From: Candidatus Collierbacteria bacterium GW2011_GWC2_44_18
Lineage (GTDB): Bacteria > Patescibacteriota > Microgenomatia > UBA1400 > MFAQ01
NCBI GenBank assembly: GCA_001000865.1
Contig: LCIE01000002.1
Coordinates: forward strand, 32,992 to 96,991
Length of the DNA: 64,000 nucleotides
Direction: 5' to 3'
A program made the position numbers and the translations under genes. The notes under the pieces were generated by a model that worked only from the letters and a program-made list of their open reading frames with translations, made no database searches and had not been told where the DNA came from. Each line of letters begins with the position of its first letter. Positions within the stretch are counted from its first letter, which is position 1. Positions 1 to 64,000 of this stretch are shown one piece after another.

Positions 1-81
1 GTGGTCCTGGAAATTAAATCCGTCAATCGCTTCGGTCGTACAACTTTCAAAAAACTTCCCGTCACCATCATCTCTAAATAA
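1..81 (+). CDS. 3' end of an upstream CDS (partial, runs off window start); frame 1 open to TAA at 79-81
   Basis: Open frame from base 1 (VVLEIKSVNRFGRTTFKKLPVTIISK*). No identifiable domain. Confidence 0.25.
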   Translation: MVLEIKSVNRFGRTTFKKLPVTIISK

Positions 82-83
82 TC

Positions 84-120
84 TCGTCATTGCGAGGTAC
101 TCCGTGGCAATCCAGAAAAT
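84..120. repeat. Family-A palindromic element (GTCATTGCGAG...GGCAATCCAGAAAAT)
   Basis: cgtcattgcgaggtactccgtggcaatccagaaaat. Shares the conserved ends of >25 copies in the window. Confidence 0.8.
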
Positions 121-134
121 GATAATATAAATAC

Positions 135-434
135 ATGACCCTCCCTCAAATTGTGTCTCTAGTTTCTACGATTCTCCTGACTTCCGTGGCTCTGGTTGTC
201 GGTATTCAATTGATTTTTATCCTTAAAGAACTCCGCTATTCACTTTCCAAACTTAACCAAACGATCGACACTGTCTCGGATACTGTAGACAAGATTGCTC
301 AGCCAGCGCTTGGCCTATTTGCCATCTTGGAAGGTTTTAAAGAGAGTGGCAAAATCATCGAAACTGTTTCCCGTTTCTTTGGTAAAGAAAAGAATAAACC
401 TGAGGGTGAAGAAATCTATGACAACACCATCTGA
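135..434 (+). CDS. small membrane protein, 99 aa, N-terminal TM helix
   Basis: ORF with hydrophobic N-terminus (IVSLVSTILLTSVALVVGIQLIFIL). Overlaps the next gene start by 17 nt. Confidence 0.45.
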   Translation: MTLPQIVSLVSTILLTSVALVVGIQLIFILKELRYSLSKLNQTIDTVSDTVDKIAQPALGLFAILEGFKESGKIIETVSRFFGKEKNKPEGEEIYDNTI

Positions 435-777
435 AAAATCCGGTCATGAAGGTGCCCTGTCCTCGTTTACTGTAGGGGTTGCTTTTGGCGTGGTTGTCGC
501 CCTCCTCTTCGGTACGGAAGAAGGTCGGAAACTAGTCAAAAGAGCTTTGGACGCAATCCCTGATAAATACAAAACTCCACCAGTTCACATTCCCCAAAGC
601 GCGCCCAGGATTCCTATCATCCCCATAGAAGAAACCTCCCATCACACTACCTTCGACGAACCGGAACCTTCGGACTTCTTTCATAACACCCCTTTCGGTA
701 ACTCTTTTGGCGAAGCTCCACCACCTCCAGCCCCTCACGTTCGCCCTACCCGCCCCGAACCTTTCAAGCCCAATTAA
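418..777 (+). CDS. YtxH-like (DUF948-type) membrane protein with Pro-rich C-terminus
   Basis: ATG at 418 in frame with ORF 295..777. Motif GVAFGVVVALLFGTEEGRKLVKRALD is typical of YtxH-family proteins. C-terminus is PPPPAPHVRPTRPEP. Confidence 0.5.
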   Translation: MTTPSEKSGHEGALSSFTVGVAFGVVVALLFGTEEGRKLVKRALDAIPDKYKTPPVHIPQSAPRIPIIPIEETSHHTTFDEPEPSDFFHNTPFGNSFGEAPPPPAPHVRPTRPEPFKPN

Positions 778-783
778 CCATCC

Positions 784-812
784 TGTAGGGGCGGACCCCC
801 GTGTCCGCCCGC
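784..812. repeat. Family-B REP-like palindrome (GTAGGGGCGGACCCCCGYGTCCGCCCGC)
   Basis: GTAG-initiated imperfect palindrome GGGCGGAC/GTCCGCCC. One of 5-6 copies (784, 8002, 32463, 44146, 52834, plus variant 44054). Confidence 0.8.
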
Positions 813-845
813 TAACCCCACCACCCTCGCAAACCACCCCATAGC

Positions 846-874
846 TTGACATCCAGCCTCATTTGTGGTACACT
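846..874 (+). promoter_or_regulatory. sigma70-like promoter TTGACA-N17-TACACT
   Basis: ttgacatccagcctcatttgtggtacact, located upstream of the ATG at 922. Confidence 0.5.
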
Positions 875-921
875 CCACCAGTAACTTTCTCGATTCCACA
901 TTCTTTGACAAGGAGATACTC

Positions 922-1428
922 ATGCCCCAGTTAACTGGCAAACAGATTTTGGCCGCCCTTATGAAGGAACCTGAATATTCGGCTATGCCGGAGCAAATAT
1001 TGGCCGCGATGGAGCCGTTCATGCTCGCTCTCCCCGAGGTCTTGAAAGACCTTCTCGACACACCCGTCACCATGCGCTCCATCATGGACTCCAAACTGAT
1101 CTTCCTTCGCTATTGCATGGCAAATGACTACGTCAAAAAAACCATGACAGTCACTGAGGTAGGTCCCGCTGGAAAAGTCTTTAAGGTGGACTCGATGGCC
1201 GGTATGATGCAGTCGATGTTAGAATCGGTTATCGAAATGCTTGATGAGGCAACGAAGGACATTCCTGCTCTGCTCCGTGCACAGGGTCTGACCGAAGACC
1301 AGATGATGGCTCATCCCAAAGGTGTTGGCCTCAAGCCCGATCTCCTAAAGCGGTACCGTACAGGTAGCCTAACCATCGCCGACCTTCTCGTAAAACAGCC
1401 AATGGTGATCATCAAGAACACCAATTAG
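922..1428 (+). CDS. hypothetical protein (168 aa)
   Basis: ATG at 922 preceded by AAGGAG RBS, in frame with ORF 865..1428. No recognisable domain. Confidence 0.6.
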   Translation: MPQLTGKQILAALMKEPEYSAMPEQILAAMEPFMLALPEVLKDLLDTPVTMRSIMDSKLIFLRYCMANDYVKKTMTVTEVGPAGKVFKVDSMAGMMQSMLESVIEMLDEATKDIPALLRAQGLTEDQMMAHPKGVGLKPDLLKRYRTGSLTIADLLVKQPMVIIKNTN

Positions 1429-1442
1429 CTATCCAATCGCCA

Positions 1443-1478
1443 AAAAGCGCCACCCAAACGGGGGGGCGCTTTTCTTTT
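1443..1478 (+). terminator. intrinsic terminator
   Basis: gcgccacccaaacgggggggcgc hairpin followed by ttttctttt. Confidence 0.6.
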
Positions 1479-1488
1479 GTCCCCACCT

Positions 1489-1526
1489 CGTCATTGCGGT
1501 TCGGAATACCGAAACTCGCAATGACA
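1489..1526. repeat. Family-A palindromic element, perfect terminal inverted repeat GTCATTGCG/CGCAATGAC
   Basis: cgtcattgcggttcggaataccgaaactcgcaatgaca. Confidence 0.8.
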
Positions 1527-1586
1527 ATCTTTTTGCATAGAAGCCAAGTCTAAAACACCCATCCTTGCTATATAATTTGTCTGAAC

Positions 1587-3422
1587 ATGACCATACACGA
1601 CATTCGCCAAAAATACTTCGACTTCATGGAATCGAAGGGGCACAAAATCATTCCTTCTAGTCCACTGGTCTTGGAAGGCGATGCCACCACTCTTTTTACC
1701 TCCTCCGGCATGCAGCCGATGATGCCCTATTTACTTGGTCAAAAACATCCGTTGGGTACCAGACTTGTTGATTCTCAAAAATGTTTTCGTTCTCAAGATA
1801 TCGACGAAGTCGGGGATAACCGCCACACCACTTTTTTTGAAATGCTCGGCAACTGGTCTCTTGGCGATTACTTCAAAAAAGAACAGCTAGGTTTCTTTTT
1901 CGCTTTTTTAACCGACAAAAAACTTGGCCTCGGTCTTGATCCGCATCGTCTCTATGTTTCCGTTTTTGCCGGCGGTTCCGGTGTCGAGAAAGATGATGAT
2001 GCCGTCATGATTTGGAAAAATCTCTTTGCCAAAGTCGGTATCCAGGCCAAAGAAGGTCAGCAGATTTTCCCTTACCCAGCCAAAAAGAACTGGTGGTCTC
2101 GCGCCGGCACTCCGGAACAAATGCCAACGGGGGAACCGGGTGGTCCTGATAGTGAAGTCTTCTTTGATTTTGGAGTCGAGAGAAAACTCCACGAAAACTC
2201 CCAGTGGAAAAACGAACCATGTCATATCAATTGTGATTGTGGGCGCTATGTCGAGATCGGTAACAATGTTTTTATGCAATATGTCAAACAGGCCGATGGA
2301 ACTCTCAAAGAACTTCCTCAAAAAAATATCGATTTTGGTGGTGGTCTTACTCGTCTAGAAGCAGCTATGAGAAATGATCCGGATATGTTCAACATTTCTT
2401 CTCTTGCGCCGGTGATCAAAGAAGTCGAAAAAATTTCCGCACATTCTTATTCCGTCGAGGAACACCGACCCTCGATGCGCGTCATTGCTGATCACCTTAC
2501 CGCAGCATCTTTCTTGATTAAGGATGGTGTTTTCCCGAGTAACAAGGGCCAGGGTTACGTCCTTCGCCGTCTTCTCCGCCGGGCGGCCATCAAGCTCTAT
2601 TTCTTAACCGACAATCGAGACTCGATTGTTATGTTGCCTGACATAGTCCGGGTGATCACCGAGTTTTACGACGATCTGTATTTTAATCCCGGCGATTTTC
2701 CCTTGATTCAAAATACAATTACCGTCGAGATCTCCAGGTTTAGTCATTCACTCGATCGAGGCCTCAAAGAACTCCAAAAGAATCCGCAGGTAGACGGCAA
2801 ATTCGCCTTCGATCTCTATCAAAATTATGGTTTTCCATTAGAGGTCACCGCCGAAATACTTTCCCAAATGGGCAAACAGGTCGATATTCAGCAGTTTCAA
2901 AAAGAATTTGAAAAACACAAAGAGCTCAGCCGCACCGCCTCTGCCGGCATGTTCAGAGGTGGCTTAGCCGACCACTCTGATGTCGTCACTGCCTATCACA
3001 CCGCCACCCATCTGTTGCATGCAGCTCTACGACAAATATTAGGTACTCACATCCAGCAAAAGGGCAGTAATATCACCTCCGAAAGATTGAGGTTTGATTT
3101 TTCTCACCCGGAAAAATTATCCGAAGTCCAAATCAAAGTGGTCCAAAATTTAATTAATCAAAAAATTTCCGAGAGACTTACCGTTACTAAAGAAGAACTC
3201 CCCAAAGAAAAAGCTTTGACTCAAGGTGCCCTTGCTTTTTTCGGTCAAAAATATCCAGATCAGGTCACTGTATATACTATTGGAGATAGGAAAAATTTCT
3301 TTTCCAAAGAGCTCTGTGGCGGACCGCATGTGGAAAGTCTGGCAGAACTTGCTAAGATAAATATAGTCAAACAAGAATCTCTTGGAGCCGGAACGCGCCG
3401 TCTCTATTTACAATTTGTTTGA
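1587..3422 (+). CDS. alaS: alanine--tRNA ligase, short form (611 aa)
   Basis: The N-terminal catalytic core (FTSSGMQPMMPYLLG, FRSQDIDEVGDNRHTTFFEMLGNWSLGDYFK), the editing-domain HTATHLLHAAL motif and the CGGPHV motif are all present. The C-terminal oligomerisation domain is absent. Confidence 0.9.
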   Translation: MTIHDIRQKYFDFMESKGHKIIPSSPLVLEGDATTLFTSSGMQPMMPYLLGQKHPLGTRLVDSQKCFRSQDIDEVGDNRHTTFFEMLGNWSLGDYFKKEQLGFFFAFLTDKKLGLGLDPHRLYVSVFAGGSGVEKDDDAVMIWKNLFAKVGIQAKEGQQIFPYPAKKNWWSRAGTPEQMPTGEPGGPDSEVFFDFGVERKLHENSQWKNEPCHINCDCGRYVEIGNNVFMQYVKQADGTLKELPQKNIDFGGGLTRLEAAMRNDPDMFNISSLAPVIKEVEKISAHSYSVEEHRPSMRVIADHLTAASFLIKDGVFPSNKGQGYVLRRLLRRAAIKLYFLTDNRDSIVMLPDIVRVITEFYDDLYFNPGDFPLIQNTITVEISRFSHSLDRGLKELQKNPQVDGKFAFDLYQNYGFPLEVTAEILSQMGKQVDIQQFQKEFEKHKELSRTASAGMFRGGLADHSDVVTAYHTATHLLHAALRQILGTHIQQKGSNITSERLRFDFSHPEKLSEVQIKVVQNLINQKISERLTVTKEELPKEKALTQGALAFFGQKYPDQVTVYTIGDRKNFFSKELCGGPHVESLAELAKINIVKQESLGAGTRRLYLQFV

Positions 3423-3446
3423 CAAGTCCCGGAGCCAGAATATTTT

Positions 3447-5546
3447 TTGGCTGTCGAGATTCATGAGTCACTGATCAAAACTGCCCTGTGGGAGATTCTT
3501 GAAGGCCAGCCGGAAATTATAAATGTTGGTTCATACGAATCGTGGACCGACGAAGAATCCCTTATCAACGGAGTCGATTCATCTTTGGATCAAGCAATCA
3601 AGGTTATCAAAGGCCAGCCCAAAAGAGTCATCTTTGGTTTGCCTGATTCCTGGATGGAGCTGGACAAAATTCATGCCACCAAAACTAAATTAATTACCCA
3701 TCTCTGCAAAGAACTGGGCCTCGATCCGATTGGGGTGGTTACCACCAACCGTGCTGTTGCCCACTACCTCAAAAAGAGGGAGGGCATGCCGCCGACTGTT
3801 GTTCTTCTTGAAGTCTATACTTCCAAGGTTGCCGTTTCCTATGTCTACCTTGGCGAAGTCAAGCAAACTGAAGAAGCCGCCCGGTCCGGAGACCTAGCCC
3901 ACGATGTCGAAGAGGGCTTAACCAGAATGGACCTGCCCAATTACCCTGCCAGATTTATTCTAACTAACGGTAACAGTCTAGAAGAGGAGTCCCAGCAAAT
4001 CACGGCTTTTCCCTGGACAGACAGACTACCCTTTAAGCACATTCCCAAAGTCGAGGTCCTTCCAATTGATTTTTCTATCAAAGCTATTGCTTTGACGGGC
4101 GGGGTCGAAGCCGTTCAGTTTTTGGGTCTTGAGGTTACCGAAGATAAAACTGTCGTCAAATCATCTGATGACGATTCCAATTTGGTTATCCCGGTCGAAA
4201 CCCCCTCTACCATGGAAGAGCTGGGTTTTGCCTACGAAGAAACTTCTGCCCCAGCCACAATTCCCATGGCTCCAACGACACTAGAAGTTGTCTCCGACGA
4301 CGGTTCTTCCCCAGAGACGTCCAACGACGAACCAGAGTTTGCCTTTTCTGGTGATGAGGCTGACCTTTCTCCAACGAAAAAACCCCATCTTAATTTTGTT
4401 CTTCCAGTTCTTCCTCGTTTCAAATCTCTCCACTTTCCCCATTTAAATTATCTTTTTTTGTTTACAGTTCCTGTCATCCTCGTTCTCGGTTTCCTCGCCT
4501 ACCTCTTTTTTGGTCAAGCTCAGCTCACGATCCATTTTGATCCGCAAAAAATAAATAAACAGTTGGGAATAGCCATTGCCGAAACTACTCTACCGGGAAT
4601 TCCTACTCTAATTGCTTCCAAGAAGACCTTTACCGGTTCCGCGCAAGAATCAATCTCCACAACCGGCACGGCTACTGTCGGTGATAAAGCCACTGGTACG
4701 ATCACCATTGCGAACAAAACGACAGTGCCAATCATTTTAAAATCAGGATCTACAGTAAAAAATGATACAGGTAAATACACATTTGTTCTGCAGGACGATG
4801 TCACTATTGCTTCTGCCAGCGCACTTGATAACACGAAAGCTGCGGGTGTCAAAGTTACCGCTGTGAAAATCGGCGCTGAATATAATTTACTTAAAGGAAC
4901 TGTTTTCAGTGTTGGTGACTATCTCAAATCAGTCGCGGCCGCCGTTTCCGAAGCAGATTTTGCCGGTGGTACCTCTCGCACTGTAAACGCCGTTTCCAAA
5001 GACGACCAGGATAAACTTTTGTCCATCGCCACCGAAAAAATAAAAACCAAGGTTCAAGGTGATTCGCAAGCGGCCAATCCGGGATTCAAAACTTTGCCTT
5101 TTTCCGATATTCAATTTACCAAAAAGCAGTTCGACCACAACCTTTCCGAAGAGGCCGCGACAGTGAGTTTAATTTTGGAAGGTTCTCTTGATGCCCTTGT
5201 TTACTCCGAGGATAGTCTCTACAACCTAGCCATAGGGGAGATCCAAAGCCAAATCCCAGCAGGTTCATTTACCAAAAAGGAAACAACTACTGTGAGCCTA
5301 GACAATCCCGCCAAGACCGATGGTCGGTACCAATCAAAAGTTACCATCGAGACCACTCTTTATCCGCAAATAGATGAGCAAAAAATGGCCGAATTTGTTA
5401 AAGGAAAACTCGTTTCCGGTATTCGCCACTTTTTTGAACCCATTCCCGGCTTTACCGGTCTGGATATAAAAATATTTCCTCCAATTCCTTTAATTACCAA
5501 GATTCTGCCGTTTCGAAACATTACTTTCGACCTGGTTAGCAATTGA
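3447..5546 (+). CDS. bitopic membrane protein (699 aa): N-terminal cytoplasmic PilM/FtsA-like segment, acidic linker, one TM helix, beta-rich extracytoplasmic domain
   Basis: TTG start per ORF track. Central TM helix LFLFTVPVILVLGFLAYLFFG. N-terminal region has weak PilM/FtsA-like character (VIFGLPDSWMELDKI...ELGLDPIGVVTTNRAVAHYL). ATGA overlap with the downstream sortase gene. Confidence 0.55.
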   Translation: MAVEIHESLIKTALWEILEGQPEIINVGSYESWTDEESLINGVDSSLDQAIKVIKGQPKRVIFGLPDSWMELDKIHATKTKLITHLCKELGLDPIGVVTTNRAVAHYLKKREGMPPTVVLLEVYTSKVAVSYVYLGEVKQTEEAARSGDLAHDVEEGLTRMDLPNYPARFILTNGNSLEEESQQITAFPWTDRLPFKHIPKVEVLPIDFSIKAIALTGGVEAVQFLGLEVTEDKTVVKSSDDDSNLVIPVETPSTMEELGFAYEETSAPATIPMAPTTLEVVSDDGSSPETSNDEPEFAFSGDEADLSPTKKPHLNFVLPVLPRFKSLHFPHLNYLFLFTVPVILVLGFLAYLFFGQAQLTIHFDPQKINKQLGIAIAETTLPGIPTLIASKKTFTGSAQESISTTGTATVGDKATGTITIANKTTVPIILKSGSTVKNDTGKYTFVLQDDVTIASASALDNTKAAGVKVTAVKIGAEYNLLKGTVFSVGDYLKSVAAAVSEADFAGGTSRTVNAVSKDDQDKLLSIATEKIKTKVQGDSQAANPGFKTLPFSDIQFTKKQFDHNLSEEAATVSLILEGSLDALVYSEDSLYNLAIGEIQSQIPAGSFTKKETTTVSLDNPAKTDGRYQSKVTIETTLYPQIDEQKMAEFVKGKLVSGIRHFFEPIPGFTGLDIKIFPPIPLITKILPFRNITFDLVSN

Positions 5547-6310
5547 TAATGTTATACAGCTATCGCAAGGCCACTCTGGATAACCCTCATCCTGGCAGGC
5601 GTATCCCCCATTACTTAAAGACCCTTCCGACTTTAGTGTCTGCCCTGGGGTTGGGGATTCTCGCTGGCGTTGCTTATCCCGTAGTCAGTTATCAGTTCAA
5701 AGACATAAAACTATTTAGTTCTTCTGATTCCGGTTTACTTTCCCCGGCTTATTACCAATCAAAAGCGGAAAATAGTTCTTCCCCCGTAATCATCAACGGT
5801 TTGGATTACACAAAAGCCAGTAACTGGTTCCCGGGAAGCATTCAAAACGAATTTTTTTCTGTCCCGACAACAGTTACAGAAGTTACAGATAATTCTCCGG
5901 ATTCATACACTCTTTCTATACCCTCACTCGGAATCATAAATGCCCAAGTCGCCATCCGAGACGAAGACCTAACCAAGCATTTGGTGCAGTACCCCCAGAC
6001 GGCTCTTCCCGGCCAAATTGGTTCTCCGGTCATCTTCGGCCATTCCACTCTGCCCCAGTTCTTTGATCCCAAAAAATATACCACAATCTTTTCTACTCTA
6101 CCAAAGGTTAAAGTTGGCTCCGATATTTTTATTACTTATGACGGCATAGAGTATACCTATCGCATCACCAAGACATTTGAGGTCAAACCAAATGAGTTGT
6201 GGGTTCTCAGGCAGGATTACTCGGACAAAAACCTCAAAGTCATTACTTGTGTCCCTCCAGGTACCACCCTACGCCGCCTCGTGGTCGAAGGTACTCTTAT
6301 CAACAACTAA
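5543..6310 (+). CDS. sortase family transpeptidase
   Basis: N-terminal TM helix. Catalytic His context PVIFGHSTLP and catalytic Cys context LKVITCVPPGTT (TLxTC-like). Sortase-sized at 255 aa. Confidence 0.75.
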   Translation: MIMLYSYRKATLDNPHPGRRIPHYLKTLPTLVSALGLGILAGVAYPVVSYQFKDIKLFSSSDSGLLSPAYYQSKAENSSSPVIINGLDYTKASNWFPGSIQNEFFSVPTTVTEVTDNSPDSYTLSIPSLGIINAQVAIRDEDLTKHLVQYPQTALPGQIGSPVIFGHSTLPQFFDPKKYTTIFSTLPKVKVGSDIFITYDGIEYTYRITKTFEVKPNELWVLRQDYSDKNLKVITCVPPGTTLRRLVVEGTLINN

Positions 6311-6344
6311 CGCCCTCCTGCGGAACGTCCTTTATAATACTCTT

Positions 6345-6734
6345 ATGTCCATTCTTTGCCTCGACCTGGGTACCGCCCACACCGGCATTGCCATCTCCCA
6401 AGAGGGGATACTTGCCACACCTATCGCCACAGTCTACGAAAAAGATGTCAACCAATTGGTCTCCAAGCTATTACCTTATTTATCAAAACATAATCCTGAC
6501 AAAATTATTATAGGTGTGCCGGAATATGGACCAATAGTCAAGTTTGCGACTGATTTAAGTGAAAAGATTTACGCCATCTTTCCCAAAGAGATAACTTTTT
6601 TCAGGGAAGACCTCAGCTCTCACACTGCCAGAAATGTCATGAAGGCACAAGGGAAAACTTTGGTCAGACGCAAAAAAGAAGAACACCAAACCGCCGCCGC
6701 CCTCATCCTCCAAGACTACCTCGACTCCCTCTAA
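6345..6734 (+). CDS. ruvX: Holliday-junction resolvase-like RNase YqgF/RuvX
   Basis: MSILCLDLGTAHTGIAIS N-terminal motif. ATG at 6345 in frame with ORF 6177..6734. Confidence 0.8.
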   Translation: MSILCLDLGTAHTGIAISQEGILATPIATVYEKDVNQLVSKLLPYLSKHNPDKIIIGVPEYGPIVKFATDLSEKIYAIFPKEITFFREDLSSHTARNVMKAQGKTLVRRKKEEHQTAAALILQDYLDSL

Positions 6735-6768
6735 CCCGTCATTGCGAGCGAAGCGCGGCAATCCAGAA
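6735..6768. repeat. Family-A palindromic element
   Basis: ccgtcattgcgagcgaagcgcggcaatccagaatttt. Confidence 0.8.
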
Positions 6769-6786
6769 TTTTGGTACAATCTAGTT

Positions 6787-6993
6787 ATGTTCAAGAATAT
6801 TATTGCTCCGGTACAAGCCTGGCTTCTCTCACGAGGTGTTTGCGTCGGTTGCGGCACCCCTCTAACAGATGGCCAAAGCAAACCTTCAACCAAGGTCAAA
6901 GATTGCGATCAAGTTACCTGCAAATGCGGTCGGGTTTTTGTTTACAACCCCAAGACAAACACCTATCGCCGTGCTCTCCTGAGCGAAATATAA
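6787..6993 (+). CDS. small zinc-ribbon protein (68 aa)
   Basis: CVGCG...CKCG pattern. ATG at 6787, downstream of the repeat element. Confidence 0.45.
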   Translation: MFKNIIAPVQAWLLSRGVCVGCGTPLTDGQSKPSTKVKDCDQVTCKCGRVFVYNPKTNTYRRALLSEI

Positions 6994-6998
6994 AATTT

Positions 6999-7985
6999 AT
7001 GTTTAAGCGATTTTTCACCGCTTTAACCCTACTTACCATTTTGTTCCTTACGTGGTATTTTCAGTCGGTTCAGCCCGTTACTCACGATGCAGGCACTATG
7101 GTAGATTTTGAAGTTAAACCTGGTGCTGGGGTAGACAGAATCGCCAATGACCTGAGTAGTGTCCGCCTTATCCGTTCTCGTATCGGTTTCAAAATCACTA
7201 TTATTCGCCTAGGGGTTGCCAACAAAATTCAGGCTGGCCTTTTTCGGCTTTCACCTTCCATGAGTGCGACAGAGCTGGCAGAGGCTCTCACTCATGCTTA
7301 TGCCCGTCAAATCCGAGTCACTATTCCCGAAGGGTTACGTAGCGAAGAGATAAATTCCATCCTCGACAAAGCTTTCAACAAGCTTGAGGGGAGCAATTAC
7401 AATCCACTGCAGTTCACTTCACTAACTCGTGGAAAAGAAGGCCATTTATTCCCCGATACCTACGATTTCGTTCCTGAAGCATCGGCTTCCGATGTCGTAA
7501 GGCGCCTCACCGGTAGATTTGATGAGGTTGTCTCTAACTTGAAAATCTCAGAGCAAAATCTTCCAAAAGTATTGATCTTGGCTTCACTGCTCGAAAGGGA
7601 AGCCGCCAACTCAACCGAGATGCCTTTGGTCGCAGGAGTCATAACCAAAAGATTAAATATTGGCATGGCCCTACAAATAGACGCTACTGTTCAATACGCT
7701 TTGGGATCGATCCGCTGTAAACAGATTAATTGTGATTGGTGGAAAAAAAGTTTAACCACAGAAGATCTCAAGATAAACTCACCCTTCAATACCTACCAAA
7801 ATCCCGGACTTCCCCCATCTCCTATTTCAAATCCCGGCAAAGATGCCCTTTCTGCCGCCACCAATCCGGTTGTCGGTTCAGCTCTGTATTATCTCCACGA
7901 CTCCACCGGCAAAATCCATTTTGCCGACTCTTTGCCTCAACATAATCAAAACATCTGCACTTATCTCAAAAAAGATTGTAAATAA
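6999..7985 (+). CDS. mltG: endolytic murein transglycosylase MltG/YceG
   Basis: N-terminal TM helix and YceG-like motifs (FPDTYDF, ASLLEREA, DATVQYALG, PFNTYQNPGLPPSPISNPG). Confidence 0.8.
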   Translation: MFKRFFTALTLLTILFLTWYFQSVQPVTHDAGTMVDFEVKPGAGVDRIANDLSSVRLIRSRIGFKITIIRLGVANKIQAGLFRLSPSMSATELAEALTHAYARQIRVTIPEGLRSEEINSILDKAFNKLEGSNYNPLQFTSLTRGKEGHLFPDTYDFVPEASASDVVRRLTGRFDEVVSNLKISEQNLPKVLILASLLEREAANSTEMPLVAGVITKRLNIGMALQIDATVQYALGSIRCKQINCDWWKKSLTTEDLKINSPFNTYQNPGLPPSPISNPGKDALSAATNPVVGSALYYLHDSTGKIHFADSLPQHNQNICTYLKKDCK

Positions 7986-7987
7986 CG

Positions 7988-8100
7988 TCGTCATTGCCTT
8001 TTGTAGGGGCGGACCCCCGCGTCCGCCCGCAAACCACCAATTGTCATTGCGAATCTCGGTACTCCGAGCCCTGCCTGCCGGCAGGCAGGTGTGGCAATCT
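7988..8100. repeat. composite repeat cluster: Family-A element, Family-B REP (8002-8030), second Family-A element with a CTGCCTGCCGGCAGGCAGG palindrome
   Basis: cgtcattgcc..gtaggggcggacccccgcgtccgcccgc..ttgtcattgcgaatctcggtactccgagccctgcctgccggcaggcaggtgtggcaatctc. Confidence 0.8.
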
Positions 8101-8108
8101 CACTCCAA

Positions 8109-8143
8109 CCACTAAAAAACCGGCATGCACTTCTGCACACCGG
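8109..8143 (-). terminator. intrinsic terminator for the minus-strand small gene
   Basis: Reverse complement reads aaccggtgtgcagaagtgcatgccggtttttt (hairpin plus T-run). Confidence 0.5.
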
Positions 8144-8152
8144 TTAAGTTCA

Positions 8153-8404
8153 TCAAATCAGCCAAAATCTCAGCGACTCTTTTAGCTTTGAGTAAGCCAC
8201 TTCAAAGGAGAGGTTCCCATTTACCATCATTAGCTTGATGTTGCGCCAAATCATTGAGTACATGAAAACAATTCGGACGCCAGTAATAACAAATATAATC
8301 CCCACTGCCCAGAAGCCCCACAGATGGAGTATCGTCACTGCCAAGGCTAAGATTCCAGATCTGAACAATAAAGTTAACACCACACTTTGCCAGAATTTTT
8401 TCAA
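8153..8404 (-). CDS. small membrane protein (83 aa), divergent from rpoB
   Basis: TTG start preceded by AGGAGG. Two hydrophobic helices. Confidence 0.5.
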   Translation of the reverse strand: MKKFWQSVVLTLLFRSGILALAVTILHLWGFWAVGIIFVITGVRIVFMYSMIWRNIKLMMVNGNLSFEVAYSKLKESLRFWLI

Positions 8405-8447
8405 TGTAGCCTCCTAAATTCAGAATTACCTATTATACAACTCCGTG

Positions 8448-8476
8448 TTGACAGCAAGCTATTTCAGCCTTATACT
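8448..8476 (+). promoter_or_regulatory. near-consensus sigma70 promoter TTGACA-N17-TATACT upstream of rpoB
   Basis: ttgacagcaagctatttcagccttatact. Confidence 0.6.
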
Positions 8477-8572
8477 ACATACACTGCTCTAAACTTGGCT
8501 GGGCTTTTTGCCAGTCAGGTTTTTGTATGTTGTCCATTGTTATTTACTCCTGCCTAAATCCAAAAAATCCGG

Positions 8573-11500
8573 ATGATCAAACAAAAAAAACGCGAAAATT
8601 GGGGCAATATAGCCTCAAAGTTACCAGAATCGAACTTGGCCCAAACCCAGCTAGATTCTTACAAACAATTTCTCGAAGAAGGCATCCGTGAATCATTACT
8701 CGAACTAAATCCCATCAAAGACTTTACCGGAAAGGTCTTTGAATTTGAGTTTTTAAGCAATCGTGTTGGTCTCCCCAAGTTTTCTCCTAAGCAGGCTATC
8801 GAAAAAGGTGTCACCTTCGAATCTCCTCTCTGGGCTACCGTCAAGTTGACGAATCTCCATACCAAAGCGACTCAGCAGCAAGAAATATTCCTTGGGGATA
8901 TTCCCATGATGACTTCCATAGGTACCTTTATCATCAATGGTGTCGAACGTGTGGTCGTTAACCAGCTCGTTCGCTCCCCGGGTGCCTACTTTACCCGCGA
9001 ATTTGACCCTCATTCCGGTCGAGCCATGCATCAGGCTGAGGTACGACCCATGCGCGGTTCCTGGCTTGAGTTTATTGTTTCTCGAAATGACTATATTTCC
9101 GTCCGCATCGATCGGCACCGTAAAGTTTCCGCTACTACCCTTATTCGTGCTTTGGGCTATTCAACCAACGAGGAGATTCTGGCCCTTTTTGCCGGTGTAG
9201 ATACCGACAAAGAACATCGCTACATTGCCTCTACTCTCTTAAAAGATAACAGTACCAATACCGAAGAAGCGATCTTGGACTTCTACCAGAAAGTGCGACC
9301 CGGAGAGCCAGCCGTTTTGGAAAATGCCAAAGCCCTTCTCCACCAGATGTTTTTTGATTCCCGCCGTTACAATCTTGGCTTGGTTGGCCGTTACAAGATG
9401 AATCGTAAGCTGGGTATCAACACCCCTGTCGACAAGCAACACATCACTCTCAGTAACGACGACTTCATTGGCTCTATCAAATACTTGATTGGTCTTCAAA
9501 ATGGCCAGGGTAAAGTGGACGATATCGACCACTTGGCTAACCGCCGACTTCGCTGTGTCGGAGAACTGGTTAATCAAACTTCCTTCAAAGCAGGACTTTT
9601 AAGGCTCGAGCGTTCCATCAAAGAGAAGATGTCTCTTGCCAAGCCTGACGAGCTTCCCACCCCCGCCGCCTTTGTTAATCCTCGTCCAATTATCTCCGCT
9701 ATCACCGAATTCTTCCGCCGCAATAGACTTAGCTCCATCTTGGATCAGGTCAACCCTCTTTCCGAAGTTGACAACCTGAGGCGTATTTCGGTTATGGGAC
9801 CTGGAGGTATCACCCGTGAAAGAGCCTCTTTCTCCATGCGTGATATTCACTCTTCCCAATATTCTCGTATCTGTCCAGTCCGTTCTCCTGAAGGTCCCAA
9901 TATCGGTCTCGTTACCTATCTGGCCCTTTACTCCCGTATCAATCCTTACGGTTTTCTCGAAGCCCCATACCTCAAAGTCAACATAGTTGAAAAAGCCGGC
10001 AAAACTACCTTCAAAATTGGGGCAGAAGTTGTCTACTTAGCCGCCGATGATGAGGAAGATGCTTATATTACCCATGCAGGAATCGAGCGAGACGGCGACA
10101 TTATTACCCAGAAGTGGGTACCTGTCCGATTCGGAGGTAAATTCATTGAAGCAGACATTGATAAAGTGCAGTACATAGATGTAATACCCAGACAAGTTGT
10201 CGGTACGTCGGCCGCTCTAATTCCTTTTATTCAGCAAGATGAAGGTACGCGTGCTCTCATGGGCACTCACCATCTCACCCAGGCCCTTCCATTGGTCAAG
10301 CCTACCGCCCCCATCGTGGGAACCGGTATGGAAGAAGTCACAGCCAAGGGTATGGGTTGGGTGGTTTCTTCTGCTTTCGACGGGGAAGTTCTTTCGGTGG
10401 ACGGTAATCATATTAGTCTTAAGTTGTCAGCCAAAGACGCGGTTAAGGCCGTCACCGAGATTTCTCCTTACGACTATGGCTTTGTCGAACTTCACAAAGA
10501 CATCGTCACCTACAATCTTCGCAAATATCACAATTCTTCTCAGGATACTTGTTATAACCAACATCCATTAGTCGCCGTCGGTGACAAAATTAAAAAAGGA
10601 GATGTCATCATTAACGGCCCCGCCTCCGAAAACGGCGAGCTCGCCTTAGGTCAGAATCTCTTAATTGCCTATGCCGCTTTCGAGGGTTTGGGTTATGAAG
10701 ACGCTATCGTCGTTTCCGATCGTTGTGTTCGGGAAGACCTGCTCTCATCAATCCACATTCATGAACACAGTTGCGATGTTATGGATACCAAGCTGGGTGC
10801 CGAAGAACTTACGAGAGATATTCCTAATGTTGCAGAGGTTGATCTCAGAAATCTTGGTCAAGACGGTATTATTGCTATCGGTTCCGTTGTGGGACCCAAT
10901 GATATTCTGATTGGAAAAATTGCCCCCAAAGGAGAAACCGAATTAACTGCCGAAGAAAGACTTTTGAGAGCCATTTTCGGCGAAAAAGCTCGTGAAGTTC
11001 GCGACACCTCACTTCGTATGCCTCATGGTGAACAAGGTGTCGTCGTTTCCGTGAGAACTCTCAGTCGTGAAGAAGGGGATGAGCTGGATGCCGGAGTCAT
11101 TACTCAAATAAAAATCAAAGTTGCTCAGCTTAGAAAAATAACTGTTGGTGATAAAGTTGCCGGAAGACACGGGAACAAGGGTGTCATCAGTAAAATTGTT
11201 TCTGACGCCGATATGCCCCATCTCGCCGATGGCCGTCCGGTAGATATCATTATTTCTCCTCTTTCTGTTCTCGCTCGTATGAACCTGGGACAATTATTGG
11301 AAGCCCAACTGGCTTTTGCGGGTGAACAGCTGGACAGACGTTTTTCTGTTCCTGTCTTTGAAAAAGTTTCTGAATCTCAAATTACCGACGTTCTCAAAGA
11401 AGCCGGTTTACCTGTTACCGGCAAATCTCAGCTTTACGACGGACGTACGGGAGAACCTTTTGCTCAAGAAACCGCCGTTGGTGTTGGCTATATCATCAAG

Positions 11501-12019
11501 CTCAACCACATGGTTGAGGATAAGACTCACGCTCGTTCGATTGGACCTTACTCTTTAGTCACCCAGCAACCTCTTGGAGGTAAGGCTCAGATGGGTGGAC
11601 AGCGTTTGGGAGAAATGGAAGTTTGGGCTCTCGAAGCTCACAAGGCCGCTTACTCGCTCCAGGAGATGTTAACTTTAAAGTCCGATGATGTTGTTGGTCG
11701 CTCCAAAGCCTTTGAAGCTATAGTCAAGGGTGAGACCATCCCCATGTCCTCAATTCCTGAATCTTTTAAGGTCCTTGTCAAAGAGCTCAACTCACTTTGT
11801 CTCGCTGTCGTTCCTACCGGCCAGGTCGTGGCCGCTGTCGAAGAAGCTATGCCGGTCAAGCCGGAAATAGCCGCTGTTATTGACGAGGCTACTTCTATGT
11901 CCGATGAACTCAAAGCCTCGACTTTTGAAGAGGAGGATGAAAGTGGTGAGCCAATCGATGAGGTCAGTGAGGAATCTGCAGAAGCGGGAGATCCAAACCC
12001 GGATTTAGAAAATCAGTAA
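8573..12019 (+). CDS. rpoB: DNA-directed RNA polymerase subunit beta
   Basis: 1148 aa with hallmark RpoB motifs throughout (GDKVAGRHGNKGV, MNLGQLLE). Confidence 0.97.
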   Translation: MIKQKKRENWGNIASKLPESNLAQTQLDSYKQFLEEGIRESLLELNPIKDFTGKVFEFEFLSNRVGLPKFSPKQAIEKGVTFESPLWATVKLTNLHTKATQQQEIFLGDIPMMTSIGTFIINGVERVVVNQLVRSPGAYFTREFDPHSGRAMHQAEVRPMRGSWLEFIVSRNDYISVRIDRHRKVSATTLIRALGYSTNEEILALFAGVDTDKEHRYIASTLLKDNSTNTEEAILDFYQKVRPGEPAVLENAKALLHQMFFDSRRYNLGLVGRYKMNRKLGINTPVDKQHITLSNDDFIGSIKYLIGLQNGQGKVDDIDHLANRRLRCVGELVNQTSFKAGLLRLERSIKEKMSLAKPDELPTPAAFVNPRPIISAITEFFRRNRLSSILDQVNPLSEVDNLRRISVMGPGGITRERASFSMRDIHSSQYSRICPVRSPEGPNIGLVTYLALYSRINPYGFLEAPYLKVNIVEKAGKTTFKIGAEVVYLAADDEEDAYITHAGIERDGDIITQKWVPVRFGGKFIEADIDKVQYIDVIPRQVVGTSAALIPFIQQDEGTRALMGTHHLTQALPLVKPTAPIVGTGMEEVTAKGMGWVVSSAFDGEVLSVDGNHISLKLSAKDAVKAVTEISPYDYGFVELHKDIVTYNLRKYHNSSQDTCYNQHPLVAVGDKIKKGDVIINGPASENGELALGQNLLIAYAAFEGLGYEDAIVVSDRCVREDLLSSIHIHEHSCDVMDTKLGAEELTRDIPNVAEVDLRNLGQDGIIAIGSVVGPNDILIGKIAPKGETELTAEERLLRAIFGEKAREVRDTSLRMPHGEQGVVVSVRTLSREEGDELDAGVITQIKIKVAQLRKITVGDKVAGRHGNKGVISKIVSDADMPHLADGRPVDIIISPLSVLARMNLGQLLEAQLAFAGEQLDRRFSVPVFEKVSESQITDVLKEAGLPVTGKSQLYDGRTGEPFAQETAVGVGYIIKLNHMVEDKTHARSIGPYSLVTQQPLGGKAQMGGQRLGEMEVWALEAHKAAYSLQEMLTLKSDDVVGRSKAFEAIVKGETIPMSSIPESFKVLVKELNSLCLAVVPTGQVVAAVEEAMPVKPEIAAVIDEATSMSDELKASTFEEEDESGEPIDEVSEESAEAGDPNPDLENQ

Positions 12020-12045
12020 TTAAAGTAAACCTAAAAAAATAAAAC

Positions 12046-15000
12046 ATGAATAATATTGTCGATTTCTCAGGTTTGCAGATCAGACTCGCTAGCCCAGAAG
12101 ATATTCGTAGTTGGTCTTACGGTCTCGTAACCAAACCGGAAACTATTAATTACCGAACTCAAAAACCCGAAAAGGACGGTCTTTTCTGCGAACGAATTTT
12201 TGGACCCACCAAGGATTGGGAATGTTACTGTGGAAAATACAAACGAGTCCGCTTTAAAGGCATTGTTTGCGATAAATGTGGTGTCGAAGTTACTCTTAGC
12301 CGTGTCCGCCGCGAAAGGATGGGTCACATCGAGCTCTCTGCACCGGTTGCCCACGTTTGGTTCTTCAAGGGTGCTCCCAGTAAGCTTTCTTTACTACTGG
12401 ATATTTCACCAAAGGCTTTAACTTCAGTTATTTACTTTAGTAAATTCCTTATCATGTCGGTTAATGAAGAAGGACGCGAAGACGCTTTAAAGAGTATCGA
12501 AACTCAAAAAGAGGCCAAGCTCAACGAAGTCCATTCCAATTTTGACAAACAAATTGAAGATATCAAAGTACAGGGTGAAAAAGAAGTTTCCGAATTAAAA
12601 AAGAAAATTAAAGTTAAGGACGAATTAGAGCTTAAGACGGAAGATCTCAAGGTTCAATACAAACAAAAGGTCGCCTCGCTTCGTGAACAGATGGTAGTTG
12701 AGCTTGCTTTTACCGAAGAAATTTACAGCAAGCTTGGAACACTGATAGAAAGAATTCAAACCAATTCTTTGGTTTCCGATTCTGAATTTGCCAAGCTTGA
12801 AGAATACAGACTCGTTGATTGGCTTGAGGCTGGTATGGGTTCGGAAGCTCTTCTTGATGCTCTCAAAAAAGTCAATCTTGAAGAACTAGCTGCCAAACTC
12901 AAAGAAGATCTCAACAGTCCTTCGGAAGCCAAGAAGCTCAGAGCCACCAAACGGCTTCAGGTCGTTCGCGGTTTAGCTGACTCCAAGATCAAACCGGAAT
13001 GGATGATCGTTCAGACTCTCCCTGTAATTCCTCCCGATCTTCGTCCCATGGTTCAGCTTTCCGGTGGCCGTTTTGCGGCTTCTGATCTCAACGATCTCTA
13101 CCGCAGAGTTATCAACCGAAACAATCGTCTCAAACATCTCATCGACCTCGGTGCTCCGGAAATTATCTTGAGAAATGAAAAACGCATGCTTCAGGAAGCA
13201 GTCGACTCTCTGATTGACTCTTCTCAAGCTCGTTCTACTCGTCGATCCCGTACCGGTAAAACGCTCAAATCGTTGTCCGACATGCTCCGTGGTAAACAAG
13301 GCCGTTTCCGTCAAAACCTCCTGGGTAAGCGTGTAGATTACTCCGGTCGTTCTGTTATCGTCGTCGGACCTGAGCTCAAACTTAATCAATGTGGTCTTCC
13401 AAAAGATATGGCTTTAGAGATGTTTAAGCCTTTCGTTCTTCACGAGCTTATCAAGCAAGACATGGCTCCCAATGTTAAAGCCGCCAAAGTTTTGATTGAA
13501 AAACGCCAGCCGGAAGTCTTCGACATTCTTGAAAAAATTACTAAAAAACACCCTGTCCTCCTAAACCGTGCCCCCACACTTCACAAGCTTTCTATTCAAG
13601 CTTTCTGGCCAGTACTGGTTGATGGTGCCGCTATTCGTTTACATCCGGTAGTTTGTGGTGGTTTCAACGCTGACTTCGATGGAGATCAAATGGCCGTTCA
13701 TGTACCTCTTACCAAAAAAGCCATTATGGAAGCCAAGAAACACATGCTTCCTCAATACAACTTGGTCAAACCCTCAGCTGGTAACCCAGTTTCCATTCCT
13801 GACTCCAAAGAAATGGCCATTGGTGTTTATTATCTTACTTCGATCGATACCAAACTGGCCCCTTATACCATGCCTTTCTCCTCTCCTACCGAGGCCATCA
13901 CCGCCTACGAGACGGGAGCTTTGAATCCTCGTCAACCGATCAAAGTTCGCTTGATCGCCGGTAAGTCCGAACTTACGGAGACCACTGTCGGCCGCATTAT
14001 CTTCAATAAAATTCTTCCAAAAGAGTGGGCATTCATCAATCACAATCTTCCTCGAAAAGAAATTTCCGCCATGTTCCATCGAGCTATTAAAGAGATCGAC
14101 ATCAAACGTGTTGTCAGACTTATCGATGGTGTAAAAGATATTGGTTTTGCTTATTCCACCATTTCCGGTCTCTCCTTCGCCATTTCCGACAACGAAATGT
14201 ATTCTGGAAAAGACGCGGTGATTGAAGAGGGAAATAAAAAAGCCAAAGAGATCGAAGAGAACTACAATAATGGTCTGATAACCAACGAAGAAAGACGCAA
14301 GATCACCATTCAAATGTGGATGGACACCGCCGAAGACTTGGCCGAAAAAACCTGGCAAGAATTCTCCGAAGACAATCCGGTCCGTTTGATTATTGATACC
14401 GGTATGGGTCGTATTACCAAAAATACCATCAAACAGCTTTCGGCGATGCGTGGTGTTGGTGCCGATCCACTTGGAAATTTGATAGAACTTCCCACCAAAG
14501 GAAACTTCCGCGAAGGTCTAAACATCTTCGAATACGTTTCCTCCATTCGCAGTTCTAGAAAGGGTCTCACCGATACTGCCCTTCGTACCGCCGACGCCGG
14601 ATATCTTACCCGCCGGTTGGTAGATGTCAGTCATGATGCTATCATTCGAGCCGAAGACTGTGGTACTGATGAATTTGTCACTATTTCTACAGAGGATAGC
14701 CGAGGCAAGATCTTCGAAAAACGAATAAACTCCCGTTTCGCTGCCAAAAAAGTAATTTCTCCCGAAACTCACAAGGTTTTAGTTGGTGCCAGTGAGATGA
14801 TTACCGAAGAAGTCGCGGCCGAAATCGCCAAATCAGGAGTTAAAGAAGTCGAAGTTCGTTCTCCTCTTACTTGCAAGATGCGTTTCGGTCTCTGTGTAAA
14901 ATGTTATGGAAACAGTTTGGCCAGCAACTCTACCTCAGTCATTGGGGACCCTGCTGGTGTAACCGCCGCCCAATCCATCGGAGAGCCTGGAACCCAACTT

Positions 15001-15753
15001 ACTATGCGTACCAAGCACTCCGGAGGTGTCGCGGGAGTCGACGTGACTCAAGGGTTACCTCGGGTGACCGAACTTTTCGAGGTACGTCAGCCCAAACTGG
15101 TCGCCCCAATTTCCGAGGTTTCCGGTAAGGTTAAAATTGTCGAAACCGACAATGGTAATCTGGTTACCGTTACCCCTACAGGCAAAAAAGAAGATCGTAA
15201 GGAGTACCTCATTCCTTTAGCCATGCCTCTTAAGGTTGAGGATGCCGAAATGATCGCTGTTGGAACTCAGTTAGCCGCCGGCGGTGTCGATATCAAAGAG
15301 CTTCTCAAGATCAAAGGTCTCAGATCGGCCCAAAACTATCTCATTGGTGAAATCCAGGCTATCTACGAGTCTCAAGGAATCGGTATTCACGACAAACACT
15401 TTGAGGTCATCGTCCGCAAAATGTGTGACTATGTCCGTATAGACTCACTCGGAGATACCAGCTTGGTTGCTGGAGACGTCATAAGCCGGGGAAGTTACGA
15501 AATGGCTAACGAAGCGATCATTGCTCAAGGGGGAGAGCCTGCTACTGCTACCAACCTGATTCTCGGAACTATTCGCGCCGCTCTACATACCGATTCTTGG
15601 TTATCAGCCGCTTCCTTCCAGGATACCACTAGTGTCTTGACCGACGCCGCCACCCAAGGCAAGATTGATCATTTAGTCGGCATGAAAGAAAATGTTATTA
15701 TTGGTCGGTTGGTCCCCACAAGCAAGTTGCGTGCCAGGATCGAGAATATCTGA
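12046..15753 (+). CDS. rpoC: DNA-directed RNA polymerase subunit beta'
   Basis: 1235 aa with zinc-binding CxxC...CxxC N-terminus and the [12 protein letters not shown] catalytic motif. Confidence 0.97.
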
Positions 15754-15772
15754 TAAAATACACGAGCAAACT

Positions 15773-16195
15773 ATGCCTACAACTAACCAACTAATTAAAC
15801 ACGGTCGCATCAACGCTACTCGAAAAATCAAAACTACTGCTCTCCGCAAGAGTTTTAACTCGGTCAAGCGTCACATGGTCGCTACCCAGAGTCCCCAAAA
15901 GGCCGGTGTCTGTCTACAGGTCAAAACCATGACCCCCAAGAAACCAAACTCCGCCCTTCGAAAGATCGCCCGTGTGCGTCTTAGCAACAAGCAGGAGGTT
16001 ACCGCTTATATCATGGGTGAAGGCCACAATCTGGCCGAGCACAGTATTGTCCTCATTCGCGGTGGTCGTGTTCGTGACCTTCCTGGTGTCAAATACCACA
16101 TTGTTAGAGGTAAGCTCGATACCGGTGGTATTGAAAAACGTCGCACCAGCCGTAGTAAATACGGCTCCAAGCGCCCCTCACCAGCCAAAAAATAA
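15773..16195 (+). CDS. rpsL: 30S ribosomal protein S12
   Basis: [12 protein letters not shown]...[10 protein letters not shown] motif. Confidence 0.95.
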
Positions 16196-16196
16196 T

Positions 16197-16673
16197 ATGA
16201 GAAGTAAAAAAACCCCACCCAAAAAAATCCAATTTGATCCGATCTACGGCAGTCCTCTAATCGCCAAGCTAATCACTAGCGTTATGGAAGACGGCCGCAA
16301 GTCCGTCGCCGCCAAACAGGTCTACAAGGCGATTGATATTGTGGCCGAACAAACCAAGCAAGATGGAGTTGAATACCTTCACGCTTCTCTGGAAAACATC
16401 AAGCCTACCATCGAAGTCCGTTCTCGCCGAGTCGGAGGTGCTTCTTACCAAGTCCCTACTCCTATCCGTCCAGAGCGTCGTGACTCTCTCGCTATCCGCT
16501 GGCTAATCAATGCCGCCAAGGCGCGTGGAGCCAATCCTTACCGCACTCTGGCCGACAAGCTTGCGGCTGAGATCGTCGAAGCTCACGAAAATGCCGGTGC
16601 CGCCATCAAAAAGAAACTCGATACTCACAAAATGGCCGAAGCCAACAAGGCCTTCGCCCACTTCCGCTGGTAG
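16197..16673 (+). CDS. rpsG: 30S ribosomal protein S7
   Basis: S7-like sequence (MRSKKTPPKKIQFDPIYGS...) immediately after rpsL. Confidence 0.93.
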   Translation: MRSKKTPPKKIQFDPIYGSPLIAKLITSVMEDGRKSVAAKQVYKAIDIVAEQTKQDGVEYLHASLENIKPTIEVRSRRVGGASYQVPTPIRPERRDSLAIRWLINAAKARGANPYRTLADKLAAEIVEAHENAGAAIKKKLDTHKMAEANKAFAHFRW

Positions 16674-16764
16674 TCTTTCCCCGAGGAGTCTCCACCCTCG
16701 ACCCCTCCCCATCCTATTAGTGCTACAATATCCCATAAATCTCGCACTTTAACGGAGGCTATTG

Positions 16765-16968
16765 ATGCCCAATTTCTGTCCACTCGTAAATGGGATATGT
16801 AAAGCCACTTGCGTATTTTTCAACGCCAGACTCAGAACCTGCCTTATTCGTGATGCGGCTCTTGCCATACTTTCTCTGCCCAATAAGGTAGAAGCCATCC
16901 AGGAAGGCGTCGAAGATCTGCCCGACAAAATCGTCGATCAATTTGTCGAAATCAACCGAGAAGATTAG
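16765..16968 (+). CDS. small Cys-containing hypothetical protein (67 aa)
   Basis: GGAGG RBS then ATG; followed by an intrinsic terminator. Confidence 0.35.
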   Translation: MPNFCPLVNGICKATCVFFNARLRTCLIRDAALAILSLPNKVEAIQEGVEDLPDKIVDQFVEINRED

Positions 16969-16980
16969 GAGCCTAAATTG

Positions 16981-17004
16981 CAGGCCGCCCGAAGGGCGGC
17001 CTTT
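16981..17004. terminator. bidirectional intrinsic terminator
   Basis: ggccgcccgaagggcggcc hairpin flanked by A and T runs, between convergent genes. Confidence 0.6.
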
Positions 17005-17948
17005 TAAGTCTCCCTCTCCAAAAAATATTGAGTTAGGCAGAAGCGATATCCGGGACCTCGTTTGTATGATGCCACAATTTCTTTTTGTTCATCGGTCAGT
17101 TTTTCAAAATCTTTTTCGGTCAGATGGGCCAGAATCAAAACATCACTTCGTCTCAGTTCTATTCCTGTCTCTTTCTGTATTTGATCTAGTATCTCTTTCT
17201 GTACAGGCGCATATTTTTTATAAATATAATCTGATGTAAACTTATGAAAAACTTTTTCGGCGATAATCAGTGACAGAATATTCTTAAACCACTTTGTTCC
17301 ATATAGCGTCTGGACCGGCTCCCGACTAAAGGTAAAACCAACTCTGTAGTAAAACAATCCAAATGGTTTGCTCATAGAAGTCAGCACCGCGATGATATTG
17401 GGGTGTGTCATGTCAAACCTGTGTTTCTTGGTTAACCCTAGATATGCCATATCCACAACTACTTTGTTCCCCAAATCAGCAATTTGATTGATTAAAGAGT
17501 CCGGTAAAATATTGCCATCTCTGCCCGATGGGTTTGATATAAACCAATACCCGGGCATCAACGCCTTAATCACCTCTATATCCTCCTTAACTTCCTGCAC
17601 GGTTAGGCCCAGGCCAGCCGCGCATTCCCGGTAACCTTCGTACTCACCCTCTAAAGTGTAAATCGGAGAGTCGGGATGGTCCTTTTTAATCCTTGATAGT
17701 AGGTGATAGATACCTTCGCTCGAACCACTCGTTGGATAACGATAGCCAAATCCTTCTAATCCCTTGACGTCTTTTTTATAAAACTTAATCATCTTTTCAG
17801 TGATCGGTTTTTCGTAGTCATCCAATCCGGGTGAAATAGATTTCAAAAACTCTCCATGCGGAAAATCAGCTGTAATCTTCGAAATTAATTTTCGTATCTC
17901 CGGAAAATAGTAGGAGTACACCGCCCTAATTGTCTTTAATTTCTCCAT
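17004..17948 (-). CDS. PLP-dependent aminotransferase (class I/II fold; HisC/CobD-like)
   Basis: NPSGRDG, DMAYLGL and SMSKPFGL (PLP-lysine SxSK) motifs. 314 aa. Confidence 0.65.
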   Translation of the reverse strand: MEKLKTIRAVYSYYFPEIRKLISKITADFPHGEFLKSISPGLDDYEKPITEKMIKFYKKDVKGLEGFGYRYPTSGSSEGIYHLLSRIKKDHPDSPIYTLEGEYEGYRECAAGLGLTVQEVKEDIEVIKALMPGYWFISNPSGRDGNILPDSLINQIADLGNKVVVDMAYLGLTKKHRFDMTHPNIIAVLTSMSKPFGLFYYRVGFTFSREPVQTLYGTKWFKNILSLIIAEKVFHKFTSDYIYKKYAPVQKEILDQIQKETGIELRRSDVLILAHLTEKDFEKLTDEQKEIVASYKRGPGYRFCLTQYFLERET

Positions 17949-17972
17949 ATTTATTGATAATTTTTAACTCGT

Positions 17973-18040
17973 TGTCATCCCGCACCTTCCCGAGGAGTCT
18001 CCTTGTAGGTATTCCTGCGAGGAGACTCCTCATTGGTCTC
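17973..18040. repeat. Family-A variant palindromic element (GTCATCCCG...GGAGTCTCC/GGAGACTCC)
   Basis: Intergenic inverted repeat between the aminotransferase and the radical SAM gene. Confidence 0.55.
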
Positions 18041-18048
18041 CATCTCCG

Positions 18049-18924
18049 TTAAAGAATAATCGCCCCTTTGTACTGCCAATCGAATCTAATGTGCCCATCC
18101 GGAAAGAATATCATTTGCCGAATATCATCTGTACCCGGTTTAATCGTCAAAGCGTCCGTCAAGCACACATTCTGCCCGTCTATGTCAAAGATTCTTGAAT
18201 TGTGCCCATAAGAAAGTAGTAGTCTCCCGTGCTTCTCCGCCCATCGATTAATATCCGAGATCTTCTTCGCAGTTAGCATAAGGTTCAGTGTATCTGCCTT
18301 ATATTTTTCACTCTCCGATTCTTCGGGTGCCGCCACTGGTCGCAGCGAAACTTGCTCTACCCCCCATTTGTTGGCTGTTTCAACCATCTTTTGCGCCTCT
18401 TTTGGTGTGTCGATGTGATCTTTAATCAAGACCACCGAAAATCTCACTGAGTATCCAATCTTGTGTAGTTTATCGATTAATTTTCCCAAATCAGGGTAAG
18501 TCTTTTTTCCAGGCACATAATTTGCTCTATTCTTCTCTGGGTCATAATGCACCACCGATATCGAGATTATCGATAGGCCCAGCTCATACCACTCTTTCAA
18601 ATATTTGTCATATTTTTCTGACTGCTCCGAAAACAATATTCCATTTGTCTGCAGTTCCAGAATCGGAAAGTCATATTTCTGGAGGTGTTGGAGATAATCG
18701 GTGATTTGATCAGGGAATAATGTTGGCTCACCTTTACCCGTTAACAATACGCTGGTGATGTTATTTACTTGCGCCATCCGACAGGCTTTGTGAAAGTTTA
18801 TCCAGTTCACCTTCGTCGGTCTCATCCCAATCTCCTTTACCCCCGTCATTTTCGAGACACAAAACGGACACTTCGCATTACATATTGCATTGCCTGAAAC
18901 TACTGTAAACGTTTGTATCTTCAT
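18049..18924 (-). CDS. radical SAM enzyme (no SPASM domain), function unknown
   Basis: CNAKCPFC = CX3CX2C near the N-terminus. 291 aa. Confidence 0.75.
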   Translation of the reverse strand: MKIQTFTVVSGNAICNAKCPFCVSKMTGVKEIGMRPTKVNWINFHKACRMAQVNNITSVLLTGKGEPTLFPDQITDYLQHLQKYDFPILELQTNGILFSEQSEKYDKYLKEWYELGLSIISISVVHYDPEKNRANYVPGKKTYPDLGKLIDKLHKIGYSVRFSVVLIKDHIDTPKEAQKMVETANKWGVEQVSLRPVAAPEESESEKYKADTLNLMLTAKKISDINRWAEKHGRLLLSYGHNSRIFDIDGQNVCLTDALTIKPGTDDIRQMIFFPDGHIRFDWQYKGAIIL

Positions 18925-18934
18925 CTTAGTGTAA

Positions 18935-18963
18935 AGTATACACTATACCTCTCACCTTGTCAA
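18935..18963 (-). promoter_or_regulatory. consensus sigma70 promoter (minus strand) TTGACA-N17-TATACT driving the radical SAM operon
   Basis: Reverse complement reads ttgacaaggtgagaggtatagtgtatact. The ATG lies about 10 nt downstream. Confidence 0.55.
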
Positions 18964-18970
18964 TCCTCGT

Positions 18971-18998
18971 TCGTCATTCCGGGCTTGACCCGGAATCC
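18971..18998. repeat. Family-A variant (GTCATTCCGGGCTTGACCCGGAATCC)
   Basis: Near-identical copy at 27708-27736. Confidence 0.75.
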
Positions 18999-19075
18999 AT
19001 CCCCTGGTACAATACCCCATAACGTTTTCGTCGCGCACTCAGGTACTTTGATATACATCAAGGAGATATTTCAAA

Positions 19076-19471
19076 ATGAGGATATTTAGCTTTCTTTTAC
19101 CCCGTAGGCCACAGCCTCCGCATCCTGATACTCCCATTGAAACTTGGATCGTTGAGATATTAGAAGCTCCGGAAGGACCCGTCTTAAACAAAACTTTGAT
19201 CATTACCGAGAGCTGGTCTCGGGCCAACAGTCGACCTCCTCTCCATCAGGATCATCAGTTTGGGCCAAGCAAACCGATCGTTTTTGTCATTAATGAATTG
19301 CCTGGTTCTAAACGGTATCGTGTCTATACCAAATCAGACTTTGATATTCAGTTCGGCGAGATCACGACCAGAACACCTGAAGAAAGAATCGAGGTCAAAG
19401 ACAGTTACGGTAACATGCTTGCCGATGCCGTAGAAGAACTCAGACAAATACATGCCAGATTGCAGAAATAG
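19076..19471 (+). CDS. hypothetical protein (131 aa)
   Basis: AAGGAG RBS upstream; no recognisable domain. Confidence 0.5.
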   Translation: MRIFSFLLPRRPQPPHPDTPIETWIVEILEAPEGPVLNKTLIITESWSRANSRPPLHQDHQFGPSKPIVFVINELPGSKRYRVYTKSDFDIQFGEITTRTPEERIEVKDSYGNMLADAVEELRQIHARLQK

Positions 19472-19479
19472 AGGTTCTC

Positions 19480-20046
19480 ATGTTCGTCTTTCAAGGACAT
19501 CAAATCGTCTCATTGCTTGGCACTTTAGTCATGGTGGTGTGGTTCATTCTACCCCTGATCTTCAAAAAGCTGAAGATCATGCCTAAGATCGGGCGTGGAA
19601 TGAAGTTCCGGGATTATTTCTGGGTGTATGCGTATGCCCTGTTGATCCCGAACTCCACATACGCCTTCTTTGAACTTCGGCACCTAATCTTCATCGATCA
19701 CGTTGCCGATGTTCTGACTCCCTCTTCCTTCATGGTTTTTGGAAGCATTTCTTTGATCGGCCTCCTGACAACGATCTGGGGAATTCGGCTGGTGGTGGAC
19801 TATTATGCTAAATCCAAGATGGAGCGAGTCGTTTACACACTTGCTCTTTCTCTAATCTGTGGCTTCGGGGCCGTGATCGGCCTCCTGGACTTCGCCAGTT
19901 TCTCTGCAGTTCTCTTCCCTCCGGTTTTGATTCTCATCGCCATTGTATTGCTTGGGCATCCGTTCCTCATCCGGGTCGCCCTGGTCACGGCTACGTTTCT
20001 ATTTTTTCTGAATCTCCTTCTCGACTGCTTTCAAAAACCCACCTAA
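19480..20046 (+). CDS. polytopic membrane protein (188 aa, 5-6 TM helices)
   Basis: Hydrophobic helices throughout; terminator follows. Confidence 0.55.
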   Translation: MFVFQGHQIVSLLGTLVMVVWFILPLIFKKLKIMPKIGRGMKFRDYFWVYAYALLIPNSTYAFFELRHLIFIDHVADVLTPSSFMVFGSISLIGLLTTIWGIRLVVDYYAKSKMERVVYTLALSLICGFGAVIGLLDFASFSAVLFPPVLILIAIVLLGHPFLIRVALVTATFLFFLNLLLDCFQKPT

Positions 20047-20068
20047 CAGTGGGTTTTTCTTTTTGTGA
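20036..20068 (+). terminator. intrinsic terminator
   Basis: aaaaacccacctaacagtgggtttttcttttt. Confidence 0.65.
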
Positions 20069-20188
20069 TAAGCTCTTTGAATTTTATTTTGAGTTCGCTA
20101 TATGCTACAATTAGCCTCGTGAATATCTCTCCATTATCGGAGAGGTTTTGTTCGCCTATAACTAATAAATAATAACCAACAACTCAAA

Positions 20189-22312
20189 ATGGCCGCTCCT
20201 ACCGGAAAAAAAGTCCCTCTAGACCGTGTTAGAAACACGGGTATTATCGCGCACATCGATGCAGGCAAAACCACCACTACCGAACGTATCCTTTTCTATA
20301 CCGGAAAGTCTTACAAGATAGGCGATATTGATGAAGGCAACACCCAAATGGACTGGATGGAGCAGGAAAAAGAGCGCGGTATTACCATCGTTTCCGCCGC
20401 TACCACCGCCTTCTGGACACCAGTACTCCCCCATGCCCGTTTCAAAGAAGAACACCGTTTCAATATCATTGATACTCCCGGCCACGTCGATTTTACCGCC
20501 GAAGTCGAGCGCTCTCTCCGTGTTCTCGATGGGGGAGTCATCGTTCTTGACGCTGGCTCCGGTGTCCAATCTCAAACCGAAACTGTCTGGCGCCAAGCGG
20601 ATAAATATAAAGTACCCCGCATCGCTTTTATCAACAAAATGGATGTTTTGGGTGCCGATTACATGGCTACCATCAAAGACGTTCATGAAAAGTTAGGTGC
20701 CAAAACTGCCGTTATGGCTCTTCCCTTAGGTGTCGAAAACACCTTCCGTGGTATCGTTATGCTTCTTGAAAGACAAACCATTGTTTGGAAAGGTGACGAA
20801 ACTGGTGCGTTATATGAAGTGACTGAAGGTTTTCCCGAAGACATGAAGGACGAATGTGAGCTGGAACGCGCCAAACTTATTGAATCCATCGTCGAGTTCG
20901 ATGAGGCTCTCATGGGAGAGTATTTGGAAGGTAAGGAGCCAGCTATGGAAGCCCTCAAAAGTGCCCTTCGTGTAGCTACCTGCGCCAATCTTATTGTCCC
21001 CGTTTTTCCCGGCTCTTCCCTCCGAAACAAAGGCGTCCAGCCTCTTCTAGATGCTGTTGTTGATTTTCTGCCCTCACCTATAGACAAGCCCACCATCACC
21101 GGTATCAATCCTGAAACCAACGAAGAAGTTACCCGCAAAGCTGATCCTGGTGAGCCATTTTCCGGTTTAGCTTTCAAAATTCAAGCCGACCCTCATGTTG
21201 GTAAGCTCACTTATGTTCGTGTTTATTCAGGCAAAATTACCTCCGGTACTTTTGTCTACAACGCCAGTAAACACGAACGCGAACGCCTCGGTCGTTTGAT
21301 GCTCATGCATGCCAACACCCGTGAGGAAGTATCCGAAGCCAGTGCCGGAGAAATTGTTGGTATTGTCGGTCTCAAATCCACCAAAACTGGCGACACTCTT
21401 TGTGATGAAAACAAACCCCTGGTTCTGGAATCCATCAACTTCCCTGATCCGGTTATCTCTCTGGCTATCGAACCTAAGACCAAGGCTGATCAAGAAAAAC
21501 TAGATCTGGCTCTTGGCCGTCTGGCTGAAGAAGATCCTACTTTTAGAATCAAAACCGACCATGAGACTGGGCAAACCGTTATCGCCGGCATGGGCGAACT
21601 CCACCTCGAAATTTTGGTCGACCGTCTCCGTCGTGAATTCAAAGTTGAGGCGACCACTGGTGCCCCTCAAGTTGCCTATCGTGAGACTATTACCAAGTTT
21701 GCCAAAGGCGAAGGTAAATATATCCGTCAGTCTGGTGGACGCGGTCAGTATGGTCACTGCATTTTGGAAGTCACCCCCAAACCCCGTGGCGAAGGCTTCA
21801 CCTTCACCAACAAAATCGTTGGTGGTTCTATCCCTAAAGAATTCATTTCTCCCATTGAAAAAGGAGTTCGTGAAGCCTTGGACAATGGTATTATCGCCGG
21901 TTTTCAGATGGTGGACCTTGATGTAGCTGTTGTCGATGGAAGTTTCCACGAAGTCGATTCCTCCGAAATGTCTTTCAAGATCGCTGGTTCTATGGCAGTC
22001 CAAGACGCGGTCAAGAATGCTTCTCCGGTAATTCTCGAACCAATTATGAAGGTGGAGGTTACTACTCCTGAAGGTAATATGGGTGACATTATTGGTGATC
22101 TATCTTCTCGCCGCGCCCAAATCGCCGGTACTGCTCAGCGTGGCAATGCCCGTGTTATTACTGCTACAGTCCCGTTATCAGAGCTTTCAGCCTATGCTAC
22201 TGCCATCCGTTCTCTAACTGCCGGGCGGGCCTCATATTATATGGAGCCATCACATTATCAAGATCTTCCAAACAGTTTGGCCGCCAAACTATTGAAATCT
22301 CCGACAAATTAG
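20189..22312 (+). CDS. fusA: elongation factor G
   Basis: [20 protein letters not shown] and the rest of the EF-G layout. 707 aa. Confidence 0.97.
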
Positions 22313-22382
22313 GATAAAATCTGCTAAAATAAATAGGCTCGAAAAACAGTAATTACCAAATATATAAAAATAATTAACAAAA

Positions 22383-23558
22383 ATGGCTACTTATCAAAGA
22401 AATAAACCCCACGTTAACATCGGCACCATTGGTCACGTCGATCATGGCAAGACCACTCTTACTGCCGCTATTACCACCACACTCGCGACTCAGGGTTTAG
22501 CTGAGGCACTTCCTTTTGATCAAATTGATAAATCCCCGGAAGAAAGAGAGCGTGGAGTTACTATTCAGATTTCTCACGTTCCTTACGAAACCAAGAAACG
22601 TCACTACGCCCACATCGACTGCCCCGGCCACCGCGATTATATCAAGAACATGATTACTGGTGCCGCTCAGATGGATGGTGCAATTCTAGTTGTAGCTGCT
22701 ACTGACGGCCCTATGCCTCAAACTAATGAGCATTTACTCTTAGCTCATCAGGTGAATGTCCCTCGTCTCGTCGTTGCGTTAAATAAATGCGATGCCGTAG
22801 ATGACCCAGAACTTCTTGAGTTGGTCGAGATGGAGATCCGCGAGAAACTAAAGAAATATGGTTTCGAAGAAGACACCCCCATCATTCGCGTTTCTGCCCT
22901 CAAAGCCCTTGAAGGCGACAAAGATGCCCAGGCAGGCATTATGAAACTAATGGACACCGTCGACGAATGGATTCCAGATCCAGTTCGTGAGCTTGATAAG
23001 CCTTTCCTTATGCCAGTCGAAGACGTTTTCTCCATCAAAGGCCGCGGAACCGTAGTTACTGGACGTATTGAAACCGGCGTCATCAAAGTAGGTGAAGAAA
23101 TCGAAATCGTTGGAATAAAACCTACCGCCAAGTCCGTCGTCACTGGAGTGGAAATGTTCCACCAACAGCTCGAACAGGGTCAAGCGGGTGATAACGTTGG
23201 TCTTCTGCTGAGAGGTATCGAAAAAGATGACGTTCAAAGAGGTCAGGTTTTGGCCAAAACTGGATCTATCAAGCCTCACACAAAGTTCGAAGCCGAAGCC
23301 TATATCTTAGGTAAAGACGAAGGTGGCCGCCACAGCCCAATGTTCTCTGGTTACAAGCCTCAATTCTTTATCCGCACCACTGATGTAACTGGTGAGGTGA
23401 AGCTCGCAGAGGGAGTCGAGATGATCATGCCTGGTGACAACGCCAAAATGACTGTCGAACTTATTCAGCCCATCGCCATGACAGAGGGCCAACGCTTCGC
23501 TATCCGCGAAGGTGGTTTGACCGTCGGTGCTGGAGCCATTACCAAAGTGATCGCCTAA
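22383..23558 (+). CDS. tuf: elongation factor Tu
   Basis: [22 protein letters not shown] motifs. 391 aa. Confidence 0.97.
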
Positions 23559-23595
23559 AGCAAAGTTTTATTTAGCACCTTTATTCTTCTTAGTT

Positions 23596-23907
23596 ATGAC
23601 AGACCAACCACGCATTCGCGTCAAACTCAAGTCATTTGACCACCGTGTCATTGACGAAGCCGCCAAAAAAATTATTCAGGCAGCTCTTGTCTCAGGCGCC
23701 CAGGTGGTTGGTCCCGTCCCCCTGCCCACTAAGAAGAAGGTTATTGTCGTTACCGCTTCTCCTCACACGGACAAAGACTCGCGCGAGCAGTTTGCCATTC
23801 TTACTCACAAGAGGCTTATCGATATCGTTAATCCAACCAATAAAACCATTGACTCGCTTCAACATCTCGATCTTCCCGCCGGTGTCGGCATCGAAATTAA
23901 GATGTAA
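23596..23907 (+). CDS. rpsJ: 30S ribosomal protein S10
   Basis: [14 protein letters not shown] motif. Confidence 0.95.
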
Positions 23908-23954
23908 GTCCATGCCGAAAACTTTAAATTATTAAAAAAACTGCCCGCACCGTT

Positions 23955-23990
23955 TTCGGAGTCCCCGAAATCCGGGGGCGTTTTTTAGGG
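23955..23990 (+). promoter_or_regulatory. stem-loop plus T-run between rpsJ and rplC (possible attenuator or terminator)
   Basis: gagtccccgaaatccgggggcgtttttt. Confidence 0.35.
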
Positions 23991-24012
23991 TTAATACCCA
24001 TTATAAAAAAAC

Positions 24013-24576
24013 ATGTTAAACCAAGTATACGCAACCAAAAAGAGCATGACTCAGGCCTTCGTAGAAGGTAAGCGGATCCCCTTGACCGTTCTGACGGTGT
24101 CTCCTCACGTGGTTATTAGAAACAAATCCGTCGAACAAGACGGCTACTCATCGGTGGTCCTTACTGTCGGTGCCAAGGACTCGCACGAAATCCTTTCGGA
24201 AGAAATTATTGAGGCTAAAACAGAGCTGAACCTTTCGGAAATTTTGATCCCCGGCACCATCATCGACGCCACCGCCACCTCAAAAGGCAAAGGTACCTCC
24301 GGTGTCATGAAACGCTGGAATTTTGCCGGAGGTCCTCGGACTCACGGTCAGTCAGATCGAGAGCGCGCACCTGGATCAATTGGTAGAGGAACCACCCCCG
24401 GTCGGGTTTTGCCTGGTACTCACATGGCCGGACATATGGGCAACACCAATACCCATATCAGAAACCTCAAGATTCACTCTTTCGATCCTTCCACCGGCAT
24501 TCTTCAAGTTACCGGTTGCATTCCAGGTGGCCGAGGAGCCACCACTTTGATTACTGTCAGTAAGCTAAACAAATAA
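24013..24576 (+). CDS. rplC: 50S ribosomal protein L3
   Basis: Sequence and gene order. Confidence 0.93.
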   Translation: MLNQVYATKKSMTQAFVEGKRIPLTVLTVSPHVVIRNKSVEQDGYSSVVLTVGAKDSHEILSEEIIEAKTELNLSEILIPGTIIDATATSKGKGTSGVMKRWNFAGGPRTHGQSDRERAPGSIGRGTTPGRVLPGTHMAGHMGNTNTHIRNLKIHSFDPSTGILQVTGCIPGGRGATTLITVSKLNK

Positions 24577-24577
24577 T

Positions 24578-25177
24578 ATGGCCACCAAAAAAGCAATCAC
24601 TGCTACCAGTCAAGATCTCTCCGTCTTTTCTATTGAAGTCAATCCCTTACTGCTTGCCCAGGCGATTCACGTTTATCAAGAAAACAGTCATCGGGGTGTA
24701 TCAAAAACCAAGACCAGAGGAGAGATCAATGCCACCAAGAAAAAAGTCTACAAACAAAAAGGTACCGGTAACGCTCGTCATGGTGCCAAATCCGCACCTC
24801 TTTATGTCGGTGGAGGTGTTCCCTTCGGCCCCACCGGTCTCAAGTCTGCCCCCATGTCCCTAAACCAGAAGATGAAGTCCAAAGCCCTCATCGGCATGTT
24901 ATCCCACTACCAAAAAGAAAATCGAATTACTTTGATTGATTCCTCTGAAATCAAGGATTTGTCCACCAGGTCTGCTCTCGGGGTTTTGGGAAAGAGTGAG
25001 GCAGCTTTTGTCTACTTCAATGAGAAACCAGCTATCTTGAAAGCTGTTAGCAATCTCGAAAACATCATTATGCTGTCAGCCAGACGCCTCAATGCCTTTA
25101 CTGTTGCCAGCTCACCCAAACTTTTTTTAACCGCCGCCGCTTACGATCACTTAGTTACTCGTTTGAAACTTATCTAA
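24578..25177 (+). CDS. rplD: 50S ribosomal protein L4
   Basis: Sequence and gene order. Confidence 0.93.
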   Translation: MATKKAITATSQDLSVFSIEVNPLLLAQAIHVYQENSHRGVSKTKTRGEINATKKKVYKQKGTGNARHGAKSAPLYVGGGVPFGPTGLKSAPMSLNQKMKSKALIGMLSHYQKENRITLIDSSEIKDLSTRSALGVLGKSEAAFVYFNEKPAILKAVSNLENIIMLSARRLNAFTVASSPKLFLTAAAYDHLVTRLKLI

Positions 25178-25178
25178 T

Positions 25179-25487
25179 ATGTCTACTCCTTTAATTCATC
25201 AAAACACCATCATCAAGCCGGTCGTCACCGAGAAAAGTTATTCGCTTGCTTCTCAGGACAAGTATGTTTTTCAGGTTGATCCCGCCGCGAGCAAGTACCA
25301 AATTAAGAAAGCCGTCGAAGACCTCTTTAAAGTCAATGTCCTTTCTATCAACACGGTCAAACATGCTGCCAGAACCATCCGCTCCGCCAAAACCGGCCGT
25401 CACATTTCCCTTCCCGTCGACAAAAAGGCGATCGTACGTATCAAAAAAGGCCAGAAGATCGAAGTTTTTAACGCTCTAAAGTCATAA
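25179..25487 (+). CDS. rplW: 50S ribosomal protein L23
   Basis: Sequence and gene order. Confidence 0.92.
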   Translation: MSTPLIHQNTIIKPVVTEKSYSLASQDKYVFQVDPAASKYQIKKAVEDLFKVNVLSINTVKHAARTIRSAKTGRHISLPVDKKAIVRIKKGQKIEVFNALKS

Positions 25488-25492
25488 ATACT

Positions 25493-26248
25493 ATGAAAAC
25501 TACACTCAAAAGACTAGTTTCCTTGAATCCCAAGTCCTCCGGACGCAATTCTTCTGGTAAAATAACAGTCCGACATCAAGGTGGTCGCCAGAAACGTTTT
25601 CTGCGTCACATTGACTGGAAAAGATCTCTTACTCTACCTGCCCGGGTTGACGCTATTCAGTATGATCCAAATCGTACTTCAGACATTGCCCTTTTAGTTT
25701 ATGCCAATGGAGTCAAGGATTATATCCTTGCCCCTCAAAACCTTAAAATTGGAGACTCCGTCATTTTTTCGGAAACAGCTGAAATTAAGGCTGGCAACTG
25801 TCTGCCTCTAAAAAATATCCCTATCGGAATTGAAATTCATAATTTGGAAATCACTCCCGGCAAAGGTGCACAAATGGTTCGCAGTGCCGGTAATACTGCC
25901 ACAGTCCAAAGCAAAGAAGCTAACATCGTCGTGGTCAAACTTCCTTCCGGTGAAATCCGTCAGTTCGATGGTAATTGTCGAGCTACCATTGGCAGTCTCA
26001 GCAATCCTCACCATAAGGAAGAAATCCTTGGTAAGGCTGGCCGAAAGCGCCACATGGGTGTAAGACCCACTGTTAGAGGCGTGGCTCAGGATCCCCGTTC
26101 CCATCCCCACGGTGGCGGTGAAGGTCGTTCCGGAATTGGTATGAAGTCTCCCAAATCTCCTTGGGGCAAGAGGACTCTTGGCAAACGTACCAGAGACCGC
26201 AAAAAATACAGTAATAAACATATTATCAAACATCGTTACGCAAAATAA
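25493..26248 (+). CDS. rplB: 50S ribosomal protein L2
   Basis: Sequence (GRNSSGKITVRHQGG...SHPHGGGEG) and gene order. Confidence 0.95.
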   Translation: MKTTLKRLVSLNPKSSGRNSSGKITVRHQGGRQKRFLRHIDWKRSLTLPARVDAIQYDPNRTSDIALLVYANGVKDYILAPQNLKIGDSVIFSETAEIKAGNCLPLKNIPIGIEIHNLEITPGKGAQMVRSAGNTATVQSKEANIVVVKLPSGEIRQFDGNCRATIGSLSNPHHKEEILGKAGRKRHMGVRPTVRGVAQDPRSHPHGGGEGRSGIGMKSPKSPWGKRTLGKRTRDRKKYSNKHIIKHRYAK

Positions 26249-26263
26249 TTTAATTAAATCATC

Positions 26264-26548
26264 ATGTCCAGAAGTTCAATAAAAGGACCATTCGTAGACG
26301 AAAAGCTCATTGCAAAAATTGAGCGTCTTAAAGTGACTGGAAAGAAAGAACCCATCAAAACCTGGTCCAGAAGTAGCCAAATTCCACCAGAGTTCGTTGG
26401 CTTTACCTTCGCGGTCCACAATGGCAAAATTTTCAAAGAAGTTTTTATTACCGAAGACATGGTTGGTCATCGTCTTGGTGAGTTCTCTTTAACCAGGAAC
26501 TTTCGCGGACACGGCCGCATTGTTAAGAGAGTCTTATCCAAAACTTAA
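26264..26548 (+). CDS. rpsS: 30S ribosomal protein S19
   Basis: [12 protein letters not shown]...HNGK motif. Confidence 0.95.
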
Positions 26549-26554
26549 AGCTCT

Positions 26555-27040
26555 ATGGTCAATAAAATTACCAAACAACTCGTCATTGCCAAAGCCAGCC
26601 ACGTACTTTCTTCACCGAGAAAGACGAATCTTGTTCTTAAAGCCATCGTTGGTCGTCCCGCATTATTGGCCATCAAACAGCTCACTGTAAATACCAAAAG
26701 AGCCGGTAAGCCGATCATCCAGCTCATCCAGCAGGCGGTGGGGAACGCTGTCTCACAATTTCAAGCCTCTCCTGACAGTCTCATCATCGATTCTGCCTTC
26801 GCTACCAAAGGTCGTGTTCTCAAGCGCGCTCATATCGGTGGCCGTGGCCGCACCAAACCGTACGAAAGAACTACTTCACATCTGACCCTCTCTGTAAGAA
26901 TTCCCTCGACCAAGGTTTCCACGCCCGTCATTGCGAGGAGCAAGGGCGACGCGGCAATCCCCGCCATCGAGGAACCGAAGAGTGTTAAGAAAGTCTCTAC
27001 CACCAAAAAAGTCATCAAACCTACCAACAAATCAAAATAA
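26555..27040 (+). CDS. rplV: 50S ribosomal protein L22 with a ~45 aa Lys-rich C-terminal extension partly encoded by a Family-A repeat
   Basis: L22 core followed by an extension. The repeat cgtcattgcgaggagcaagggcgacgcggcaatcc (26926-26960) is translated in-frame as PVIARSKGDAAIP. Confidence 0.9.
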   Translation: MVNKITKQLVIAKASHVLSSPRKTNLVLKAIVGRPALLAIKQLTVNTKRAGKPIIQLIQQAVGNAVSQFQASPDSLIIDSAFATKGRVLKRAHIGGRGRTKPYERTTSHLTLSVRIPSTKVSTPVIARSKGDAAIPAIEEPKSVKKVSTTKKVIKPTNKSK

Positions 27041-27042
27041 CC

Positions 27043-27696
27043 ATGGGAAAAAAAGTTAATCCAATTGCCTTCAGAACCGGGTATATCTTCCCGACCAAAT
27101 CAGTTTGGTTTGCTAATTTCCATAGCTATGCCAAGTTTGTATTGGAGGATAACAAAATCAGGCGTTTCTTGGAAAACAAACTTAAGCTTGCCGGTATAAC
27201 GAGCATCGAGATCAAACGTTCCATCAACTCGGTTGACATTTACATGAATGTATCTCGTCCTGGAGTGGTCATTGGCCGCGGAGGGTCTTCATTGGAGATT
27301 CTCAAAAAAGATCTCGAAAAACTTCTTCGTATAGACCCCAAGGCCAAAAACGCCGTCAAGATCAATCTTCACCCACTTGAAATCAAGAGTCCCGACACAA
27401 ATGCTTCCATTATCGCCGACCGTCTTATTGGTCAGCTCGAACATCGCTATCCTTTCCGTCGTGCCGCCAATCAAGCCATTGAAAAGGTTATGGCTGCTGG
27501 AGCCAAAGGGGTCAAGCTAGTTTTTGCGGGCCGTATCGACGGAGCCGAAATTGCCAGAACCGAAAAATTCAAACAAGGACGTATTCCCACTCAAACCCTG
27601 CGCGCCAACATCGACTACATTGAGAAAAAAGCCCTCACTCGTTCTGGTTATGTCGGCATCAAAGTCTGGATTTATACCGGCGACATCATTAGCTAA
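27043..27696 (+). CDS. rpsC: 30S ribosomal protein S3
   Basis: KH domain (GRGGSSLEILKKDLEKL) and gene order. Confidence 0.95.
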   Translation: MGKKVNPIAFRTGYIFPTKSVWFANFHSYAKFVLEDNKIRRFLENKLKLAGITSIEIKRSINSVDIYMNVSRPGVVIGRGGSSLEILKKDLEKLLRIDPKAKNAVKINLHPLEIKSPDTNASIIADRLIGQLEHRYPFRRAANQAIEKVMAAGAKGVKLVFAGRIDGAEIARTEKFKQGRIPTQTLRANIDYIEKKALTRSGYVGIKVWIYTGDIIS

Positions 27697-27707
27697 TAAA
27701 CATCACT

Positions 27708-27736
27708 CTGTCATTCCGAGCTTGACCCGGAATCCA
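27708..27736. repeat. Family-A variant (GTCATTCCGAGCTTGACCCGGAATCC)
   Basis: Intergenic between rpsC and rplP. Confidence 0.75.
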
Positions 27737-27752
27737 GGAAAATAAAAAACAT

Positions 27753-28166
27753 ATGTTACAACCAGCCAGACGCAAATACAGAAAAGAGTTTAGAGGTAGT
27801 ATGGGTGGCGTGGCCACTCGCACCAACGAGCTTTCCTATGGAGACTTCGGTATCAAGACTCTTGAAAGTGGTTGGCTCTCAGCCAATGAGATTGAATCGG
27901 CTCGCCGAACCATTACTCACCACACCAAACGTGTGGGGAAGTTCTTCTTGAGGGTTTTTCCACACAAGCCCATTGGTCACAAAACCCCTGGTGCACGTAT
28001 GGGTTCTGGAAAGTCCGATGTCAGCGGTTACGTCGCAGTTGCGAAACCCGGTCAAATCTTAATGGAGCTCTCCGGGGTTTCTAGAGAAGTCGCCGCGGAA
28101 GCCATCCGTCTTGCCGGTCACAAGCTCTCAGTTAAAACTAAATTTGTCGAAAAAGAAAATGCCTAA
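27753..28166 (+). CDS. rplP: 50S ribosomal protein L16
   Basis: MLQPARRKYRKEFRG motif. Confidence 0.95.
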   Translation: MLQPARRKYRKEFRGSMGGVATRTNELSYGDFGIKTLESGWLSANEIESARRTITHHTKRVGKFFLRVFPHKPIGHKTPGARMGSGKSDVSGYVAVAKPGQILMELSGVSREVAAEAIRLAGHKLSVKTKFVEKENA

Positions 28167-28335
28167 ATCAAAATCAGAAAACACCATGACTCTTGAAGAG
28201 CTAAAGATCAAGCTGTCCAATATCAAGCTAAATATTCGCTCTGGGCAAGAAAAGAATACCAATGCCCACAAGAAGACCAAAGTTCAAATTGCCCAACTAT
28301 TATCCAAGAAACAACAACCAATAACCAAAAACTAA
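28159..28335 (+). CDS. rpmC: 50S ribosomal protein L29
   Basis: ATG overlapping the rplP stop. Sequence TLEELKIKLSNIKLNIRSGQ. Confidence 0.85.
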   Translation: MPKSKSENTMTLEELKIKLSNIKLNIRSGQEKNTNAHKKTKVQIAQLLSKKQQPITKN

Positions 28336-28336
28336 A

Positions 28337-28561
28337 ATGAAACACCTTCTAGGCATGGTCAAAAGTGACAAAAACACTAAAACCGCCATTGTTGACGTTA
28401 CCAGTTTTAAAGTCCACCCCAAATATCTCAAACGCATCAAGGTGAACAAATCATTTGCTGTTCAAAACGATATGGATGCCAAAGTCGGTAACCGTGTACG
28501 CATTGAAGAAACTCGGCCAATTAGTAAAACCAAACACTGGAAAATCACTAAAATTATATGA
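28337..28561 (+). CDS. rpsQ: 30S ribosomal protein S17
   Basis: Sequence and gene order. Confidence 0.93.
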
Positions 28562-28932
28562 TTCAACTAAGATCCGTTCTCAAAGTAGCTGACAACTCTG
28601 GAGCCAAAAAAATCAAGGTCATTTTAGTTCATGGTGGTTCTCACCGTCGTTTTGGCCACATTGGTGATATTGTTACGGCCGCCGTCGAGGGTGCTGATAC
28701 CAATGGCACTGTCAAAGACAAACAAGTAGTCAAAGCCGTCGTTGTCCGTACTCGCAAAGAGACACGTCGGCAAGACGGAACCTATGTCCGTTTTGATGAT
28801 AATGCTGCTGTTATTATTGATTCGATTGCCGGCAAACTACCTTTGGGTACTCGTATTTTTGGTCCCATTGCTCGTGAGGTCAAAGATGCCGGATTTGCCA
28901 AGATCGCCTCTCTAGCCCCCGAAGTCGTCTAA
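28558..28932 (+). CDS. rplN: 50S ribosomal protein L14
   Basis: [17 protein letters not shown] motif. Confidence 0.95.
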
Positions 28933-28938
28933 AATACA

Positions 28939-28976
28939 TCGTCATTGCGCGTCTCGTACTCGAGCCAAAGCAATCT
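28939..28976. repeat. Family-A palindromic element
   Basis: cgtcattgcgcgtctcgtactcgagccaaagcaatctc. Confidence 0.8.
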
Positions 28977-29001
28977 CAAACAAATAAACCACAAAAAGAA
29001 T

Positions 29002-29325
29002 ATGTTCAAATTCAAAATCAACGACACTGTTCAAATTACTGCCGGCAAAGATAAAGGCCGTTCCGGTAAGATCATCAAGGTTCTGCCTACCGACCAAAAA
29101 GTTTTGGTAGAAGGTATCAATCTTTACAAAAAGCATATCAAGCCCAAAGGTAACGAAGCAGGTACCATTCTCACCCTGCCCAGAGCCATCTCCGTCGCCT
29201 CGGTTGCCCTAATTTGTCCCAGCTGCAGCAAACCAACCAGAGTCGGCTTCGATGCCTCGCAAACCCCTAAAGTTAGAGTCTGTCACAAATGCCGCCAAAT
29301 TATCAGTTCTGTAACCAAAAAATGA
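29002..29325 (+). CDS. rplX: 50S ribosomal protein L24 with Cys4 zinc-ribbon-like C-terminus
   Basis: KOW motif (VQITAGKDKGRSGKI). C-terminal CPSC...CHKC. Confidence 0.9.
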   Translation: MFKFKINDTVQITAGKDKGRSGKIIKVLPTDQKVLVEGINLYKKHIKPKGNEAGTILTLPRAISVASVALICPSCSKPTRVGFDASQTPKVRVCHKCRQIISSVTKK

Positions 29326-29870
29326 CACAAACTCTCAAAGAAACATATCTAAAGGAAATTCGTCCCTCTCTACAAAAAGAGTTAGGTGTTACTTCCATCG
29401 AGGCTGTACCCAAGGTTATTAAGATCACAGTGAATACTGGCTCCAAAGATTTCAAGACCGACAAGGAACTTCTGACCAAGACCAAAGACTGGATGGGAAA
29501 AATCACCGGACAGGCTCCCCTAGAGACCAAATCCCGTTCCAGTATTGCCGCTTTCAATCTTCGTGAGGGTGAGGTTGTCGGTCTCAAGGTCACCCTCAGA
29601 GGCAATCGCATGTACGATTTTCTTCAAAAGTTAATTTCGGTCGTCCTACCCCGTCTTAAAGACTTTCAGGGGATTTCTCAGACCACCTTTGACAAAAGCG
29701 GCAACTACACTATCGGTTTCCCCGAACAGATAGTGTTTCCTGAGGTGGAATATGATAAAATCGGGAGGATTCAAGGGCTAGAAGTTACTATTTCCACCAG
29801 CGCGAAGGACCCCAAAACATCTTTGATGCTCCTCCGGGCCTTAGGCATGCCTTTTACCAAAGATGCCTAA
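29322..29870 (+). CDS. rplE: 50S ribosomal protein L5
   Basis: ATG overlaps the rplX stop. L5 sequence. Confidence 0.93.
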   Translation: MTQTLKETYLKEIRPSLQKELGVTSIEAVPKVIKITVNTGSKDFKTDKELLTKTKDWMGKITGQAPLETKSRSSIAAFNLREGEVVGLKVTLRGNRMYDFLQKLISVVLPRLKDFQGISQTTFDKSGNYTIGFPEQIVFPEVEYDKIGRIQGLEVTISTSAKDPKTSLMLLRALGMPFTKDA

Positions 29871-29914
29871 CAAAAATACGTGACACTGTGTCACTGTGAC
29901 ACCTAAATACAAAA

Positions 29915-30100
29915 ATGGCTAAAAAAAGCAAAATCGCTAAATCAATTAAACTCGCCGGTCACTCCACCCGAGATCACCGCCGATGTCAGCTTTGTGGCAG
30001 ACCTCGTGGTGTTATCCGCATCTTTGGGCTCTGCCGTCTCTGTTTCAGAGAAATGGCCCACAGAGGTGAACTTCCCGGTGTTTTCAAAATGTCAAAATAA
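29915..30100 (+). CDS. rpsN: 30S ribosomal protein S14 type Z (zinc-binding)
   Basis: 61 aa. CQLCGRPRG...CRLCFRE zinc motif. Confidence 0.93.
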
Positions 30101-30101
30101 T

Positions 30102-30491
30102 ATGGACACTACCGCAGATTTTCTTACTATCATTAGAAACGGCTACTTAGCCAAAAAGGATATCGTCGTTACTGATTCCTCCAAAATCAGAGAACAACTT
30201 GTCAAGATTTTGAAATCCGAAGCCTTTATCGAGGATTATTCCATCGAAGAGGCAAAACCGGTCAGTAAAATTATTATTACCCTCAGATACTTCGAAAAAG
30301 GACTTCCTGCCGTAACAGGCATCAAAAAAATCAGTAAACCGAGCGTCAGAATCTACTCAGGTTTCAGTAAAATTCCTCAGGTTCTTTCCGGCGCCGGCAC
30401 CACCATTGTCTCTACCTCTTCCGGTCTAATGACCGGCAAGATAGCCAAAGAAAAACACCTAGGTGGCGAAGTTATTTGTCAAATTTGGTAA
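30102..30491 (+). CDS. rpsH: 30S ribosomal protein S8
   Basis: MDTTADFLTIIRNGYLAKK motif. Confidence 0.92.
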   Translation: MDTTADFLTIIRNGYLAKKDIVVTDSSKIREQLVKILKSEAFIEDYSIEEAKPVSKIIITLRYFEKGLPAVTGIKKISKPSVRIYSGFSKIPQVLSGAGTTIVSTSSGLMTGKIAKEKHLGGEVICQIW

Positions 30492-30498
30492 AAAACAT

Positions 30499-31047
30499 AT
30501 GAGCCGCATAGGACGCAAACCACTACATCTTCCTTCTACCGTCACCTTCGAAAAGACAGCCACTACCCTGAAATTTACCGGTCCTAAGGGCACTTTGGAG
30601 TCTGTTCTTCCTGAAGGTATTAAGCTCGAAGAAAAAGATGGAGTCTTAAAATTCACTCGTGAAAGCGATATTCCGGCAGTCAGAGCTCTTCATGGTTTGG
30701 CTCAGCGCTTGGCACAAAATGCCATCCTCGGGGTCACTGACGGTTTCTTCAAAGACTTACTCTTGATTGGAACAGGTTATCGTGTTGCCCCCCACGCCGA
30801 TGGCCTCTCACTTTCCGTTGGTTACTCTCACCCCGTCATCTTCAATAAAGTTCCTGGCGTTACCATCACTACGGAAGGTCAAGATAAAATCAAAGTCACC
30901 GGTATCGACAAACAGCTTGTCGGTCAAGTGGCCGCTAATATCAGAGCGGTCAGAAAGCCAGAACCGTACAAAGGTAAGGGTATCCGTTATGCCGACGAAG
31001 TCGTTCTCAAAAAACAAGGCAAGACTGCCACCAAAACCGCCGCCTAA
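30499..31047 (+). CDS. rplF: 50S ribosomal protein L6
   Basis: MSRIGRKPLHLPSTVTFEK motif. Confidence 0.93.
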   Translation: MSRIGRKPLHLPSTVTFEKTATTLKFTGPKGTLESVLPEGIKLEEKDGVLKFTRESDIPAVRALHGLAQRLAQNAILGVTDGFFKDLLLIGTGYRVAPHADGLSLSVGYSHPVIFNKVPGVTITTEGQDKIKVTGIDKQLVGQVAANIRAVRKPEPYKGKGIRYADEVVLKKQGKTATKTAA

Positions 31048-31053
31048 AAACAT

Positions 31054-31398
31054 ATGAACAAACACTTAACCAGTCAACAAATCAGAGCCGGCCGGATTCG
31101 CGCCAAGCTTCTTTCGGTCACCACGAGACCCCGCCTGACCGTCAACCGCTCAAACTCCCACATCTTTGCTCAAATTCTTGATCAAAGTGGTAAAGTGGTC
31201 GTGGCTTTTGGTTCACAAGCCCTCAAGAAGTTCAAAGGCAACAAAACCGAAATGGCTACCGAAGTCGGCAAAAAATTGGGTGAAATGGCTAAAGAAAAAA
31301 AGGTCTCCACTGTCGTCTTCGATCGTGGTTCCTACCGTTTCCACGGCCGTGTCAAAGCTTTAGCCGAAGCCGTCCGTGCCTCCGGTCTCAAATTCTAA
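31054..31398 (+). CDS. rplR: 50S ribosomal protein L18
   Basis: Sequence and gene order. Confidence 0.92.
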   Translation: MNKHLTSQQIRAGRIRAKLLSVTTRPRLTVNRSNSHIFAQILDQSGKVVVAFGSQALKKFKGNKTEMATEVGKKLGEMAKEKKVSTVVFDRGSYRFHGRVKALAEAVRASGLKF

Positions 31399-31404
31399 AC
31401 CCAC

Positions 31405-31450
31405 CGTCATTGCGCGATTCGGTACTCCGAACCAAAGCAATCCAGAAAAA
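31405..31450. repeat. Family-A palindromic element
   Basis: cgtcattgcgcgattcggtactccgaaccaaagcaatccagaaaaa. A near-identical copy lies inside miaA at 60663. Confidence 0.85.
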
Positions 31451-31484
31451 TATAAAATATAAAATATAAAATACAAAATAAAAA

Positions 31485-32003
31485 ATGGCATACTCAGGCA
31501 ACACCAATAATTCCAATCGAGGCGGCGGTCGTCCCGCACCCGAAGGTTTCGAGCAGGTTCTCGAAATTCGTCGTGTCAGCAAGAAGACACAGGGAGGCAC
31601 CAACGTCTCTTTTTCTGCACTCGTGGTTACCGGTGACAAAAAAGGTAAAGTCGGTCTTGGTTTAGCCAAAGCCCCAAACGTAGCCGATGCTATCAAAAAA
31701 GCTATCCGTCTCGGTAATCGCGATCTTGTTCAGGTTCCTTTGGTCGAAGGCACCATTCCTTACGAAACTATCTCCAAGTACGGTGCCGCCAAAGTTCTCT
31801 TCCGCCCGGCCCCCAAGGGTACCGGCCTCATCGCCGGCTCTTCTGTCCGCGCAGTGGTCGAAGCCGCCGGTATCACCGACATTGTTTGCAAGGTCATGGG
31901 TACCAACAACAAAACCAGCAACGCCAGGGCTACTTTCAAAGCCCTCAAACAAATCGAAGTTCTAGCCAAGAAATATCAAATGCTCAAGGCACTTAGAGCC
32001 TAA
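31485..32003 (+). CDS. rpsE: 30S ribosomal protein S5
   Basis: Sequence and gene order. Confidence 0.93.
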   Translation: MAYSGNTNNSNRGGGRPAPEGFEQVLEIRRVSKKTQGGTNVSFSALVVTGDKKGKVGLGLAKAPNVADAIKKAIRLGNRDLVQVPLVEGTIPYETISKYGAAKVLFRPAPKGTGLIAGSSVRAVVEAAGITDIVCKVMGTNNKTSNARATFKALKQIEVLAKKYQMLKALRA

Positions 32004-32008
32004 AGACT

Positions 32009-32455
32009 ATGTTTTTATCCAACCTCCCCAAACTCAGCAAAACTCCCAAAAAGCGTCTCGGTCGCGGCTTTGGTTCAGGCGTCGGTGGTCACACCGTCGG
32101 TCGTGGTCAAAAAGGTCAAAAAACTCGTGGCAAGATGCCTCTCTGGTTCGAAGGTGGTCAGTTACCTCTTATTCGCCGTACTCCTTTCATCAAGGGTAAG
32201 CACCGTTTCCAGGTTATCAAGCTTCAGCCCATTACGGTCAACTTTGACCGCCTGGACAAGTTCGACGCCAACTCCGTCATCGATCCCTTATTCCTAGCTA
32301 CGGCCCTAAAGGTGAGCGAAAAGGAAGCCAAACGTGGCTTCAAGATTATCGCCACCGGTAAGCTCACCAAAGCCCTCCAAATCGCCGTTCCCGCCTCCGC
32401 AGGGGCTATCAAAGCCATCGAAACCGCCGGCGGCAAATATCTCCCCACCAAATAA
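32009..32455 (+). CDS. rplO: 50S ribosomal protein L15 (follows rpsE with a 5-nt gap; no L30 gene)
   Basis: GRGFGSGVGGHTVGRGQKGQKTRG motif. Confidence 0.93.
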   Translation: MFLSNLPKLSKTPKKRLGRGFGSGVGGHTVGRGQKGQKTRGKMPLWFEGGQLPLIRRTPFIKGKHRFQVIKLQPITVNFDRLDKFDANSVIDPLFLATALKVSEKEAKRGFKIIATGKLTKALQIAVPASAGAIKAIETAGGKYLPTK

Positions 32456-32462
32456 ATCCCTC

Positions 32463-32491
32463 CCGTAGGGGCGGGCCCTCGCGCCCGCCCG
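32463..32491. repeat. Family-B REP-like palindrome
   Basis: ccgtaggggcgggccctcgcgcccgcccg. Confidence 0.75.
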
Positions 32492-32513
32492 AAATCATTG
32501 GAAAGCCCCTCTC

Positions 32514-32542
32514 TTGAAAATCACCCTATATTATAGTATAAT
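32514..32542 (+). promoter_or_regulatory. near-consensus sigma70 promoter TTGAAA-N17-TATAAT driving the inserted cassette
   Basis: ttgaaaatcaccctatattatagtataat. Confidence 0.6.
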
Positions 32543-32579
32543 GTCCGTCATATCCTAATTCACTTTGACAGTAGTATCG

Positions 32580-32972
32580 ATGAAGAAGTTACTCGACAGT
32601 TTCTGTGTACTGATTAAGCAAGCCATCGAAGCCGCCCAGGACCTCTGGTACGGCAAGGTTCAAGTAAAGGCCAGCCCGTTAATTGATGAAGATGTCGCTG
32701 TAGACGATGCCTTTTTCACGGTGGTTGATCGTGTTATTCTGGCCGTTGAAGAGGGTAATCTCAAACTTGACAGGTCAAAAGTGATCGATGATTGCCTGTT
32801 TTTACTATACGAATACGAAAACAAGGTTGAATTCATCGTTGTTGAACCATACGAAAAGCAAGTTTTTAATTCAACCGAACCCAACTTCACCAACTTACGG
32901 CCATCACTCGTCACAATCGAACTCAAGAGACGACTGACAGAAGTCATGAAACAATGGTTCGAAGGTATCTAA
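32580..32972 (+). CDS. hypothetical acidic protein P1 (130 aa), first gene of the rplO-secY inserted cassette
   Basis: ATG at 32580 in frame with ORF 32565..32972. Stop TAA overlaps the P2 start (TAATG). No recognisable domain. Confidence 0.55.
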   Translation: MKKLLDSFCVLIKQAIEAAQDLWYGKVQVKASPLIDEDVAVDDAFFTVVDRVILAVEEGNLKLDRSKVIDDCLFLLYEYENKVEFIVVEPYEKQVFNSTEPNFTNLRPSLVTIELKRRLTEVMKQWFEGI

Positions 32973-33331
32973 TGGAAGACCTAATTAGTTTCATCGGTGG
33001 ACAGGCTGTAGCCGAGAAATCTTCTCAATATGATTTTCTGGTCAAGTTTTTTAAACTCGTCTCGAGATGTATCAATGCCGGCGAGACCAAACTTCGCTTG
33101 GAACATTCAAAGATTAAAGATCGGGTCTTTTTCCTCAAAATGGCCGAAGGTGGATATCTGGCCATCAAGCCGGATGAGCTTAAGATCTTTGAAGCCGATG
33201 AAGATATGCAAATCCTTAAGAAGGATTTTGCACTTCCGTACGAAAATCTTATAGCTACTTACACCGAGCTTAGAGCACGATTAGTTTATCGTCTCGCAAC
33301 CACTAAACTAAGCAGACAACCGTTAGGGTAA
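32972..33331 (+). CDS. hypothetical protein P2 (119 aa), translationally coupled to P1
   Basis: ATG at 32972 overlapping the P1 stop. No recognisable domain. Confidence 0.55.
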   Translation: MEDLISFIGGQAVAEKSSQYDFLVKFFKLVSRCINAGETKLRLEHSKIKDRVFFLKMAEGGYLAIKPDELKIFEADEDMQILKKDFALPYENLIATYTELRARLVYRLATTKLSRQPLG

Positions 33332-33340
33332 AATCATTAA

Positions 33341-33372
33341 CCTATCCACCCACCCCTAACCGGGTGGTTTTT
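33341..33372 (+). terminator. intrinsic terminator after P2
   Basis: cccacccctaaccgggtggtttttt. Confidence 0.55.
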
Positions 33373-33392
33373 TGTGGCTTATACTTGAAGCA

Positions 33393-34289
33393 ATGGATTC
33401 GATCAAAAAGATTATCACCGAACTCTCTGTGTTTTCCCCTCGGCAAGGCGAAAATGAAATCAAGGCGGCCAAATATATCGAATCTTTTCTCAGTTCCCAT
33501 AACGTCGACTTTTCGGTACAAACATTTAAAACTGAGGTGTCTATCACCATAAGTGCAGAGTTATTTTTAGATGATCATCAAATTCCCTGTTTGGGTGGCT
33601 CTTTTGAGAGTGGAAAAATCACGTCCGCCTCTCAGGTTCATTTTAGTCCTTATTCTAATTATATTGAAACCATAAACTACCCCTCTGATCCCGGCGTTCA
33701 TATTTCTAGAGCCAACAAATCATTATTAGAAAAGGCGGTTAAAATTTCCGGTGAGGTTATGGTCGAAGAGTTTTTCTTCCTCTCAAAAAACATTTTAGTG
33801 GGGAACGCGGTAAACCCCGAAAAAATAGTTTTCGCTCATTACGATTCACTTGGCGGTGGGGCTCTCGATAACGCCGGCAGTGTCGCCATCTGTCTAAATC
33901 TCTTAACTGAGAACCGTGATTTGATATCTGAGAACTTATTCGTTTTTGTCGGTAATGAAGAACTTTCCTACGACTCCCCCGAATATTGGGGCAAGGGTTA
34001 TCGCGAGTTTGAAAAACAATATCTGGATTTACTGAACTTCGCTAAAGAAATAATTGTCGTCGATGGGGTTGGCGTCACCACACCACAGACAATCACTGAG
34101 AACATAGAGGACGCCTTTCCCGTTCGGAATCTCAGCACTCTCATTTCAAAAGTTACTTGGATTTCCAGCATCCAGTCCGAAGTCCTGAAATGCTACCACT
34201 GCCTAGAAGACACCCCAGACAAATTAAACCAGGTTTTTCTCAGCCAATCCCAATCAATGATTAAACAAAAACTTCTAAACTCAGTCTGA
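33393..34289 (+). CDS. M28-family peptidase-like protein (possibly inactive variant)
   Basis: FAHYDSLGGGALDNAGSVAI resembles the M28 HxD...GAxDDxSG metal-binding motifs, with DD replaced by DN. Alternative start at 33372. Confidence 0.5.
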   Translation: MDSIKKIITELSVFSPRQGENEIKAAKYIESFLSSHNVDFSVQTFKTEVSITISAELFLDDHQIPCLGGSFESGKITSASQVHFSPYSNYIETINYPSDPGVHISRANKSLLEKAVKISGEVMVEEFFFLSKNILVGNAVNPEKIVFAHYDSLGGGALDNAGSVAICLNLLTENRDLISENLFVFVGNEELSYDSPEYWGKGYREFEKQYLDLLNFAKEIIVVDGVGVTTPQTITENIEDAFPVRNLSTLISKVTWISSIQSEVLKCYHCLEDTPDKLNQVFLSQSQSMIKQKLLNSV

Positions 34290-34312
34290 GCTGGTAGAAT
34301 AGATCTCACGAT

Positions 34313-35593
34313 ATGAATAATATATTAGCTCCTTTGCGCGCCCTATTTAAGATAAAAGATCTTAGAAACAGATTGATTTTTACTGCTATTGTCATCGCCA
34401 TTTTCCGTTTGGTTGCCCACATCCCCGCGCCAGGGATCAACTTAGCCGCCCTCAAAGGACTCTTCGATTCATCTGCCTTTCTTTCTTTACTAGATGTCTT
34501 TTCCGGTGGCACTCTGACAAATTTTTCCGTCATGGCCCTTGGTCTCAATCCTTACATCAACGCCTCCATTATTATGCAGATGCTCGGCATGGTAGTTCCC
34601 AAGCTGGAAGAGCTTCAGAAGGAAGGCGACTACGGTCGCCAAAAAATCAATCAATACACTCGTCTTCTTACTATTCCACTTTGTTTCTTTCAGGGTATCG
34701 CTTTGATCATGCTTCTCCGGGGACAAGGACTTACTACTACTGCTGATCCGCTAAAGTTGGCTTCTATTGTTTTCACTCTTGCCGCCGGCACTTCTTTTTT
34801 AATCTGGCTCGGTGAACAATTAAATGAATACGGCGTTGGCAACGGTATTAGTTTAATAATCTTCGTTGGTATCGTCACTAGACTACCGGTCGCCGCCGCT
34901 CAAGTTCTTACCACTATCGATCCTTCCCAGATATTTACTTATTTAATCTTTGGTTTTTTTGCGGCCGCCTCTGTCTACGCTATCGTCCGAGTTGGGGAAG
35001 CCGTTCGGGAAGTTCCGATTCAATCAGCCAGACGCGGGGCTTCCTTCACTTCTGTCGTTGGCAATCACCTACCACTTCGTCTCAATCAGGCTGGCGTCAT
35101 CCCGATTATCTTTGCCGTTTCTTTCATGTTGATTCCTAACCTTTTAAGCCGTGTCTTTTCTGGTTCCAGCCAACCAGTTCTTGCTCAAATCTCCAGAAAT
35201 GTTGGGCTTTTCTTGGCACCTAATACGGTTCTTTATAATGTTCTTTATTTTGTCTTGGTTGTCGCTTTTTGTTATTTCTATACTGCAGTTGTTTTTAATC
35301 CGGAAAAAATTGCCAAAGATCTTCGCTCTTCCGGCTCCTTCATTCCCGGTGTTCGCCCGGGTCCCAACACAGTTGATTATCTCAACTTTGTTTTAAACAG
35401 AATTACTTTGGTAGGAGCCTCTTTCCTAGGTCTTGTCGCCATCTTCCCCTCCATTATTTCCGGAGTTACCGGCATCACCTCCATCGCCATAGGAGGAACG
35501 GGTATCTTAATTGTCGTTTCTGTTGTTTTGGAAATTCTTAAGACAATCAACTCTCAGCTCTACATGTACAGTTACGACAAATTTCTAGACTAA
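34313..35593 (+). CDS. secY: preprotein translocase subunit SecY
   Basis: 426 aa, 10 TM helices, spc-operon position. Confidence 0.93.
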
Positions 35594-35596
35594 TAA

Positions 35597-35631
35597 TTGT
35601 CATTGCGAGGAGTACTCGACGCGGCAATCTG
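35597..35631. repeat. Family-A palindromic element
   Basis: ttgtcattgcgaggagtactcgacgcggcaatctg. Confidence 0.8.
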
Positions 35632-35645
35632 TAAATATACACTAA

Positions 35646-36206
35646 ATGAACCTCATTATTCTCGGACCACAAGGCTCAGGCAAAGGTACTCAAGCCAAGT
35701 TACTTGCCGAAAAGTTCGGATATGTTCATGTGTCATCCGGATCTCGCCTTCGTGAATTCGCCAAGAACGGAACCCCCAAAGGAGATTTAATCGCTGATCT
35801 CCTAACTACGGGGGAACTCATGCCCTTTGATACGGTCATGGAAGTTATCGAGCCGGATCTTCTGGGTGCCAAGCACGGTTTTATCTTAGACGGTACCCCT
35901 AGAAACTTAATGCAAGCAGAGTATTTGGAATGGTTTCTAAAAGAGCGTGGTCTTTCCATAGATAAGGTAATCCTTCTAAACATTCCGCGAGAAGTCAGTC
36001 TTGACCGTTTGCAAAAACGCGCCAAAATCGAGAATCGTTCCGACGATACTCCGGAAGCCATTCACGCAAGATTGGACATTTATGACAACGAGACCATTCC
36101 TGTCATCGAATATTTTCGCAAACAGGACAAGCTAATCGAAGTCGACGGCACTCCCGATATCCAAACAATCTTTTTGGACATCGTCTCAAAGCTAGAAAAC
36201 AAATAG
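35646..36206 (+). CDS. adk: adenylate kinase (short, lid-less type)
   Basis: MNLIILGPQGSGKGTQA P-loop. 186 aa. Confidence 0.93.
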   Translation: MNLIILGPQGSGKGTQAKLLAEKFGYVHVSSGSRLREFAKNGTPKGDLIADLLTTGELMPFDTVMEVIEPDLLGAKHGFILDGTPRNLMQAEYLEWFLKERGLSIDKVILLNIPREVSLDRLQKRAKIENRSDDTPEAIHARLDIYDNETIPVIEYFRKQDKLIEVDGTPDIQTIFLDIVSKLENK

Positions 36207-36210
36207 TTCT

Positions 36211-36250
36211 CGTCATTCCGAACCAAAACCCTACCTGTCGGCAGGAATCC
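36211..36250. repeat. Family-A variant element (GTCATTCCGAACC...CTGTCGGCAGGAATCC)
   Basis: Intergenic after adk. Confidence 0.7.
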
Positions 36251-36324
36251 CCACGGCTGAGATTACAGAAAAGGAGTGTGATATAATACCCTATATAGTC
36301 TTGTAATTTGATAAAGGAGCTAAC

Positions 36325-36687
36325 ATGTTTTTACAGATTCTCTACGCGTCTGATCGTAAGGTTGAAGCTGAAGAGTTTTTAAAGAATCTTATTCAACGGT
36401 CATTTTCTTGTATGATGTTGGGGGAAGAAGATACCCCACCGTTGGGAATAAGCAAACCTGTAGTTTTGGTCCTCATTAGCCCAGGACTTCTGGGGAGCGA
36501 GTATCTGAAAGGACTGATGGATTTGGCAATTATGTGTGATTGCTTTATGCCTATTATCATCGGGCAGCCAGAAGCAGAACTACCGCTCAGGGTCAAGATC
36601 TATTCTGTAATTAACTTAAACCATCCCTACACTCGTGCCGCCGAGTTTGAGCGTCTCGTCCGGTCAATTATGCATAAGTACCTCTAA
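36325..36687 (+). CDS. TIR-like (flavodoxin-fold) small protein, paralog 1 (120 aa)
   Basis: ILYASDRKVEAEEFLKNL resembles the TIR N-terminal FISYSxxD...A..L motif, and VVLVLISPGLLGSEYLKGLMDLAI resembles the TIR vvVlSpnY.S.WC.El segment. RBS AAAGGAG. Own terminator. Confidence 0.45.
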   Translation: MFLQILYASDRKVEAEEFLKNLIQRSFSCMMLGEEDTPPLGISKPVVLVLISPGLLGSEYLKGLMDLAIMCDCFMPIIIGQPEAELPLRVKIYSVINLNHPYTRAAEFERLVRSIMHKYL

Positions 36688-36709
36688 GCCTCCGGAAGGG
36701 GGCTTTTTT
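36687..36709 (+). terminator. intrinsic terminator
   Basis: gcctccggaagggggctttttt. Confidence 0.55.
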
Positions 36710-36748
36710 ATGTCTACAAGTTTCGCACTTACACCGTACCTAACAGAT

Positions 36749-36800
36749 GTCATGCCGGACCTGATAGGGCCGCTGGTCCCCGAAGGGGGAAATCCATCCC
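36749..36800. repeat. Family-A long variant (GTCATGCCGGACCTGATAGGGCCGCTGGTCCCCGAAGGGGGAAATCCATCC)
   Basis: Near-identical copy inside the CapA-fusion CDS at 52438-52493. Confidence 0.8.
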
Positions 36801-36834
36801 ATCACTCCGAATAAATAAATGTAAAATATACCCA

Positions 36835-37569
36835 ATGACAAAATACCAAGCCATGACCGAAGGGGGCAAGAAACTCGGCCACATCAAAGGCCTCTTGGCT
36901 GGCATGGTCAAAGAGGGTGTTACGCCTCTGGAAATCGATGCTCAGGTAGAAAAACTGATTAAGGAAGGGGGCGACAAGCCGAACTTCAAAATGGAGCCAG
37001 GTTACCACCACTCCACCTGCATCAACGTTAACCAAGGCATTGTCCACGGCATACCTGGCGATATTCCTTTCAAAGCAGGAGACGTAGTCAAAATAGACAT
37101 GGGCCTCTTCCACGAAGGCTATCACCTGGATACTTCTATTACTGTAGCTATTCCACCGGTTTCTCACTCCGTGGCCAAATTCCTAGAGGTCTGTCAGAGC
37201 TCGCTCGACGCCGCCATTTTCGAGGCCATTCCCGGGCATACCGTTTACGATATCAGCTTAGCTATGCAAACCGTGGTGGAGACAGCCGGGTACAACGTCA
37301 TCCGGGATCTCACCGGGCACGGAATAGGAAGGAAGCTCCACATGGAGCCATATATTCCTTGTTTTGCCGACAATAAGAGTAAGAAGTTTGTCCTTTCTGT
37401 CGACCAGACGGTCGCCATCGAGGCCATGGTCGCCATAGGGGATTGGCACTTGGTCGAGGACCCGGACGGTTGGACTCTTTCCACTCAGGACGGTTCTATT
37501 ACGGCTATGATCGAAGAAACCGTTTACATCACCCCCGAAGGCCCCAAAATCCTCACAGGCATTAATTAA
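36835..37569 (+). CDS. map: methionine aminopeptidase type I
   Basis: Pita-bread fold motifs (HGIPGDIPFKAGDVVKIDMG, HGIGRKLHMEP). Confidence 0.92.
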   Translation: MTKYQAMTEGGKKLGHIKGLLAGMVKEGVTPLEIDAQVEKLIKEGGDKPNFKMEPGYHHSTCINVNQGIVHGIPGDIPFKAGDVVKIDMGLFHEGYHLDTSITVAIPPVSHSVAKFLEVCQSSLDAAIFEAIPGHTVYDISLAMQTVVETAGYNVIRDLTGHGIGRKLHMEPYIPCFADNKSKKFVLSVDQTVAIEAMVAIGDWHLVEDPDGWTLSTQDGSITAMIEETVYITPEGPKILTGIN

Positions 37570-37659
37570 TTACCCCACCCACTCGTTTCTCTCGTTTCCC
37601 TCTCCTTCAGAAGGAGAGAGTGTCGAATTATTGAGACCGGTGGGGTAAGTCAACACACA

Positions 37660-37694
37660 AAAAACCCGCTTCTCCTGTGAGAAGCGGGTTTTAT
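37660..37694. terminator. bidirectional intrinsic terminator
   Basis: aaaaacccgcttctcctgtgagaagcgggtttta. Confidence 0.65.
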
Positions 37695-37695
37695 A

Positions 37696-37827
37696 CTAGG
37701 GGGCTAGAAAAGCTCGTAAAAGCTCCCCCAACCCTATCAAGCCCGTGCTGGCACAAAAACACCCAATCGCCAGCAGGAACAAAATAAACAAGACCACGAT
37801 TTTCCACAGGGGCATGGTTTTAAACAT
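37696..37827 (-). CDS. possible small hydrophobic peptide (43 aa)
   Basis: GGAGG RBS 4-5 nt before ATG. Peptide MFKTMPLWKIVVLFILFLLAIGCFCASTGLIGLGELLRAFLAP. Below the ORF-track size cutoff. Confidence 0.3.
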   Translation of the reverse strand: MFKTMPLWKIVVLFILFLLAIGCFCASTGLIGLGELLRAFLAP

Positions 37828-37981
37828 TTTTCCTCCAGAACATAAATTTTACGTGCTTAGATAACCCATATATTAGCACAAACCCCTCATTTTGTCAAGA
37901 CTATGGGGTAGCGTTACGTCACAATTCAATTCCATTATGCTAAAATACCCCATATTCTGCTTTTTAAAATTGGAGGTATTC

Positions 37982-38452
37982 ATGGCCAGTCTTATTATTC
38001 TTCACGCAACGGATGCTTCCGACGAAGCTGAGGGGCTTCAAACGCAGTTGTCAGGAGAAGGTATTACTGCGATGACTTTTTCGGAGGTTTTGCTCGAAGG
38101 CCCACTCAATATTGCCGAGCTAGTCGCCTCTTCAGCCGGCGTCATTTTTATTTTGACAAATGGTTTACTGAACGACATGGTTTGTCTAACTATGGCCAAG
38201 CAAGCCATGAAAGCTCAAAAGGGCTTGCCTGTGATTTTCGAGGACATCACCACTCCTGCTTGGTCCGGTCGACCATTCAGGTTAATGCCCAGTGATATGT
38301 ACGAAGTTGAATGGGGTTTCTTCGTAACCCAAATCCGTAGCTACATCAGCTTCGCGGAACTGTGTCGTTCCATTGATGATTCCATGGTAACCGAAACCGC
38401 GGAAGAAGTTTTATCGGAAGAAGGGATCGAATCTGGACCCGAAGTAGTTTAA
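37982..38452 (+). CDS. TIR-like (flavodoxin-fold) small protein, paralog 2 (156 aa)
   Basis: GGAGG RBS. ILHATDASDEAEGLQTQL parallels paralog 1 (ILYASDRKVEAEEFLKNL). Own terminator. Confidence 0.45.
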   Translation: MASLIILHATDASDEAEGLQTQLSGEGITAMTFSEVLLEGPLNIAELVASSAGVIFILTNGLLNDMVCLTMAKQAMKAQKGLPVIFEDITTPAWSGRPFRLMPSDMYEVEWGFFVTQIRSYISFAELCRSIDDSMVTETAEEVLSEEGIESGPEVV

Positions 38453-38460
38453 GTTCAAGT

Positions 38461-38482
38461 CCCCGTAAGGGGACTTTTATAG
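38461..38482 (+). terminator. intrinsic terminator
   Basis: agtccccgtaaggggactttt. Confidence 0.6.
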
Positions 38483-38569
38483 TACAATTGCCCTATCAAG
38501 TGGTCCTCCTCTCCTGGGTCTAGCAATCTGCGCTCAGGTTTGGTAGAATACCACTTGCACAACTTTTAT

Positions 38570-38788
38570 ATGGCTAAAAACCAGATGACTGAGGTAAACG
38601 GAGTCGTCTCCGAGTCGCTACCCAACATGCAGTTTAGGGTGACACTCGATGACGGCAGAGAAATCTTGGCTCATCTTGCTGGTCGAATGCGTCTCCATCG
38701 CATTCGCGTCATGCCCGGCGACAAAGTCAAACTCGAAATGAGTGACTATGACACGGACAAAGGCAGGATAGTTTATAGATCAAGCTAG
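38570..38788 (+). CDS. infA: translation initiation factor IF-1
   Basis: [41 protein letters not shown]...GDKV...YD..KGRIVYR, typical IF-1 S1-fold. Confidence 0.9.
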
Positions 38789-38835
38789 CTTCGTTTCCCT
38801 CTCAACAATAATTATTTAAATAAACTTAAACGCGC

Positions 38836-38949
38836 ATGCGGGTTCAATCCTCCGTCAGACCTCGTTGTAAAAATTGCAAAATTATTAAACGCCATGGTAA
38901 GGTGTTAGTTATTTGTACCAACCCTCGCCACAAACAGCGACAAGGATAA
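38836..38949 (+). CDS. rpmJ: 50S ribosomal protein L36
   Basis: [37 protein letters not shown] (37 aa), below ORF-track cutoff, found by manual translation. Confidence 0.85.
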
Positions 38950-38962
38950 ATCATAGAAAAAT

Positions 38963-39394
38963 ATGCCCAGACTTTCAGGTATCGACATTCCAAACGAAAA
39001 ACGAATTGACATTTCCCTTACTTATATCTACGGGATCGGAGAAAAAGTTGCCCACGACATTCTCAAAATAGCCAAAGTAGATCCTAGTATTCGCACCAAG
39101 AATCTTACCGGAGAAGAACTAAAAAATATTCAAGCCGCTATCGAAACAATGCCTACTGAGGGTGAACTGAGAAAAGTTATTCGCGATAATATCGAAACCT
39201 TAAAAAGAATTCAAGCATACCGAGGTGTGAGACACTCCATGGGCCTTCCGGTCAGAGGACAGAGAACCAGAACCAATGCTCGCACCCGAAAAGGGAAGAG
39301 AAAGACCATCGGTGCCATCTCCAAAGAGGCAGCTACTCCAGCAGCAACCCCATCGAAAGCCGCTCCAGCCAAGGCTACTACCGCAAAGAAATAA
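38963..39394 (+). CDS. rpsM: 30S ribosomal protein S13
   Basis: MPRLSGIDIPNEKRIDISLTYIYGIG motif. Confidence 0.93.
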   Translation: MPRLSGIDIPNEKRIDISLTYIYGIGEKVAHDILKIAKVDPSIRTKNLTGEELKNIQAAIETMPTEGELRKVIRDNIETLKRIQAYRGVRHSMGLPVRGQRTRTNARTRKGKRKTIGAISKEAATPAATPSKAAPAKATTAKK

Positions 39395-39403
39395 TTTCTA
39401 AAT

Positions 39404-39823
39404 ATGGCAGAAACAAAACCAACCACCAAACAGCAATCCGTTACTAAAGCCAAAAAGACGTCGGCGATCCACTTTAAGAGCGGTCAGGGGAAAATGTATG
39501 TCAAGTCTACTTTTAACACCACCTATGTCACTTTTACCGATACCAATGGGAACACTATTTGCTGGAGCTCGGCCGGCACTTGTGGTTTCAAAGGCGCCAA
39601 GCGTTCCACTCCTTTTGCCGCTACTACCATTATCGAAGAAGGCATCAGAAAAGCCAAAACCCTAGGTATGACTGGTGTCGACGCCTATTTGAAAGGTCCC
39701 GGTCCAGGTAAAGACGCTGCCCTTCGAGTTTTAAAGACATCTGGTGTCGAAATTAATATGCTGGCCGACACAACTCCCATCCCTCACAACGGCTGTCGCC
39801 CCAGGAAACACCGCAGAGTCTAA
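39404..39823 (+). CDS. rpsK: 30S ribosomal protein S11
   Basis: Sequence and gene order. Confidence 0.92.
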   Translation: MAETKPTTKQQSVTKAKKTSAIHFKSGQGKMYVKSTFNTTYVTFTDTNGNTICWSSAGTCGFKGAKRSTPFAATTIIEEGIRKAKTLGMTGVDAYLKGPGPGKDAALRVLKTSGVEINMLADTTPIPHNGCRPRKHRRV

Positions 39824-39832
39824 AATATTTAC

Positions 39833-39876
39833 CGTCATTGCGCGGTCGCCTAAGGCGACCAAAGCAATCCAGAAAA
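39833..39876. repeat. Family-A palindromic element
   Basis: cgtcattgcgcggtcgcctaaggcgaccaaagcaatccagaaaaa. Confidence 0.85.
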
Positions 39877-39920
39877 ATAAATATAAAATACACAATTTAC
39901 AATCTAAAATAATCTAAAAA

Positions 39921-40544
39921 ATGGCCAAATACATAGATCCAAAATGCAGACTCTGTCGCCGAGAAGGTGTCAAACTCTATCTCAAAGGCGCCCGCTGTCT
40001 CTCACCCAAATGTCCAATCGAAAAGAAGGGTGGTCAAGTGCCTGGCCAACACGGTAAGAAAAGAGCCCGAGGCCGAATTTCCGGATACGGCATCCAGTTA
40101 AGAGAGAAACAGAAGGCCAAACGTCTTTATGCTGTCTTGGAAAATCAGTTCCATGGCTACTATGAGCAAGCTATCAAATCTCGCGGAAATACCGCCGAGG
40201 TTCTTATTCAGCTTTTGGAGTCTCGTCTCGACAATATCTGCTATCGATTAGGTTTTGTTACCTCCCGTTCATTCGCTCGTCAACTCGTTACTCATGGAAA
40301 TGTTCTGGTAGACGGCAAGAGAGTCGACGTTCCCTCTTTTCAAATCAAACCAGGTATGGTCATTTCCCTTCCGGAAAATGCCGCCAAATTCGACTTCGTG
40401 GCTCCTAATCTGATCGAGAAAAATGCACCTGCCAAATGGCTCTCACGTGTGGGTACCCAAGGCAAAGTGGATCGCATGCCCACTACCGATGAAATTGGCT
40501 CCGATATTAAAACCAATCTAATTATTGAGTTCTACTCAAGATAA
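39921..40544 (+). CDS. rpsD: 30S ribosomal protein S4 (zinc-finger type)
   Basis: CRLCRREG...CLSPKC N-terminal zinc motif and an S4 domain. Confidence 0.93.
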   Translation: MAKYIDPKCRLCRREGVKLYLKGARCLSPKCPIEKKGGQVPGQHGKKRARGRISGYGIQLREKQKAKRLYAVLENQFHGYYEQAIKSRGNTAEVLIQLLESRLDNICYRLGFVTSRSFARQLVTHGNVLVDGKRVDVPSFQIKPGMVISLPENAAKFDFVAPNLIEKNAPAKWLSRVGTQGKVDRMPTTDEIGSDIKTNLIIEFYSR

Positions 40545-40568
40545 TTCATTAACAATTACTACATAAAA

Positions 40569-41474
40569 ATGTTAGCACCAAACTTCAAAATTACTCTAAA
40601 AGATAAAAAAGAAATCAATACCGCAGAGGTTGTTATTGAACCGCTTCCTCAAAACTTTGGCCACACCATGGGTAATGCCCTCCGCCGTGTCTTGTTAACC
40701 TCTCTTGATGGTGGAGCCGCCATCCGCGTCAAGATTGACGGGGTCTCTCATCAATTTTCCACTCTGACTGGTCTTCAAGAAGACATTGTTGAATTTATTC
40801 TTAATCTTAAGACCCTTAATTTCTTTGTCGACTCAGACGAACCAGTTGATGTCAAGCTCAAAGTTTCTGGAGTCAAAGAGGTTAAGGCCTCCGATTTAGA
40901 CCTTCCTTCCAATGTTACCATTGCCAACCCAGATACTGTTTTGGCCCATCTCACTTCCCCTAAATCCAAGTTGTCTGCCGTTATTACTGTCGGTAAAGGT
41001 CTTGGATATGTTGCTTCCGAAGAAAACGCCACCAATGAAATAGGAGTCATCCCCCTGGATGCCTCTTTCTCCCCCGTTCTCAAAGCTAACTATACCGTTG
41101 AAGCTGCCCGCGTCGGTCGTTCCAGCAACTTCGATAAGGTCAGACTCACTTTGACTACCGATGGTACCATTACCCCCGGAGAAGCAGTTAGAAGTGCAGC
41201 CCGCGTATTGACGAGTTTTTATGATTATGTAAACTCTGCTGAAGCCTATCAGGTGGAGAAGAAGTCGGCTCATGAAGCCACTACTGCGGGTTTCGTAGAT
41301 GATCTTGATCTACCTACTCGTGTCCTGAACGCTCTAAAAAAATCAGGAATTAATAAATTAGCCGATCTAAAGGCTCTCACTTTGGGTGATTTGAAAAAAG
41401 TCAAAAACCTCGGAGAGAAATCAGCCATGCAAGTGGTCGAAAAAGCTGCGGAAAAAGGCGTAATCATTCAATAA
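40569..41474 (+). CDS. rpoA: DNA-directed RNA polymerase subunit alpha
   Basis: N-terminal and C-terminal alpha-subunit domains. 301 aa. Confidence 0.93.
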   Translation: MLAPNFKITLKDKKEINTAEVVIEPLPQNFGHTMGNALRRVLLTSLDGGAAIRVKIDGVSHQFSTLTGLQEDIVEFILNLKTLNFFVDSDEPVDVKLKVSGVKEVKASDLDLPSNVTIANPDTVLAHLTSPKSKLSAVITVGKGLGYVASEENATNEIGVIPLDASFSPVLKANYTVEAARVGRSSNFDKVRLTLTTDGTITPGEAVRSAARVLTSFYDYVNSAEAYQVEKKSAHEATTAGFVDDLDLPTRVLNALKKSGINKLADLKALTLGDLKKVKNLGEKSAMQVVEKAAEKGVIIQ

Positions 41475-41477
41475 CTT

Positions 41478-41876
41478 ATGGGACGTCGTCATCACTCCAT
41501 CATTGCCAAGTTAAACAGGAACACTAAAGAGAGACAATCCCTCTTCAAAGTTCAACTCAAACAGCTCATCGAGCTTGGTAGTATCACCACTACAATTACC
41601 AAAGCCAAAATAATCAAACGTTTGTTTGACAGACTGGCTGCCAAAGCCTCAGATGGAACCTTGACCTCTCGACGTCTAGTGGCTGCCCAGCTAAGTAGTC
41701 CAAAGAGCGCCAACAGGCTAGTTGATCTGATTATTCCTGTTATGGGTGGTAGGCGAAGTGGTTTTACGACCATTCAAAAAACCGGTGTTAGGAGAGGGGA
41801 CTCTACCACCACTGCCTCCATTAGTTTGATCGTTCCACTACCCGAGACCCCCAAAAAAGAAATCAATAAAAAATAA
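41478..41876 (+). CDS. rplQ: 50S ribosomal protein L17
   Basis: MGRRHHS... motif. Confidence 0.9.
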   Translation: MGRRHHSIIAKLNRNTKERQSLFKVQLKQLIELGSITTTITKAKIIKRLFDRLAAKASDGTLTSRRLVAAQLSSPKSANRLVDLIIPVMGGRRSGFTTIQKTGVRRGDSTTTASISLIVPLPETPKKEINKK

Positions 41877-42304
41877 TGAAAACTACTACTCTAAAGGTCT
41901 CCGATCTTACCCACAATTGGCACCTGATTGATCTCGACGGTCTAATCTTAGGTCGGGCTGCTGTGAAAATAGCCACCCTGCTTACTGGCAAGGGTAAGGC
42001 TCTCACTGGAAACCATCTAGACAATGGTGATTTTGTTGTTGCTGTTAACGCCGATAAATTCAAGGTCACCGGTAAAAAAATGACCGACAAAATTTACTAC
42101 TCTCACTCAGGTTTTCCCGGTGGTTTTAAAGAGGTTTCTCTAGGAGATCTCAAAGAAAAAGATTGTCGTAAGGTCATCGAGAAAGCTGTTAAGGGCATGC
42201 TCCCCAAAAACAAATTCCAGCAGACACGATTACGCCGTCTTAAAGTCTTTCCCGGTGTCGATCATCCCTACGCCGTCGAACTTGGACTTAACAAGAAAGA
42301 TTAA
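41876..42304 (+). CDS. rplM: 50S ribosomal protein L13
   Basis: Sequence and position. Confidence 0.9.
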   Translation: MKTTTLKVSDLTHNWHLIDLDGLILGRAAVKIATLLTGKGKALTGNHLDNGDFVVAVNADKFKVTGKKMTDKIYYSHSGFPGGFKEVSLGDLKEKDCRKVIEKAVKGMLPKNKFQQTRLRRLKVFPGVDHPYAVELGLNKKD

Positions 42305-42307
42305 AAA

Positions 42308-42336
42308 CTGTCATTCCCGCGTAGGCGGGAAACGAT
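42308..42336. repeat. Family-A variant (GTCATTCCCGCGTAGGCGGGAAACGAT)
   Basis: Intergenic between rplM and rpsI. Confidence 0.7.
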
Positions 42337-42359
42337 ACAAATAACTAAACTCAACCAGT

Positions 42360-42839
42360 ATGGCTCAAAAACTATCAAAAAAATCAAAAATCGCCGTCAA
42401 GCCGGTTAAAACCATTCCAGTTAAAAAAGGTACCTTATCGATGCCCAAAGAATTTTTCTCTGCCATTGGTAGACGCAAAACCGCCATTGCTCGCGTTAGG
42501 ATTTGGCCTGGCAAACAGGAGCTAACGGTCAACGGCAAACCAATCTCCACCTATTTCAAAGGGGAAACCTTCAAAAAAATCTATCAAGCACCATTCATGG
42601 TTACCGAAACTCTGGGTCAATATACCGGTAGTATCAAAATCGCCGGATCCGGTTTAATGTCTCAAGCAGACGCTATCGTTCATGGTATTGCTCGCGCCTT
42701 GGTAAAAGTTAACTCTGATCAATTCAAACAGATTTTGAGAGACAAGGGTTTCATTACTCGAGACTCCCGTATGAAAGAGACCAGAAAAGCCGGACAGGGT
42801 GGTCGAGCCCGCGCCAAGAAACAAAGCCCAAAGCGTTAA
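42360..42839 (+). CDS. rpsI: 30S ribosomal protein S9
   Basis: C-terminal ...RKAGQGGRARAKKQSPKR motif. Confidence 0.92.
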   Translation: MAQKLSKKSKIAVKPVKTIPVKKGTLSMPKEFFSAIGRRKTAIARVRIWPGKQELTVNGKPISTYFKGETFKKIYQAPFMVTETLGQYTGSIKIAGSGLMSQADAIVHGIARALVKVNSDQFKQILRDKGFITRDSRMKETRKAGQGGRARAKKQSPKR

Positions 42840-42840
42840 T

Positions 42841-42868
42841 CGTCATTCCGAGCGAAGTCGAGGAATCT
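42841..42868. repeat. Family-A variant (GTCATTCCGAGCGAAGTCGAGGAATCTC)
   Basis: Immediately after the rpsI stop. Confidence 0.7.
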
Positions 42869-42883
42869 CAAACCACAAAATCA

Positions 42884-42903
42884 CCGCTTCGGCGGTTTTT
42901 TGT
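42884..42903 (+). terminator. intrinsic terminator after rpsI
   Basis: ccgcttcggcggttttttg. Confidence 0.6.
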
Positions 42904-42925
42904 ACCTGCCATAAACATCGTCAAT

Positions 42926-43920
42926 ACAATAGACTTGTCGCAAAATAAGCAACATCACCTCCCCCTCCCCAGATATCAGGTTAACAAGTGTCTTTGGTAA
43001 TTGGTCGGGTAAAGTTGTAGAGGGCATATCTGTCGGCAAGAATATGGAAGTGTTTGAGTGCTCCAATGACATGTTCTACTCGTACTCTGATTGAGGATAT
43101 GGTTTGATTGGTTAGCTTGTCCATCTCAGGAAGTTCTTTCTTGTATGGTTTCTTGATTGGAAGAATCACCTTAGAGTGTGAACTTGATTCTTGTAGTCCT
43201 ACGTATCCTAAGTCAGCCAGACAAGTGGCTCCGGGCGGAGCCCGGAGAACTGTGCCATCATCCACGCACAACTGTTTGTCATGTCGTTTTCCCTCCACTG
43301 TTTGGGAGACAGCCAAAATTCTTTTGGTGTGTGGGTGGATGATGATTTGATTCTTGATCGTATGTTTCTTCTTTTTACCAGAGTAATAGAACTCTTGATT
43401 TTTCTTTGGTCTTTGTACTGCTCTCTCGGTGGCATCAATGATGAACTCAGAGAGATCAGGACAGATCTCGAGCATTCCCGCCATGGTACGGATCTTTCTT
43501 TTAGGTAGCCTAAGTTCATATCCTAGTGTTAACCAAAGCACTTCCTCCATAAATACCTTCCATCGATGGATAGTTTCCTTGTCTACCTCGAAGATTGTTT
43601 GAGCCAGGCGGAAAGTGGGATATGTTTTGTAGTAAAACAAGATGAAGAGTAATCTCTCTGAAGAAGTTCGGAGTACCGACCTTCTTCCTGCTCCCATTCC
43701 TCTGTCTCTGTCCCATCTCCACAGTTTGTGGTGTCGACTCTGTCGAAATCGAATATCAAAAAGTGGTAACAGTTTGTTAAACTTTTCCTGACTCATTCCA
43801 ATTACCGCTGGAAAAAGATCAGGATGTTTGAGAAGATAGAGTAGATTCATGGGCAGGAACTTACTAATATGGGGTCCTGCCCATAATCTTATCAGAGCTA
43901 ATTATGCGACAAGTCTAATA
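42926..43920 (-). mobile_element. IS5-family insertion sequence (~1.0 kb) with terminal inverted repeats
   Basis: Left end aatagacttgtcgcaaaat (42928-42942). Right end reverse complement attagacttgtcgcataat (43905-43917). A single DDE transposase ORF fills the interior. Confidence 0.7.
42981..43850 (-). CDS. IS5/IS4-superfamily DDE transposase (289 aa)
   Basis: N-terminal HTH region. KKKHTIKNQIII and DLGYVG motifs are typical of DDE_Tnp_1-type transposases. Confidence 0.75.
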   Translation of the reverse strand: MNLLYLLKHPDLFPAVIGMSQEKFNKLLPLFDIRFRQSRHHKLWRWDRDRGMGAGRRSVLRTSSERLLFILFYYKTYPTFRLAQTIFEVDKETIHRWKVFMEEVLWLTLGYELRLPKRKIRTMAGMLEICPDLSEFIIDATERAVQRPKKNQEFYYSGKKKKHTIKNQIIIHPHTKRILAVSQTVEGKRHDKQLCVDDGTVLRAPPGATCLADLGYVGLQESSSHSKVILPIKKPYKKELPEMDKLTNQTISSIRVRVEHVIGALKHFHILADRYALYNFTRPITKDTC

Positions 43921-43940
43921 GAAGGGGGACATCCAAGTAT

Positions 43941-43981
43941 TTCTGGATTCCGAGTCGCACTACGCTTGCCCGGAATGACAA
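43941..43981 (-). repeat. Family-A element in inverted orientation
   Basis: Reverse complement of ttctggattccgagtcgcactacgcttgcccggaatgacaa gives ttgtcattccgggcaagcg...ggaatccagaa. Confidence 0.65.
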
Positions 43982-44001
43982 ACTGCGAAAGTCGTAATTC
44001 T

Positions 44002-44052
44002 GTTGAATTGGATACATATCAAATAATGCCCAATCATGTTCATGTTGGCTAT
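44002..44052 (+). pseudogene. remnant of an IS200/IS605-type or REP-associated (RAYT) HUH tyrosine transposase
   Basis: Encodes VELDTYQIMPNHVHVG, which matches the TnpA/RAYT HUH block (e.g. ILELEVMPDHVHLL). No intact N- or C-terminal parts. Flanked by REP-like palindromes at 44054-44075 and 44146-44174. Confidence 0.35.
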
Positions 44053-44053
44053 C

Positions 44054-44075
44054 GGGTCGACGCGGGGGTCGACCC
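44054..44075. repeat. Family-B-related palindrome GGGTCGACGCGGGGGTCGACCC
   Basis: Perfect inverted repeat with GC-rich loop. Confidence 0.6.
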
Positions 44076-44145
44076 CTACAGTTCGAGAATATGCAAAAAG
44101 ATTGAAAACAATCCATTAAATTGGGAAAAAGACAAATTGTATTCC

Positions 44146-44174
44146 CCGTAGGGGCAGGCCCCCGCGCCTGCCCG
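44146..44174. repeat. Family-B REP-like palindrome
   Basis: ccgtaggggcaggcccccgcgcctgcccg. Confidence 0.75.
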
Positions 44175-44252
44175 TATAAATCCAACCACAACACAAAAAC
44201 CAACCACGCCTCAAAATCATTCTTCCCGTAGGGGTTTCATTTATGAAACCCG

Positions 44253-45164
44253 TTATTTCACCCCACCATACAATCTTTCTTCCATCTCCCGATTCAATTC
44301 CACACTCGTCACCCCATCTCTTTCTGCATCAAAATACCCACCCATAATTCTGGACGCCAGCACCGGCGCAAACTCATTATCGTTCTTTTCGGTCCATTTA
44401 TAAGCCTCCTTGAATATTTTCAAAAATTGCTCTGCCAGATCCGGTCTTTTCAGTTTGGTATAAACACGGTGATAGAAATAGGCCACGTCATAAAACTTCA
44501 GTCCACCCATTTGTGCCGCCTCACCATCAACCAAGTAATACTCACTTTTCTCGGTCTTCATAATATTCCAAGGTGTAAAGTCTCCATGACTTGCTTCTAT
44601 TTCCATATCATCACTTCTTTCTTCGATAAATTGAAGAAGATCACGAGTGCTCCGTTTAATACTTTTTGACCACTCTCTGGCATTATCAACCAAACTTTTT
44701 GCCCCCACCATCTTCAAAGACTCTCGATCTTTTGGCAGCAGACTTGCTCTCGAGATTTCCATAATATTCTTGGCTATTTCCGCCACTTTGTGCAAATCCT
44801 TGACAGCAATATCGTTGTTTTTATTATCTATTTCGGCTAGCGGTTTACCAAAAACAAACTCTCCAATAAACCAATATTTATCTTGAAAATACCCTTCGTC
44901 GAAGATTTTGGGTGACTTAAATGTCGTCAAGTATTTTTTCCAAACAGAGGTAACATTTTTATTCCACACAGCCTCATTTATCGTTCTCTCTCCGATCTCT
45001 TCCGTACTGGCTAACTTCAGGAAAAGCTTCTCATTCTCAAACTTGACTTGACCGGTCACGTGCCGCCACAGTTGTTCCAGTTTTTGCACTTTATACCCTT
45101 TATTCTCAAAGTATCTCCCCACCTCCTCCAAGTTCAGTTTTCCATGCATTTCCTTACCGGACAT
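44253..45164 (-). CDS. APH/choline-kinase-family phosphotransferase (303 aa)
   Basis: HGDFTPWNIM (HGDxxxxN catalytic loop) and downstream D motif (YLVDGE). Confidence 0.65.
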   Translation of the reverse strand: MSGKEMHGKLNLEEVGRYFENKGYKVQKLEQLWRHVTGQVKFENEKLFLKLASTEEIGERTINEAVWNKNVTSVWKKYLTTFKSPKIFDEGYFQDKYWFIGEFVFGKPLAEIDNKNNDIAVKDLHKVAEIAKNIMEISRASLLPKDRESLKMVGAKSLVDNAREWSKSIKRSTRDLLQFIEERSDDMEIEASHGDFTPWNIMKTEKSEYYLVDGEAAQMGGLKFYDVAYFYHRVYTKLKRPDLAEQFLKIFKEAYKWTEKNDNEFAPVLASRIMGGYFDAERDGVTSVELNREMEERLYGGVK

Positions 45165-45232
45165 ATCTTTAAGTATAGTCTAATCGCACTCTATGTTATA
45201 ATATCCCATAACCCATCTTGAGGAGGTCTACT

Positions 45233-45631
45233 TTGATAATCCAAGTTCTAATAAAGAATGTCAGTCGTACCTTTTGTCCTGATTTGAAATCTCTCGGAAA
45301 GCTGTTACAGGTTGTCGAAAATACCTATCACTGTCCGGTTGAGGTGGTCTTTGAAACGGCACTTTCTTTCAGAGCATTATCGGACGGGAAAGTAATTCCC
45401 GTTAGTCCTGTCAATGTTCTTGTCCACAAGGATGCTTCTGATGGAAAACAGACCTACATTCCGAGAGCTTTTTCCTCGCAAGCAAATTTAATAAACAATA
45501 GGATTCAGGACCTTCTCTCGGTTTCAAAACCCTCAGAATTGAACCTGCCCGCCTCGGTGAAAATTCGATCAGGCGGAAAAATATACATATTTTTAGGACT
45601 GACTCCTGTCACTGAATCAGAATGGCATTAA
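45233..45631 (+). CDS. hypothetical protein (~132 aa)
   Basis: GGAGG RBS then TTG at 45233 (ORF track allows 45218). No recognisable domain. Confidence 0.45.
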   Translation: MIIQVLIKNVSRTFCPDLKSLGKLLQVVENTYHCPVEVVFETALSFRALSDGKVIPVSPVNVLVHKDASDGKQTYIPRAFSSQANLINNRIQDLLSVSKPSELNLPASVKIRSGGKIYIFLGLTPVTESEWH

Positions 45632-45646
45632 TCATTCCACCCTATC

Positions 45647-45668
45647 CCCTCACAAGAGGGGCTTTTCA
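45647..45668 (+). terminator. intrinsic terminator
   Basis: cccctcacaagaggggcttttc. Confidence 0.5.
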
Positions 45669-45683
45669 TATAAAATATCCTCA

Positions 45684-46265
45684 ATGAAAATTTGTGGATT
45701 AGATGAATGCGGCAGAGGAGCTTTCGCTGGCCCTCTCGTGGCCGCCGCCGTTATTATTAATACCGATCTGGTTTCTTTCCCGTCTCTCCTTCCTGTTCCG
45801 CTCCGCGATAGTAAAAAACTAACTGAAACTCAACGAATCAAAATCGTTTCCGAGTTACCCAAACTTCCCGTCATTTACAAAATAGAAGAGGTATCAGTTT
45901 CCGAAATCAATGAGTATGGCATGGGTTGGGCCAACCAGCAGATTTTTGAAAGACTTATCTCCGGTATTAAATCCACTGTTTATATTGTTGACGGCAATCT
46001 CAAGTTTGCTAACCCTTCGGTAAGAACTCTTATCAAAGGAGATGACAAGTGTTATCAGGTAATGCTGGCGAGTGTTATTGCCAAGGTTTACCGTGATAAT
46101 CTCATGGCCAAACTTCACCAGGACTTTCCGGAATACGGCTGGGACAGAAACTCGGGCTATGGCACCGTCGAACATATCCAAGCCATCAAACAGTTTGGCC
46201 AAAACCTCCACCACCGATCCCAGTATATCGCCACTTTTGTTAGTAAACATTCGTCAGCCGGATAG
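45684..46265 (+). CDS. rnhB: ribonuclease HII
   Basis: MKICGLDECGRGAFAGPLVAAAVII...DSKKL motifs. Confidence 0.9.
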   Translation: MKICGLDECGRGAFAGPLVAAAVIINTDLVSFPSLLPVPLRDSKKLTETQRIKIVSELPKLPVIYKIEEVSVSEINEYGMGWANQQIFERLISGIKSTVYIVDGNLKFANPSVRTLIKGDDKCYQVMLASVIAKVYRDNLMAKLHQDFPEYGWDRNSGYGTVEHIQAIKQFGQNLHHRSQYIATFVSKHSSAG

Positions 46266-46271
46266 TTTTCA

Positions 46272-49200
46272 TTGACATCTCCTTACCCTGTAATTAAACT
46301 AAAATCATCGATGGGAAAAATAAAAACCTTCTTAGGTTCTTTGCGTCCTTGGCAGTTGGTCGGAATCTTGCTGGTTTCCTTAGGACTGCTCGCTTCCGTT
46401 ATTCTTGCTTCGCAATACCTTCAGCTCTCAGCCAAACTAAAGCTAGGCTCAGACGCCGGGCTGTTGTTGACGGCGGATCGACAAGACTCGTTAGGGACGT
46501 TTCAGGATTCAACTTTCACTCTCAAGTCGGATCAAGATCTTACCGTCGCCGGTCTCAAGAATAGTGTGACTTTCTTTCCCGAAATAGACTTCGACATTAG
46601 GGAAATCAGCCCTCGTCAATTTAGTATTTCCCCCAAGGCTCCTCTAAAGAACAACAGTCTGTATCGCGTCAAGGTAGTTTCCGACCAAAAAACTTTTTCC
46701 TGGGCATTCCAGACCAAAAACGATTTCCGGGTAGTCCAAACCCTACCTCGTGATCAAGCCACCTACGTACCCATAAATTCTGGTATCGAGATCACCTTTA
46801 GTCACGATAATTGGGATGACATAAGTTTGAAAGATGGAAATTTTGAAATTACCCCTTTTGCCGAAGGTCGTTTCGAACGTCACAAAAGAACTATTTCCTT
46901 TATTCCAGAGGGACTTGTTCCAAATACACTATATACGGTAAAAATCAAAAAAGGTCTTAAACTCAAAGGAACCAATGAAGTTCTCAAAGATGATTTTGTT
47001 TATCGTTTTGAAACCCAGTCTTCTTCCGGAGATAAGACTCAAATAAATTTTTCCAGAAGTTTTTATGAATTTTCTCCACCCGAAACTCCGGCTTTCGATA
47101 TCTACACTTCATCGACCGGCGTGGGCGAGGCCTCGGTAAAGGTTTATCAATACCCCAATGTTCAAGATTTTACTTCCGACTTTACTACCAAGCTGGCTAT
47201 TCCGGCGTGGGCGACCAATTCACTTCGCTTAAATCGTCGTCCGGTTTCGGGGCTAAACAAAGTTCTGGATTTTCCGGCATCAATTCAAAAACAATCATAC
47301 ACCAATTATTTCTTACTTCCTCAAACTTTACCCAAAGGTTTTTACCTGATTGAAGCCACGATCGATAATATCACCACCCAAGCTTTGGTTCAAATAACCG
47401 ACCTCTCCGCCTATCTCACCGTCAGCGGTACCAAGACACTCGTTTGGGTCAACGATATTGGTACTGGCCAGCCTGTTTCTGGTGCAAGTGTCAGTTTCGC
47501 CGGCAAAGGACAAGAAACCGGTCAGGATGGTGTCGCTTACTTTGATACTCCGACCGAAAAGATAACAGAAAATTCCAATCTTATTGGAGTTAGTCATGGC
47601 AGTAATGCTCTATATTTACCTGTTCAAAATGTTAGGTACTACTACGATGCTGATTATCAAAATTCCCGTCGCGTGGCCGATAAATACTGGAACTATTTTT
47701 ACACCGATCGTCCGGTCTACCTACCCACTGACATTCTCAAGTTCTGGGGTTTACTTAGGGATCGGGACAATCTAAATCAAAATCAAAAATTCACCTTAGA
47801 AGTTACTCGGTCAGATTACACCAGCTGGGACTTCCATCCGATGGTGCTTTTTACCAAAGATTTCGAAACCAGTGATCTGGGAACTTTTATTGGCGACATT
47901 CCTTTGGCGAGCTACAATCCGGGCTGGTATGGTATCTCCCTTAAGATCAATGGCACTATCGTCTCCAGTTCTTCGTTTTCGATTGAAACTTACACCAAGC
48001 CAGCCTACAAACTTACCCTCACTCCTTCCAAAAAAGCCGCTATTGTCGGTGAAATAATCTCTTTTTCCGGTGAAGCTACCTTCTTCGAAGGCTCCCCAGT
48101 CGTGGGGATGGATTTAAAGGTTACCGGGGCTCAAAATAGTAATTTCACCACTGATTCTCTCGGTCGATTTAATTTCAATTACCTGGTCTCGAAAAATTCC
48201 TACAACTATTTACCGGAGTATCGAAATTTTGTTGTCCTTCCCACCCTTCCCGAGGAGGGTATGATTCAAGTGAATTCCTCTATTGCCGTTTTTGATTCAT
48301 CACTAGTCTTGGGTTATTCAAAAACTGAGTCAAAAAATTCCACTGGAAAGGTTGAGATCGATCTTCGTCAGGTTGATACCGGAAAATTTACTCAGTCTTC
48401 AGACATACAAGACATTTTTGCTCCGGCTTCAAACCGGCTGGTTACTGGCACCTTAGTGGAAAATCAATGGAATCGACGGGAAGTTGGTACCTATTACGAT
48501 TTTATTAACAAGGTAACCTCTCCCAAATATGCATACGATCGAGTTCAAACCAAAATTGCCGACATCTCTTTAACCACCGACTCAAAAGGGAAGGCGGTCT
48601 ACGAATTTCCTGTTGGAGAAAACAAGTCATACGACATTCTCTTATATGCCACTGACGATCAAGGAAGAACTACCAGCCAAAACGTTTATCTTACCGGCTC
48701 GGTCAACAATGCCGAGTTGAATAACTATGTTTATTTAAAAACCGACAAGGAGGGTCAAAATTCCAGCCGATATGCTATTGGCGAGTCAGTAAACCTCACC
48801 CTTATGCGAGGAGAATTACCTCTGGAGTCCTCCGGAAACGATAAATTTCTTTATTTATTTTCTCAAAGGGGCCTTAATTCGTATCAGTTAGCCAGCGATG
48901 GGAAAATAAGTTTCAAATATCCCACAGCCTTTGTACCCAATGTCTTTGTTCGGGCGGTGAGATTTACCGGGAAAACTTATCAAGTATCGGAAAATCTTTA
49001 TCTATACTTTGATACCACCTCCAAAAAACTTTCCCTGGGGATTACTCAAGATAAACCCTCATACCTTCCGGGAGATACCGCCAAACTTTCCGTACTGGTA
49101 AAAGATCAAACCGGATCCGGCGTCTCTTCAGAGGTCAATCTCAGTCTTACAGATGAAGCATACAACGCTTTAAATTCCACTTTTGTGGATCCGTTATCTG

Positions 49201-51530
49201 GAATCTATCGTTCCTTGGGCGACGATATTATTGCTTCATACCAATCTCATCAATATCCTCTGGATAGTTCCGGGGCTGAAGGTGGTGGTTGTTTCTTGGC
49301 GGGTACACAGATATTGATGGAAGACGGAAAAACAAAAGAAATTCAGGATATAAAGGTGGGAGATATAGTCAAGTCATTTCTAAGTCCTCTGTCGAGGAAA
49401 ATAGCAACTGCCAAAGTTTCCAAAGTTTTCACGCATCAGGTAGTAGGTTATTTGGTAATTAACAATCACCTAAGAGTCACCGGAGAACACAATTTATATA
49501 TCAATGGTCGGTTCATGACCGCCTCTGAGGTAAAAGTTGGGGATTTCTATCTTGATACTCATGGGGAGTACCAAAAGATATTCTCCATCGAAAGTCGATC
49601 TGGAATAAATACGGTCTACAATTTCACGGTAGAAAAATTAAACACATACTTCGCCGAAGGATTTTATGTCCACAACGAGAAGGGTCGCGAATTATTCGTG
49701 GACAATGCTTTTTTCAGCAGTGTCCGTACCGGTAGTGATGGCCGTGCCAGCGTTGATGTTAAGCTTCCGGATAATCTTACCTCTTGGAAAATTACCTCCC
49801 AAGGAGTTACTGCCGATCTGAAAGCAGGTGTCGACTCTTCTCTTCTGGTTGTTAAACAACCCTTCTTCGTAGATGTAGTCATGAACACTGAGTATCTGGT
49901 TGGCGAACGACCGGAAGTTTCGGTTCGTGCCTATGGTGAAGGACTATCCACTGGGGACCAAGTAATCCTAAAAATTCAATCTGATACTTTAGGAATAGAT
50001 AAAAGTCTTAACATAAAAGCCTTTGAAAGTTCTAAAGTGGATCTTGGTGTCCTCAAAGAAGGCTCCCACAAAATTACCATTTCGGGTATTTCCGGTAGTC
50101 TTACGGATAAGTTAATCAGAAAAATGAATGTAGTCAAGTCTCGCCTCAAAGCAGTCAAATCGGTCAGTGTTTCTTTGGCAGAAGGTACCAAGCCGGAAGG
50201 TTCGCCAGATTCGTCAACGACCTTAATCTTTTCCGACCAAAGCCTCGGTCGTTATTTCCCACCCCTTTCAAACCTGGCTTACACTTGGGGGGATCGCTCA
50301 GATCAGCGTCTAGCCCGCCATCTTTCGCAGTCTATCATCAAGAAGCTTTTCGACGATTCTATCAGTCCGGAAACACTCGACCTCACCGCCTTTCAAACTC
50401 CGGATGGTGGTTATGCACTCTTTCCCTACTCTGGAGCAGACCTGGAGCTCTCTGCCTTCGTAGCGTCCTTGGCAAAAGAAAAGGTTGATCTCATTGGTTT
50501 GGGAAACTATTTTTACAAAGAATTTTCCCAATCAAAAGACCTCGACACTGCCTCCATGTCGCTTTTTGGACTGGCAAGTTTAGACGAACCGGTACTACTA
50601 TTAATAAACAATCTTTCGGGCGAAAAAGATCTCAGCCCCTTGTCCAGAATCTACTTGGCTTTGGCTCAAGCCAAGATCGGGGATACCGAAATGGCCCGCA
50701 TTTTCTACAAGACTCTCATGTCGGAGTTTTCCGAAAAACAAGATTCATTAATCTTGATGAAAGTCGGATCAGACAAAGATAGTTATCTCCAGGCCACTTC
50801 ACTTACTTCTGCTCTTTCCTCCTTGTTGGGTGAGCCGGAAGCTGACAGTCTGCTTTCTTACACCCTGGCTAATAGCGCGAAAGACATCTTACTAGTTGCT
50901 CCTCAGATGATGGCCATTTCCTATCAGATCGAAAATATTAAACCCCAACCGGTCTCTTTTTCATACACTCTAAATGGCAAAAAGATACCCAAAAAACTTG
51001 AAAAGGGTCAAGTTTTCAAGCTTGAGTTATCGTCCACTGATCTATCCGGAATAAGTTTTTCCGATCTTGTTGGCAATGTCGGTTTGTCTTCAACTTTCGC
51101 GGTTCCTCTGGATCCAAAAACTGCCCCCATAAGTTCGTCGGTTCAGTTAGGTCGGAGTTACTCTGTTCGTGGTGCTATCACCAACACTTTCTCCACCAGC
51201 GATCTTGTCAAAATTTCACTTCCAGTTGCCTATGCGGATATCTCTCAAGACGGTTGTTACCAAGTCTCGGATCTACTTCCTTCGGGGTTGAGACCGATCA
51301 CTTCGATTTATAGTTTCGGGCTGGATTCCACAAAGACTTGGTATCCATACGAGATAAATGGCCAAAAGGTTAGTTTCTGTGTAGGAAATGGAAGTAAAGA
51401 AAAAACCATCAACTACTATGCGAGGGTCGTCTCCGGTGGCGACTTCAAAGCCGAAAGTGCCTTGATTCAATCCTTAATTTCACCTTCAGTCTTCAACCTT
51501 TCTCCCTCCGGCTCGGTCATTATCAAATGA
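46272..51530 (+). CDS. alpha-2-macroglobulin-family surface protein (1752 aa), thioester-less, with a Hint/BIL domain in place of the bait region
   Basis: N-terminal signal-anchor helix and repeated MG-type beta-sandwich domains (e.g. LVQITDLSAYLTVSGTKTLVWVNDIGTGQPVSGASV). The post-bait A2M block FVDNAFFSSVRTGSDGRASVDVKLPDNLTSWKI...LVVKQPFFVDVVMNTEYLVGE aligns with human A2M [32 protein letters not shown]...[21 protein letters not shown] (recalled from memory). No CxEQ thioester at the expected position (LAYTWGDRSDQ instead). Confidence 0.7.
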   Translation: MTSPYPVIKLKSSMGKIKTFLGSLRPWQLVGILLVSLGLLASVILASQYLQLSAKLKLGSDAGLLLTADRQDSLGTFQDSTFTLKSDQDLTVAGLKNSVTFFPEIDFDIREISPRQFSISPKAPLKNNSLYRVKVVSDQKTFSWAFQTKNDFRVVQTLPRDQATYVPINSGIEITFSHDNWDDISLKDGNFEITPFAEGRFERHKRTISFIPEGLVPNTLYTVKIKKGLKLKGTNEVLKDDFVYRFETQSSSGDKTQINFSRSFYEFSPPETPAFDIYTSSTGVGEASVKVYQYPNVQDFTSDFTTKLAIPAWATNSLRLNRRPVSGLNKVLDFPASIQKQSYTNYFLLPQTLPKGFYLIEATIDNITTQALVQITDLSAYLTVSGTKTLVWVNDIGTGQPVSGASVSFAGKGQETGQDGVAYFDTPTEKITENSNLIGVSHGSNALYLPVQNVRYYYDADYQNSRRVADKYWNYFYTDRPVYLPTDILKFWGLLRDRDNLNQNQKFTLEVTRSDYTSWDFHPMVLFTKDFETSDLGTFIGDIPLASYNPGWYGISLKINGTIVSSSSFSIETYTKPAYKLTLTPSKKAAIVGEIISFSGEATFFEGSPVVGMDLKVTGAQNSNFTTDSLGRFNFNYLVSKNSYNYLPEYRNFVVLPTLPEEGMIQVNSSIAVFDSSLVLGYSKTESKNSTGKVEIDLRQVDTGKFTQSSDIQDIFAPASNRLVTGTLVENQWNRREVGTYYDFINKVTSPKYAYDRVQTKIADISLTTDSKGKAVYEFPVGENKSYDILLYATDDQGRTTSQNVYLTGSVNNAELNNYVYLKTDKEGQNSSRYAIGESVNLTLMRGELPLESSGNDKFLYLFSQRGLNSYQLASDGKISFKYPTAFVPNVFVRAVRFTGKTYQVSENLYLYFDTTSKKLSLGITQDKPSYLPGDTAKLSVLVKDQTGSGVSSEVNLSLTDEAYNALNSTFVDPLSGIYRSLGDDIIASYQSHQYPLDSSGAEGGGCFLAGTQILMEDGKTKEIQDIKVGDIVKSFLSPLSRKIATAKVSKVFTHQVVGYLVINNHLRVTGEHNLYINGRFMTASEVKVGDFYLDTHGEYQKIFSIESRSGINTVYNFTVEKLNTYFAEGFYVHNEKGRELFVDNAFFSSVRTGSDGRASVDVKLPDNLTSWKITSQGVTADLKAGVDSSLLVVKQPFFVDVVMNTEYLVGERPEVSVRAYGEGLSTGDQVILKIQSDTLGIDKSLNIKAFESSKVDLGVLKEGSHKITISGISGSLTDKLIRKMNVVKSRLKAVKSVSVSLAEGTKPEGSPDSSTTLIFSDQSLGRYFPPLSNLAYTWGDRSDQRLARHLSQSIIKKLFDDSISPETLDLTAFQTPDGGYALFPYSGADLELSAFVASLAKEKVDLIGLGNYFYKEFSQSKDLDTASMSLFGLASLDEPVLLLINNLSGEKDLSPLSRIYLALAQAKIGDTEMARIFYKTLMSEFSEKQDSLILMKVGSDKDSYLQATSLTSALSSLLGEPEADSLLSYTLANSAKDILLVAPQMMAISYQIENIKPQPVSFSYTLNGKKIPKKLEKGQVFKLELSSTDLSGISFSDLVGNVGLSSTFAVPLDPKTAPISSSVQLGRSYSVRGAITNTFSTSDLVKISLPVAYADISQDGCYQVSDLLPSGLRPITSIYSFGLDSTKTWYPYEINGQKVSFCVGNGSKEKTINYYARVVSGGDFKAESALIQSLISPSVFNLSPSGSVIIK
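49290..49676 (+). other. Hint (bacterial intein-like, BIL-type) domain embedded in the A2M-family protein
   Basis: Begins GGG-CFLAGTQILMEDGK (block A). Has the TxxH block B (RVTGEHNL). Ends NTVYNFTVEKLNTYFAEGFYVHN (blocks F/G). The residue after the terminal Asn is Glu, not Cys/Ser/Thr. About 129 aa with no homing endonuclease. Confidence 0.75.
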
Positions 51531-53341
51531 AACTCTGGCAGTTATTTATTGGTTTTCTACCGATTATCGTCATTGCGACCTGCCTGCCGGCAGGCAGGGT
51601 TTTACTCGAACCGAAGCAATCTCCGAGCTTGAACCCTACACCTATTCGTGGGGTTAACCAACCCTTTGACACCTCCTTCGCTTATGATAATCGCACTTTT
51701 CTACCTGCCGTCGCTCAAAATACTGGCGTTGGTAACGGAACCTCTCCTAGGGTGGTTGTTCTCCCTCATCACCTGACCGCTTCTACCCTGATTGCTCAAG
51801 GCTTGTCGCTTTTAAAAACACCTCCACCCAAAACTATTGTTCTTTTATCTCCCAATCATGCCAACACCGGACAGTGCGCTATAGTTTCCTCCAAAAATAA
51901 TTGGGATACCCCATTTGGTCAGGTCCTAGTCGATCAATATCTATTGAATGATTTTCTGGACACCAAAACCATCTGTTTGGATGACTCGGCTGTGGCTATA
52001 GAACATGGTCTTGCCGGATTGGTTCCCTTCATCAAATATTATCTCCCGAATACAAAAATTGTTCCTTTTGCCCTTAAAAATGACCTCGATCCAATATTGT
52101 TAAATAATTTTACTCAAAAATTAGTTTCACTTTCTACAAAAACCGTTATCTTAGGCTCAATAGACTTTTCCCATGGTCTGTCCAAAAGTGAATCGACCAA
52201 AAAAGACGCTGTCACCGAGAAGTTACTATTGACCTTTAACTATCCGGAACTTCTCAAACTTTCATCCGAGTATCTCGACTCTCCGGTTTCTTTGGTCGCC
52301 ATTCTCAAAATTCTAGACTCGGAAAAAACCAAACCGAACATTCTAGCCCACAGTGACTCATCGGTTTTCAATAACCAACCAATGAACGTCACTTCATATT
52401 TTTTGATCTCCGGCGGCAGTAGTTCATCATCGACCATTCGTCATCCCGGACTTGATAGGGCCGTTGGTCCCCGAAGGGGGAGATCCATCCCCTCTGGAAA
52501 TTCCTTCACTCTCCTCTTCGGCGGTGACGTCATGCTTGGTCGCTCCGTCAATACCAGAATGATAAAGTACCAAGATTTCTTATGGCCATTCCAAAAAATA
52601 TCAGCTCTTCTTTCTTCTGCGGACTTATCTATTATCAATCTCGAGTCGCCTTTCCGTTCTGGTTGCCGACCGACCGATGGTGGTATGGTTTTTTGCGCCG
52701 ATCCTCGATCAGTCGAAGGTTTGGTTACGGCCGGCATCGATGTTGTTAATATCGCCAATAATCACATTTTCAATCAAGGCCAGGAGGGCATAGATGAAAC
52801 CATCGCCATATTAAATAATAACAACATTGCTTTCGTAGGGGCGGACCCCCGCGTCCGCCCGACAAACGACCCCCGCGTCGATCCGCAAAAATCGACATTC
52901 ACTCTCAAAAATACCAAAATCACTTTCTTGGGCTTTACCGACATTGCCTCCGTTTCCCAAGAAATTGCGACCGCCACTCCAGACAATATTAGAGCTCAAA
53001 TATCTGCCGCAAAAAAAGATTCCGATTTGGTTATCGCTACTTTCCACTGGGGCAATGAATATAGTCATCGGTCACTTCATCAGGTGGAACTCGCTCATCT
53101 AGCCGTTGATTCTGGTGCCGATGTCGTCATCGGCCACCACCCGCACTGGGTCCAGGAAGTAGAAACCTATTTGGGTAAACCCATTTACTATTCTCTGGGA
53201 AATTTAGTTTTCGATCAAATGTGGTCAGAAGAAACCAGGACAGGTCTAGTAGTCAAGTTAAACTTCTCTGGCAGTACCCTAATCAGTCAAGAACAAATTC
53301 CTATAAAAATTTTCGACTATGGTCAGCCAGCTACTCTATAA
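51527..53341 (+). CDS. fusion protein: MEMO1/AmmeMemoRadiSam-B-like domain plus CapA/PgsA-type metallophosphatase domain (604 aa), carrying three in-frame repeat insertions
   Basis: MEMO-like motifs LPHHLTAS, SPNHANTG, EHGLAGLVPFIKYY, SIDFSHG. CapA-like motifs LLFGGDVMLGRSV, NLESPF, NIANNHIFNQGQEG, TFHWGNEY, VVIGHHPHWVQE. ATGA overlap with the A2M gene stop. Repeat copies at 51568-51598, 52438-52493 and 52834-52861 are read in-frame. Confidence 0.65.
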   Translation: MKLWQLFIGFLPIIVIATCLPAGRVLLEPKQSPSLNPTPIRGVNQPFDTSFAYDNRTFLPAVAQNTGVGNGTSPRVVVLPHHLTASTLIAQGLSLLKTPPPKTIVLLSPNHANTGQCAIVSSKNNWDTPFGQVLVDQYLLNDFLDTKTICLDDSAVAIEHGLAGLVPFIKYYLPNTKIVPFALKNDLDPILLNNFTQKLVSLSTKTVILGSIDFSHGLSKSESTKKDAVTEKLLLTFNYPELLKLSSEYLDSPVSLVAILKILDSEKTKPNILAHSDSSVFNNQPMNVTSYFLISGGSSSSSTIRHPGLDRAVGPRRGRSIPSGNSFTLLFGGDVMLGRSVNTRMIKYQDFLWPFQKISALLSSADLSIINLESPFRSGCRPTDGGMVFCADPRSVEGLVTAGIDVVNIANNHIFNQGQEGIDETIAILNNNNIAFVGADPRVRPTNDPRVDPQKSTFTLKNTKITFLGFTDIASVSQEIATATPDNIRAQISAAKKDSDLVIATFHWGNEYSHRSLHQVELAHLAVDSGADVVIGHHPHWVQEVETYLGKPIYYSLGNLVFDQMWSEETRTGLVVKLNFSGSTLISQEQIPIKIFDYGQPATL

Positions 53342-53496
53342 GACCTGACCTCTAAAGTACTCAACTGTCCTCTCCTACCTTCCAGAGAAGTAAAAACCTA
53401 GGGTACTTTGCCACTTATCGTTGTTCGTATCACTTGTAAAATAATTATTAATATCTATAATTAATTCTGGTATTTAAATCGGGAAAATTATCAATT

Positions 53497-54444
53497 ATGG
53501 CTCCCATGAAAAAACAAAAAACCATTGTCTCCGCACTATGGCTGTTAATTAGTCTAGTTGTCATTTTTAGTGTTGCCCTTCTTCTCCAAAAAAGAAATTT
53601 CAGCGATCAAAGCCGAGCATCAAGTGGTACAGTTCTGGTCGGTCAGCTTATTAGATCCACTAGCTCCTCCTTATGCAGTAAATGCGTCCAGCAGTGCCCC
53701 GGTTCGGATAATGTGCTTCATGATTGCAACCCCATGGCTTCTAATGGTATCTCCATTGATAGTGTTTGCAACCAGGCCGGGAAAGTTGAAACTTGTGGCG
53801 GTAAGACCTATTGTTGTCCCAAACCAAAAGCCAGATGGACCGCCAATCTCACCGAATGTCCTGGAGCTACACCGGCGGTTAAACCACTCTCTCCCTACAG
53901 ACTTCTCAAGAAAGGCGGTCTCTGCACGGCTTTAGTCATAGACAAAGATCTGGCGGAACCATTAGTTGGCCAGCAGGTGGTGGCGACCGGAACCTTGAAG
54001 GAGCCATATTTTTATGCTTCAAAACTTTCTAGTTACACCCCAACTCCAACAAGAACCCCTACTCCTACAAAGACCCCCACACCTACTTCTTCAGACAATC
54101 AGCCACCCAAAATCATCACCACTTCATTGCCTTCCGGTTATGTAAATAAATCATACACTGCAAGTGTGGATGCCTCTGATATCGACACCGGCGATGCTTT
54201 AACCATGACGATATCTGGTTTACCTTTTGGGTTGAATACCGGTCCTTGTGGAGTTCCTGTCGGTGGGGGCAAAATCACCTGTTACATCTCCGGAACTCCT
54301 ATCCAGTCTGGACTTTTCAATATAAAGGTCTATGTCAGTGATAATCGAGGCGGATCCAGTTCGAAATCACTACCCCTATCTATCGTTACTCAGTCCACAA
54401 AAGTTACTCCCACACCAATTGGACCGCCGGTGGTCGCTCGCTAA
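53497..54444 (+). CDS. secreted Cys-rich protein with Pro/Thr linker and a C-terminal Ig/cadherin-like (dystroglycan-type) domain
   Basis: Signal-anchor helix, 10+ Cys in the first 120 aa, TPTPTRTPTPTKTPTPT linker, then a beta-rich domain (ITTSLPSGYVNKSYTASVDASDIDTGDALTMTISGLPFGLN). Confidence 0.55.
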   Translation: MAPMKKQKTIVSALWLLISLVVIFSVALLLQKRNFSDQSRASSGTVLVGQLIRSTSSSLCSKCVQQCPGSDNVLHDCNPMASNGISIDSVCNQAGKVETCGGKTYCCPKPKARWTANLTECPGATPAVKPLSPYRLLKKGGLCTALVIDKDLAEPLVGQQVVATGTLKEPYFYASKLSSYTPTPTRTPTPTKTPTPTSSDNQPPKIITTSLPSGYVNKSYTASVDASDIDTGDALTMTISGLPFGLNTGPCGVPVGGGKITCYISGTPIQSGLFNIKVYVSDNRGGSSSKSLPLSIVTQSTKVTPTPIGPPVVAR

Positions 54445-54449
54445 ATCTC

Positions 54450-54478
54450 AAAAAACCCGCCAAATGGCGGGTTTTTTG
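54450..54478 (+). terminator. intrinsic terminator
   Basis: aaaaaacccgccaaatggcgggttttttg. Confidence 0.7.
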
Positions 54479-54482
54479 AGAT

Positions 54483-54556
54483 TGGTCGGGGTACTCAGAA
54501 TTGAACTGAGATCGCGCGCACCCCATGCGCGCATACTGCCGTTATACTATACCCCG
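54483..54556 (-). tRNA. tRNA-Pro (anticodon GGG), 74 nt with encoded CCA
   Basis: Reverse complement CGGGGTATAGTATAACGGCAGTATGCGCGCATGGGGTGCGCGCGATCTCAGTTCAATTCTGAGTACCCCGACCA. Perfect 7-bp acceptor stem, 5-bp anticodon stem with loop AT-GGG-GT (U33, G37), 5-bp T-stem with TTCAATT loop, discriminator A then CCA. The D-arm pairing is off-register (TATA/TATG). Confidence 0.6.
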
Positions 54557-54598
54557 ATACTACACCCCGAAACGAACCTGTCTATTTTATCACTAAGC

Positions 54599-54675
54599 TC
54601 GTCATTGCGAGGAGTCAGGCAACCTGCCTGCCGTAGGTCGAAGATATCGTGTATTTCACGATCAGGTCTCACTCC
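54599..54675. repeat. Family-A long composite element (GTCATTGCGAGGAGTCAGGCAACCTGCCTGCCGTAGGTCGAAGATATCGTGTATTTCACGATCAGGTCTCACTCC)
   Basis: The 59-nt distal part recurs almost exactly inside the miaA CDS at 60172-60230. Confidence 0.85.
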
Positions 54676-54693
54676 ACAAAATAAAAATCCATA

Positions 54694-54721
54694 TTGCGAA
54701 AATAACCCAAATATATATAAT
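54694..54721 (+). promoter_or_regulatory. candidate sigma70 promoter TTGCGA-N16-TATAAT upstream of recA
   Basis: ttgcgaaaataacccaaatatatataat. Confidence 0.4.
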
Positions 54722-54750
54722 GACTTTAGATTAATAAATACCCGAAGGAA

Positions 54751-55812
54751 ATGCCAAAGAAATCCAAAAAAGTTAAAGAAGAAAAGTCTGTTGCCAAGCC
54801 GGCAGACAACAACGCTCGTCTCACTGCTGTCAAAATTGCTATGCAGCAAATTACCAAACAGTTTGGTGAAGGAGCTATCATGCATATGGGTTCCGATCGT
54901 GTCGACGAAAAGATACCGGTAATCTCTACCGGCTCAATTAGTTTGGACTTAGCTCTGGGAGTGGGGGGTTTCCCCAAAGGCAGAATTATCGAGATCTATG
55001 GTCCTGAAGCTTCAGGTAAGACCACCTTAGCCCTCCATGTCATCGCCGAAGCTCAAAAAGCGGGTGGTATCGCCGCTTTTATTGACGCCGAGCACGCAGT
55101 CGATCCTAGCCGTGCCAAGTCTATAGGAGTTGATTTGGACAGCCTCCTATTGTCACAGCCGGACAATGGTGAACAGGCACTAGAGATTGCCGAAACTCTG
55201 ATACGTTCCGGTGGAGTGGATGTTGTTGTTATTGATTCTGTCGCAGCCCTGGTTCCCAAGTCCGAGATCGAGGGGGAAATGGGGGATTCTTCCATGGGTC
55301 TACAGGCCAGACTCATGAGCCAAGCCCTTAGAAAGATTACCGGAGCCATTTCCAAGAGCAAGTGCATCGTTATTTTTACCAATCAGCTCCGTGAAAAAAT
55401 CGGTGTCATGTTTGGTAACCCCGAGGTCACTACCGGCGGGAAGGCCCTCAAGTTTTATGCTTCGATCCGCATCGATATGCGCAAAATTGGCAATATTCAG
55501 GAAGGAGATGAGATAATCGGTTCCCGTCACCGTGCCAAAGTAGTGAAGAACAAAGTCGCTTCGCCTTTTAGAACTGCCGAATTCGATGTTCTTAACGTCG
55601 GAGGTATCAGTAAACTAGGCGACCTCATCGACACCGCCATCGCATATAACGTCCTGGAAAAAGCCGGTTCGTTCATTAAGTACGATGGTGAGACACTGGC
55701 CCAAGGACGGGAGTCAGCGAAGACTGCTTTGGCCGAGCGTCCTCAGGTAATCGAGAAGATTAAGCAACAAGTCATGGAAAAGGTCAATGCCGGAATCCAG
55801 CCAGAAAAGTGA
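54751..55812 (+). CDS. recA: recombinase RecA
   Basis: [13 protein letters not shown] Walker A and the rest of the RecA layout. 353 aa. Confidence 0.95.
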
Positions 55813-56266
55813 GATCAGAAGTAGTCTATTAAAATACGCCGCCAACATACTCAGTCGACGGCCGTATTTTAGGTTCAAATTACGAGAAAAACTGTTTCTT
55901 CGGGCAGAAAAACTGAATTTATCCAATTCGGACTCGACAATAAATTCAATTCTGGACGATCTGGCTAAGAGTGGCTATCTAAACGACCAATATCTCTCCG
56001 AAGCCTTTGTCAGACGCCAGTTGTCCAAGCATTATGGCCCTAGGATTATTTCCCTCAAGCTCAAATTCTTGGGATTATCGCGGGAAGCAGTTACTGAAGC
56101 TCTCTCCTCCAGTGCGTCCTTGGAAGCTGAAATAGCCTCCATCAGGCAGTATCTTCAAAAATTTCCCCTTCTTGACCACCGGAAACTGATCTCCAAGCTC
56201 TACCAACGAGGCTATTCCGACCGTGCCATTAAAAGTGCATTTGACGGGGGCTATTTAGAAGACTAA
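55787..56266 (+). CDS. recX: regulatory protein RecX
   Basis: Immediately after recA (26-nt overlap). Three-helix repeat pattern typical of RecX. Confidence 0.7.
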
Positions 56267-56410
56267 AATACAGATACTAATCATGCTAGTCACTCAAAAT
56301 TACGCAATGTTCGATCTCAATCATAATACCAAGATCTTCTTCAAAAAAGCCTGTTTACAGGCAAGTTGCTAAGCGGCTGATTTTGCGTGTTTGTTTGCCT
56401 TCCATAGATT

Positions 56411-56436
56411 AGGCCTGCCTGCCGGCAGGCAGGTTT
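56411..56436. repeat. CTGCCTGCCGGCAGGCAGG palindrome (Family-A core module)
   Basis: aggcctgcctgccggcaggcaggttt. The same palindrome occurs at 8071-8090 and 51581-51598. Confidence 0.7.
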
Positions 56437-56459
56437 ATTAATATATTTTTGTCTAAACC

Positions 56460-58043
56460 ATGTCTATACTCTCAATTTTCCGTTCAAACATTTTCAAGAA
56501 TCTTTCAGGCTCCGAAAAAAGCAAGTCAGTCTCTTCAGCTCCTGTAGGGGCGATTCATGAATCGCCCGCAAAGGCAGCACCGCCAACGGTCTCTGTCCCC
56601 GTCGTCTCCACTCCTACAGTCGATACGGCTGCTATTATCGCCGCCGCCCAAGCTACAGCTCAGTCTCAGGCCAGAGAAATAATTATCTCCGCCAAAGACG
56701 AGGCCTTCAAAATAAAAGACCAAGCCATCAAGGATGCTCGAATTCAGCTGGAGGAAATCGAGGTTAGAGCCAAAAACCTGGCTCAAAAGCAACAAAGTAC
56801 TGCCACCATTGAAGAACAATTAAAACGGGAGAAAACAAATCTGGATCTCCAGACAACTCAAATTGAAGAGCTGAAGGCAAAAATTGTTTCTCAAGCCGAT
56901 TCAATGGTTGAAAAGCTCGAAAAAATTGCCTCATTAACCACCGAACAAGCCAAGAAGGAGCTTATTGCACAAGTTGAGAAACGTTCTGCCGTTGAAGCAA
57001 CAAGAGCCATAAAAGAAGCCGAGGAAAAAGCCAAGATCGAGGCAGAGGATCTCGCCAGGGAAATACTTGTCGATGCCATGAAGGCCGGTGCCACAGACTA
57101 TGTCGCCGAGTATACGATCTCTACTGTTCCAATTCCTGATGAAGAAACCAAAGGTCGAATTATCGGTAAAGACGGTCGCAATATTCGGATTTTCGAAAAA
57201 GTATCAGGATGTGATGTCTCTATGGACGACGGTCCCGATGAAGTCAAGTTGAGTAGTTTTGATCCTGTCCGTCGAGAAATTGCCCGTCTCACTTTAATTC
57301 ATTTAATCAAAGACGGTCGTATTCACCCGGCTCGTATCGAAGAATACTTTGAGAGATCAAAGAGAGACGTCGAACAGATAATGTTCCTGGAAGGCCAGAA
57401 GCTTTGCCACGCTGTCGGTGTTTACAACATGAATCGAGAGATCATTACCATGCTTGGCCGTTTCAAATTCCGCACCTCCTATGGTCAAAACATGATCAGT
57501 CATACTTTAGAAGAGACAAGAATTGGAATCAAAATAGCCAATGAAATTGGTGCCAATGTAGATATCGTTAGAATGGGTTGTTTGCTTCACGATATCGGCA
57601 AGATAATTGAAGGAGAGGGCAATCATGTGGAGCTTGGTGTTCAATACCTTAAGAAGTTCAATATTCCTCAAACCATTCTTGATTGTGTCGCCCAGCATCA
57701 TGAGGATGAGGAATTTAGTTCTAATGAATCGGTCATTGTCTATATCGCCGACGCCATCTCCGGTTCCAGACCGGGAGCTCGCCATGAGAATACCGAAGAG
57801 TACGGTAAGCGGATTAAGCATTTGGAGGAAATCGCTCGAAAGCATCCGGAAGTTGACGACGCCTACGCCATCTCCGCCGGGAGAGAAATCAGGGTTATTG
57901 TAAATCCAAGTAAAGCAGGTGATGAACAGTTATCTGTTATTGCACAAGCCATTCGCGATGAAATCAGAGACACCATGACTTTCCCCGGAACTGTCAAGGT
58001 TAATTGTATTCGCGAAACGCGCGCCTCGGAAATCGCATCGTAA
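56460..58043 (+). CDS. rny: ribonuclease Y
   Basis: Coiled-coil region, KH domain (GRIIGKDGRNIR) and HD domain (HDIGK...HHED). Confidence 0.88.
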   Translation: MSILSIFRSNIFKNLSGSEKSKSVSSAPVGAIHESPAKAAPPTVSVPVVSTPTVDTAAIIAAAQATAQSQAREIIISAKDEAFKIKDQAIKDARIQLEEIEVRAKNLAQKQQSTATIEEQLKREKTNLDLQTTQIEELKAKIVSQADSMVEKLEKIASLTTEQAKKELIAQVEKRSAVEATRAIKEAEEKAKIEAEDLAREILVDAMKAGATDYVAEYTISTVPIPDEETKGRIIGKDGRNIRIFEKVSGCDVSMDDGPDEVKLSSFDPVRREIARLTLIHLIKDGRIHPARIEEYFERSKRDVEQIMFLEGQKLCHAVGVYNMNREIITMLGRFKFRTSYGQNMISHTLEETRIGIKIANEIGANVDIVRMGCLLHDIGKIIEGEGNHVELGVQYLKKFNIPQTILDCVAQHHEDEEFSSNESVIVYIADAISGSRPGARHENTEEYGKRIKHLEEIARKHPEVDDAYAISAGREIRVIVNPSKAGDEQLSVIAQAIRDEIRDTMTFPGTVKVNCIRETRASEIAS

Positions 58044-58058
58044 ACATAAAATATACTG

Positions 58059-58415
58059 ATGAAAAACAACCATTTCTCCTACATAGAATTACAATCGACC
58101 AATATTGGGGAAACAAAGAAGTTCTATTCAGCAGCTTTTAATTGGGTTTTTACGGATTATGGTCCAGATTACGCATCATTTTCCAATAGTGGTGTCGACG
58201 GTGGTTTTGCGAAAGTAAACTCCATAACCGGAAGCGGAACACTATTAGTTCTTTATCACAAAGATCTGGGTTTAATCAGAAAACAAATAATTGATTGTGG
58301 AGGAAAAATTGTCAAAGATATCTTTGCTTTTCCTGGTGGCAAGCGTTTTCACTTTACCGATCCAAGTGGAAATGAGCTAGCTGTTTGGTCAGAATCACAA
58401 GAAGGTGAGATCTGA
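58059..58415 (+). CDS. VOC/glyoxalase-family protein
   Basis: 118 aa, beta-alpha-beta-beta-beta module pattern. Confidence 0.6.
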   Translation: MKNNHFSYIELQSTNIGETKKFYSAAFNWVFTDYGPDYASFSNSGVDGGFAKVNSITGSGTLLVLYHKDLGLIRKQIIDCGGKIVKDIFAFPGGKRFHFTDPSGNELAVWSESQEGEI

Positions 58416-58517
58416 GTACTGATATTGGGGTCTTGTGTCGAGACTTGCATATCTTGACACATTAGTGCTATCATCAATCCACAATTATCATTGATACTGC
58501 CCAATTAATTAAGAGAT

Positions 58518-58793
58518 ATGACCAAACAAACTCTCGTCAACATTGTTAGTAAAAAAGTCCATTTAACCAAAAAAGCCGTCAAAGAAACGGTAGATACCTT
58601 TTTTGAAGAGTCCATTGCTGCACTTGGGAAAGGTGAAAAAGTCGTAATTTCCGGATTCGGAACTTTCTACATTGGCAAGGTCGAGGATAAACAGGTTGTC
58701 CCCTTTGGGAATGAATCTAAGAGGCAAGTAGTCAAAGGACACAAAGTTATCAACTTTCATGTTGGTAAGCCTTTGAAGAAAAAAGTTGCCTAA
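58518..58793 (+). CDS. hup: DNA-binding protein HU
   Basis: HU/IHF fold (GFGTF...R...GRNP-like arm). 91 aa. Confidence 0.88.
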   Translation: MTKQTLVNIVSKKVHLTKKAVKETVDTFFEESIAALGKGEKVVISGFGTFYIGKVEDKQVVPFGNESKRQVVKGHKVINFHVGKPLKKKVA

Positions 58794-59938
58794 TGCCGTC
58801 AGTCTTCATCAACACTTTTGGTTGCCAGGCGAACAAGTCCGACTCCGAGCGTATACTTGGGGACTATCTCTCACGCGGGTACGTCGAAGTTGACAATTGG
58901 AGACTTGCCGACGAAATCGTCATCAACACTTGTTCTGTCCGTCAGTCAGCCGAAGATCGCGTTACCGGATTCCTTTTGAATGTGGACAAGTTTTTCGCTG
59001 GGAGTCAGAGACCAAAAATAATTCTCACCGGCTGCATGCTCCATTTCAATGAAAAAGAAATAAGGACCCTTCTGCCCCAGATCGACGAAATTCTACCTAT
59101 TGGCGAAGTCGGGTTCAATCAAAAGGCGATCAGAAAAGAAAAGGACAAGGCTTTTATTCCCATTTCCTCTGGCTGTAATTCTTTTTGCACTTTTTGTATT
59201 GTGCCATTTTCCCGAGGTCGGGAACGTTCTCGTCCAATTGACGATATAGTTCGGGAAGTTGCAGAGTTATCCAAAGAAGGCTATACCGAAATCACCCTGT
59301 TGGGTCAAAACGTGAATTCTTGGGGCTTGGAAAAAGTCGGCGTGGCCCTCAGGAAGATGTTCATGGACAAAGATACCTTCAACCCCGACATTATTCCTTC
59401 AAACCAGTCTCAATATTTCAAACCACAAGACACTCCACCCTTTGTTACACTACTAAGGGAAATAAGCAAAATTGACGGCATTCAAAAGATTAGTTTTTTT
59501 ACGAGCAACCCTTGGGACTTCTGGGACGAGTTGGTTGATGAAATTTCGGCGAATCCCAAGATAGATAGGTTCATTCATTTACCGGTTCAGTCCGGCAGCA
59601 ATCGGATTCTCAAACTTATGAATAGGGGATACACTCAAGAATCCTACCTCGATTTAATTAATCAGATTAAAGCCAAAATCCCTGATGCGGTTTTTGGCAC
59701 AGATATAATCGTCGGCTTTCCTGGCGAAACGGATAAAGACTTTCAAGATACTCTGAATTTAGTTAAGGAAGTGGGTTTCAAAGTAGCCTTTGTCGCCCGT
59801 TATTCGCCTCGTCCCGGTACGGTTTCCGCCAAACTTTTCCCGGACGATATTCCGGCCAGGATCAAGAAAGAACGCTGGGAAATTTTGGATCAAATTGCCA
59901 ACAAAGACAATCTCAAATCTCGACCCATCGTCCCCTAG
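58793..59938 (+). CDS. miaB: MiaB-family radical SAM methylthiotransferase (short, TRAM domain apparently absent)
   Basis: N-terminal MTTase Cys triad (FGCQANKSD...NTCSV) and radical SAM CNSFCTFC. ATGA overlap with hup. Adjacent to miaA. Confidence 0.75.
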   Translation: MPSVFINTFGCQANKSDSERILGDYLSRGYVEVDNWRLADEIVINTCSVRQSAEDRVTGFLLNVDKFFAGSQRPKIILTGCMLHFNEKEIRTLLPQIDEILPIGEVGFNQKAIRKEKDKAFIPISSGCNSFCTFCIVPFSRGRERSRPIDDIVREVAELSKEGYTEITLLGQNVNSWGLEKVGVALRKMFMDKDTFNPDIIPSNQSQYFKPQDTPPFVTLLREISKIDGIQKISFFTSNPWDFWDELVDEISANPKIDRFIHLPVQSGSNRILKLMNRGYTQESYLDLINQIKAKIPDAVFGTDIIVGFPGETDKDFQDTLNLVKEVGFKVAFVARYSPRPGTVSAKLFPDDIPARIKKERWEILDQIANKDNLKSRPIVP

Positions 59939-59943
59939 TTTCC

Positions 59944-59984
59944 CCGTCATTGCGAGGAGCGGAGCGACGTGGCAATCCATCTGG
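59944..59984. repeat. Family-A palindromic element
   Basis: ccgtcattgcgaggagcggagcgacgtggcaatccatctgg. Confidence 0.8.
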
Positions 59985-60019
59985 AAAATAATAAATAAAT
60001 GTGAAATGTACAATTTAAA

Positions 60020-61117
60020 ATGAAAAATATTTTAGTCATCTGTGGACCAACTGCCTCCGGCAAAACCTCTCTCGCCCTTTCCGTTGCTAAAGAATTAACC
60101 GAACGTCATTCCGGGCTCGGCCCGGCCGCTGGTACCCGAAGGGGTAAATCCACCATTCCGTCATTGCGAGGGCAACCTGCCTGCCGTAGGTCGAAGATAT
60201 CGTGTATTTCACGATCAGGTCTCACTCCATCAGGATCAGTCAACATCCTCTCCGCCGACTCCAGACAGATATACCAGGGTCTGGACATCGTCACCGGCAA
60301 GGACATTCCTGCAGATCTCCCTCCAAACATTAGTTTTTTTGGTTTGGATTTGGTCGAGCCAAACCAAGCCTACAATCTCGCGGACTTCGTCAGTTATTCA
60401 CAGAAAATTATTCAAAGCTCCATTAAAGAGAATGTCCCCTTAATCATTGTTGGGGGAACCGGTTTGTATCTGAAAGCTATTACTTCAGATCTTCTCAACG
60501 TCCACGTTCCTCCGAATATTGATCTTCGTCGTGATCTAGAGAGGTTAGACCTTAAGACTTTGCAGTCTCGTCTCTTGGAATTAAATCCCAATAAACTCGC
60601 CTCCCTAAACAACTCAGATCTCCACAATCCCCGCCGTCTCATCCGCGCCATCGAAATATCATCGTCATTGCGCGATTCGACTTCCATAGATACCCCTTTA
60701 GAGGGTACGAACCAAAGCAATCCATCCTCTCTGGATCGCCACGCTTCGCTCACGATGACAGATATTTCTTTTCTCTGGATCGGACTACATCAAGACAAAG
60801 AGATTCAAAAGGCAAAAATTCGCCAAAGGGTTTTAGATCGTCTAGACTACGGCGCCATTGAAGAGGTTGAAAACTTGATGATAAAGTATCCCAACCACCG
60901 CCCCCCCATTTTTACCAGTCTTGGTGTCCAAGAAACCAGCAAGTTCTTGCACCAAGAAATCACTCGAGAAACACTTATCCATTTATGGACTGCCTCCGAA
61001 ATAGCTTATGCCCGGAGACAGATGGTCTGGTTCAAGAAACAACCCGGTATAGTTTGGTATGATAAAAGTACGATAGACAGCCACCTAATCGCTAAGCTGA
61101 CAGAAATATATAAATAA
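60020..61117 (+). CDS. miaA: tRNA dimethylallyltransferase carrying in-frame insertions of four Family-A repeat copies
   Basis: P-loop ICGPTASGKTSLAL, SADSRQIYQGLDIVTGK and RRLIRAIE motifs. Extra segments RHSGLGPAAGTRRGKSTIPSLRGQPACRRSKISCISRSGLTP (60104-60232) and SSLRDSTSIDTPLEGTNQSNPSSLDRHASLTM (60663-60760) are encoded by repeat copies. Confidence 0.85.
   Translation: MKNILVICGPTASGKTSLALSVAKELTERHSGLGPAAGTRRGKSTIPSLRGQPACRRSKISCISRSGLTPSGSVNILSADSRQIYQGLDIVTGKDIPADLPPNISFFGLDLVEPNQAYNLADFVSYSQKIIQSSIKENVPLIIVGGTGLYLKAITSDLLNVHVPPNIDLRRDLERLDLKTLQSRLLELNPNKLASLNNSDLHNPRRLIRAIEISSSLRDSTSIDTPLEGTNQSNPSSLDRHASLTMTDISFLWIGLHQDKEIQKAKIRQRVLDRLDYGAIEEVENLMIKYPNHRPPIFTSLGVQETSKFLHQEITRETLIHLWTASEIAYARRQMVWFKKQPGIVWYDKSTIDSHLIAKLTEIYK
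60104..60232. repeat. two tandem Family-A elements inside miaA, read in-frame
   Basis: gtcattccgggctcggcccggccgctggtacccgaaggggtaaatccacc followed by gtcattgcgagggcaacctgcctgccgtaggtcgaagatatcgtgtatttcacgatcaggtctcactcc. Confidence 0.85.
60663..60760. repeat. two Family-A elements in opposite orientations inside miaA, read in-frame
   Basis: gtcattgcgcgattcgacttcc...ggtacgaaccaaagcaatcc, then the reverse complement of gtcatcgtgagcgaagcgtggcgatccagagagg. Confidence 0.8.
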
Positions 61118-61118
61118 A

Positions 61119-62114
61119 ATGATCAAAAAGAAACACATTGTCTTTGATTTCTCCATTGGCAGTATCTTTTGGGTGCTTTTTTCGCTCGCCGCCGCTTATA
61201 TCCTCATGAAGCTTACCAGTGTCATCGCTCTATTGTTTATTGCCATTCTCATCACCCTAGCGGTTTGTCCTTTGGTGGATCATCTTGAAAAGTACCGAAT
61301 AAACCGAGCTCTTTCCTCGATAGTTATATTACTAGCAACATTTGGAACCATTATTTTTGCCATAGTCTCTCTTGCAGCCCCTCTTTTGGATCAAACCCAG
61401 CTATTTCTTCAAAAGTTGCCGGCGATAATTGACTCCGTTAGTCCGATCAAGTTGGCCGACGGTTCACTAACAGCTCAGTTTGCAAACGTACCCGGGAAGG
61501 TGCTTACCTTTGCGCTGGATACCTTCTCCGCTTTCATTACCGCCTTTACTGTTATCGTTATCAGCTTTTACATGATCCAGGACCTCCACAATTTGGAGAA
61601 GCATCTCAAATTCTGGTTCGGAGACAAAGGTTACCGCTACTTCGTGATTGCTGAGAAATTGGAGATTCAAATTGGTTATTGGGTGAGAGGTGAACTATTG
61701 CTTATGCTGTTGGTTGGTCTTTTAAGTTACTTTGGTTATCTCATCATCGGACTTCCTTTCGCTATCCCCTTGGCCTTTATAGCTGGTATGCTGGAACTCA
61801 TTCCAAATATTGGTCCTACCATAGCTACGATTCCTGCCGTCCTCGTCGGTTTTTCTATCTCCACCGGTCATGGTGTCGCCGCTCTTGTTGTTTCCCTCGT
61901 TGTTCAACAATTGGAGAACAATCTTATTGTTCCGAAGATCATGCAACGGGTGGCTGGACTAAATCCCATCATTACTATCGTCGCCATCATGATTGGCTTC
62001 CAGCTAGGAGGCCCTCTCCTCGCCATCCTGGCTCTGCCCACCGTGCTCAGTGCCCGAGTCATTCTAGGCCACGTCAGGCTGAACAAAGACACCACCATCC
62101 CCGAAATCGACTAA
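61119..62114 (+). CDS. AI-2E family (PerM/UPF0118) transporter
   Basis: 331 aa, 7-8 TM helices in the typical AI-2E arrangement. Confidence 0.7.
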   Translation: MIKKKHIVFDFSIGSIFWVLFSLAAAYILMKLTSVIALLFIAILITLAVCPLVDHLEKYRINRALSSIVILLATFGTIIFAIVSLAAPLLDQTQLFLQKLPAIIDSVSPIKLADGSLTAQFANVPGKVLTFALDTFSAFITAFTVIVISFYMIQDLHNLEKHLKFWFGDKGYRYFVIAEKLEIQIGYWVRGELLLMLLVGLLSYFGYLIIGLPFAIPLAFIAGMLELIPNIGPTIATIPAVLVGFSISTGHGVAALVVSLVVQQLENNLIVPKIMQRVAGLNPIITIVAIMIGFQLGGPLLAILALPTVLSARVILGHVRLNKDTTIPEID

Positions 62115-62150
62115 TCCTCACCCACTCGGCAAGGAATCCCATAACTTAGA

Positions 62151-63686
62151 CTAGAGATCGTCATTACCAAAAGAAACGAGGTCGTCGTTATCAACTCCTA
62201 GTCCATCTGTGTCAGATGATCCCTGATTGAATATTTTTTCGTAGGGTGATAAGTCTTGAGCTTGATAGGTTTTGTTTCTTTGTTCGGACCGCTTCATGAA
62301 TTCATTCCATCTTCTACCTACATTTAACTGATCAGTTTTTAGAACAAAACCTTCAAGCGAAATTCTGGTGGGGATACTATCTCCCGGAACTCTTTCAATT
62401 TCCATATCGGTCGGTATGCTGAACTGCCATCCCATTTCACGATCAATTTGTTTTATCAACTTGCGAGCTTTCCACCTGACGACTTCGATGGGAAAGCGGA
62501 CTTCACTGTCAAAATCAAAAAAAGGATATTCACTATGGGCACGTTCGAGAGTGTCGAACATGTCGTTTTCCCCATCCTTGGTTTGATGCATCTGCTTTAA
62601 TAAATAAAACATGCGCTGAAGGTACTCGGGGAACCGGTCTTTTTTTGACCACCTTTTCGCCAGAAAAAGAGAGTGTGTGCCCAAATCGAAGAGTGAATTC
62701 AGCTGGATATAGTCAAACGACAAAGCTTTTCCTTCTACCACTGCTTTGATGAGTCTCATCATTCCCCTGGGTTTGGCCAAGCTTTCTCCCTGGATAGTCA
62801 TCCTGTCAAAACCATAAATAGCTTTATTGGCGACGTATTCGTTTTCGATTCGGGTGTGGCCGGTGATGGCTGTCGTTAGGGCATTTTGGGAATAATAAAG
62901 CCCTTCTGAGCCGAGACAGACTTGATTTTGAGTGGTATCCCGACCGGCACAATAGCGTGGGAAATTTAATTCATTCTCACCCATATACTCAATACCATCA
63001 ACATCCACCCCGATATTTATAGCCGCCTTTTTGTTTTTTCGACTATTGGCAACTAGGGCATCATAGTCATTCCAAGGGAACTCATTCTCCTGCATAGAAA
63101 AAGGCGCGTGAGCCACAATATCTAAGACTGCTCTGGCAGGACCGCCCTTGTGCCAGACTTTCCTGTTTTTGGGTAAAGGAATTTCCTGCCAATTATCTTG
63201 AGTGGGATGTTTGACACGGAGAATGATACATTCTTCTCCCTTTATTAGTCTATTTTCTGTTTTAAATCTATCAGGCTGGTTTTTTATCATCTCTCCCAAA
63301 GGTAAAAAACATGTTTTTTGGGGAAATTCCTTCTGTTCGAATGAAGCTGCAATTTCCATGGAAAAATTCATAATAATATGGTCGGCCAAAGAGGCAAAAT
63401 CATCTCTTCCACTGGGAGTTAAAATGCTTGCCGATCGTAACTGTTTAAATAAGCCCTCGATTTGGGTTCCAAAATATTCACGTACCTCCAAGTCTGGATA
63501 AACTTGTAATTGTTGCCTGAAGCCAAGTAATAATCTGGCGGTTGCTTTCCACCAGGTGTTTGGCTCGCCCTCTAATATTTGTGGGAATTCGGAAATTTGG
63601 TGTCTGACCAATTCCCTTGATTGCCGTAGTTGTTCAACTCCAGACATAGATTGATTCGTTATTTTACCATTACCCAAAACCAACAA
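62151..63686 (-). CDS. hypothetical soluble protein (511 aa), no recognisable domain
   Basis: Long uninterrupted ORF, acidic C-terminus (DTDGLGVDNDDLVSFGNDDL). Confidence 0.55.
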   Translation of the reverse strand: MLVLGNGKITNQSMSGVEQLRQSRELVRHQISEFPQILEGEPNTWWKATARLLLGFRQQLQVYPDLEVREYFGTQIEGLFKQLRSASILTPSGRDDFASLADHIIMNFSMEIAASFEQKEFPQKTCFLPLGEMIKNQPDRFKTENRLIKGEECIILRVKHPTQDNWQEIPLPKNRKVWHKGGPARAVLDIVAHAPFSMQENEFPWNDYDALVANSRKNKKAAINIGVDVDGIEYMGENELNFPRYCAGRDTTQNQVCLGSEGLYYSQNALTTAITGHTRIENEYVANKAIYGFDRMTIQGESLAKPRGMMRLIKAVVEGKALSFDYIQLNSLFDLGTHSLFLAKRWSKKDRFPEYLQRMFYLLKQMHQTKDGENDMFDTLERAHSEYPFFDFDSEVRFPIEVVRWKARKLIKQIDREMGWQFSIPTDMEIERVPGDSIPTRISLEGFVLKTDQLNVGRRWNEFMKRSEQRNKTYQAQDLSPYEKIFNQGSSDTDGLGVDNDDLVSFGNDDL

Positions 63687-63736
63687 AAGAAAATATAAAG
63701 AGTATACTAATGGTATTAGGTACTTTATAGGATATT

Positions 63737-64000
63737 ATGTTAGTTTTAATCTTACTTTTGGTTGTTGGATCCGGTCTTGTATATATTTCAAAATATAATT
63801 TCACACCCGTCTCGGTTAACTTGGGTGTGTATACACTTTCAAATATTCCGCTTTTTTATGTAATTGTCGGATCGATCGTAATTGGTCTAGTGTTATCATA
63901 TATTGCCTATTTGATTCATTCGATCTCGACCTCCATTAAGCTTCATGGAAAAGATAAGGAGATCAAAAATAGTAAAGATGAGATGCTTGAATCAACAAAG
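63737..64000 (+). CDS. small membrane protein, partial (runs off window end); LapA-like architecture
   Basis: Two TM helices then a polar tail (MLVLILLLVVGSGLVYIS...HSISTSIKLHGKDKEIKNSKD). Confidence 0.4.
   Translation, partial: MLVLILLLVVGSGLVYISKYNFTPVSVNLGVYTLSNIPLFYVIVGSIVIGLVLSYIAYLIHSISTSIKLHGKDKEIKNSKDEMLESTK

What the first reader, a model, noticed from the sequence alone, without database searches (positions are those of the whole stretch)
84..60760. High-density family of hairpin repeats with conserved ends GTCATTGCGAG ... GGCAATCCAGAAAA (more than 25 copies in 64 kb)
Copies are found at 84, 1489, 6735, 7988/8041, 17973, 18971, 26926, 27708, 28939, 31405, 35597, 36211, 36749, 39833, 42308, 42841, 43941 (inverted), 51568, 52438, 54599, 56411, 59944, 60104/60158 and 60663/60725. 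They are modular: a conserved 5' GTCAT(T/C)(G/C)CG, a variable internal hairpin (for example CTGCCTGCCGGCAGGCAGG or GGTACTCCGAACC), and a conserved 3' (G/A)GCAATCC(AGAAAA). They sit mostly at gene boundaries inside ribosomal operons, often just after stop codons. The density and placement suggest a MITE/REP-like mobile element that may also act as a transcript-stabilising or terminator-like structure.
Basis: seen in the sequence. Interest (0 to 1): 0.65.

Follow-up and report, generated by a model that had tools for sequence, protein, structure and literature searches.

The report
CGTC-tagged REP hairpin repeats in Collierbacteria
The repeats are real and belong to a hairpin repeat family already known from many bacterial phyla (CGTC-tagged REPs, alias dRS3/NTS/"Ssn-related motifs"), which small GIY-YIG nucleases cut in single-stranded DNA; here they are dense in a candidate-phyla-radiation genome, almost all point the same way as the genes, and several sit in frame inside essential genes.

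Summary
25 elements lie in 64 kb (GTCATTGCGAG with up to 1 mismatch: 17 hits, 0.9 expected). 18 are intergenic, 12 of them starting within 11 nt of the upstream stop codon.

The family is not genome-specific. The same sequence occurs in many phyla, and it has the features of the CGTC-tagged REP superfamily (Di Nocera 2013), which includes Neisseria dRS3/NTS and Rickettsia RPE-4/6. Its members are ssDNA targets of Ssn GIY-YIG nucleases (Chenal 2025). I showed that the C-stem variant flanks 68 of 80 Ssn genes and that the G-stem variant flanks a Flavobacterium-type Ssn clade. Stem covariation supports a real hairpin.

No Ssn gene was found in 123 kb of Collierbacteria DNA, so the partner in this genome is inferred. 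Unusual here: single copies rather than inverted pairs, sense orientation, nested hairpin modules, and 28% of copies inside genes. The two miaA inserts model as disordered loops. One strain comparison switches from 72-89% to 99.9% identity exactly at a repeat edge. The elements are not MITEs or intrinsic terminators. Verdict: a new member of a known kind, of moderate interest.

The parts
85..114 (+). CGTC-REP, G-stem variant (ATTGC/GCAAT), tail CCA; starts 3 nt after the upstream stop
   Evidence: upstream gene end mapped from L004
1489..1526 (.). Double-headed palindrome GTCATTGCG...CGCAATGAC (two heads sharing one hairpin)
   Evidence: DNA fold -14.3 kcal/mol, z -6.7
6737..6765 (+). CGTC-REP, G variant; the inner sequence CGAAGCGCG is also seen in copies from other taxa; starts 1 nt after the ruvX stop
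7989..7998 (+). Head-only fragment CGTCATTGCC, followed by a GTAG-type REP
8042..8107 (+). Composite G variant: inner hairpin plus the nested palindrome CCTGCCTGCCGGCAGGCAGG, long tail GCAATCTCACTCCA
   Evidence: z -3.5
18972..18999 (+). Canonical C-stem variant (ATTCCGGG/CCCGGAAT, 8 bp, loop 5, tail CCA), NTS-like
   Evidence: z -3.7
26926..26961 (+). G variant inside the rplV ORF, in the C-terminal tail beyond the L22 domain (which ends at aa 114)
27709..27736 (+). C variant between rpsC and rplP
28940..28977 (+). G variant with an inner hairpin, between rplN and rplX
31405..31444 (+). G variant with inner hairpin TTCGGTACTCCGAA, between rplR and rpsE
35598..35631 (+). G variant between secY and adk
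36211..36251 (+). C variant, composite, after adk
36748..36796 (+). Composite 'D3' subfamily (head GTCATGCC, nested CCGCTGGTCCCCGAAGGGGGA module, tail AAATCCA), upstream of map
39833..39871 (+). G variant with 7-bp inner hairpin, between rpsK and rpsD
   Evidence: z -3.9
42309..42333 (+). C variant closest to the Neisseria NTS core (GTCATTCCCGCGTAGGCGGGAA), degenerate tail; between rplM and rpsI
   Evidence: z -4.1
42841..42869 (+). C variant starting directly after the rpsI stop
43944..43980 (-). C variant, the only minus-strand intergenic copy; lies between two minus-strand genes
51568..51623 (+). Composite G variant with the nested 20-nt palindrome; within codons 15-33 of the Memo-PGA_cap ORF (the true start could lie downstream)
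52439..52487 (+). D3 subfamily copy forming the linker between the Memo and PGA_cap domains, in frame
54600..54676 (+). Composite G variant with tail CTCACTCCA, upstream of recA; twin of 60159-60229
59945..59979 (+). G variant between miaB and miaA; absent from strain L358
60104..60152 (+). D3 subfamily copy, first half of miaA insert 1, in frame
60159..60229 (+). Composite G variant, second half of miaA insert 1; matches 54600-54676 apart from a 6-nt indel
60663..60724 (+). Composite G variant (extra hairpin nested in the inner loop), miaA insert 2, in frame
60732..60760 (-). Inverted copy with a covarying stem (ATCGT/GCGAT), tail CCA; completes miaA insert 2

Best explanation
The window comes from a Candidatus Collierbacteria (Microgenomates, CPR) genome and carries a dense population of CGTC-tagged REP elements. 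This is the superfamily that includes Neisseria dRS3/NTS, Rickettsia RPE-4/RPE-6 and the 'Ssn-related motifs'. Each unit has an unpaired 5' (C/T)GTC tag, a stem that opens A-T, T-A, T-A, a variable interior, the complementary 3' arm, and a C(C/T)A-type tail.

Shown here:
- The family is real and has sharp unit boundaries.
- The stem is kept by compensatory changes.
- The same sequences occur in many phyla.
- Both stem variants found here flank Ssn-family GIY-YIG nuclease genes in other organisms.
- Copies sit directly after stop codons or in frame in protein loops.
- At least one unit was copied recently within this genome.

Inferred by analogy with characterised members (Chenal 2025): the hairpin forms on one strand when the DNA is single-stranded. 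A roughly 96-aa Ssn nuclease binds the hairpin plus the C that follows it and nicks a few nucleotides 5' of the GTC. This fragments single-stranded DNA at these sites (for example DNA taken up by the cell) and shapes recombination tracts. How new copies arise is unknown for the whole family. Copies survive where they do least harm, namely intergenic spacers and surface loops.

Confidence is split. About 0.85 that this is a CGTC-REP/SRM-class repeat. About 0.45 that an Ssn nuclease acts on it in this organism.
For: Reality and boundaries:
- establish the family and its sites.
- The twin copies 54600-54676 and 60159-60229 match from CGTC to CTCCA apart from one 6-nt indel, and diverge immediately outside.

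Family anatomy compared with PMC3733652:
- The tag is CGTC in 17 copies and TGTC in 6 of 23.
- Stems start with AT.
- The tail CCA is the commonest.
- Intragenic members are already described (RPE-4/6).

Hairpin under selection:
- In the window the head/tail combinations are ATTGC-GCAAT 9 of 9 and ATTCC-GGAAT 5 of 5.
- Across the Ssn loci they are 148 ATTCC-GGAAT, 50 ATCCC-GGGAT, 14 ATTGC-GCAAT and 6 ATCGC-GCGAT, with few mixed pairs.

Not genome-specific:
- Exact CGTCATTGCGAG-N4-30-GCAATCC occurs in at least 120 GTDB genome stretches. These span Alpha-, Beta- and Gammaproteobacteria, Bacteroidota, Melainabacteria, Armatimonadota, Chloroflexota, Bacillota and Fibrobacterota.
- It also occurs in at least 120 viral contigs.
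- Inner sequences recur, and 116 of 197 units are in inverted pairs.

Link to Ssn:
- 68 of 80 metagenomic Ssn genes have a C-variant head within 400 nt, at 2.5 per kb near the gene against 0.29 per kb further away.
- Divergent Ssn genes L356 (identical to Flavobacterium beibuense) and L357 are flanked by G-variant units.
- 13 of 17 N-extended proteins of that clade begin with G-variant-encoded peptides.
- 17 of 150 diverse family representatives do the same.
- The positions that matter for SsnA in PMC11893778, the GTC 5' of the stem and the C after it, are the conserved positions here.

Sequence rather than stability is conserved: many copies fold no better than shuffles.

Tolerated coding inserts:
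- MiaA homologues carry different repeat peptides, or none, at the same two sites.
- The AlphaFold2 model has pLDDT below 50 only at residues 33-69 and 222-245, with the core at 85-95.
Against: - No Ssn or GIY-YIG gene is present in the window. The 10 kb upstream and 2.4 kb downstream, and the two 21-kb loci from related Collierbacteria, are also negative (123 kb in all). The rest of the genome could not be searched.
- The published SRM search pattern matches only one dubious site here, and no copy is within 3 mismatches of the NTS consensus by my hand alignment.
- G-variant units have 5-bp outer stems and 12-50-nt interiors, outside the 8-9 bp stem and 4-5 nt loop defined for the four CGTC families.
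- Units here are singletons and almost all are sense to transcription. Elsewhere inverted dimers dominate and singletons show no clear bias (7 sense, 4 antisense). That pattern fits an RNA-level or transcription-coupled role at least as well as restriction of transforming DNA.
- None of the Patescibacteria was covered by either paper, and none appears among the 80 listed rows.
Confidence: 0.7

Rival explanations
1. The elements act in the transcript. They are co-transcribed inside operons as sense-strand hairpins and serve as processing, 3'-end protection or translational spacing signals between cistrons. On this reading their DNA-level ancestry as CGTC REPs is incidental.
For: - All 15 copies between + genes are +.
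- The only copy between two - genes is -.
- Copies in divergent or convergent spacers are sense to one neighbour.
- All real copies in the related loci L362 and L364 are also sense.
- 12 of 18 intergenic copies start within 11 nt of a stop codon (with copy 85 mapped).
- Three copies are followed by a conserved promoter-like A/T motif.
- Di Nocera et al. also argued for RNA roles from placement.
Against: - Many copies are not more stable than shuffled sequence as RNA (z about 0).
- None is followed by a T run.
- There is no Rfam match.
- The sequence is conserved across phyla that share no obvious RNA-binding partner.
- SsnA does not bind RNA.
- 91% of coding sequence is on + here, so orientation relative to transcription and to replication are confounded. 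Only one copy separates the two.
Confidence: 0.2
2. The CGTC units are mobilised by the RAYT-type Y1 (HUH) transposase of this lineage, as GTAG REPs are thought to be, rather than by an Ssn nuclease.
For: - An intact RAYT-like gene (PF01797, E 4e-6) is present in relative L364, and scrambled RAYT fragments lie in the window at 43975-44254.
- The minus-strand CGTC copy 43944-43980 abuts the first fragment.
- Y1 enzymes act on ssDNA hairpins and give strand-biased insertions.
Against: - The sequences interleaved with the RAYT remnant and following the intact gene are GTAG-tagged hairpins, not CGTC ones.
- RAYTs recognise a GTAG tag (PMC3733652).
- CGTC units elsewhere associate with Ssn genes.
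Confidence: 0.07
3. The elements are MITEs: deletion derivatives of a DDE transposon, moved in trans by a transposase such as the IS5 in the window.
For: The elements are short, numerous and mostly intergenic. An IS5-family gene lies between two convergent copies (42841 and 43980).
Against: - The ends are asymmetric (CGTC against CCA) and are not terminal inverted repeats.
- The copied pair shows no target-site duplication.
- The IS5 has its own 21-nt TIRs 60-90 nt inside the two copies, and they are unrelated in sequence.
- Units of 28-40 nt are below the usual MITE size.
Confidence: 0.02

Closest known systems
CGTC-tagged REP superfamily (Di Nocera, De Gregorio, Rocco 2013, PMC3733652), families CGTC-1 to -4
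   Same: - Unpaired 5' CGTC/TGTC tag.
- Stem opening with A-T pairs.
- Short 3' tail, mostly CCA.
- Dispersed copies placed close to the 3' ends of upstream ORFs.
- Occasional in-frame intragenic units.
- Several subfamilies coexisting in one genome, here alongside GTAG-tagged REPs.
   Different: - Most units here have a 5-bp outer stem and a long, structured interior (12-50 nt) rather than 8-9 bp stems and 4-5 nt loops.
- Other small palindromes are nested inside the units.
- Singletons dominate rather than head-to-head dimers.
- Orientation is almost uniformly sense.
- 28% of copies are intragenic.
- The host phylum (Patescibacteria) is not among those described.
Neisseria NTS / 'Ssn-related motifs' with SsnA GIY-YIG ssDNA nuclease (Chenal et al. 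2025, PMC11893778)
   Same: - C-variant copies share CGTCATTCC...GGAATCC(A/G) with the NTS.
- The conserved positions (GTC before the stem, C after it) are those needed for cleavage and binding.
- The repeats are oriented and form hairpins.
- In other taxa both stem variants flank Ssn-family genes in the arrangement repeat - gene - inverted repeat.
   Different: - No ssn gene was found in the DNA available for this lineage.
- The literal SRM pattern is not matched.
- The G-stem variant is outside the published pattern.
[quoted passage not shown] Here copies sit inside ribosomal-protein operons and essential genes.
Rickettsia palindromic elements (RPE-4 and RPE-6 are CGTC-4 and CGTC-1; RPE-1 is longer)
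   Same: - In-frame, stop-free insertion into conserved housekeeping genes.
- The added segments are tolerated as extra peptide loops.
- The host is a reduced-genome, host-dependent bacterium.
   Different: The host phylum is different. The inserts here are composites of two to three nested or adjacent units (45 and about 37 residues in MiaA). The same two MiaA sites are occupied by different units in different Collierbacteria.
GTAG-tagged REPs / BIMEs with RAYT (Y1 HUH) transposases
   Same: Both are short, oriented, extragenic hairpins thought to act as ssDNA. A GTAG family and a decayed RAYT coexist in this very window.
   Different: The tag is CGTC, not GTAG. The RAYT remnants are associated with the GTAG family, not with this one.

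Membership tests
CGTC-tagged REP superfamily (PMC3733652) | Unpaired terminal CGTC motif (TGTC or CCTC tolerated) at one end | tested here: met
   17 CGTC and 6 TGTC among 23 heads.
CGTC-tagged REP superfamily (PMC3733652) | Stem whose first two pairs are A-T, kept as a real hairpin | tested here: met
   All arms read ATT.../...AAT or ATC.../...GAT. Head and tail covary: 9 of 9 and 5 of 5 in the window, and 218 of about 237 in the Ssn loci.
CGTC-tagged REP superfamily (PMC3733652) | Stem of 8-9 bp and loop of 4-5 nt | tested here: inconclusive
   Met by canonical C-variant copies (18972: 8 bp with loop 5; 42309: 7 bp with loop 4). Not met by G-variant copies, which have a 5-bp outer stem and a 12-50 nt interior. 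The paper notes atypical loops in Bradyrhizobium CGTC-1, and the G variant is abundant in Bradyrhizobium.
CGTC-tagged REP superfamily (PMC3733652) | Three-base unpaired tail, consensus CCA | tested here: met
   About 12 copies end in CCA; the others end in CCC, CTC or CTG. The copied unit ends exactly at ...CTCCA.
CGTC-tagged REP superfamily (PMC3733652) | Predominantly head-to-head dimers | tested here: not met
   Only two inverted pairs occur here (1489-1526; 60663-60724 with 60732-60760), and 21 units are singletons. In the GTDB loci 116 of 197 units are in inverted pairs.
NTS / SRM - Ssn system (PMC11893778) | Match to the published SRM search pattern or the NTS consensus | tested here: not met
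   The SRM pattern gives 1 dubious hit (17973) against 0.26 expected. The best NTS-like copy (42309) differs at about 5 of 28 positions by hand alignment.
NTS / SRM - Ssn system (PMC11893778) | Conserved GTC immediately 5' of the palindrome and C immediately 3' of it | tested here: met
   GTC is invariant, and G(C/G)AAT is followed by C in all copies that have a tail.
NTS / SRM - Ssn system (PMC11893778) | An Ssn (single-domain GIY-YIG, cd10448) gene in the same genome, typically flanked by the repeats | tested here: inconclusive
   None was found in the window or in 123 kb of Collierbacteria DNA (Pfam lists). The rest of the genome is not available, and 19% of SRM-rich genomes in the paper also lack a homologue.
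NTS / SRM - Ssn system (PMC11893778) | The repeat variant is found next to Ssn genes in other genomes | tested here: met
   C variant: 68 of 80 loci. G variant: L356 and L357, 13 of 17 extended Flavobacterium-clade proteins, and 17 of 150 representatives.
NTS / SRM - Ssn system (PMC11893778) | Strand-specific binding and cleavage of ssDNA a few nt upstream of the repeat | not testable with these tools
   Needs purified protein and oligonucleotides.
MITE | Terminal inverted repeats, target-site duplication, and a related autonomous element | tested here: not met
   The ends are asymmetric. No TSD is seen at the twin copies. The IS5 TIRs are unrelated.
Intrinsic terminator | GC-rich hairpin followed by a T run on the transcribed strand | tested here: not met
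   No element is called on the + strand in 26000-45000, and the tails are followed by A-rich sequence.
GTAG REP / RAYT | GTAG tag and association with a Y1 transposase | tested here: not met
   The tag is CGTC. The RAYT remnants and the intact RAYT in L364 are next to GTAG hairpins.
Curated structured RNA family | Match to an Rfam covariance model | tested here: not met
   0 matches at gathering thresholds across the whole window.

The most novel reading that the evidence does not exclude
In Collierbacteria the CGTC REPs have become locked to the direction of transcription. On this reading they act either in the mRNA or on the exposed non-template DNA strand inside essential operons. They would also mark the edges of recombination tracts in these DNA-scavenging, reduced-genome cells, and would supply new peptide loops and domain linkers (two MiaA loops, the L22 tail, the Memo-PGA_cap linker). 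That role would be distinct from the restriction of transforming DNA described for Neisseria.
Probability: 0.2. Interest if true: 0.65.

Novelty: new member of a known kind. Interest (0 to 1): 0.45.

Why it matters
- It links an unannotated, very frequent sequence in CPR genomes to a repeat superfamily that now has a known protein partner. The same sequence is the source of many spurious 'hypothetical protein' peptides such as SLRG.., VIAR.., HCE...
- It extends the Ssn-associated repeat class to a stem variant (ATTGC/GCAAT) that the published search pattern does not capture. Different Ssn clades go with different stem variants.
- For CPR biology, essential genes tolerate 35-45-residue repeat-encoded loops. 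A repeat forms a domain linker.
- One strain-level recombination junction coincides with a repeat edge. If that proves general, these repeats would shape gene exchange in organisms thought to depend on DNA uptake.
- For annotation, gene callers and homology searches should mask these units.

Tried and rejected
- Rfam at gathering thresholds: no hit.
- The published SRM pattern applied to the window: one dubious hit.
- A GIY-YIG motif regex and tblastn with three probe sequences against the window: nothing.
- GIY-YIG next to G-variant copies in 120 viral and 120 GTDB loci: only two viral cases, 2 kb away or frameshifted, and none in the GTDB loci. Dispersed copies therefore say nothing about the partner gene.
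- Walking the source contig: no nuclease in the 10 kb upstream or the 2.4 kb downstream.
- NCBIfam has no specific model for Ssn.
- Naming the organisms of ten G-variant-flanked Ssn representatives: no names on record.
- Strain comparison with L001-L006: no gain or loss of repeats, only an unrelated 45-nt indel.
- Terminator reading rejected.
- MITE reading rejected.
- The idea that the hairpin plus NCCA tail mimics a tRNA acceptor end was considered from the sequence alone and dropped for lack of any supporting test.
- The L358 junction could be an assembly chimera. This cannot be excluded, although L358 carries no repeat at the junction.
- A caveat on the collection scans: for 19 specified bases and 27 gap lengths, about 117 chance matches are expected in the whole 596-Gb genome collection. 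The capped count of 120 is therefore not evidence by itself. The evidence is the recurrence of inner sequences, the multiple copies per 8-kb locus and the inverted pairs.

Full report
**Observation**

The head GTCATTGCGAG (up to 1 mismatch) occurs 17 times in the window against 0.92 expected, and no shuffle reaches that count. The full 3' string GGCAATCCAGAAAA is rare (4 hits at up to 2 mismatches). This gives 25 elements. Site 17973 has a chance-like head and a different hairpin. Site 56411 is only the palindrome CCTGCCTGCCGGCAGGCAGG.

A gene map was built from ORFs, Pfam, and the gene calls on public contigs that carry the same proteins. On that map 18 elements are intergenic and 7 lie inside ORFs. 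About 9% of the window is non-coding, so the intergenic density is roughly 25 times the coding density. Twelve of the 18 intergenic copies start within 11 nt of the upstream stop codon (11 in the table, plus copy 85 mapped). Twenty-three copies are on the + strand.

**Organism**

MiaA homologues name the lineage as Candidatus Collierbacteria (Microgenomates, CPR). The window is part of an 88.7-kb groundwater metagenome contig, and the same sequence was assembled independently from several samples.

**Anatomy**

Each unit starts with an unpaired (C/T)GTC: CGTC in 17 copies and TGTC in 6. This is followed by a 5' arm that begins ATT, a variable interior, the complementary 3' arm ending AAT, and a tail C(C/T)N that is most often CCA.

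Three stem versions occur here:
- ATTGC/GCAAT, the majority ('G variant').
- ATTCC/GGAAT ('C variant').
- ATCGT/GCGAT, in the single inverted copy inside miaA.

Head and tail always match: 9 of 9 and 5 of 5 in the window. In about 115 loci from other organisms the counts are 148 ATTCC-GGAAT, 50 ATCCC-GGGAT, 14 ATTGC-GCAAT and 6 ATCGC-GCGAT, with few mixed combinations. Pairing is therefore under selection.

Folding as DNA or RNA recovers the outer stem plus an inner hairpin in about half of the copies. Many copies are no more stable than shuffled sequence. What is conserved is sequence and pairing register, not stability.

The interiors are modular. Inner hairpins such as TTCGGTACTCCGAA or GGTCGCCTAAGGCGACC occur there. 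The 20-nt palindrome, or a CCGCTGGTNCCCGAAGGGG module, can be nested inside an arm or loop.

The unit boundaries are given by a recently copied pair. Elements 54600-54676 (intergenic) and 60159-60229 (inside miaA) match from CGTC to CTCCA apart from one 6-nt indel, and are unrelated immediately outside. There is no target-site duplication.

**Not genome-specific**

The genome hits carry titles from Alpha-, Beta- and Gammaproteobacteria (many Bradyrhizobium and Sphingomonadales, also Rickettsiales and Legionellales), Bacteroidota, Melainabacteria, Armatimonadota, Chloroflexota, Bacillota and Fibrobacterota.

A count of about 117 could arise by chance in 596 Gb, so the count alone proves nothing. 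The real evidence is threefold:
- A few inner sequences recur. CGAAGCGAA occurs 28 times, and CGAAGCGCG, as in window copy 6737, is also seen elsewhere.
- Up to five units occur per 8-kb locus.
- 116 of 197 units lie in inverted pairs.

**Literature**

A full-text search for the repeat sequence led to Chenal et al. 2025 (PMC11893778). The Neisseria NTS, CGTCATTCCCGCGMAVGCGGGAATCYRG, extends the dRS3 repeat. It is bound as an ssDNA hairpin by SsnA, a 94-aa single-domain GIY-YIG nuclease, which cuts a few nucleotides upstream. The C after the palindrome is critical for binding, and the three bases before it are critical for cleavage. RNA, dsDNA and the reverse strand are not substrates. NTS-like 'Ssn-related motifs' flank ssn genes in several phyla. 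NTS are rarely intragenic (2%).

A second search found Di Nocera et al. 2013 (PMC3733652). That paper defined the CGTC-tagged REP superfamily: CGTC tag, AT-first stems of 8-9 bp, loops of 4-5 nt, CCA tails, mostly head-to-head dimers, and intragenic units. It equated dRS3 with CGTC-1, and Rickettsia RPE-6 and RPE-4 with CGTC-1 and CGTC-4. It found no dedicated transposase. Chenal et al. do not mention Patescibacteria, and I saw no CPR taxon in the parts of Di Nocera et al. that I read.

**Testing the Ssn link**

The literal SRM pattern matches only one dubious site here. No GIY-YIG gene is present in the window, in its flanks, or in two 21-kb loci of related Collierbacteria, which total 123 kb.

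I therefore asked whether the variants seen here go with Ssn genes elsewhere. A probe sequence written from memory found a very large family of about 96-aa PF01541 proteins. The family has 22,761 clusters at 50% identity with E at or below 0.001.

- Of 80 metagenomic loci of the main clade, 68 have a C-variant head within 400 nt. The density is 2.5 per kb near the gene against 0.29 per kb further away. The typical arrangement is repeat, gene, inverted repeat.
- More divergent homologues in low-GC contigs are bracketed by arrays of G-variant units: L356, which is 100% identical to a Flavobacterium beibuense protein, and L357.
- In that clade, 13 of 17 proteins with N-terminal extensions begin with peptides encoded by a co-oriented G-variant unit, such as HCEARSNL, VIARRYDEAI and LRGTKQSN.
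- 17 of 150 diverse representatives do the same, and 18 carry C-variant peptides.

Both variants in the window are therefore Ssn-associated elsewhere, and different stem variants go with different Ssn clades. Whether this genome encodes an Ssn remains untested.

**Coding insertions**

MiaA (60020-61117) carries two inserts relative to typical 300-312-aa homologues. Insert 1 covers residues of about 27-74 and consists of two adjacent units. Insert 2 covers residues of about 214-250 and consists of a unit plus an inverted unit.

Other Collierbacteria have different repeat-encoded peptides (SLRGAKRRGNLTP, RHSGLDPES, VIPAEAGIH and others), or nothing, at the same two sites. The DNA of two relatives confirms units at both sites.

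An AlphaFold2 model built from that alignment is confident for the fold (pLDDT 85-95). It drops below 50 exactly at residues 33-69 and 222-245, which have no secondary structure. This is what is expected of tolerated surface loops.

The other coding copies are:
- One in the L22 C-terminal tail, beyond the Pfam domain.
- One in codons 15-33 of a Memo-PGA_cap protein, which may lie upstream of the true start.
- One forming the linker between the Memo and PGA_cap domains. PGA_cap is a separate gene in relative L364.

The different units are read in all three frames. Every insert keeps the frame and is stop-free, which argues that the inserts are translated rather than removed from the mRNA.

**Strain comparison**

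Contig L358 comes from a sample that also holds the window-type sequence. It lacks miaA insert 1 and the intergenic copy at 59945. Its identity to the window is 72% over miaB and 89% over the first 44 nt of miaA. From window position 60238 onward it is 99.94% over 1,775 nt. Position 60238 is the first base after insert 1.

This looks like a recombination junction at a repeat edge, which would fit the Neisseria model. It is a single case, however, and a chimeric short contig cannot be excluded.

**Orientation**

All 15 copies between + genes are +. The single copy between two - genes is -. Copies in divergent or convergent spacers are sense to one neighbour. All real copies in the related loci are sense. 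In other taxa singletons show no clear bias (7 sense, 4 antisense) and dimers dominate.

Because 91% of the coding sequence here is on +, and GC skew is uniformly negative, orientation with respect to transcription cannot be separated from orientation with respect to replication on these data.

**Rejected readings**

- Not intrinsic terminators: there is no T run, no element is called on the + strand, and true terminators are called elsewhere.
- Not MITEs: the ends are asymmetric, there is no TSD, and the IS5 in the window has unrelated 21-nt TIRs.
- Not a curated RNA family.
- Not RAYT-associated: the window also holds GTAG-tagged REPs and three scrambled fragments of a RAYT-like gene. An intact RAYT-like gene is present in a relative, but both go with the GTAG hairpins.

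**Verdict**

The finding is real. It is best filed as a Collierbacteria population of CGTC-tagged REP / Ssn-related repeats, which makes it a new member of a known kind. Local peculiarities are worth follow-up:
- Sense-oriented singletons.
- Nested modules.
- A high intragenic fraction, including essential genes.
- One repeat-edge recombination junction.

The mechanistic step 'cut by an Ssn nuclease in this organism' is inferred and not shown.

Noticed in passing
window 785-810, 8003-8028, 32465-32490, 44148-44174, 52835-52860 (+); 44053-44079 (-): A second repeat superfamily: GTAG-tagged REPs of the form GTAGGGGC(G/A)G(A/G)CCCCCG(C/T)G(T/C)C(C/T)GCCC. The copy at 52835 is in frame inside the PGA_cap domain and is conserved at the orthologous site of a relative (L364 3605).
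   Followed up: partly
window 43975-44043, 44083-44148, 44225-44254 (+); L364 20064-20624: Three scrambled fragments of a RAYT-like Y1 transposase (HUH motif and C-terminus) are interleaved with GTAG hairpins. An intact 186-aa homologue (PF01797, E 4e-6) is present in a related Collierbacteria contig and is followed by the same GGGTTTCATTTATGAAACCC hairpin.
   Followed up: partly
window 42930-43917: An IS5-family insertion sequence: transposase at 42981-43850 (-), with 21-nt terminal inverted repeats at 42930-42950 and 43897-43917. It lies between two convergent CGTC units and just after the rpsI terminator.
   Followed up: partly
window 8070-8089, 51579-51598, 56414-56433 (partial forms at 36230, 54623, 60176): The perfect 20-nt palindrome CCTGCCTGCCGGCAGGCAGG occurs alone or nested inside CGTC units. 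Exact copies occur in 35 viral contigs, mostly of high GC content.
   Followed up: partly
window 36814-36831, 39876-39893, 59994-60011: A conserved A/T-rich motif AATAAATGTRAAATRTAC (3 hits against 0.25 expected) lies directly 3' of a CGTC unit and 4-28 nt upstream of the map, rpsD and miaA start codons. It resembles an extended -10 promoter. The same motif precedes miaA in L364.
   Followed up: partly
window 60238 versus L358 667: There is a sharp switch in identity to a co-occurring strain, from 72-89% upstream to 99.94% downstream, exactly at the 3' edge of miaA insert 1. It is either a recombination junction or an assembly chimera.
   Followed up: partly
window 3427: Other assemblies of the same strain (L004-L006) carry 45 extra bases between alaS and the next gene. 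These bases include a possible alternative start for the 699-aa ORF and are unrelated to the repeats.
   Followed up: no
window 51527-53341 versus L364 3131-4099: Memo and PGA_cap are fused into one 604-aa ORF here and in L362, with a CGTC unit as the linker. In L364, PGA_cap is a separate 322-aa gene.
   Followed up: no
L395 478-860: In a low-GC viral contig, a small GIY-YIG gene of a different subtype sits between two copies of a tRNA-like 5' half, next to a serine recombinase. The 20-nt palindrome is inserted in the first half.
   Followed up: no
window 1-64000: GC skew is negative (-0.01 to -0.17) in every 4-kb block, although 91% of the coding sequence is on the + strand. This is the opposite of the usual G-rich leading strand.
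   Followed up: no

What the first reader, a model, noticed from the sequence alone, without database searches (positions are those of the whole stretch)
17004..18963. Radical SAM enzyme and PLP aminotransferase operon under a textbook promoter, opposite strand to the rpoBC-str and fusA-tuf blocks
A 291-aa radical SAM protein (CX3CX2C, no SPASM) is followed by a class I/II aminotransferase (SxSK lysine). They are driven by TTGACA-N17-TATACT with a ~10-nt leader and flanked by repeat elements. A radical SAM plus aminotransferase pairing suggests synthesis of a modified amino-sugar, nucleoside or cofactor, but neither protein maps cleanly to a named pathway from sequence alone.
Basis: partly seen in the sequence, partly recalled or inferred. 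Interest (0 to 1): 0.5.

Follow-up and report, generated by a model that had tools for sequence, protein, structure and literature searches.

The report
Radical SAM–PLP pair in NAD regulon
The two genes are a real, tightly coupled enzyme pair that no database names, and its promoter carries the operator of the NAD-synthesis regulator NrtR, so it is probably an undescribed step in NAD metabolism shared by tiny bacteria, tiny archaea and large phages.

Summary
On the minus strand, between rpsG and fusA, lie a 291-aa radical SAM gene (18049-18924; CX3CX2C, no auxiliary cluster) and a 314-aa fold-type-I PLP enzyme (17004-17948; SxSK lysine), behind TTGACA-N17-TATACT.

New evidence:
- **The pair is one unit.** The genes are adjacent in 39 of 80 species-level loci, in either order. 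They usually abut or overlap, and they are fused in one 666-aa protein.
- **The radical SAM family sits in NAD gene clusters.** These clusters (pncA, pncB, nadD, nadE, NAD kinase, nadABC, nadR-pnuC, nrtR) occur in CPR bacteria and DPANN archaea. Predicted large phages carry it without the PLP partner.
- **The window's promoter carries an operator.** An exact TAGTGTA-N5-TACACTA palindrome overlaps the -10 box. It is invariant in Collierbacteria relatives and sits upstream of NAD genes elsewhere (26 exact copies against 0.01 expected). It fits the published NrtR operator form (GT-N7-AC core).

No curated family, solved structure or paper covers either protein. The closest folds are viperin, MoaA, Tes and BlsE. 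The chemistry is not established. My best guess is radical C-H activation of a pyridine-nucleotide-type substrate followed by a PLP step. A new anaerobic route to an NAD precursor is the main rival.

The parts
18958..18963 (-). -35 hexamer TTGACA of the operon promoter
   Evidence: 11 of 12 match with 17-nt spacer. Invariant in 7 diverged Collierbacteria-like loci.
18935..18940 (-). -10 hexamer TATACT. It ends 10 nt before the ATG, so the mRNA is near-leaderless.
18927..18945 (.). NrtR-type operator: exact palindrome TAGTGTA-N5-TACACTA (core GT-N7-AC). It overlaps the -10 box and the expected start site and ends 3 nt (2 intervening bases) before the ATG.
   Evidence: It is the only match in the 64-kb window, with 0 mismatches; 0.09 matches are expected at up to 2 mismatches. 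It is invariant in relatives. The same palindrome lies upstream of pncB, pncA, nadA, NAD kinase, nadE, nrtR, rSAM and PLP genes in other loci. Counts are 26 exact and 51 with at most 1 mismatch in 1.24 Mb, against 0.01 and 0.32 for permuted half-sites. An operator scan made without regard to the radical SAM gene gave the same association. The form matches the description in PMC2330246.
18049..18924 (-). Radical SAM enzyme, 291 aa, with a single [4Fe-4S]/SAM site (C15, C19, C22), a TGKGEP motif and conserved C48 and C254. It belongs to an uncharacterised family linked to NAD clusters.
17992..18031 (-). Stable hairpin in the 100-nt spacer between the two genes. It is a repeat-derived insertion peculiar to this genome; in relatives the genes abut or overlap.
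   Evidence: dG -32 kcal/mol, z -3.2; gaps mostly -31 to +5 nt.
17004..17948 (-). Fold-type-I PLP enzyme, 314 aa, distantly HisC/CobD-like. K194 is the Schiff-base lysine; N139, D166, Y169, S191, S193, R202, R297 and R302 are invariant.
16983..17001 (.). GC-rich hairpin (GGCCGCC-loop-GGCGGCC) starting 2 nt after the PLP gene's stop codon. It may be a bidirectional terminator, since the T-run is better on the + strand.
   Evidence: Read directly. The terminator scan did not list it.
16680..16693 (+). First copy of the 14-nt repeat CCCGAGGAGTCTCC (second copy at 17989-18002).
   Evidence: 2 copies against 0.07 expected.

Best explanation
This is a two-gene operon of the NAD (NrtR) regulon. It encodes an undescribed radical SAM enzyme and its PLP-dependent partner.

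**Shown by the data**
- The two proteins form one functional unit.
- The radical SAM family is a regular component of NAD biosynthesis and salvage gene clusters in CPR bacteria, DPANN archaea, some larger-genome bacteria and predicted large phages.
- In this window the operon's promoter is overlaid by the same 19-bp palindrome that precedes NAD genes elsewhere.

**Inferred**
- NrtR, encoded elsewhere in the genome, sits on the operator across the -10 box and start site. ADP-ribose, the product of NAD breakdown, releases it. A near-leaderless bicistronic mRNA is then made.
- The radical SAM enzyme uses its single [4Fe-4S] cluster and SAM to make a 5'-deoxyadenosyl radical. That radical abstracts a hydrogen from a pyridine-nucleotide-pathway compound, most likely on the sugar of a nicotinate or nicotinamide (di)nucleotide or of an ADP-ribose-derived sugar phosphate. 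This is what its nearest structural relatives do with nucleotides (viperin, MoaA, BlsE).
- Where the PLP enzyme is present, it processes the resulting carbonyl or enol product, or prepares the substrate, by transamination or decarboxylation. The same two-step logic is seen in BlsE/BlsH and BtrN/BtrS.
- The net role is a service to the NAD(P) pool (recycling, salvage or conversion) that is needed whichever route supplies NaMN.

**Confidence by layer**
- Pair is a functional unit: about 0.9.
- Belongs to NAD metabolism and the NrtR regulon: about 0.85.
- Acts on a nucleotide-type NAD intermediate: about 0.4.
- Keto-then-amine sequence: about 0.25.
For: **Unit**
- The PLP gene is directly adjacent to the radical SAM gene in 39 of 80 species-level loci, in both orders.
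- Gaps are mostly -31 to +5 nt, with a 4-nt overlap in the Collierbacteria relative L171 and a 10-nt overlap in WOR-1.
- A natural 666-aa fusion, P0333/P0397, has the radical SAM domain N-terminal and the PLP domain C-terminal.
- Radical SAM proteins with a PLP neighbour form coherent clades.

**NAD link**
- 49 of 76 loci have at least one NAD gene within 8 kb.
- Neighbour counts: pncA about 33, nrtR/Nudix about 34 and 19, pncB 31, NAD kinase 33, nadA 17, nadD 17, nadE 16, nadR 12, ADP-ribosylglycohydrolase 11, nadB/nadC 9, pnuC 8.
- Examples: NrtR-PnuC-NadR-rSAM-PLP-NADK-PncB-PncA, PncB-PncA-NadE-Nudix-NadD-rSAM-PncC-NrtR, nadA-nadC-rSAM-nadB and nadC-nadA-nadB-PLP-rSAM.
- Predicted phage contigs carry PncA-rSAM-PncB-NadD-NadE, and the link holds even for a homologue at 28% identity.

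**Operator**.

**PLP residues** are all conserved.
Against: - No substrate has been identified. MoaA's triphosphate-binding arginines (R17, R71) are not conserved in the alignment, so a nucleoside-triphosphate substrate is not supported.
- Half of the cellular loci and all phage loci lack the PLP gene, so the radical SAM step does not need it.
- No nrtR gene or other NAD gene lies in the 64-kb window. NrtR control here rests on the operator alone.
- NrtR regulons normally hold supply genes. That fits a precursor-making role (rival 1) at least as well as nucleotide modification.
- The neighbour census used a crude ORF caller and BLAST clustering.
- The phage assignment rests on IMG/VR predictions plus accessory genes. 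No structural genes were checked.
Confidence: 0.5

Rival explanations
1. The module is a new oxygen-independent route to the pyridine ring or to an NAD precursor. The PLP enzyme activates an amino acid (for example aspartate or a decarboxylated derivative). The radical SAM enzyme forges or aromatises the ring, yielding nicotinate or quinolinate-like material that enters through PncB. NrtR induces the operon when NAD is short.
For: NrtR regulons are supply regulons (PMC2330246). The pair stands alone under the operator in Collierbacteria, Woesebacteria and others, as a self-contained precursor module would. It is typically placed next to pncB and pncA. Phages that rebuild NAD keep the radical SAM gene inside the Preiss-Handler operon. 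The hosts are mostly anaerobic with small genomes, and several clusters carry nadA without nadB or nadC nearby.
Against: The radical SAM gene also sits inside complete nadA-nadC-nadB operons of tiny archaeal genomes, where a second de novo route would be redundant. It also occurs in clusters that only salvage nicotinamide riboside. Phages and half of the cellular loci lack the PLP partner. The nearest folds act on nucleotides or lipids, not on amino-acid ring synthesis.
Confidence: 0.2
2. The two proteins form a split aminomutase-type enzyme. The substrate amine is held as a PLP aldimine on the fold-type-I protein while the radical SAM protein abstracts a neighbouring hydrogen, as lysine 2,3-aminomutase does within one polypeptide. 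The product is an amino acid or amine that feeds NAD synthesis.
Against: Half of the cellular loci and all phage loci keep the radical SAM gene without the PLP gene and are still in NAD clusters, so the radical step works without a PLP-bound substrate. Aminomutases bind PLP inside the radical SAM protein, which this one does not. No obvious amino-acid rearrangement is needed for NAD synthesis.
Confidence: 0.08
3. The radical SAM enzyme is viperin-like and makes a modified nucleotide that acts as an antimetabolite or as a protected NAD analogue in conflicts between cells and phages, for example a form that resists or inhibits NAD-degrading defence enzymes. The NAD genes nearby only supply the substrate.
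Against: Family scores are far below viperin thresholds (32 bits against 180). The context is biosynthetic, not a defence island, and the same family is kept by both minimal-genome cells and phages. NrtR control fits supply better than conflict.
Confidence: 0.08
4. The radical SAM protein is a maturase that modifies or activates one of the NAD-pathway proteins (for example PncA, PncB, NadE or NAD kinase) rather than a small molecule.
Against: No single NAD-pathway protein is always present beside it. The pair also stands alone in Collierbacteria and several other phyla. A PLP partner and a fusion with it are hard to explain for a protein maturase. These NAD enzymes work without such modification in model organisms (own knowledge).
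Confidence: 0.04
5. The two genes have unrelated standard functions (for example a MoaA-type cofactor enzyme and an ordinary amino-acid aminotransferase), and their co-location and the NAD context are coincidental.
For: Automatic annotations call the radical SAM protein MoaA and the PLP protein a HisC-like aminotransferase. In the window itself no NAD gene is nearby.
Against: Equivalog scores are about seven-fold below the cut-offs. Adjacency in 39 of 80 species, overlap, fusion, NAD neighbours in 49 of 76 loci and an operator enriched more than 1000-fold all argue against chance.
Confidence: 0.03

Closest known systems
BlsE/BlsH (blasticidin S) and BtrN/BtrS (2-deoxystreptamine): radical SAM enzyme followed by a PLP aminotransferase
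   Different: Those enzymes sit in antibiotic gene clusters of actinomycetes and Bacillus, and BtrN needs an auxiliary cluster. Here there is no auxiliary cluster. The context is the NAD regulon of minimal genomes and phages, the PLP partner is optional, and the substrate is unknown.
Viperin and prokaryotic viperins (pVip)
   Different: Sequence scores are far below family thresholds. The context is NAD synthesis rather than defence. The family is carried by phages.
MoaA (GTP 3',8-cyclase)
   Different: There is no C-terminal second cluster. The GTP-binding arginines are not conserved. The score is 41 bits against a cut-off of 284. There are no molybdopterin genes nearby.
HisC / CobD subfamily of fold-type-I PLP enzymes
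   Same: Best profile matches (HisC 9e-11, CobD 1e-6). Compact size. All PLP-binding residues are present.
NrtR regulon of NAD metabolism (Rodionov et al. 2008, PMC2330246)
   Same: A palindromic operator with a GT-N7-AC core lies upstream of NAD genes. nrtR is encoded in the clusters. The target genes include pncAB, nadABC, nadD/E, nadR and pnuC.
   Different: No radical SAM or PLP gene is described in that regulon (0 occurrences of 'radical' or 'aminotransferase'). Here the same operator is used in DPANN archaea and CPR bacteria.
Phage NAD reconstitution (NARP1-3) and 'NAD-jumbo phages'
   Same: Predicted large phages carry complete Preiss-Handler clusters (PMC11662467; this work).
   Different: None of the papers read mentions a radical SAM gene in these clusters.

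Membership tests
Radical SAM superfamily (PF04055) | CX3CX2C cluster motif | tested here: met
   C15, C19 and C22 are invariant in 57 sequences.
Radical SAM superfamily (PF04055) | Pfam score above the gathering threshold and a partial TIM-barrel fold | tested here: met
SPASM/twitch radical SAM enzymes (including BtrN-type dehydrogenases) | C-terminal Cys-rich domain binding one or two auxiliary Fe-S clusters | tested here: not met
   Only C48 and C254 are conserved outside the SAM cluster.
MoaA | Equivalog score, C-terminal three-Cys cluster and GTP-binding arginines | tested here: not met
   41 bits against 284. No C-terminal Cys triad. The R17 and R71 positions are hydrophobic.
Viperin / pVip | Family HMM score at or above the cut-off | tested here: not met
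   NF038283 gives 32 bits against 180. PADLOC pVip gives 33 and 27 bits over partial length.
Viperin / pVip | Dehydration of a nucleoside triphosphate to the ddh form | not testable with these tools
   This needs an enzyme assay.
Fold-type-I PLP enzymes, class I/II aminotransferase family (PF00155) | Gathering score; Schiff-base Lys; Asp to the pyridine N; Asn/Tyr to O3'; Ser/Arg to the phosphate | tested here: met
HisC (histidinol-phosphate aminotransferase) / CobD (threonine-phosphate decarboxylase) | Equivalog score; histidine or cobamide gene context | tested here: not met
   38.5 against 276.6 and 38.3 against 290.6 bits. No his or cob neighbours in about 90 loci.
NrtR regulon | Palindromic operator with a GT-N7-AC core in the promoter | tested here: met
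   An exact TAGTGTAAAGTATACACTA at 18927-18945 overlaps the -10 box.
NrtR regulon | The same operator precedes known NAD genes, and nrtR is encoded in the clusters | tested here: met
   nrtR (Nudix plus NrtR winged-helix domain) is confirmed by Pfam.
NrtR regulon | An nrtR gene in this genome; NrtR binding relieved by ADP-ribose | not testable with these tools
   There is no nrtR in the 64-kb window. The rest of the genome is not available, and binding needs EMSA.
Lysine-2,3-aminomutase-type PLP/radical SAM enzymes | PLP bound within the radical SAM protein; aminomutase motifs | tested here: not met

The most novel reading that the evidence does not exclude
The radical SAM enzyme, with its PLP partner in some lineages, catalyses a previously unknown reaction of NAD metabolism. 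It could be an oxygen-independent way of making or recovering the pyridine moiety, or the conversion of NAD(P) or a precursor into a form that CPR bacteria, DPANN archaea and NAD-rebuilding phages all need. Either way, a radical step would be added to one of the best-mapped cofactor pathways. I recall from memory, unverified, a 1960s proposal of an anaerobic nicotinate route in Clostridium butylicum whose genes were never found. A literature search for it found nothing usable.
Probability: 0.55. Interest if true: 0.85.

Novelty: new variant of a known kind. Interest (0 to 1): 0.72.

Why it matters
NAD synthesis and salvage are regarded as fully mapped, and no radical SAM enzyme is part of any described NAD pathway or NrtR regulon in the literature I could search. 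This family is large: 428 clusters at 50% identity with E below 1e-30.

- **It is kept by organisms that discard most metabolism.** It lies in the NAD gene clusters of CPR bacteria and DPANN archaea, and in phage operons that rebuild NAD. That argues for a needed, unrecognised reaction.
- **The question is directly testable.** There are two small soluble proteins, a short list of candidate substrates and a defined operator.
- **It touches three open areas.** These are how ultra-small symbionts keep their cofactor pools, phage counter-defence against NAD depletion, and the exchange of whole regulons, operator included, between bacteria and archaea.

Tried and rejected
**Searches that found nothing**
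- Curated families: NCBIfam, PADLOC and PHROGs gave only sub-threshold generic hits.
- PDB by sequence: nothing for the radical SAM protein and only weak HisC hits for the PLP protein.
- Cultured phage genomes: no homologue of the window protein, and only 26%-identity partial hits for a viral homologue.
- Literature: ten searches and four papers read found no radical SAM enzyme linked to NrtR, pncA/pncB, NAD salvage or phage NAD reconstitution.
- Other NAD genes in the window: none by tblastn.

**Ideas rejected**
- Replacement of NadB or NadC: the gene co-occurs with nadA, nadB and nadC in one operon.
- Quinolinate decarboxylase: most clusters have no nadA.
- A conserved alternative partner in loci without the PLP gene: none found except a nucleoside-deoxyribosyltransferase-like/Nudix-like protein in five CPR loci, which is not homologous to the PLP enzyme.
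- Different NAD gene content in loci with and without the PLP gene: no clear contrast.
- MoaA-type nucleotide-binding residues: not conserved.
- The hairpin and repeats as functional parts: they are specific to this genome.

**Not possible**
- The AFDB fold library was unavailable.
- The model coordinates could not be inspected, so no pocket analysis was done.
Full report
**1. What is in the window**

Between rpsG (ends 16673) and fusA (starts 20189), both on the + strand, lies a 3.5-kb insert. Its minus strand carries two ORFs:
- 18049-18924, 291 aa
- 17004-17948, 314 aa

The first protein has C15-x3-C19-x2-C22 and passes Pfam Radical_SAM (45 bits against 29.5). The second passes Aminotran_1_2 (34 bits against 19.7) and has S191-M-S193-K194.

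The promoter TTGACA-17-TATACT lies at 18963-18935 (11 of 12). Only 10 nt separate the -10 hexamer from the ATG, so the transcript would be nearly leaderless rather than carry a 10-nt leader.

The two genes are 100 nt apart, and the spacer folds into a strong hairpin (dG -32 kcal/mol, z -3.2). The hairpin is built from a 14-nt repeat that also occurs just after rpsG. In relatives the genes abut or overlap, so this spacer is a local insertion.

The host is a Candidatus Collierbacteria bacterium, since there is a 100%-identical protein, P0002. The position between rpsG and fusA is conserved in that lineage.

**2. Neither protein belongs to a named family**
- For the radical SAM protein, the best NCBIfam hits are MoaA (41 bits against 284), tungsten-cofactor maturase, Tes and viperin (32 against 180). 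All are far below their cut-offs. PADLOC gives weak pVip hits and PHROGs gives generic ones.
- For the PLP protein, the best hits are HisC and CobD at 38 bits against cut-offs of about 280.
- The PDB holds no sequence relative of the radical SAM protein. With a family profile, MoaA appears at E 1e-6. For the PLP protein, HisC appears at 9e-11 and CobD at 1e-6.
- Public records call the proteins hypothetical, 'radical SAM core domain-containing' or 'aminotransferase class I/II large domain-containing'.

Both families are nevertheless strongly conserved, at about 50% identity between CPR bacteria and DPANN archaea. The radical SAM family has 428 clusters at 50% identity with E below 1e-30.

**3. 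The two proteins are one unit**
- In 80 species-level loci from GTDB genomes, the PLP gene is directly next to the radical SAM gene in 39. The order is usually rSAM then PLP, and sometimes the reverse.
- Gaps are mostly -31 to +5 nt.
- A 666-aa protein (P0333, with a second member P0397) joins the radical SAM domain (residues 13-293) to a full PLP domain. It is one ORF on its contig.
- On a rough neighbour-joining tree, the radical SAM proteins with a PLP neighbour form several coherent clades. These are interleaved with clades that lack it.

**4. The family lives in NAD gene clusters**

The first two contexts I looked at already showed this:
- An archaeon: NAPRTase, nicotinamidase, NadE, Nudix, NadD, rSAM (4-nt overlap with nadD), PncC, NrtR.
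- A Patescibacteria genome: NrtR, PnuC, NadR, rSAM, PLP, NAD kinase, PncB, PncA.

I then ran a census of the 80 loci. I called ORFs crudely, clustered them by BLAST and checked cluster representatives against Pfam and NCBIfam. The most frequent neighbours were:

| Neighbour | Loci |
|---|---|
| PLP enzyme | 39 |
| NrtR | about 34 |
| Nudix | about 19 |
| Nicotinamidase (PncA) | about 33 |
| NAD kinase | 33 |
| PncB | 31 |
| NadA | 17 |
| NadD | 17 |
| NadE | 16 |
| NadR | 12 |
| ADP-ribosylglycohydrolase | 11 |
| NadB/NadC | 9 |
| PnuC | 8 |

Of 76 loci, 49 have at least one NAD gene within 8 kb. The gene accompanies every kind of route:
- Preiss-Handler salvage
- Nicotinamide riboside salvage
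- De novo synthesis (nadA-nadC-rSAM-nadB in L043 and L039; nadC-nadA-nadB-PLP-rSAM in L041)

Besides CPR and DPANN, the taxa include Obscuribacter, Anaerolineae, Planctomycetota and Acidobacteriota.

**5. The window's own promoter ties the pair to NAD**

I aligned the promoter region with six diverged Collierbacteria-like loci. Against unconserved flanks, two things are invariant: the TTGACA hexamer and a palindrome, TAGTGTA-N5-TACACTA, which spans the -10 box and ends just before the ATG.
- **Where the palindrome occurs.** Allowing up to 2 mismatches, it occurs 96 times in the 2.6 Mb of loci I had fetched. Nearly all copies lie just upstream of pncB, pncA, nadA, NAD kinase, nadE, nrtR or the rSAM/PLP genes. 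This holds in bacteria and archaea alike, and for two phage clusters.
- **Chance expectation.** In the 1.24 Mb of species-level loci there are 26 exact copies and 51 with at most one mismatch. Permuted half-site controls give 0.01 and 0.32.
- **In the window.** The 64-kb window has exactly one copy, with no mismatch, at 18927-18945.
- **Independent scan.** I scanned metagenome contigs for the exact palindrome without regard to the radical SAM gene. Among the labelled hits, the sites sit in front of nrtR, nadA, nadB/C, pncA, pncB, pnuC and nadD, and twice in front of the radical SAM gene. The many unlabelled hits are probably chance matches in a very large database.
- **Match to NrtR.** Rodionov et al. 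describe NrtR operators as 21-bp palindromes with a conserved GT-N7-AC core (PMC2330246). This palindrome has that core, and NrtR is the only regulator encoded in the clusters.

So the rSAM-PLP operon of the window is a predicted NrtR target, although no other NAD gene lies within 64 kb.

**6. Phages**

IMG/VR holds 116 relatives. In at least 14 of the 79 loci kept, the radical SAM gene lies within or beside PncA, PncB, NadD and NadE. One example is PncA-rSAM-PncB-NadD-NadE in L098-L101. The link holds even for a 28%-identity homologue, L150.

The surrounding genes look like those of jumbo phages: YopX, RtcB, RNA ligase, CCA-adding enzyme and a sigma factor. I did not check structural genes. 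None of these loci has the PLP gene.

Preiss-Handler clusters in jumbo phages and the NARP1-3 pathways are published. The papers I read do not mention a radical SAM gene.

**7. Structure**

**8. How it most likely works**

*Shown:* the unit, the NAD context and the operator.

*Inferred:*
- NrtR represses the operon by sitting across the -10 box and start site.
- ADP-ribose from NAD breakdown relieves repression. This is the property of NrtR reported in PMC2330246.
- The radical SAM enzyme generates a 5'-deoxyadenosyl radical and attacks a C-H bond of a compound of the NAD pathway.

The gene accompanies de novo, Preiss-Handler and riboside routes alike, and sits most constantly beside NAD kinase, nadD and nadE. 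I therefore favour a substrate at or after NaMN, or a breakdown product such as an ADP-ribose-derived sugar phosphate. The PLP enzyme would then convert the resulting carbonyl, or prepare the substrate, in the lineages that have it. This is the logic of BlsE/BlsH and BtrN/BtrS.

I give this specific chemistry no more than 0.25-0.4.

The main rival is a new anaerobic source of the pyridine precursor (0.2). It fits the supply character of NrtR regulons and the stand-alone operon in Collierbacteria. It fits poorly with the gene's presence inside complete nadACB operons of minimal genomes.

The remaining rivals are less likely:
- a split aminomutase
- a maturase for an NAD-pathway enzyme
- a viperin-like antimetabolite
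- coincidence

**9. Comparison and novelty**

The parts are of known kinds: the radical SAM superfamily, fold-type-I PLP enzymes, NrtR operators and NAD clusters. Membership of MoaA, viperin, SPASM/twitch, HisC and CobD was tested and not met.

A radical SAM enzyme as a regular member of NAD clusters and the NrtR regulon appears to be undescribed. So do the following:
- its PLP partner
- the use of one operator across CPR bacteria and DPANN archaea
- the presence of the gene in phage NAD operons

I rate it a new variant of a known kind, with a fair chance that the reaction itself is new.

Noticed in passing
window 18977-18995 and 27714-27732: A palindrome TTCCGGGCTTGACCCGGAA lies just upstream of the rSAM promoter and overlaps a predicted + strand promoter. 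A one-mismatch copy sits in an intergenic gap of the ribosomal-protein operon. There are 4 matches at up to 2 mismatches against 0.23 expected. It may be a small REP-like element or another regulator's site.
   Followed up: partly
window 19076-19471 and 19480-20046 (+): Two further ORFs fill the rpsG-fusA insert: a 131-aa protein and a 188-aa hydrophobic protein. Neither has a Pfam, PADLOC or PHROGs hit. Collierbacteria relatives carry an MttB-like (trimethylamine methyltransferase family) gene at this position instead.
   Followed up: partly
L023, L032, L034, L036, L077, L086 (archaea) versus L012-L020, L037, L076, L088 (bacteria): DPANN archaea and CPR bacteria use the identical TAGTGTA-N5-TACACTA operator together with nrtR and about 50%-identical NAD-cluster proteins. 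This suggests that whole regulated NAD clusters moved between the two domains.
   Followed up: partly
L040, L068, L072, L031, L046, L047, L054, L058, L071: nadA (quinolinate synthase) occurs in these clusters with no nadB or nadC within reach, but with pncB. It is unclear how quinolinate would be made or used there.
   Followed up: no
L030 8448-10000: In an Anaerolineales genome, two operator copies precede a 485-aa HemN-like radical SAM gene that lies directly upstream of rSAM-PLP. A related gene neighbours a viral homologue, L157.
   Followed up: no
L021, L037, L040, L081, L088: In CPR loci without the PLP gene, a 390-aa protein often sits next to the radical SAM gene. It has an N-terminal nucleoside 2-deoxyribosyltransferase-like domain and a weak Nudix-like C-terminal part.
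   Followed up: partly
L062, L042 and other loci: The NAD kinase genes in these clusters score far below the NCBIfam equivalog cut-offs (for example 63 bits against 326). In Obscuribacter the kinase gene overlaps the radical SAM gene by 4 nt. The kinase may therefore not be an ordinary NAD kinase.
   Followed up: no
L038, L059, L060, L083: A conserved trio lies inside several DPANN NAD clusters: a Ser/Thr protein kinase, a 328-aa protein with no Pfam hit, and a protein resembling the pyruvate kinase barrel.
   Followed up: no
window 16762-16968 (+) and 16749-16941 (-): Overlapping short ORFs of 59-68 aa lie between rpsG and the PLP gene's terminator hairpin. They have no family hit and are probably non-coding spacer.
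   Followed up: no

What the first reader, a model, noticed from the sequence alone, without database searches (positions are those of the whole stretch)
32456..34312. Autonomous accessory cassette splitting the highly conserved rplO-secY junction
Within the spc operon, rplO and secY are normally adjacent across bacteria. Here 1.85 kb is inserted. It contains a REP-like element, a near-consensus promoter (TTGAAA-N17-TATAAT), two small unknown genes with TAATG stop/start overlap (130 and 119 aa), an intrinsic terminator, and then an M28-peptidase-like gene with a degenerate metal site (DD replaced by DN). The tight 2-gene promoter-terminator unit resembles a toxin-antitoxin or small defence/addiction module, but neither protein matches a family I recognise.
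Basis: partly seen in the sequence, partly recalled or inferred. Interest (0 to 1): 0.65.

Follow-up and report, generated by a model that had tools for sequence, protein, structure and literature searches.

The report
Variable gene slot between rplO and secY
In this Collierbacteria genome the normally tight rplO-secY junction holds three real accessory genes, and every sampled relative has this same junction filled with different small self-expressed genes, so it is a lineage-wide exchangeable gene slot rather than a one-off toxin-antitoxin insertion.

Summary
The sequence observation is confirmed almost completely. A 1,857-bp spacer separates rplO from secY. It holds a REP-like hairpin, an 11/12 sigma-70-type promoter, two overlapping small genes (130 and 119 aa), an intrinsic terminator and an M28 peptidase gene.

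- **P1 and P2 are not toxin-antitoxin-like.** They are distant paralogues, one about 105-aa domain each. Relatives encode the same two domain types as one fused protein of about 237 aa, so a P1-P2 heterodimer is likely. The fold is predicted confidently and matches no solved structure. The family has only 43 representatives among 1.84 billion proteins.
- **The M28 metal site is intact.** The "DN" motif is the same as in active B. subtilis YwaD.

The larger result is about the locus. All 26 Collierbacteria loci that carry both genes have 0.55-6.3 kb here, with different, mostly unrelated genes. Other CPR genomes have a median gap of 0 bp.

The genes form promoter-gene-terminator units bounded by a stereotyped hairpin (CCACCC...GGGTGG-Tn) and reusable promoter/leader modules. 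Low synonymous divergence of P2 and P3 relative to their flanks indicates lateral exchange of single cassettes.

The biochemical function of P1/P2 remains unknown.

The parts
32009..32455 (+). rplO (ribosomal protein L15), the upstream conserved flank of the slot
   Evidence: Pfam Ribosomal_L27A, E=3.8e-9. Relatives are 68-97% identical.
32468..32490 (+). REP-like GC-rich hairpin (8-bp stem, 6-nt loop) with no T-run. It is probably an mRNA 3'-end stabiliser or barrier for the rplO transcript.
   Evidence: Four copies occur in the window where 0 are expected, with compensatory stem changes. The fold is -19.7 kcal/mol. The element is absent from the relatives' loci.
32514..32579 (+). Portable promoter plus leader module: -35 TTGAAA at 32514-32519, -10 TATAAT at 32537-32542, and an unstructured leader of about 30 nt that contains TATCCTAATTCACTTTGACAG.
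   Evidence: The promoter matches 11 of 12 consensus positions. The same module sits upstream of four different genes in the rplO-secY slots of four other Collierbacteria genomes. The leader is unstructured.
32580..32972 (+). P1, 130 aa, pI 4.7. It is a single-domain, C-type member of the new domain family and carries an N-terminal helix that corresponds to the inter-domain linker of the fused proteins.
   Evidence: Family HMM, E about 1e-23 to 1e-28. The C-type HMM scores 36.4 bits against 21.5 for the N-type HMM. The only sequence-search hit is the protein itself.
32972..33331 (+). P2, 119 aa, pI 8.6. It is a single-domain, N-type member of the same family. Its start overlaps the P1 stop (TAATG), and GAAGG lies 8 nt upstream.
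   Evidence: Family HMM, E=2.5e-39. The N-type HMM scores 81.5 bits against 39.3 for the C-type HMM. The AlphaFold2 model has pLDDT 85.8 and pTM 0.75. One orthologue is 81% identical, with dN/dS 0.28.
33350..33373 (+). Stereotyped cassette-end hairpin and intrinsic terminator: CCACCC-CTAACC-GGGTGG followed by TTTTTT.
   Evidence: It is conserved in L001 and L017, with a pairing-preserving A-to-G change. The same motif occurs 27 times in the relatives' slots, once elsewhere in those loci and only once in this window.
33393..34289 (+). P3, 298 aa, pI 4.8. It is a cytoplasmic M28-family metallopeptidase with a complete ligand set and no PA domain or signal peptide.
   Evidence: Pfam PF04389 above its cut-off. 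Eight orthologues keep H149, D151, D159, E189, E190, D224 and H269 invariant. A profile search hits PDB 2ek8 and YwaD 6hc6 with the motifs aligned. dN/dS is 0.11.
34292..34300 (+). Conserved TGGTAGAAT, which resembles an extended -10, ending 12 nt before the secY ATG. It may be a promoter for secY. This is inference only.
   Evidence: Read from the sequence. Nucleotide similarity to five relatives (L013, L014, L019, L020, L022) resumes at 34288-34292, just before it. Related TGTAAAAT motifs follow the last hairpin before secY in other loci.
34313..35593 (+). secY, the downstream conserved flank of the slot
   Evidence: Pfam SecY, E=8e-100.

Best explanation
The rplO-secY spacer is this genome's version of a variable accessory-gene slot that the whole Collierbacteria lineage keeps at this one junction.

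**How the slot is built.** In this lineage the spc operon is interrupted after rplO, and small expression units accumulate there. Each unit is a promoter/leader, one or two genes, and a stereotyped CCACCC...GGGTGG-Tn terminator hairpin. Units turn over by duplication, loss and lateral exchange. The exchange is most plausibly homologous recombination that uses the very conserved rplO and secY flanks and the shared junction elements.

**What this genome carries.**
- A REP-like hairpin follows rplO.
- A bicistronic P1-P2 unit has its own near-consensus promoter and terminator.
- P3 is an M28 metallopeptidase with an intact metal site. It sits directly upstream of secY and is probably transcribed with it by terminator read-through, or from weak local promoters.

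**What P1 and P2 are.** They are the C-type and N-type versions of one domain of about 105 aa (beta-hairpin, long helix, four-strand beta-meander, long helix). Relatives encode the two types as one fused protein. P1 and P2 are therefore predicted to be made in equal amounts by translational coupling and to form a heterodimer equivalent to the fused protein. The family has no conserved catalytic-type residues and diverges fast. It is most likely a non-enzymatic binding or adaptor module whose partner varies between strains.

**Shown:** the anatomy, the paralogy and fusion, the lineage-wide occupancy, the shared boundary elements, the intact M28 motifs and the mosaic synonymous divergence.

**Inferred:** the heterodimer, the recombination mechanism, the transcription pattern and any cellular role.
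For: **Occupancy.** The gap exceeds 300 bp in 26 of 26 Collierbacteria loci (552-6318 bp, median 2124). Every junction I measured between adjacent ribosomal-protein genes in those loci stays below 300 bp, and only 1 of 20 other CPR loci has a large rplO-secY gap.

**Variable content.** The slots hold 107 ORFs, nearly all co-directional with the operon. They fall into 14 small clusters plus 44 singletons. Profile-profile comparison links only c13 to the P1/P2 cluster.

**Cassette structure.**
- Terminator-like sites occur at 1.15 per kb in the slots against 0.06 per kb in the upstream ribosomal-protein block.
- The stereotyped hairpin occurs 27 times inside the slots and once outside them. It follows genes of at least 9 different clusters, plus singletons, in most cases 8-26 nt after the stop codon.
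- P1's promoter/leader recurs upstream of four different genes in four other genomes.

**Exchange.**
- P2 against L016 has pS 0.29, and P3 against L017 has pS 0.30. Adjacent core genes have pS 0.5-0.8.
- The high-identity block shared with L016 (88.8%) covers P2 from its start codon almost to its stop (32972-33292) and nothing beyond it.

**P1/P2.**
- Two-domain relatives match the family HMM in each half at E=1e-28 to 1e-37.
- N/C typing assigns P1 to the C-type and P2 to the N-type.
- The AlphaFold2 models are confident, with pLDDT 85.8 and 84.4 and pTM 0.75 and 0.79.
- An exhaustive HMMER search finds only 43 representatives, in single-, double- and triple-domain forms. One relative has about 6-7 domain copies in the same slot.

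**P3.**

**Real genes.** dN/dS is 0.28 for P2 and 0.11 for P3.
Against: - No expression data exist, so the promoter, the terminator and the proposed secY -10 are consensus matches only.
- The heterodimer was not modelled as a complex. It rests on the fused homologues and on the high pTM of the fused model.
- Gene order here is C-type then N-type, the reverse of the fused proteins.
- The hairpin regular expression was written after I had seen the slot terminators. The exact 22-mer also occurs in 11 unrelated metagenome contexts, against 9 in Collierbacteria slots. The motif is therefore a simple terminator that also arises elsewhere, not a unique signature.
- The low pS values rest on short genes (119 and 298 codons).
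- At least one family member lies outside the slot, after a Ser/Thr kinase gene.
- Most relatives are MAG contigs, so some assemblies may be chimeric.
Confidence: 0.68

Rival explanations
1. P1-P2 is a type II toxin-antitoxin or addiction module. One protein poisons the cell and the other neutralises it and represses the promoter.
For: P1 and P2 are two small, co-directional genes with a 1-nt stop/start overlap, their own strong promoter and their own terminator. Their distribution is patchy. The pI values are opposite, at 4.7 and 8.6.
Against: - The two proteins are paralogues of one domain, and relatives fuse them into one chain. Toxin and antitoxin pairs are unrelated folds and are not normally fused.
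- Pfam, NCBIfam, PADLOC and PHROGs return nothing.
- Some relatives carry a single copy, and one carries 6-7 copies.
Confidence: 0.05
2. The slot is an array of immunity-like or anti-phage/anti-toxin binding proteins. P1/P2 and the other small soluble proteins would each neutralise a variable foreign effector, which would explain the tandem paralogues, the rapid divergence and the lateral exchange.
For: - Small, mostly soluble and acidic proteins: median pI 5.9, and 12 of 89 have a TM-like segment.
- Tandem paralogue expansion of up to 6-7 domains.
- Fused and split variants.
- Cassette exchange.
- No catalytic residues conserved.
Against: - No toxin, effector or known defence gene lies next to the slot in any locus inspected.
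- PADLOC returns nothing.
- There is no similarity to known immunity folds.
- The slot also holds enzymes and metal-binding proteins: M28 and a DUF2284-like protein.
Confidence: 0.15
3. The slot genes are lineage-specific housekeeping factors for the ribosome or the Sec translocon, placed here so that they are expressed with rplO and secY.
For: The position lies inside the ribosomal/sec gene cluster. The genes are co-directional, and every Collierbacteria genome sampled has the slot occupied. P3 is an aminopeptidase close to map and secY.
Against: - Content is not conserved, even between genomes whose SecY is 93-96% identical.
- The proteins are acidic or neutral, not basic like ribosomal proteins.
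- The units carry their own promoters and terminators, which uncouples them from the operon.
- P1 has no orthologue anywhere.
Confidence: 0.08
4. The slot is a dedicated site-specific cassette system analogous to an integron. The stereotyped hairpins would be recombination sites recognised by a recombinase encoded elsewhere in the genome.
For: A conserved hairpin sits at cassette ends after unrelated genes. The similarity block shared with L016 covers P2 from its start codon almost to its stop and nothing outside it. Cassette order and number vary.
Against: - No recombinase was seen in any slot among the ORFs I scanned. The only transposase in the window is an IS5-type gene 9 kb away.
- The hairpin is a textbook intrinsic terminator, with a 6-bp stem and a T-run, and it lacks attC-type core sites.
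- The cassettes carry their own promoters.
- The exact motif also occurs in unrelated organisms.
Confidence: 0.08

Closest known systems
Flexible genomic islets or hot spots between conserved core genes (replacement islands)
   Same: The position is fixed between two highly conserved genes. Gene content differs between close relatives. There are signs of lateral exchange with mosaic divergence.
   Different: The slot sits inside the ribosomal spc/sec cluster, at a junction that is tight in other CPR bacteria. It has no tRNA, integrase or direct repeats. It is built from very small expression units with shared terminator and promoter junction elements.
Integron gene-cassette arrays (CALIN-type arrays without an integrase)
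   Same: Small, mostly unknown, co-directional genes form a tandem array. Each gene is followed by a conserved imperfect hairpin, and the arrays vary between strains.
   Different: There is no integrase. The hairpin is an intrinsic terminator of 18 nt plus a T-run, not an attC site of 57-141 nt with a GTTRRRY core. The cassettes carry their own promoters. The hairpin motif is not exclusive to this locus.
Type II toxin-antitoxin operons
   Same: Two small overlapping genes sit in one promoter-to-terminator unit and have a patchy distribution.
   Different: The two products are paralogous and are fused in relatives. They have no DNA-binding or toxin domain and match no TA or defence model.
M28 aminopeptidases (B. 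subtilis YwaD, PDB 6hc6; Aneurinibacillus aminopeptidase, PDB 2ek8)
   Same: P3 shares the HxD, GAxDNxSG, xEE and YHxxxDTxD motifs, and it matches Pfam PF04389 above the cut-off.
   Different: P3 is shorter at 298 aa. It has no signal peptide or PA domain, has a lineage-specific segment of about 85 aa after the N-terminal helix, and is very divergent (phmmer against the PDB finds nothing). It is known so far only in Collierbacteria slots.
REP (repetitive extragenic palindromic) elements
   Same: The element is a short GC-rich palindrome that recurs in the genome with compensatory stem changes, and here it lies just 3' of a gene.
   Different: Only 4 copies occur in 64 kb, all on one strand. 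One copy lies in frame inside an ORF. No RAYT transposase was examined. The element is specific to this strain.

Membership tests
Type II toxin-antitoxin module | Two small adjacent co-transcribed genes, often overlapping | tested here: met
   TAATG overlap, one promoter and one terminator.
Type II toxin-antitoxin module | The antitoxin has a DNA-binding domain and the toxin belongs to a recognised toxin superfamily | tested here: not met
Type II toxin-antitoxin module | The two components are structurally distinct proteins | tested here: not met
   P1 and P2 both match one domain HMM, at E about 1e-28 and 1e-39. Relatives carry the two domains in one polypeptide.
Type II toxin-antitoxin module | One protein is toxic and the other neutralises it | not testable with these tools
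   This needs expression experiments.
Peptidase family M28 | Significant match to the family profile | tested here: met
   PF04389 scores 26.4 bits against a 21.3-bit cut-off, E=6.9e-6, but only over residues 145-199. The orthologue profile hits PDB 2ek8 at E=1.8e-4 and YwaD 6hc6 at E=8.6e-3.
Peptidase family M28 | Co-catalytic metal ligands His, Asp (bridging), Glu, Asp, His, plus a catalytic Glu | tested here: met
   H149 (AHYD), D159 (xDNAG), E189-E190 (NEE) and H269 (YHCxED) align with the corresponding motifs of 2ek8 and YwaD and are invariant in 8 orthologues. D224 (VDGVG) is invariant, but I assigned it by motif position only because it lies outside the aligned stretches.
Peptidase family M28 | Aminopeptidase activity | not testable with these tools
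   This needs an enzyme assay.
Integron / attC cassette array | IntI tyrosine recombinase with an adjacent attI site and Pc promoter | tested here: not met
   No recombinase domain appears among the slot ORFs I scanned or in the window genes I scanned. Not every ORF of every locus was scanned.
Integron / attC cassette array | attC sites: 57-141-nt imperfect palindromes with RYYYAAC and GTTRRRY cores, and promoterless cassettes | tested here: not met
   The boundary element is a 6-bp-stem hairpin plus a T-run. The cassettes have their own promoter/leader modules.
Intrinsic (Rho-independent) terminator | GC-rich stem-loop directly followed by a T-run, downstream of a stop codon | tested here: met
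   The hairpin at 33350-33373 starts 19 nt after the P2 stop and folds at -13.6 kcal/mol with z=-2.4. Termination itself was not measured.
REP-like element | Short GC-rich imperfect palindrome repeated at several, mostly extragenic, sites | tested here: met
   Four copies occur where 0 are expected, and the stems covary. Three copies are intergenic and one lies inside an ORF.
Known anti-phage defence systems (PADLOC) | Match of any component to a defence-system model | tested here: not met
   No hit for P1, P2 or P3 at E<=1.
Core-gene-flanked genomic hot spot | The same flanking core genes in all relatives, with different gene content between them | tested here: met
   26 of 26 loci are occupied. 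The ORFs form 14 clusters plus 44 singletons.

The most novel reading that the evidence does not exclude
Collierbacteria maintain an integrase-independent gene-cassette slot inside the most conserved gene cluster of the genome. Self-expressed mini-cassettes (promoter/leader, gene, stereotyped terminator hairpin) would be swapped between diverged lineages. The swap would use the near-invariant rplO and secY flanks and the shared junction elements as recombination handles. The P1/P2 family would be a new-fold, dimer-forming recognition module that diversifies there, for example for immunity against phage or competitor effectors, or for host interaction in an episymbiotic lifestyle.
Probability: 0.2. 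Interest if true: 0.8.

Novelty: new variant of a known kind. Interest (0 to 1): 0.6.

Why it matters
Ribosomal-protein and secY clusters are treated as the most syntenic and least recombining part of bacterial genomes, and they are the backbone of CPR phylogenomics and binning. A lineage in which one junction of that cluster is always occupied by fast-turning-over, laterally exchanged mini-cassettes matters in three ways.

- **A place to look for accessory functions.** It marks where strain-specific accessory functions of an uncultured, host-dependent group are likely to be found.
- **A caution for marker-gene methods.** It warns that concatenated-marker contigs can carry mosaic DNA.
- **A compact natural example of insulated expression units.** The units reuse promoter/leader and terminator parts.

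It also defines a small new protein domain family with a confidently predicted fold and no solved-structure match. Its split and fused forms make a direct, testable prediction of a heterodimer.

Tried and rejected
- **Direct BLASTP of P1 against P2** was not significant (E=2.3). The paralogy appeared only through the two-domain relatives and HMMs.
- **Family libraries.** Pfam, NCBIfam, PADLOC and PHROGs gave nothing for P1 or P2.
- **Word-indexed homology searches** found only the proteins themselves plus one orthologue. The profile version found only 7 proteins, all from Collierbacteria slots that I had already retrieved.
- **PDB sequence profile of the family.** It gave only summed weak hits of a 22-residue beta-hairpin to designed 'Cake' propellers and a PQQ-repeat protein. 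No stretch was significant on its own, so I treat it as motif resemblance, not homology.
- **Rfam.** No family matched in 31000-36500.
- **Mobile-element reading.** I found no integrase or flanking direct repeats in the slot, and I did not run a tRNA scan. GC content is only slightly lower than in the flanks, 0.41-0.43 against 0.47-0.52.
- **One diverged paralogue family.** I tested whether all slot gene clusters are diverged copies of one family. hhalign links only c13 to the P1/P2 cluster.
- **Hairpin exclusivity.** I tested whether the stereotyped hairpin is exclusive to the slot. It is not: 11 of 20 exact 22-mer hits in metagenomes lie in unrelated contexts.
- **Viral contigs.** The scan with the family alignment could not run because no stretch was conserved enough.
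- **Literature.** Searches found no description of this hot spot.
Full report
**1. What is in the sequence**

The window comes from Candidatus Collierbacteria bacterium GW2011_GWC2_44 (CPR, Microgenomates). Sequence sources name P1 and P2 as UW41_C0002G0072 and UW41_C0002G0073.

- rplO ends at 32455 and secY starts at 34313, so the spacer is 1,857 bp.
- A GC-rich hairpin lies at 32468-32490 (-19.7 kcal/mol). It has three further copies in the window with covarying stems, where 0 are expected by chance. 'REP-like' is therefore a fair description.
- TTGAAA-N17-TATAAT lies at 32514-32542 and matches 11 of 12 positions. The window has only four sites this good, against 1.8 in shuffles, and three of them lie just upstream of gene starts.
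- P1 (32580-32972, 130 aa) and P2 (32972-33331, 119 aa) overlap by TAATG.
- A canonical hairpin plus T6 lies at 33350-33373.
- P3 (33393-34289, 298 aa) matches Pfam Peptidase_M28 above the gathering cut-off.
- The ATG starts of P1 and P3 are supported by conservation of the upstream non-coding sequence in relatives.

**2. The M28 gene is not degenerate**

Eight orthologues (52-89% identity) keep H149, D151, D159-N160, E189-E190, D224, H269 and D273 invariant. A profile built from them hits two solved M28 aminopeptidases. The alignments are:

| P3 profile motif | PDB match |
|---|---|
| AHYDSL..GGGAvDNAGS | YwaD AHYDSVpfSPGANDNGSG; 2ek8 SHHDSVekAPGANDDASG |
| GNEE | GAEE |
| YHCLEDTvDKL | YHTPNDTLDKI |

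The first Asp of the motif is the bridging ligand, which I state from established knowledge of the M28 family.

P3 has dN/dS of 0.11 against its L001 orthologue and has no signal peptide. I file it as a divergent but intact cytoplasmic M28 peptidase.

**3. P1 and P2 are two halves of one kind of protein**

Searches with P1 or P2 alone found almost nothing. P1 found only itself, and P2 found one orthologue at 81% identity. Direct BLASTP of P1 against P2 was not significant.

Comparison with genes at the same position in relatives gave the link. L013, L015, L020 and L021 each encode one protein of 226-240 aa there, and both of its halves match both P1 and P2. An HMM of the roughly 105-aa unit scores each half at E=1e-28 to 1e-37, P2 at 2.5e-39 and P1 at 2e-28.

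Separate HMMs of the N-terminal and C-terminal halves assign the two window proteins clearly:

| Protein | N-type HMM (bits) | C-type HMM (bits) | Assignment |
|---|---|---|---|
| P1 | 21.5 | 36.4 | C-type |
| P2 | 81.5 | 39.3 | N-type |

The window therefore encodes, as two translationally coupled genes, the same two domain types that relatives fuse. The gene order here is the reverse of the domain order in the fused proteins. L001/L016 has two separate single-domain genes. L093 has about 6-7 domain copies in the same slot.

An exhaustive HMMER scan of 1.84 billion representatives finds only 43 members at E<=1e-3, with one, two or (once) three domains. All sequences that carry a source name are from Collierbacteria.

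The AlphaFold2 models are confident:
- P2 has pLDDT 85.8 and pTM 0.75. Its topology is beta-hairpin, 20-residue helix, beta-meander, 24-residue helix.
- The fused P0004 has pLDDT 84.4 and pTM 0.79.

I infer that P1 and P2 form a heterodimer equivalent to the fused protein and act as a non-enzymatic binding module. The toxin-antitoxin reading requires two different folds, one of which normally binds DNA. It is contradicted by the paralogy and the fusion, and by the absence of any TA or defence model hit.

**4. The junction is a lineage-wide variable slot**

A secY-anchored scan of one genome per species returned 31 Collierbacteria-type loci (SecY identity 63% or more, at least 75% for all but one) and 49 other CPR loci.

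| Junction | Collierbacteria loci | Other CPR loci |
|---|---|---|
| rplO-secY | >300 bp in 26 of 26 (552-6318 bp, median 2124) | median 0 bp; 1 of 20 >300 bp |
| Between adjacent ribosomal-protein genes | none >300 bp | not relevant here |
| map-infA | 19 of 28 >300 bp | - |
| secY-adk | 8 of 31 >300 bp | - |
| adk-map | 3 of 28 >300 bp | - |

The last three rows are weaker secondary slots.

The 107 slot ORFs are almost all co-directional with the operon. They fall into 14 small clusters plus 44 singletons. Most are soluble and acidic or neutral. Pfam recognises only the M28 protein and a DUF2284-like protein of about 170 aa. The DUF2284-like protein is the commonest occupant, found in 11 loci and usually next to secY.

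Profile-profile comparison shows that the clusters are not all diverged copies of one family.

**5. The slot is built from small expression units with shared boundary parts**

- Terminator-like sites occur at 1.15 per kb in the slots against 0.06 per kb in the upstream ribosomal-protein block.
- Many are one stereotyped sequence, CC[AG][CT][CT]C-N4-8-G[GA][GA][TC]GG-Tn. It occurs 27 times in the slots, once in the rest of the same loci, once in the whole 64-kb window (the P2 terminator) and twice in 804 kb of other CPR loci.
- It follows genes of at least 9 different clusters, plus singletons, in most cases 8-26 nt after the stop codon. Recurrent -10/leader motifs follow it.
- P1's promoter/leader is itself a reusable part. 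It is found upstream of four different genes in four other genomes' slots and nowhere else in the window.

There are two caveats. The regular expression was written after I had seen these terminators. The exact 22-mer also occurs in 11 unrelated metagenome contexts, against 9 in Collierbacteria slots. The hairpin is a simple terminator that is strongly concentrated here, not a unique signature.

**6. Exchange**

Synonymous differences between the window and its closest relatives are near saturation for core genes (pS 0.5-0.8). P2 against L016 has pS 0.29, and P3 against L017 has pS 0.30, while the neighbouring secY has 0.63.

The high-identity block shared with L016 (88.8%) covers P2 from its start codon almost to its stop (32972-33292). 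It is flanked by unrelated sequence on the left.

P3 identity ranks relatives differently from SecY identity. L017 leads for P3 (89%) over L016 (76%) and L013 (72%). L013 leads for SecY (96%) over L016 and L017 (93% each).

Together these results indicate lateral exchange of individual cassettes. I infer homologous recombination through the conserved flanks and junction elements. I did not show it.

**7. Verdict**

The 'autonomous accessory cassette' description is broadly right. The toxin-antitoxin/defence interpretation and the 'degenerate peptidase' reading are not supported.

What is new is a lineage-wide cassette slot at rplO-secY, with reusable promoter and terminator parts, and a small dimer-type domain family with no known structural relative. 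No description of either was found in the searchable literature. The function of P1/P2 remains inferred.

Noticed in passing
window 36325-36687 and 37979-38452: Two more small accessory ORFs interrupt the adk-map and map-infA junctions. They resemble each other weakly (E=0.005). The second has faint TIR-domain signals: Pfam TIR_2 at E=0.09 and the TRAM TIR domain in the PDB at E about 0.1. In relatives, map-infA is a second variable junction, with 19 of 28 gaps above 300 bp and sizes up to 7.9 kb.
   Followed up: partly
window 52838-52860: One copy of the REP-like palindrome lies in frame inside the PGA_cap/Memo fusion ORF (51527-53341). There it encodes ...GADPRVRPTNDPRV....
   Followed up: partly
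window 8070-8089, 51579-51598, 56414-56433: A second perfect 20-nt palindrome, CCTGCCTGCCGGCAGGCAGG, occurs three times in the window.
   Followed up: no
window 46272-51530: A 1,752-aa alpha-2-macroglobulin-like protein (Big_5, MG2, A2M_BRD and A2M domains) carries a HINT/intein-like insert at residues ~1007-1135.
   Followed up: no
window 42981-43850 (-): An IS5-type DDE transposase (DDE_Tnp_4 with HTH_Tnp_4) lies shortly after the end of the ribosomal gene cluster.
   Followed up: no
window 32003-32009: rpsE is followed directly by rplO, with no rpmD (L30) between them. This fits the known loss of L30 in CPR bacteria.
   Followed up: no
L093 2389-5366: One related contig packs about 6-7 copies of the P1/P2 domain, as single- and double-domain genes, into a single rplO-secY slot.
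   Followed up: partly
L061 3891-10001: One non-Collierbacteria Patescibacteria genome (S145_42) independently has a 6.1-kb rplO-secY insertion that holds three paralogous genes of 214-246 aa.
   Followed up: no
L096 873-3650: A divergent P1/P2-family member (P0031, 106 aa) sits outside any ribosomal context. It lies directly after a 679-aa Ser/Thr protein kinase gene and before another ORF that runs off the contig end (at least 101 aa).
   Followed up: partly
L001 6370-7458: The closest relative with a P2 orthologue carries two extra units in the slot: a 234-aa unknown protein and a 79-aa double-zinc-ribbon-like protein. A terminator-then-promoter junction separates the two units, and the second gene has its own promoter.
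   Followed up: partly
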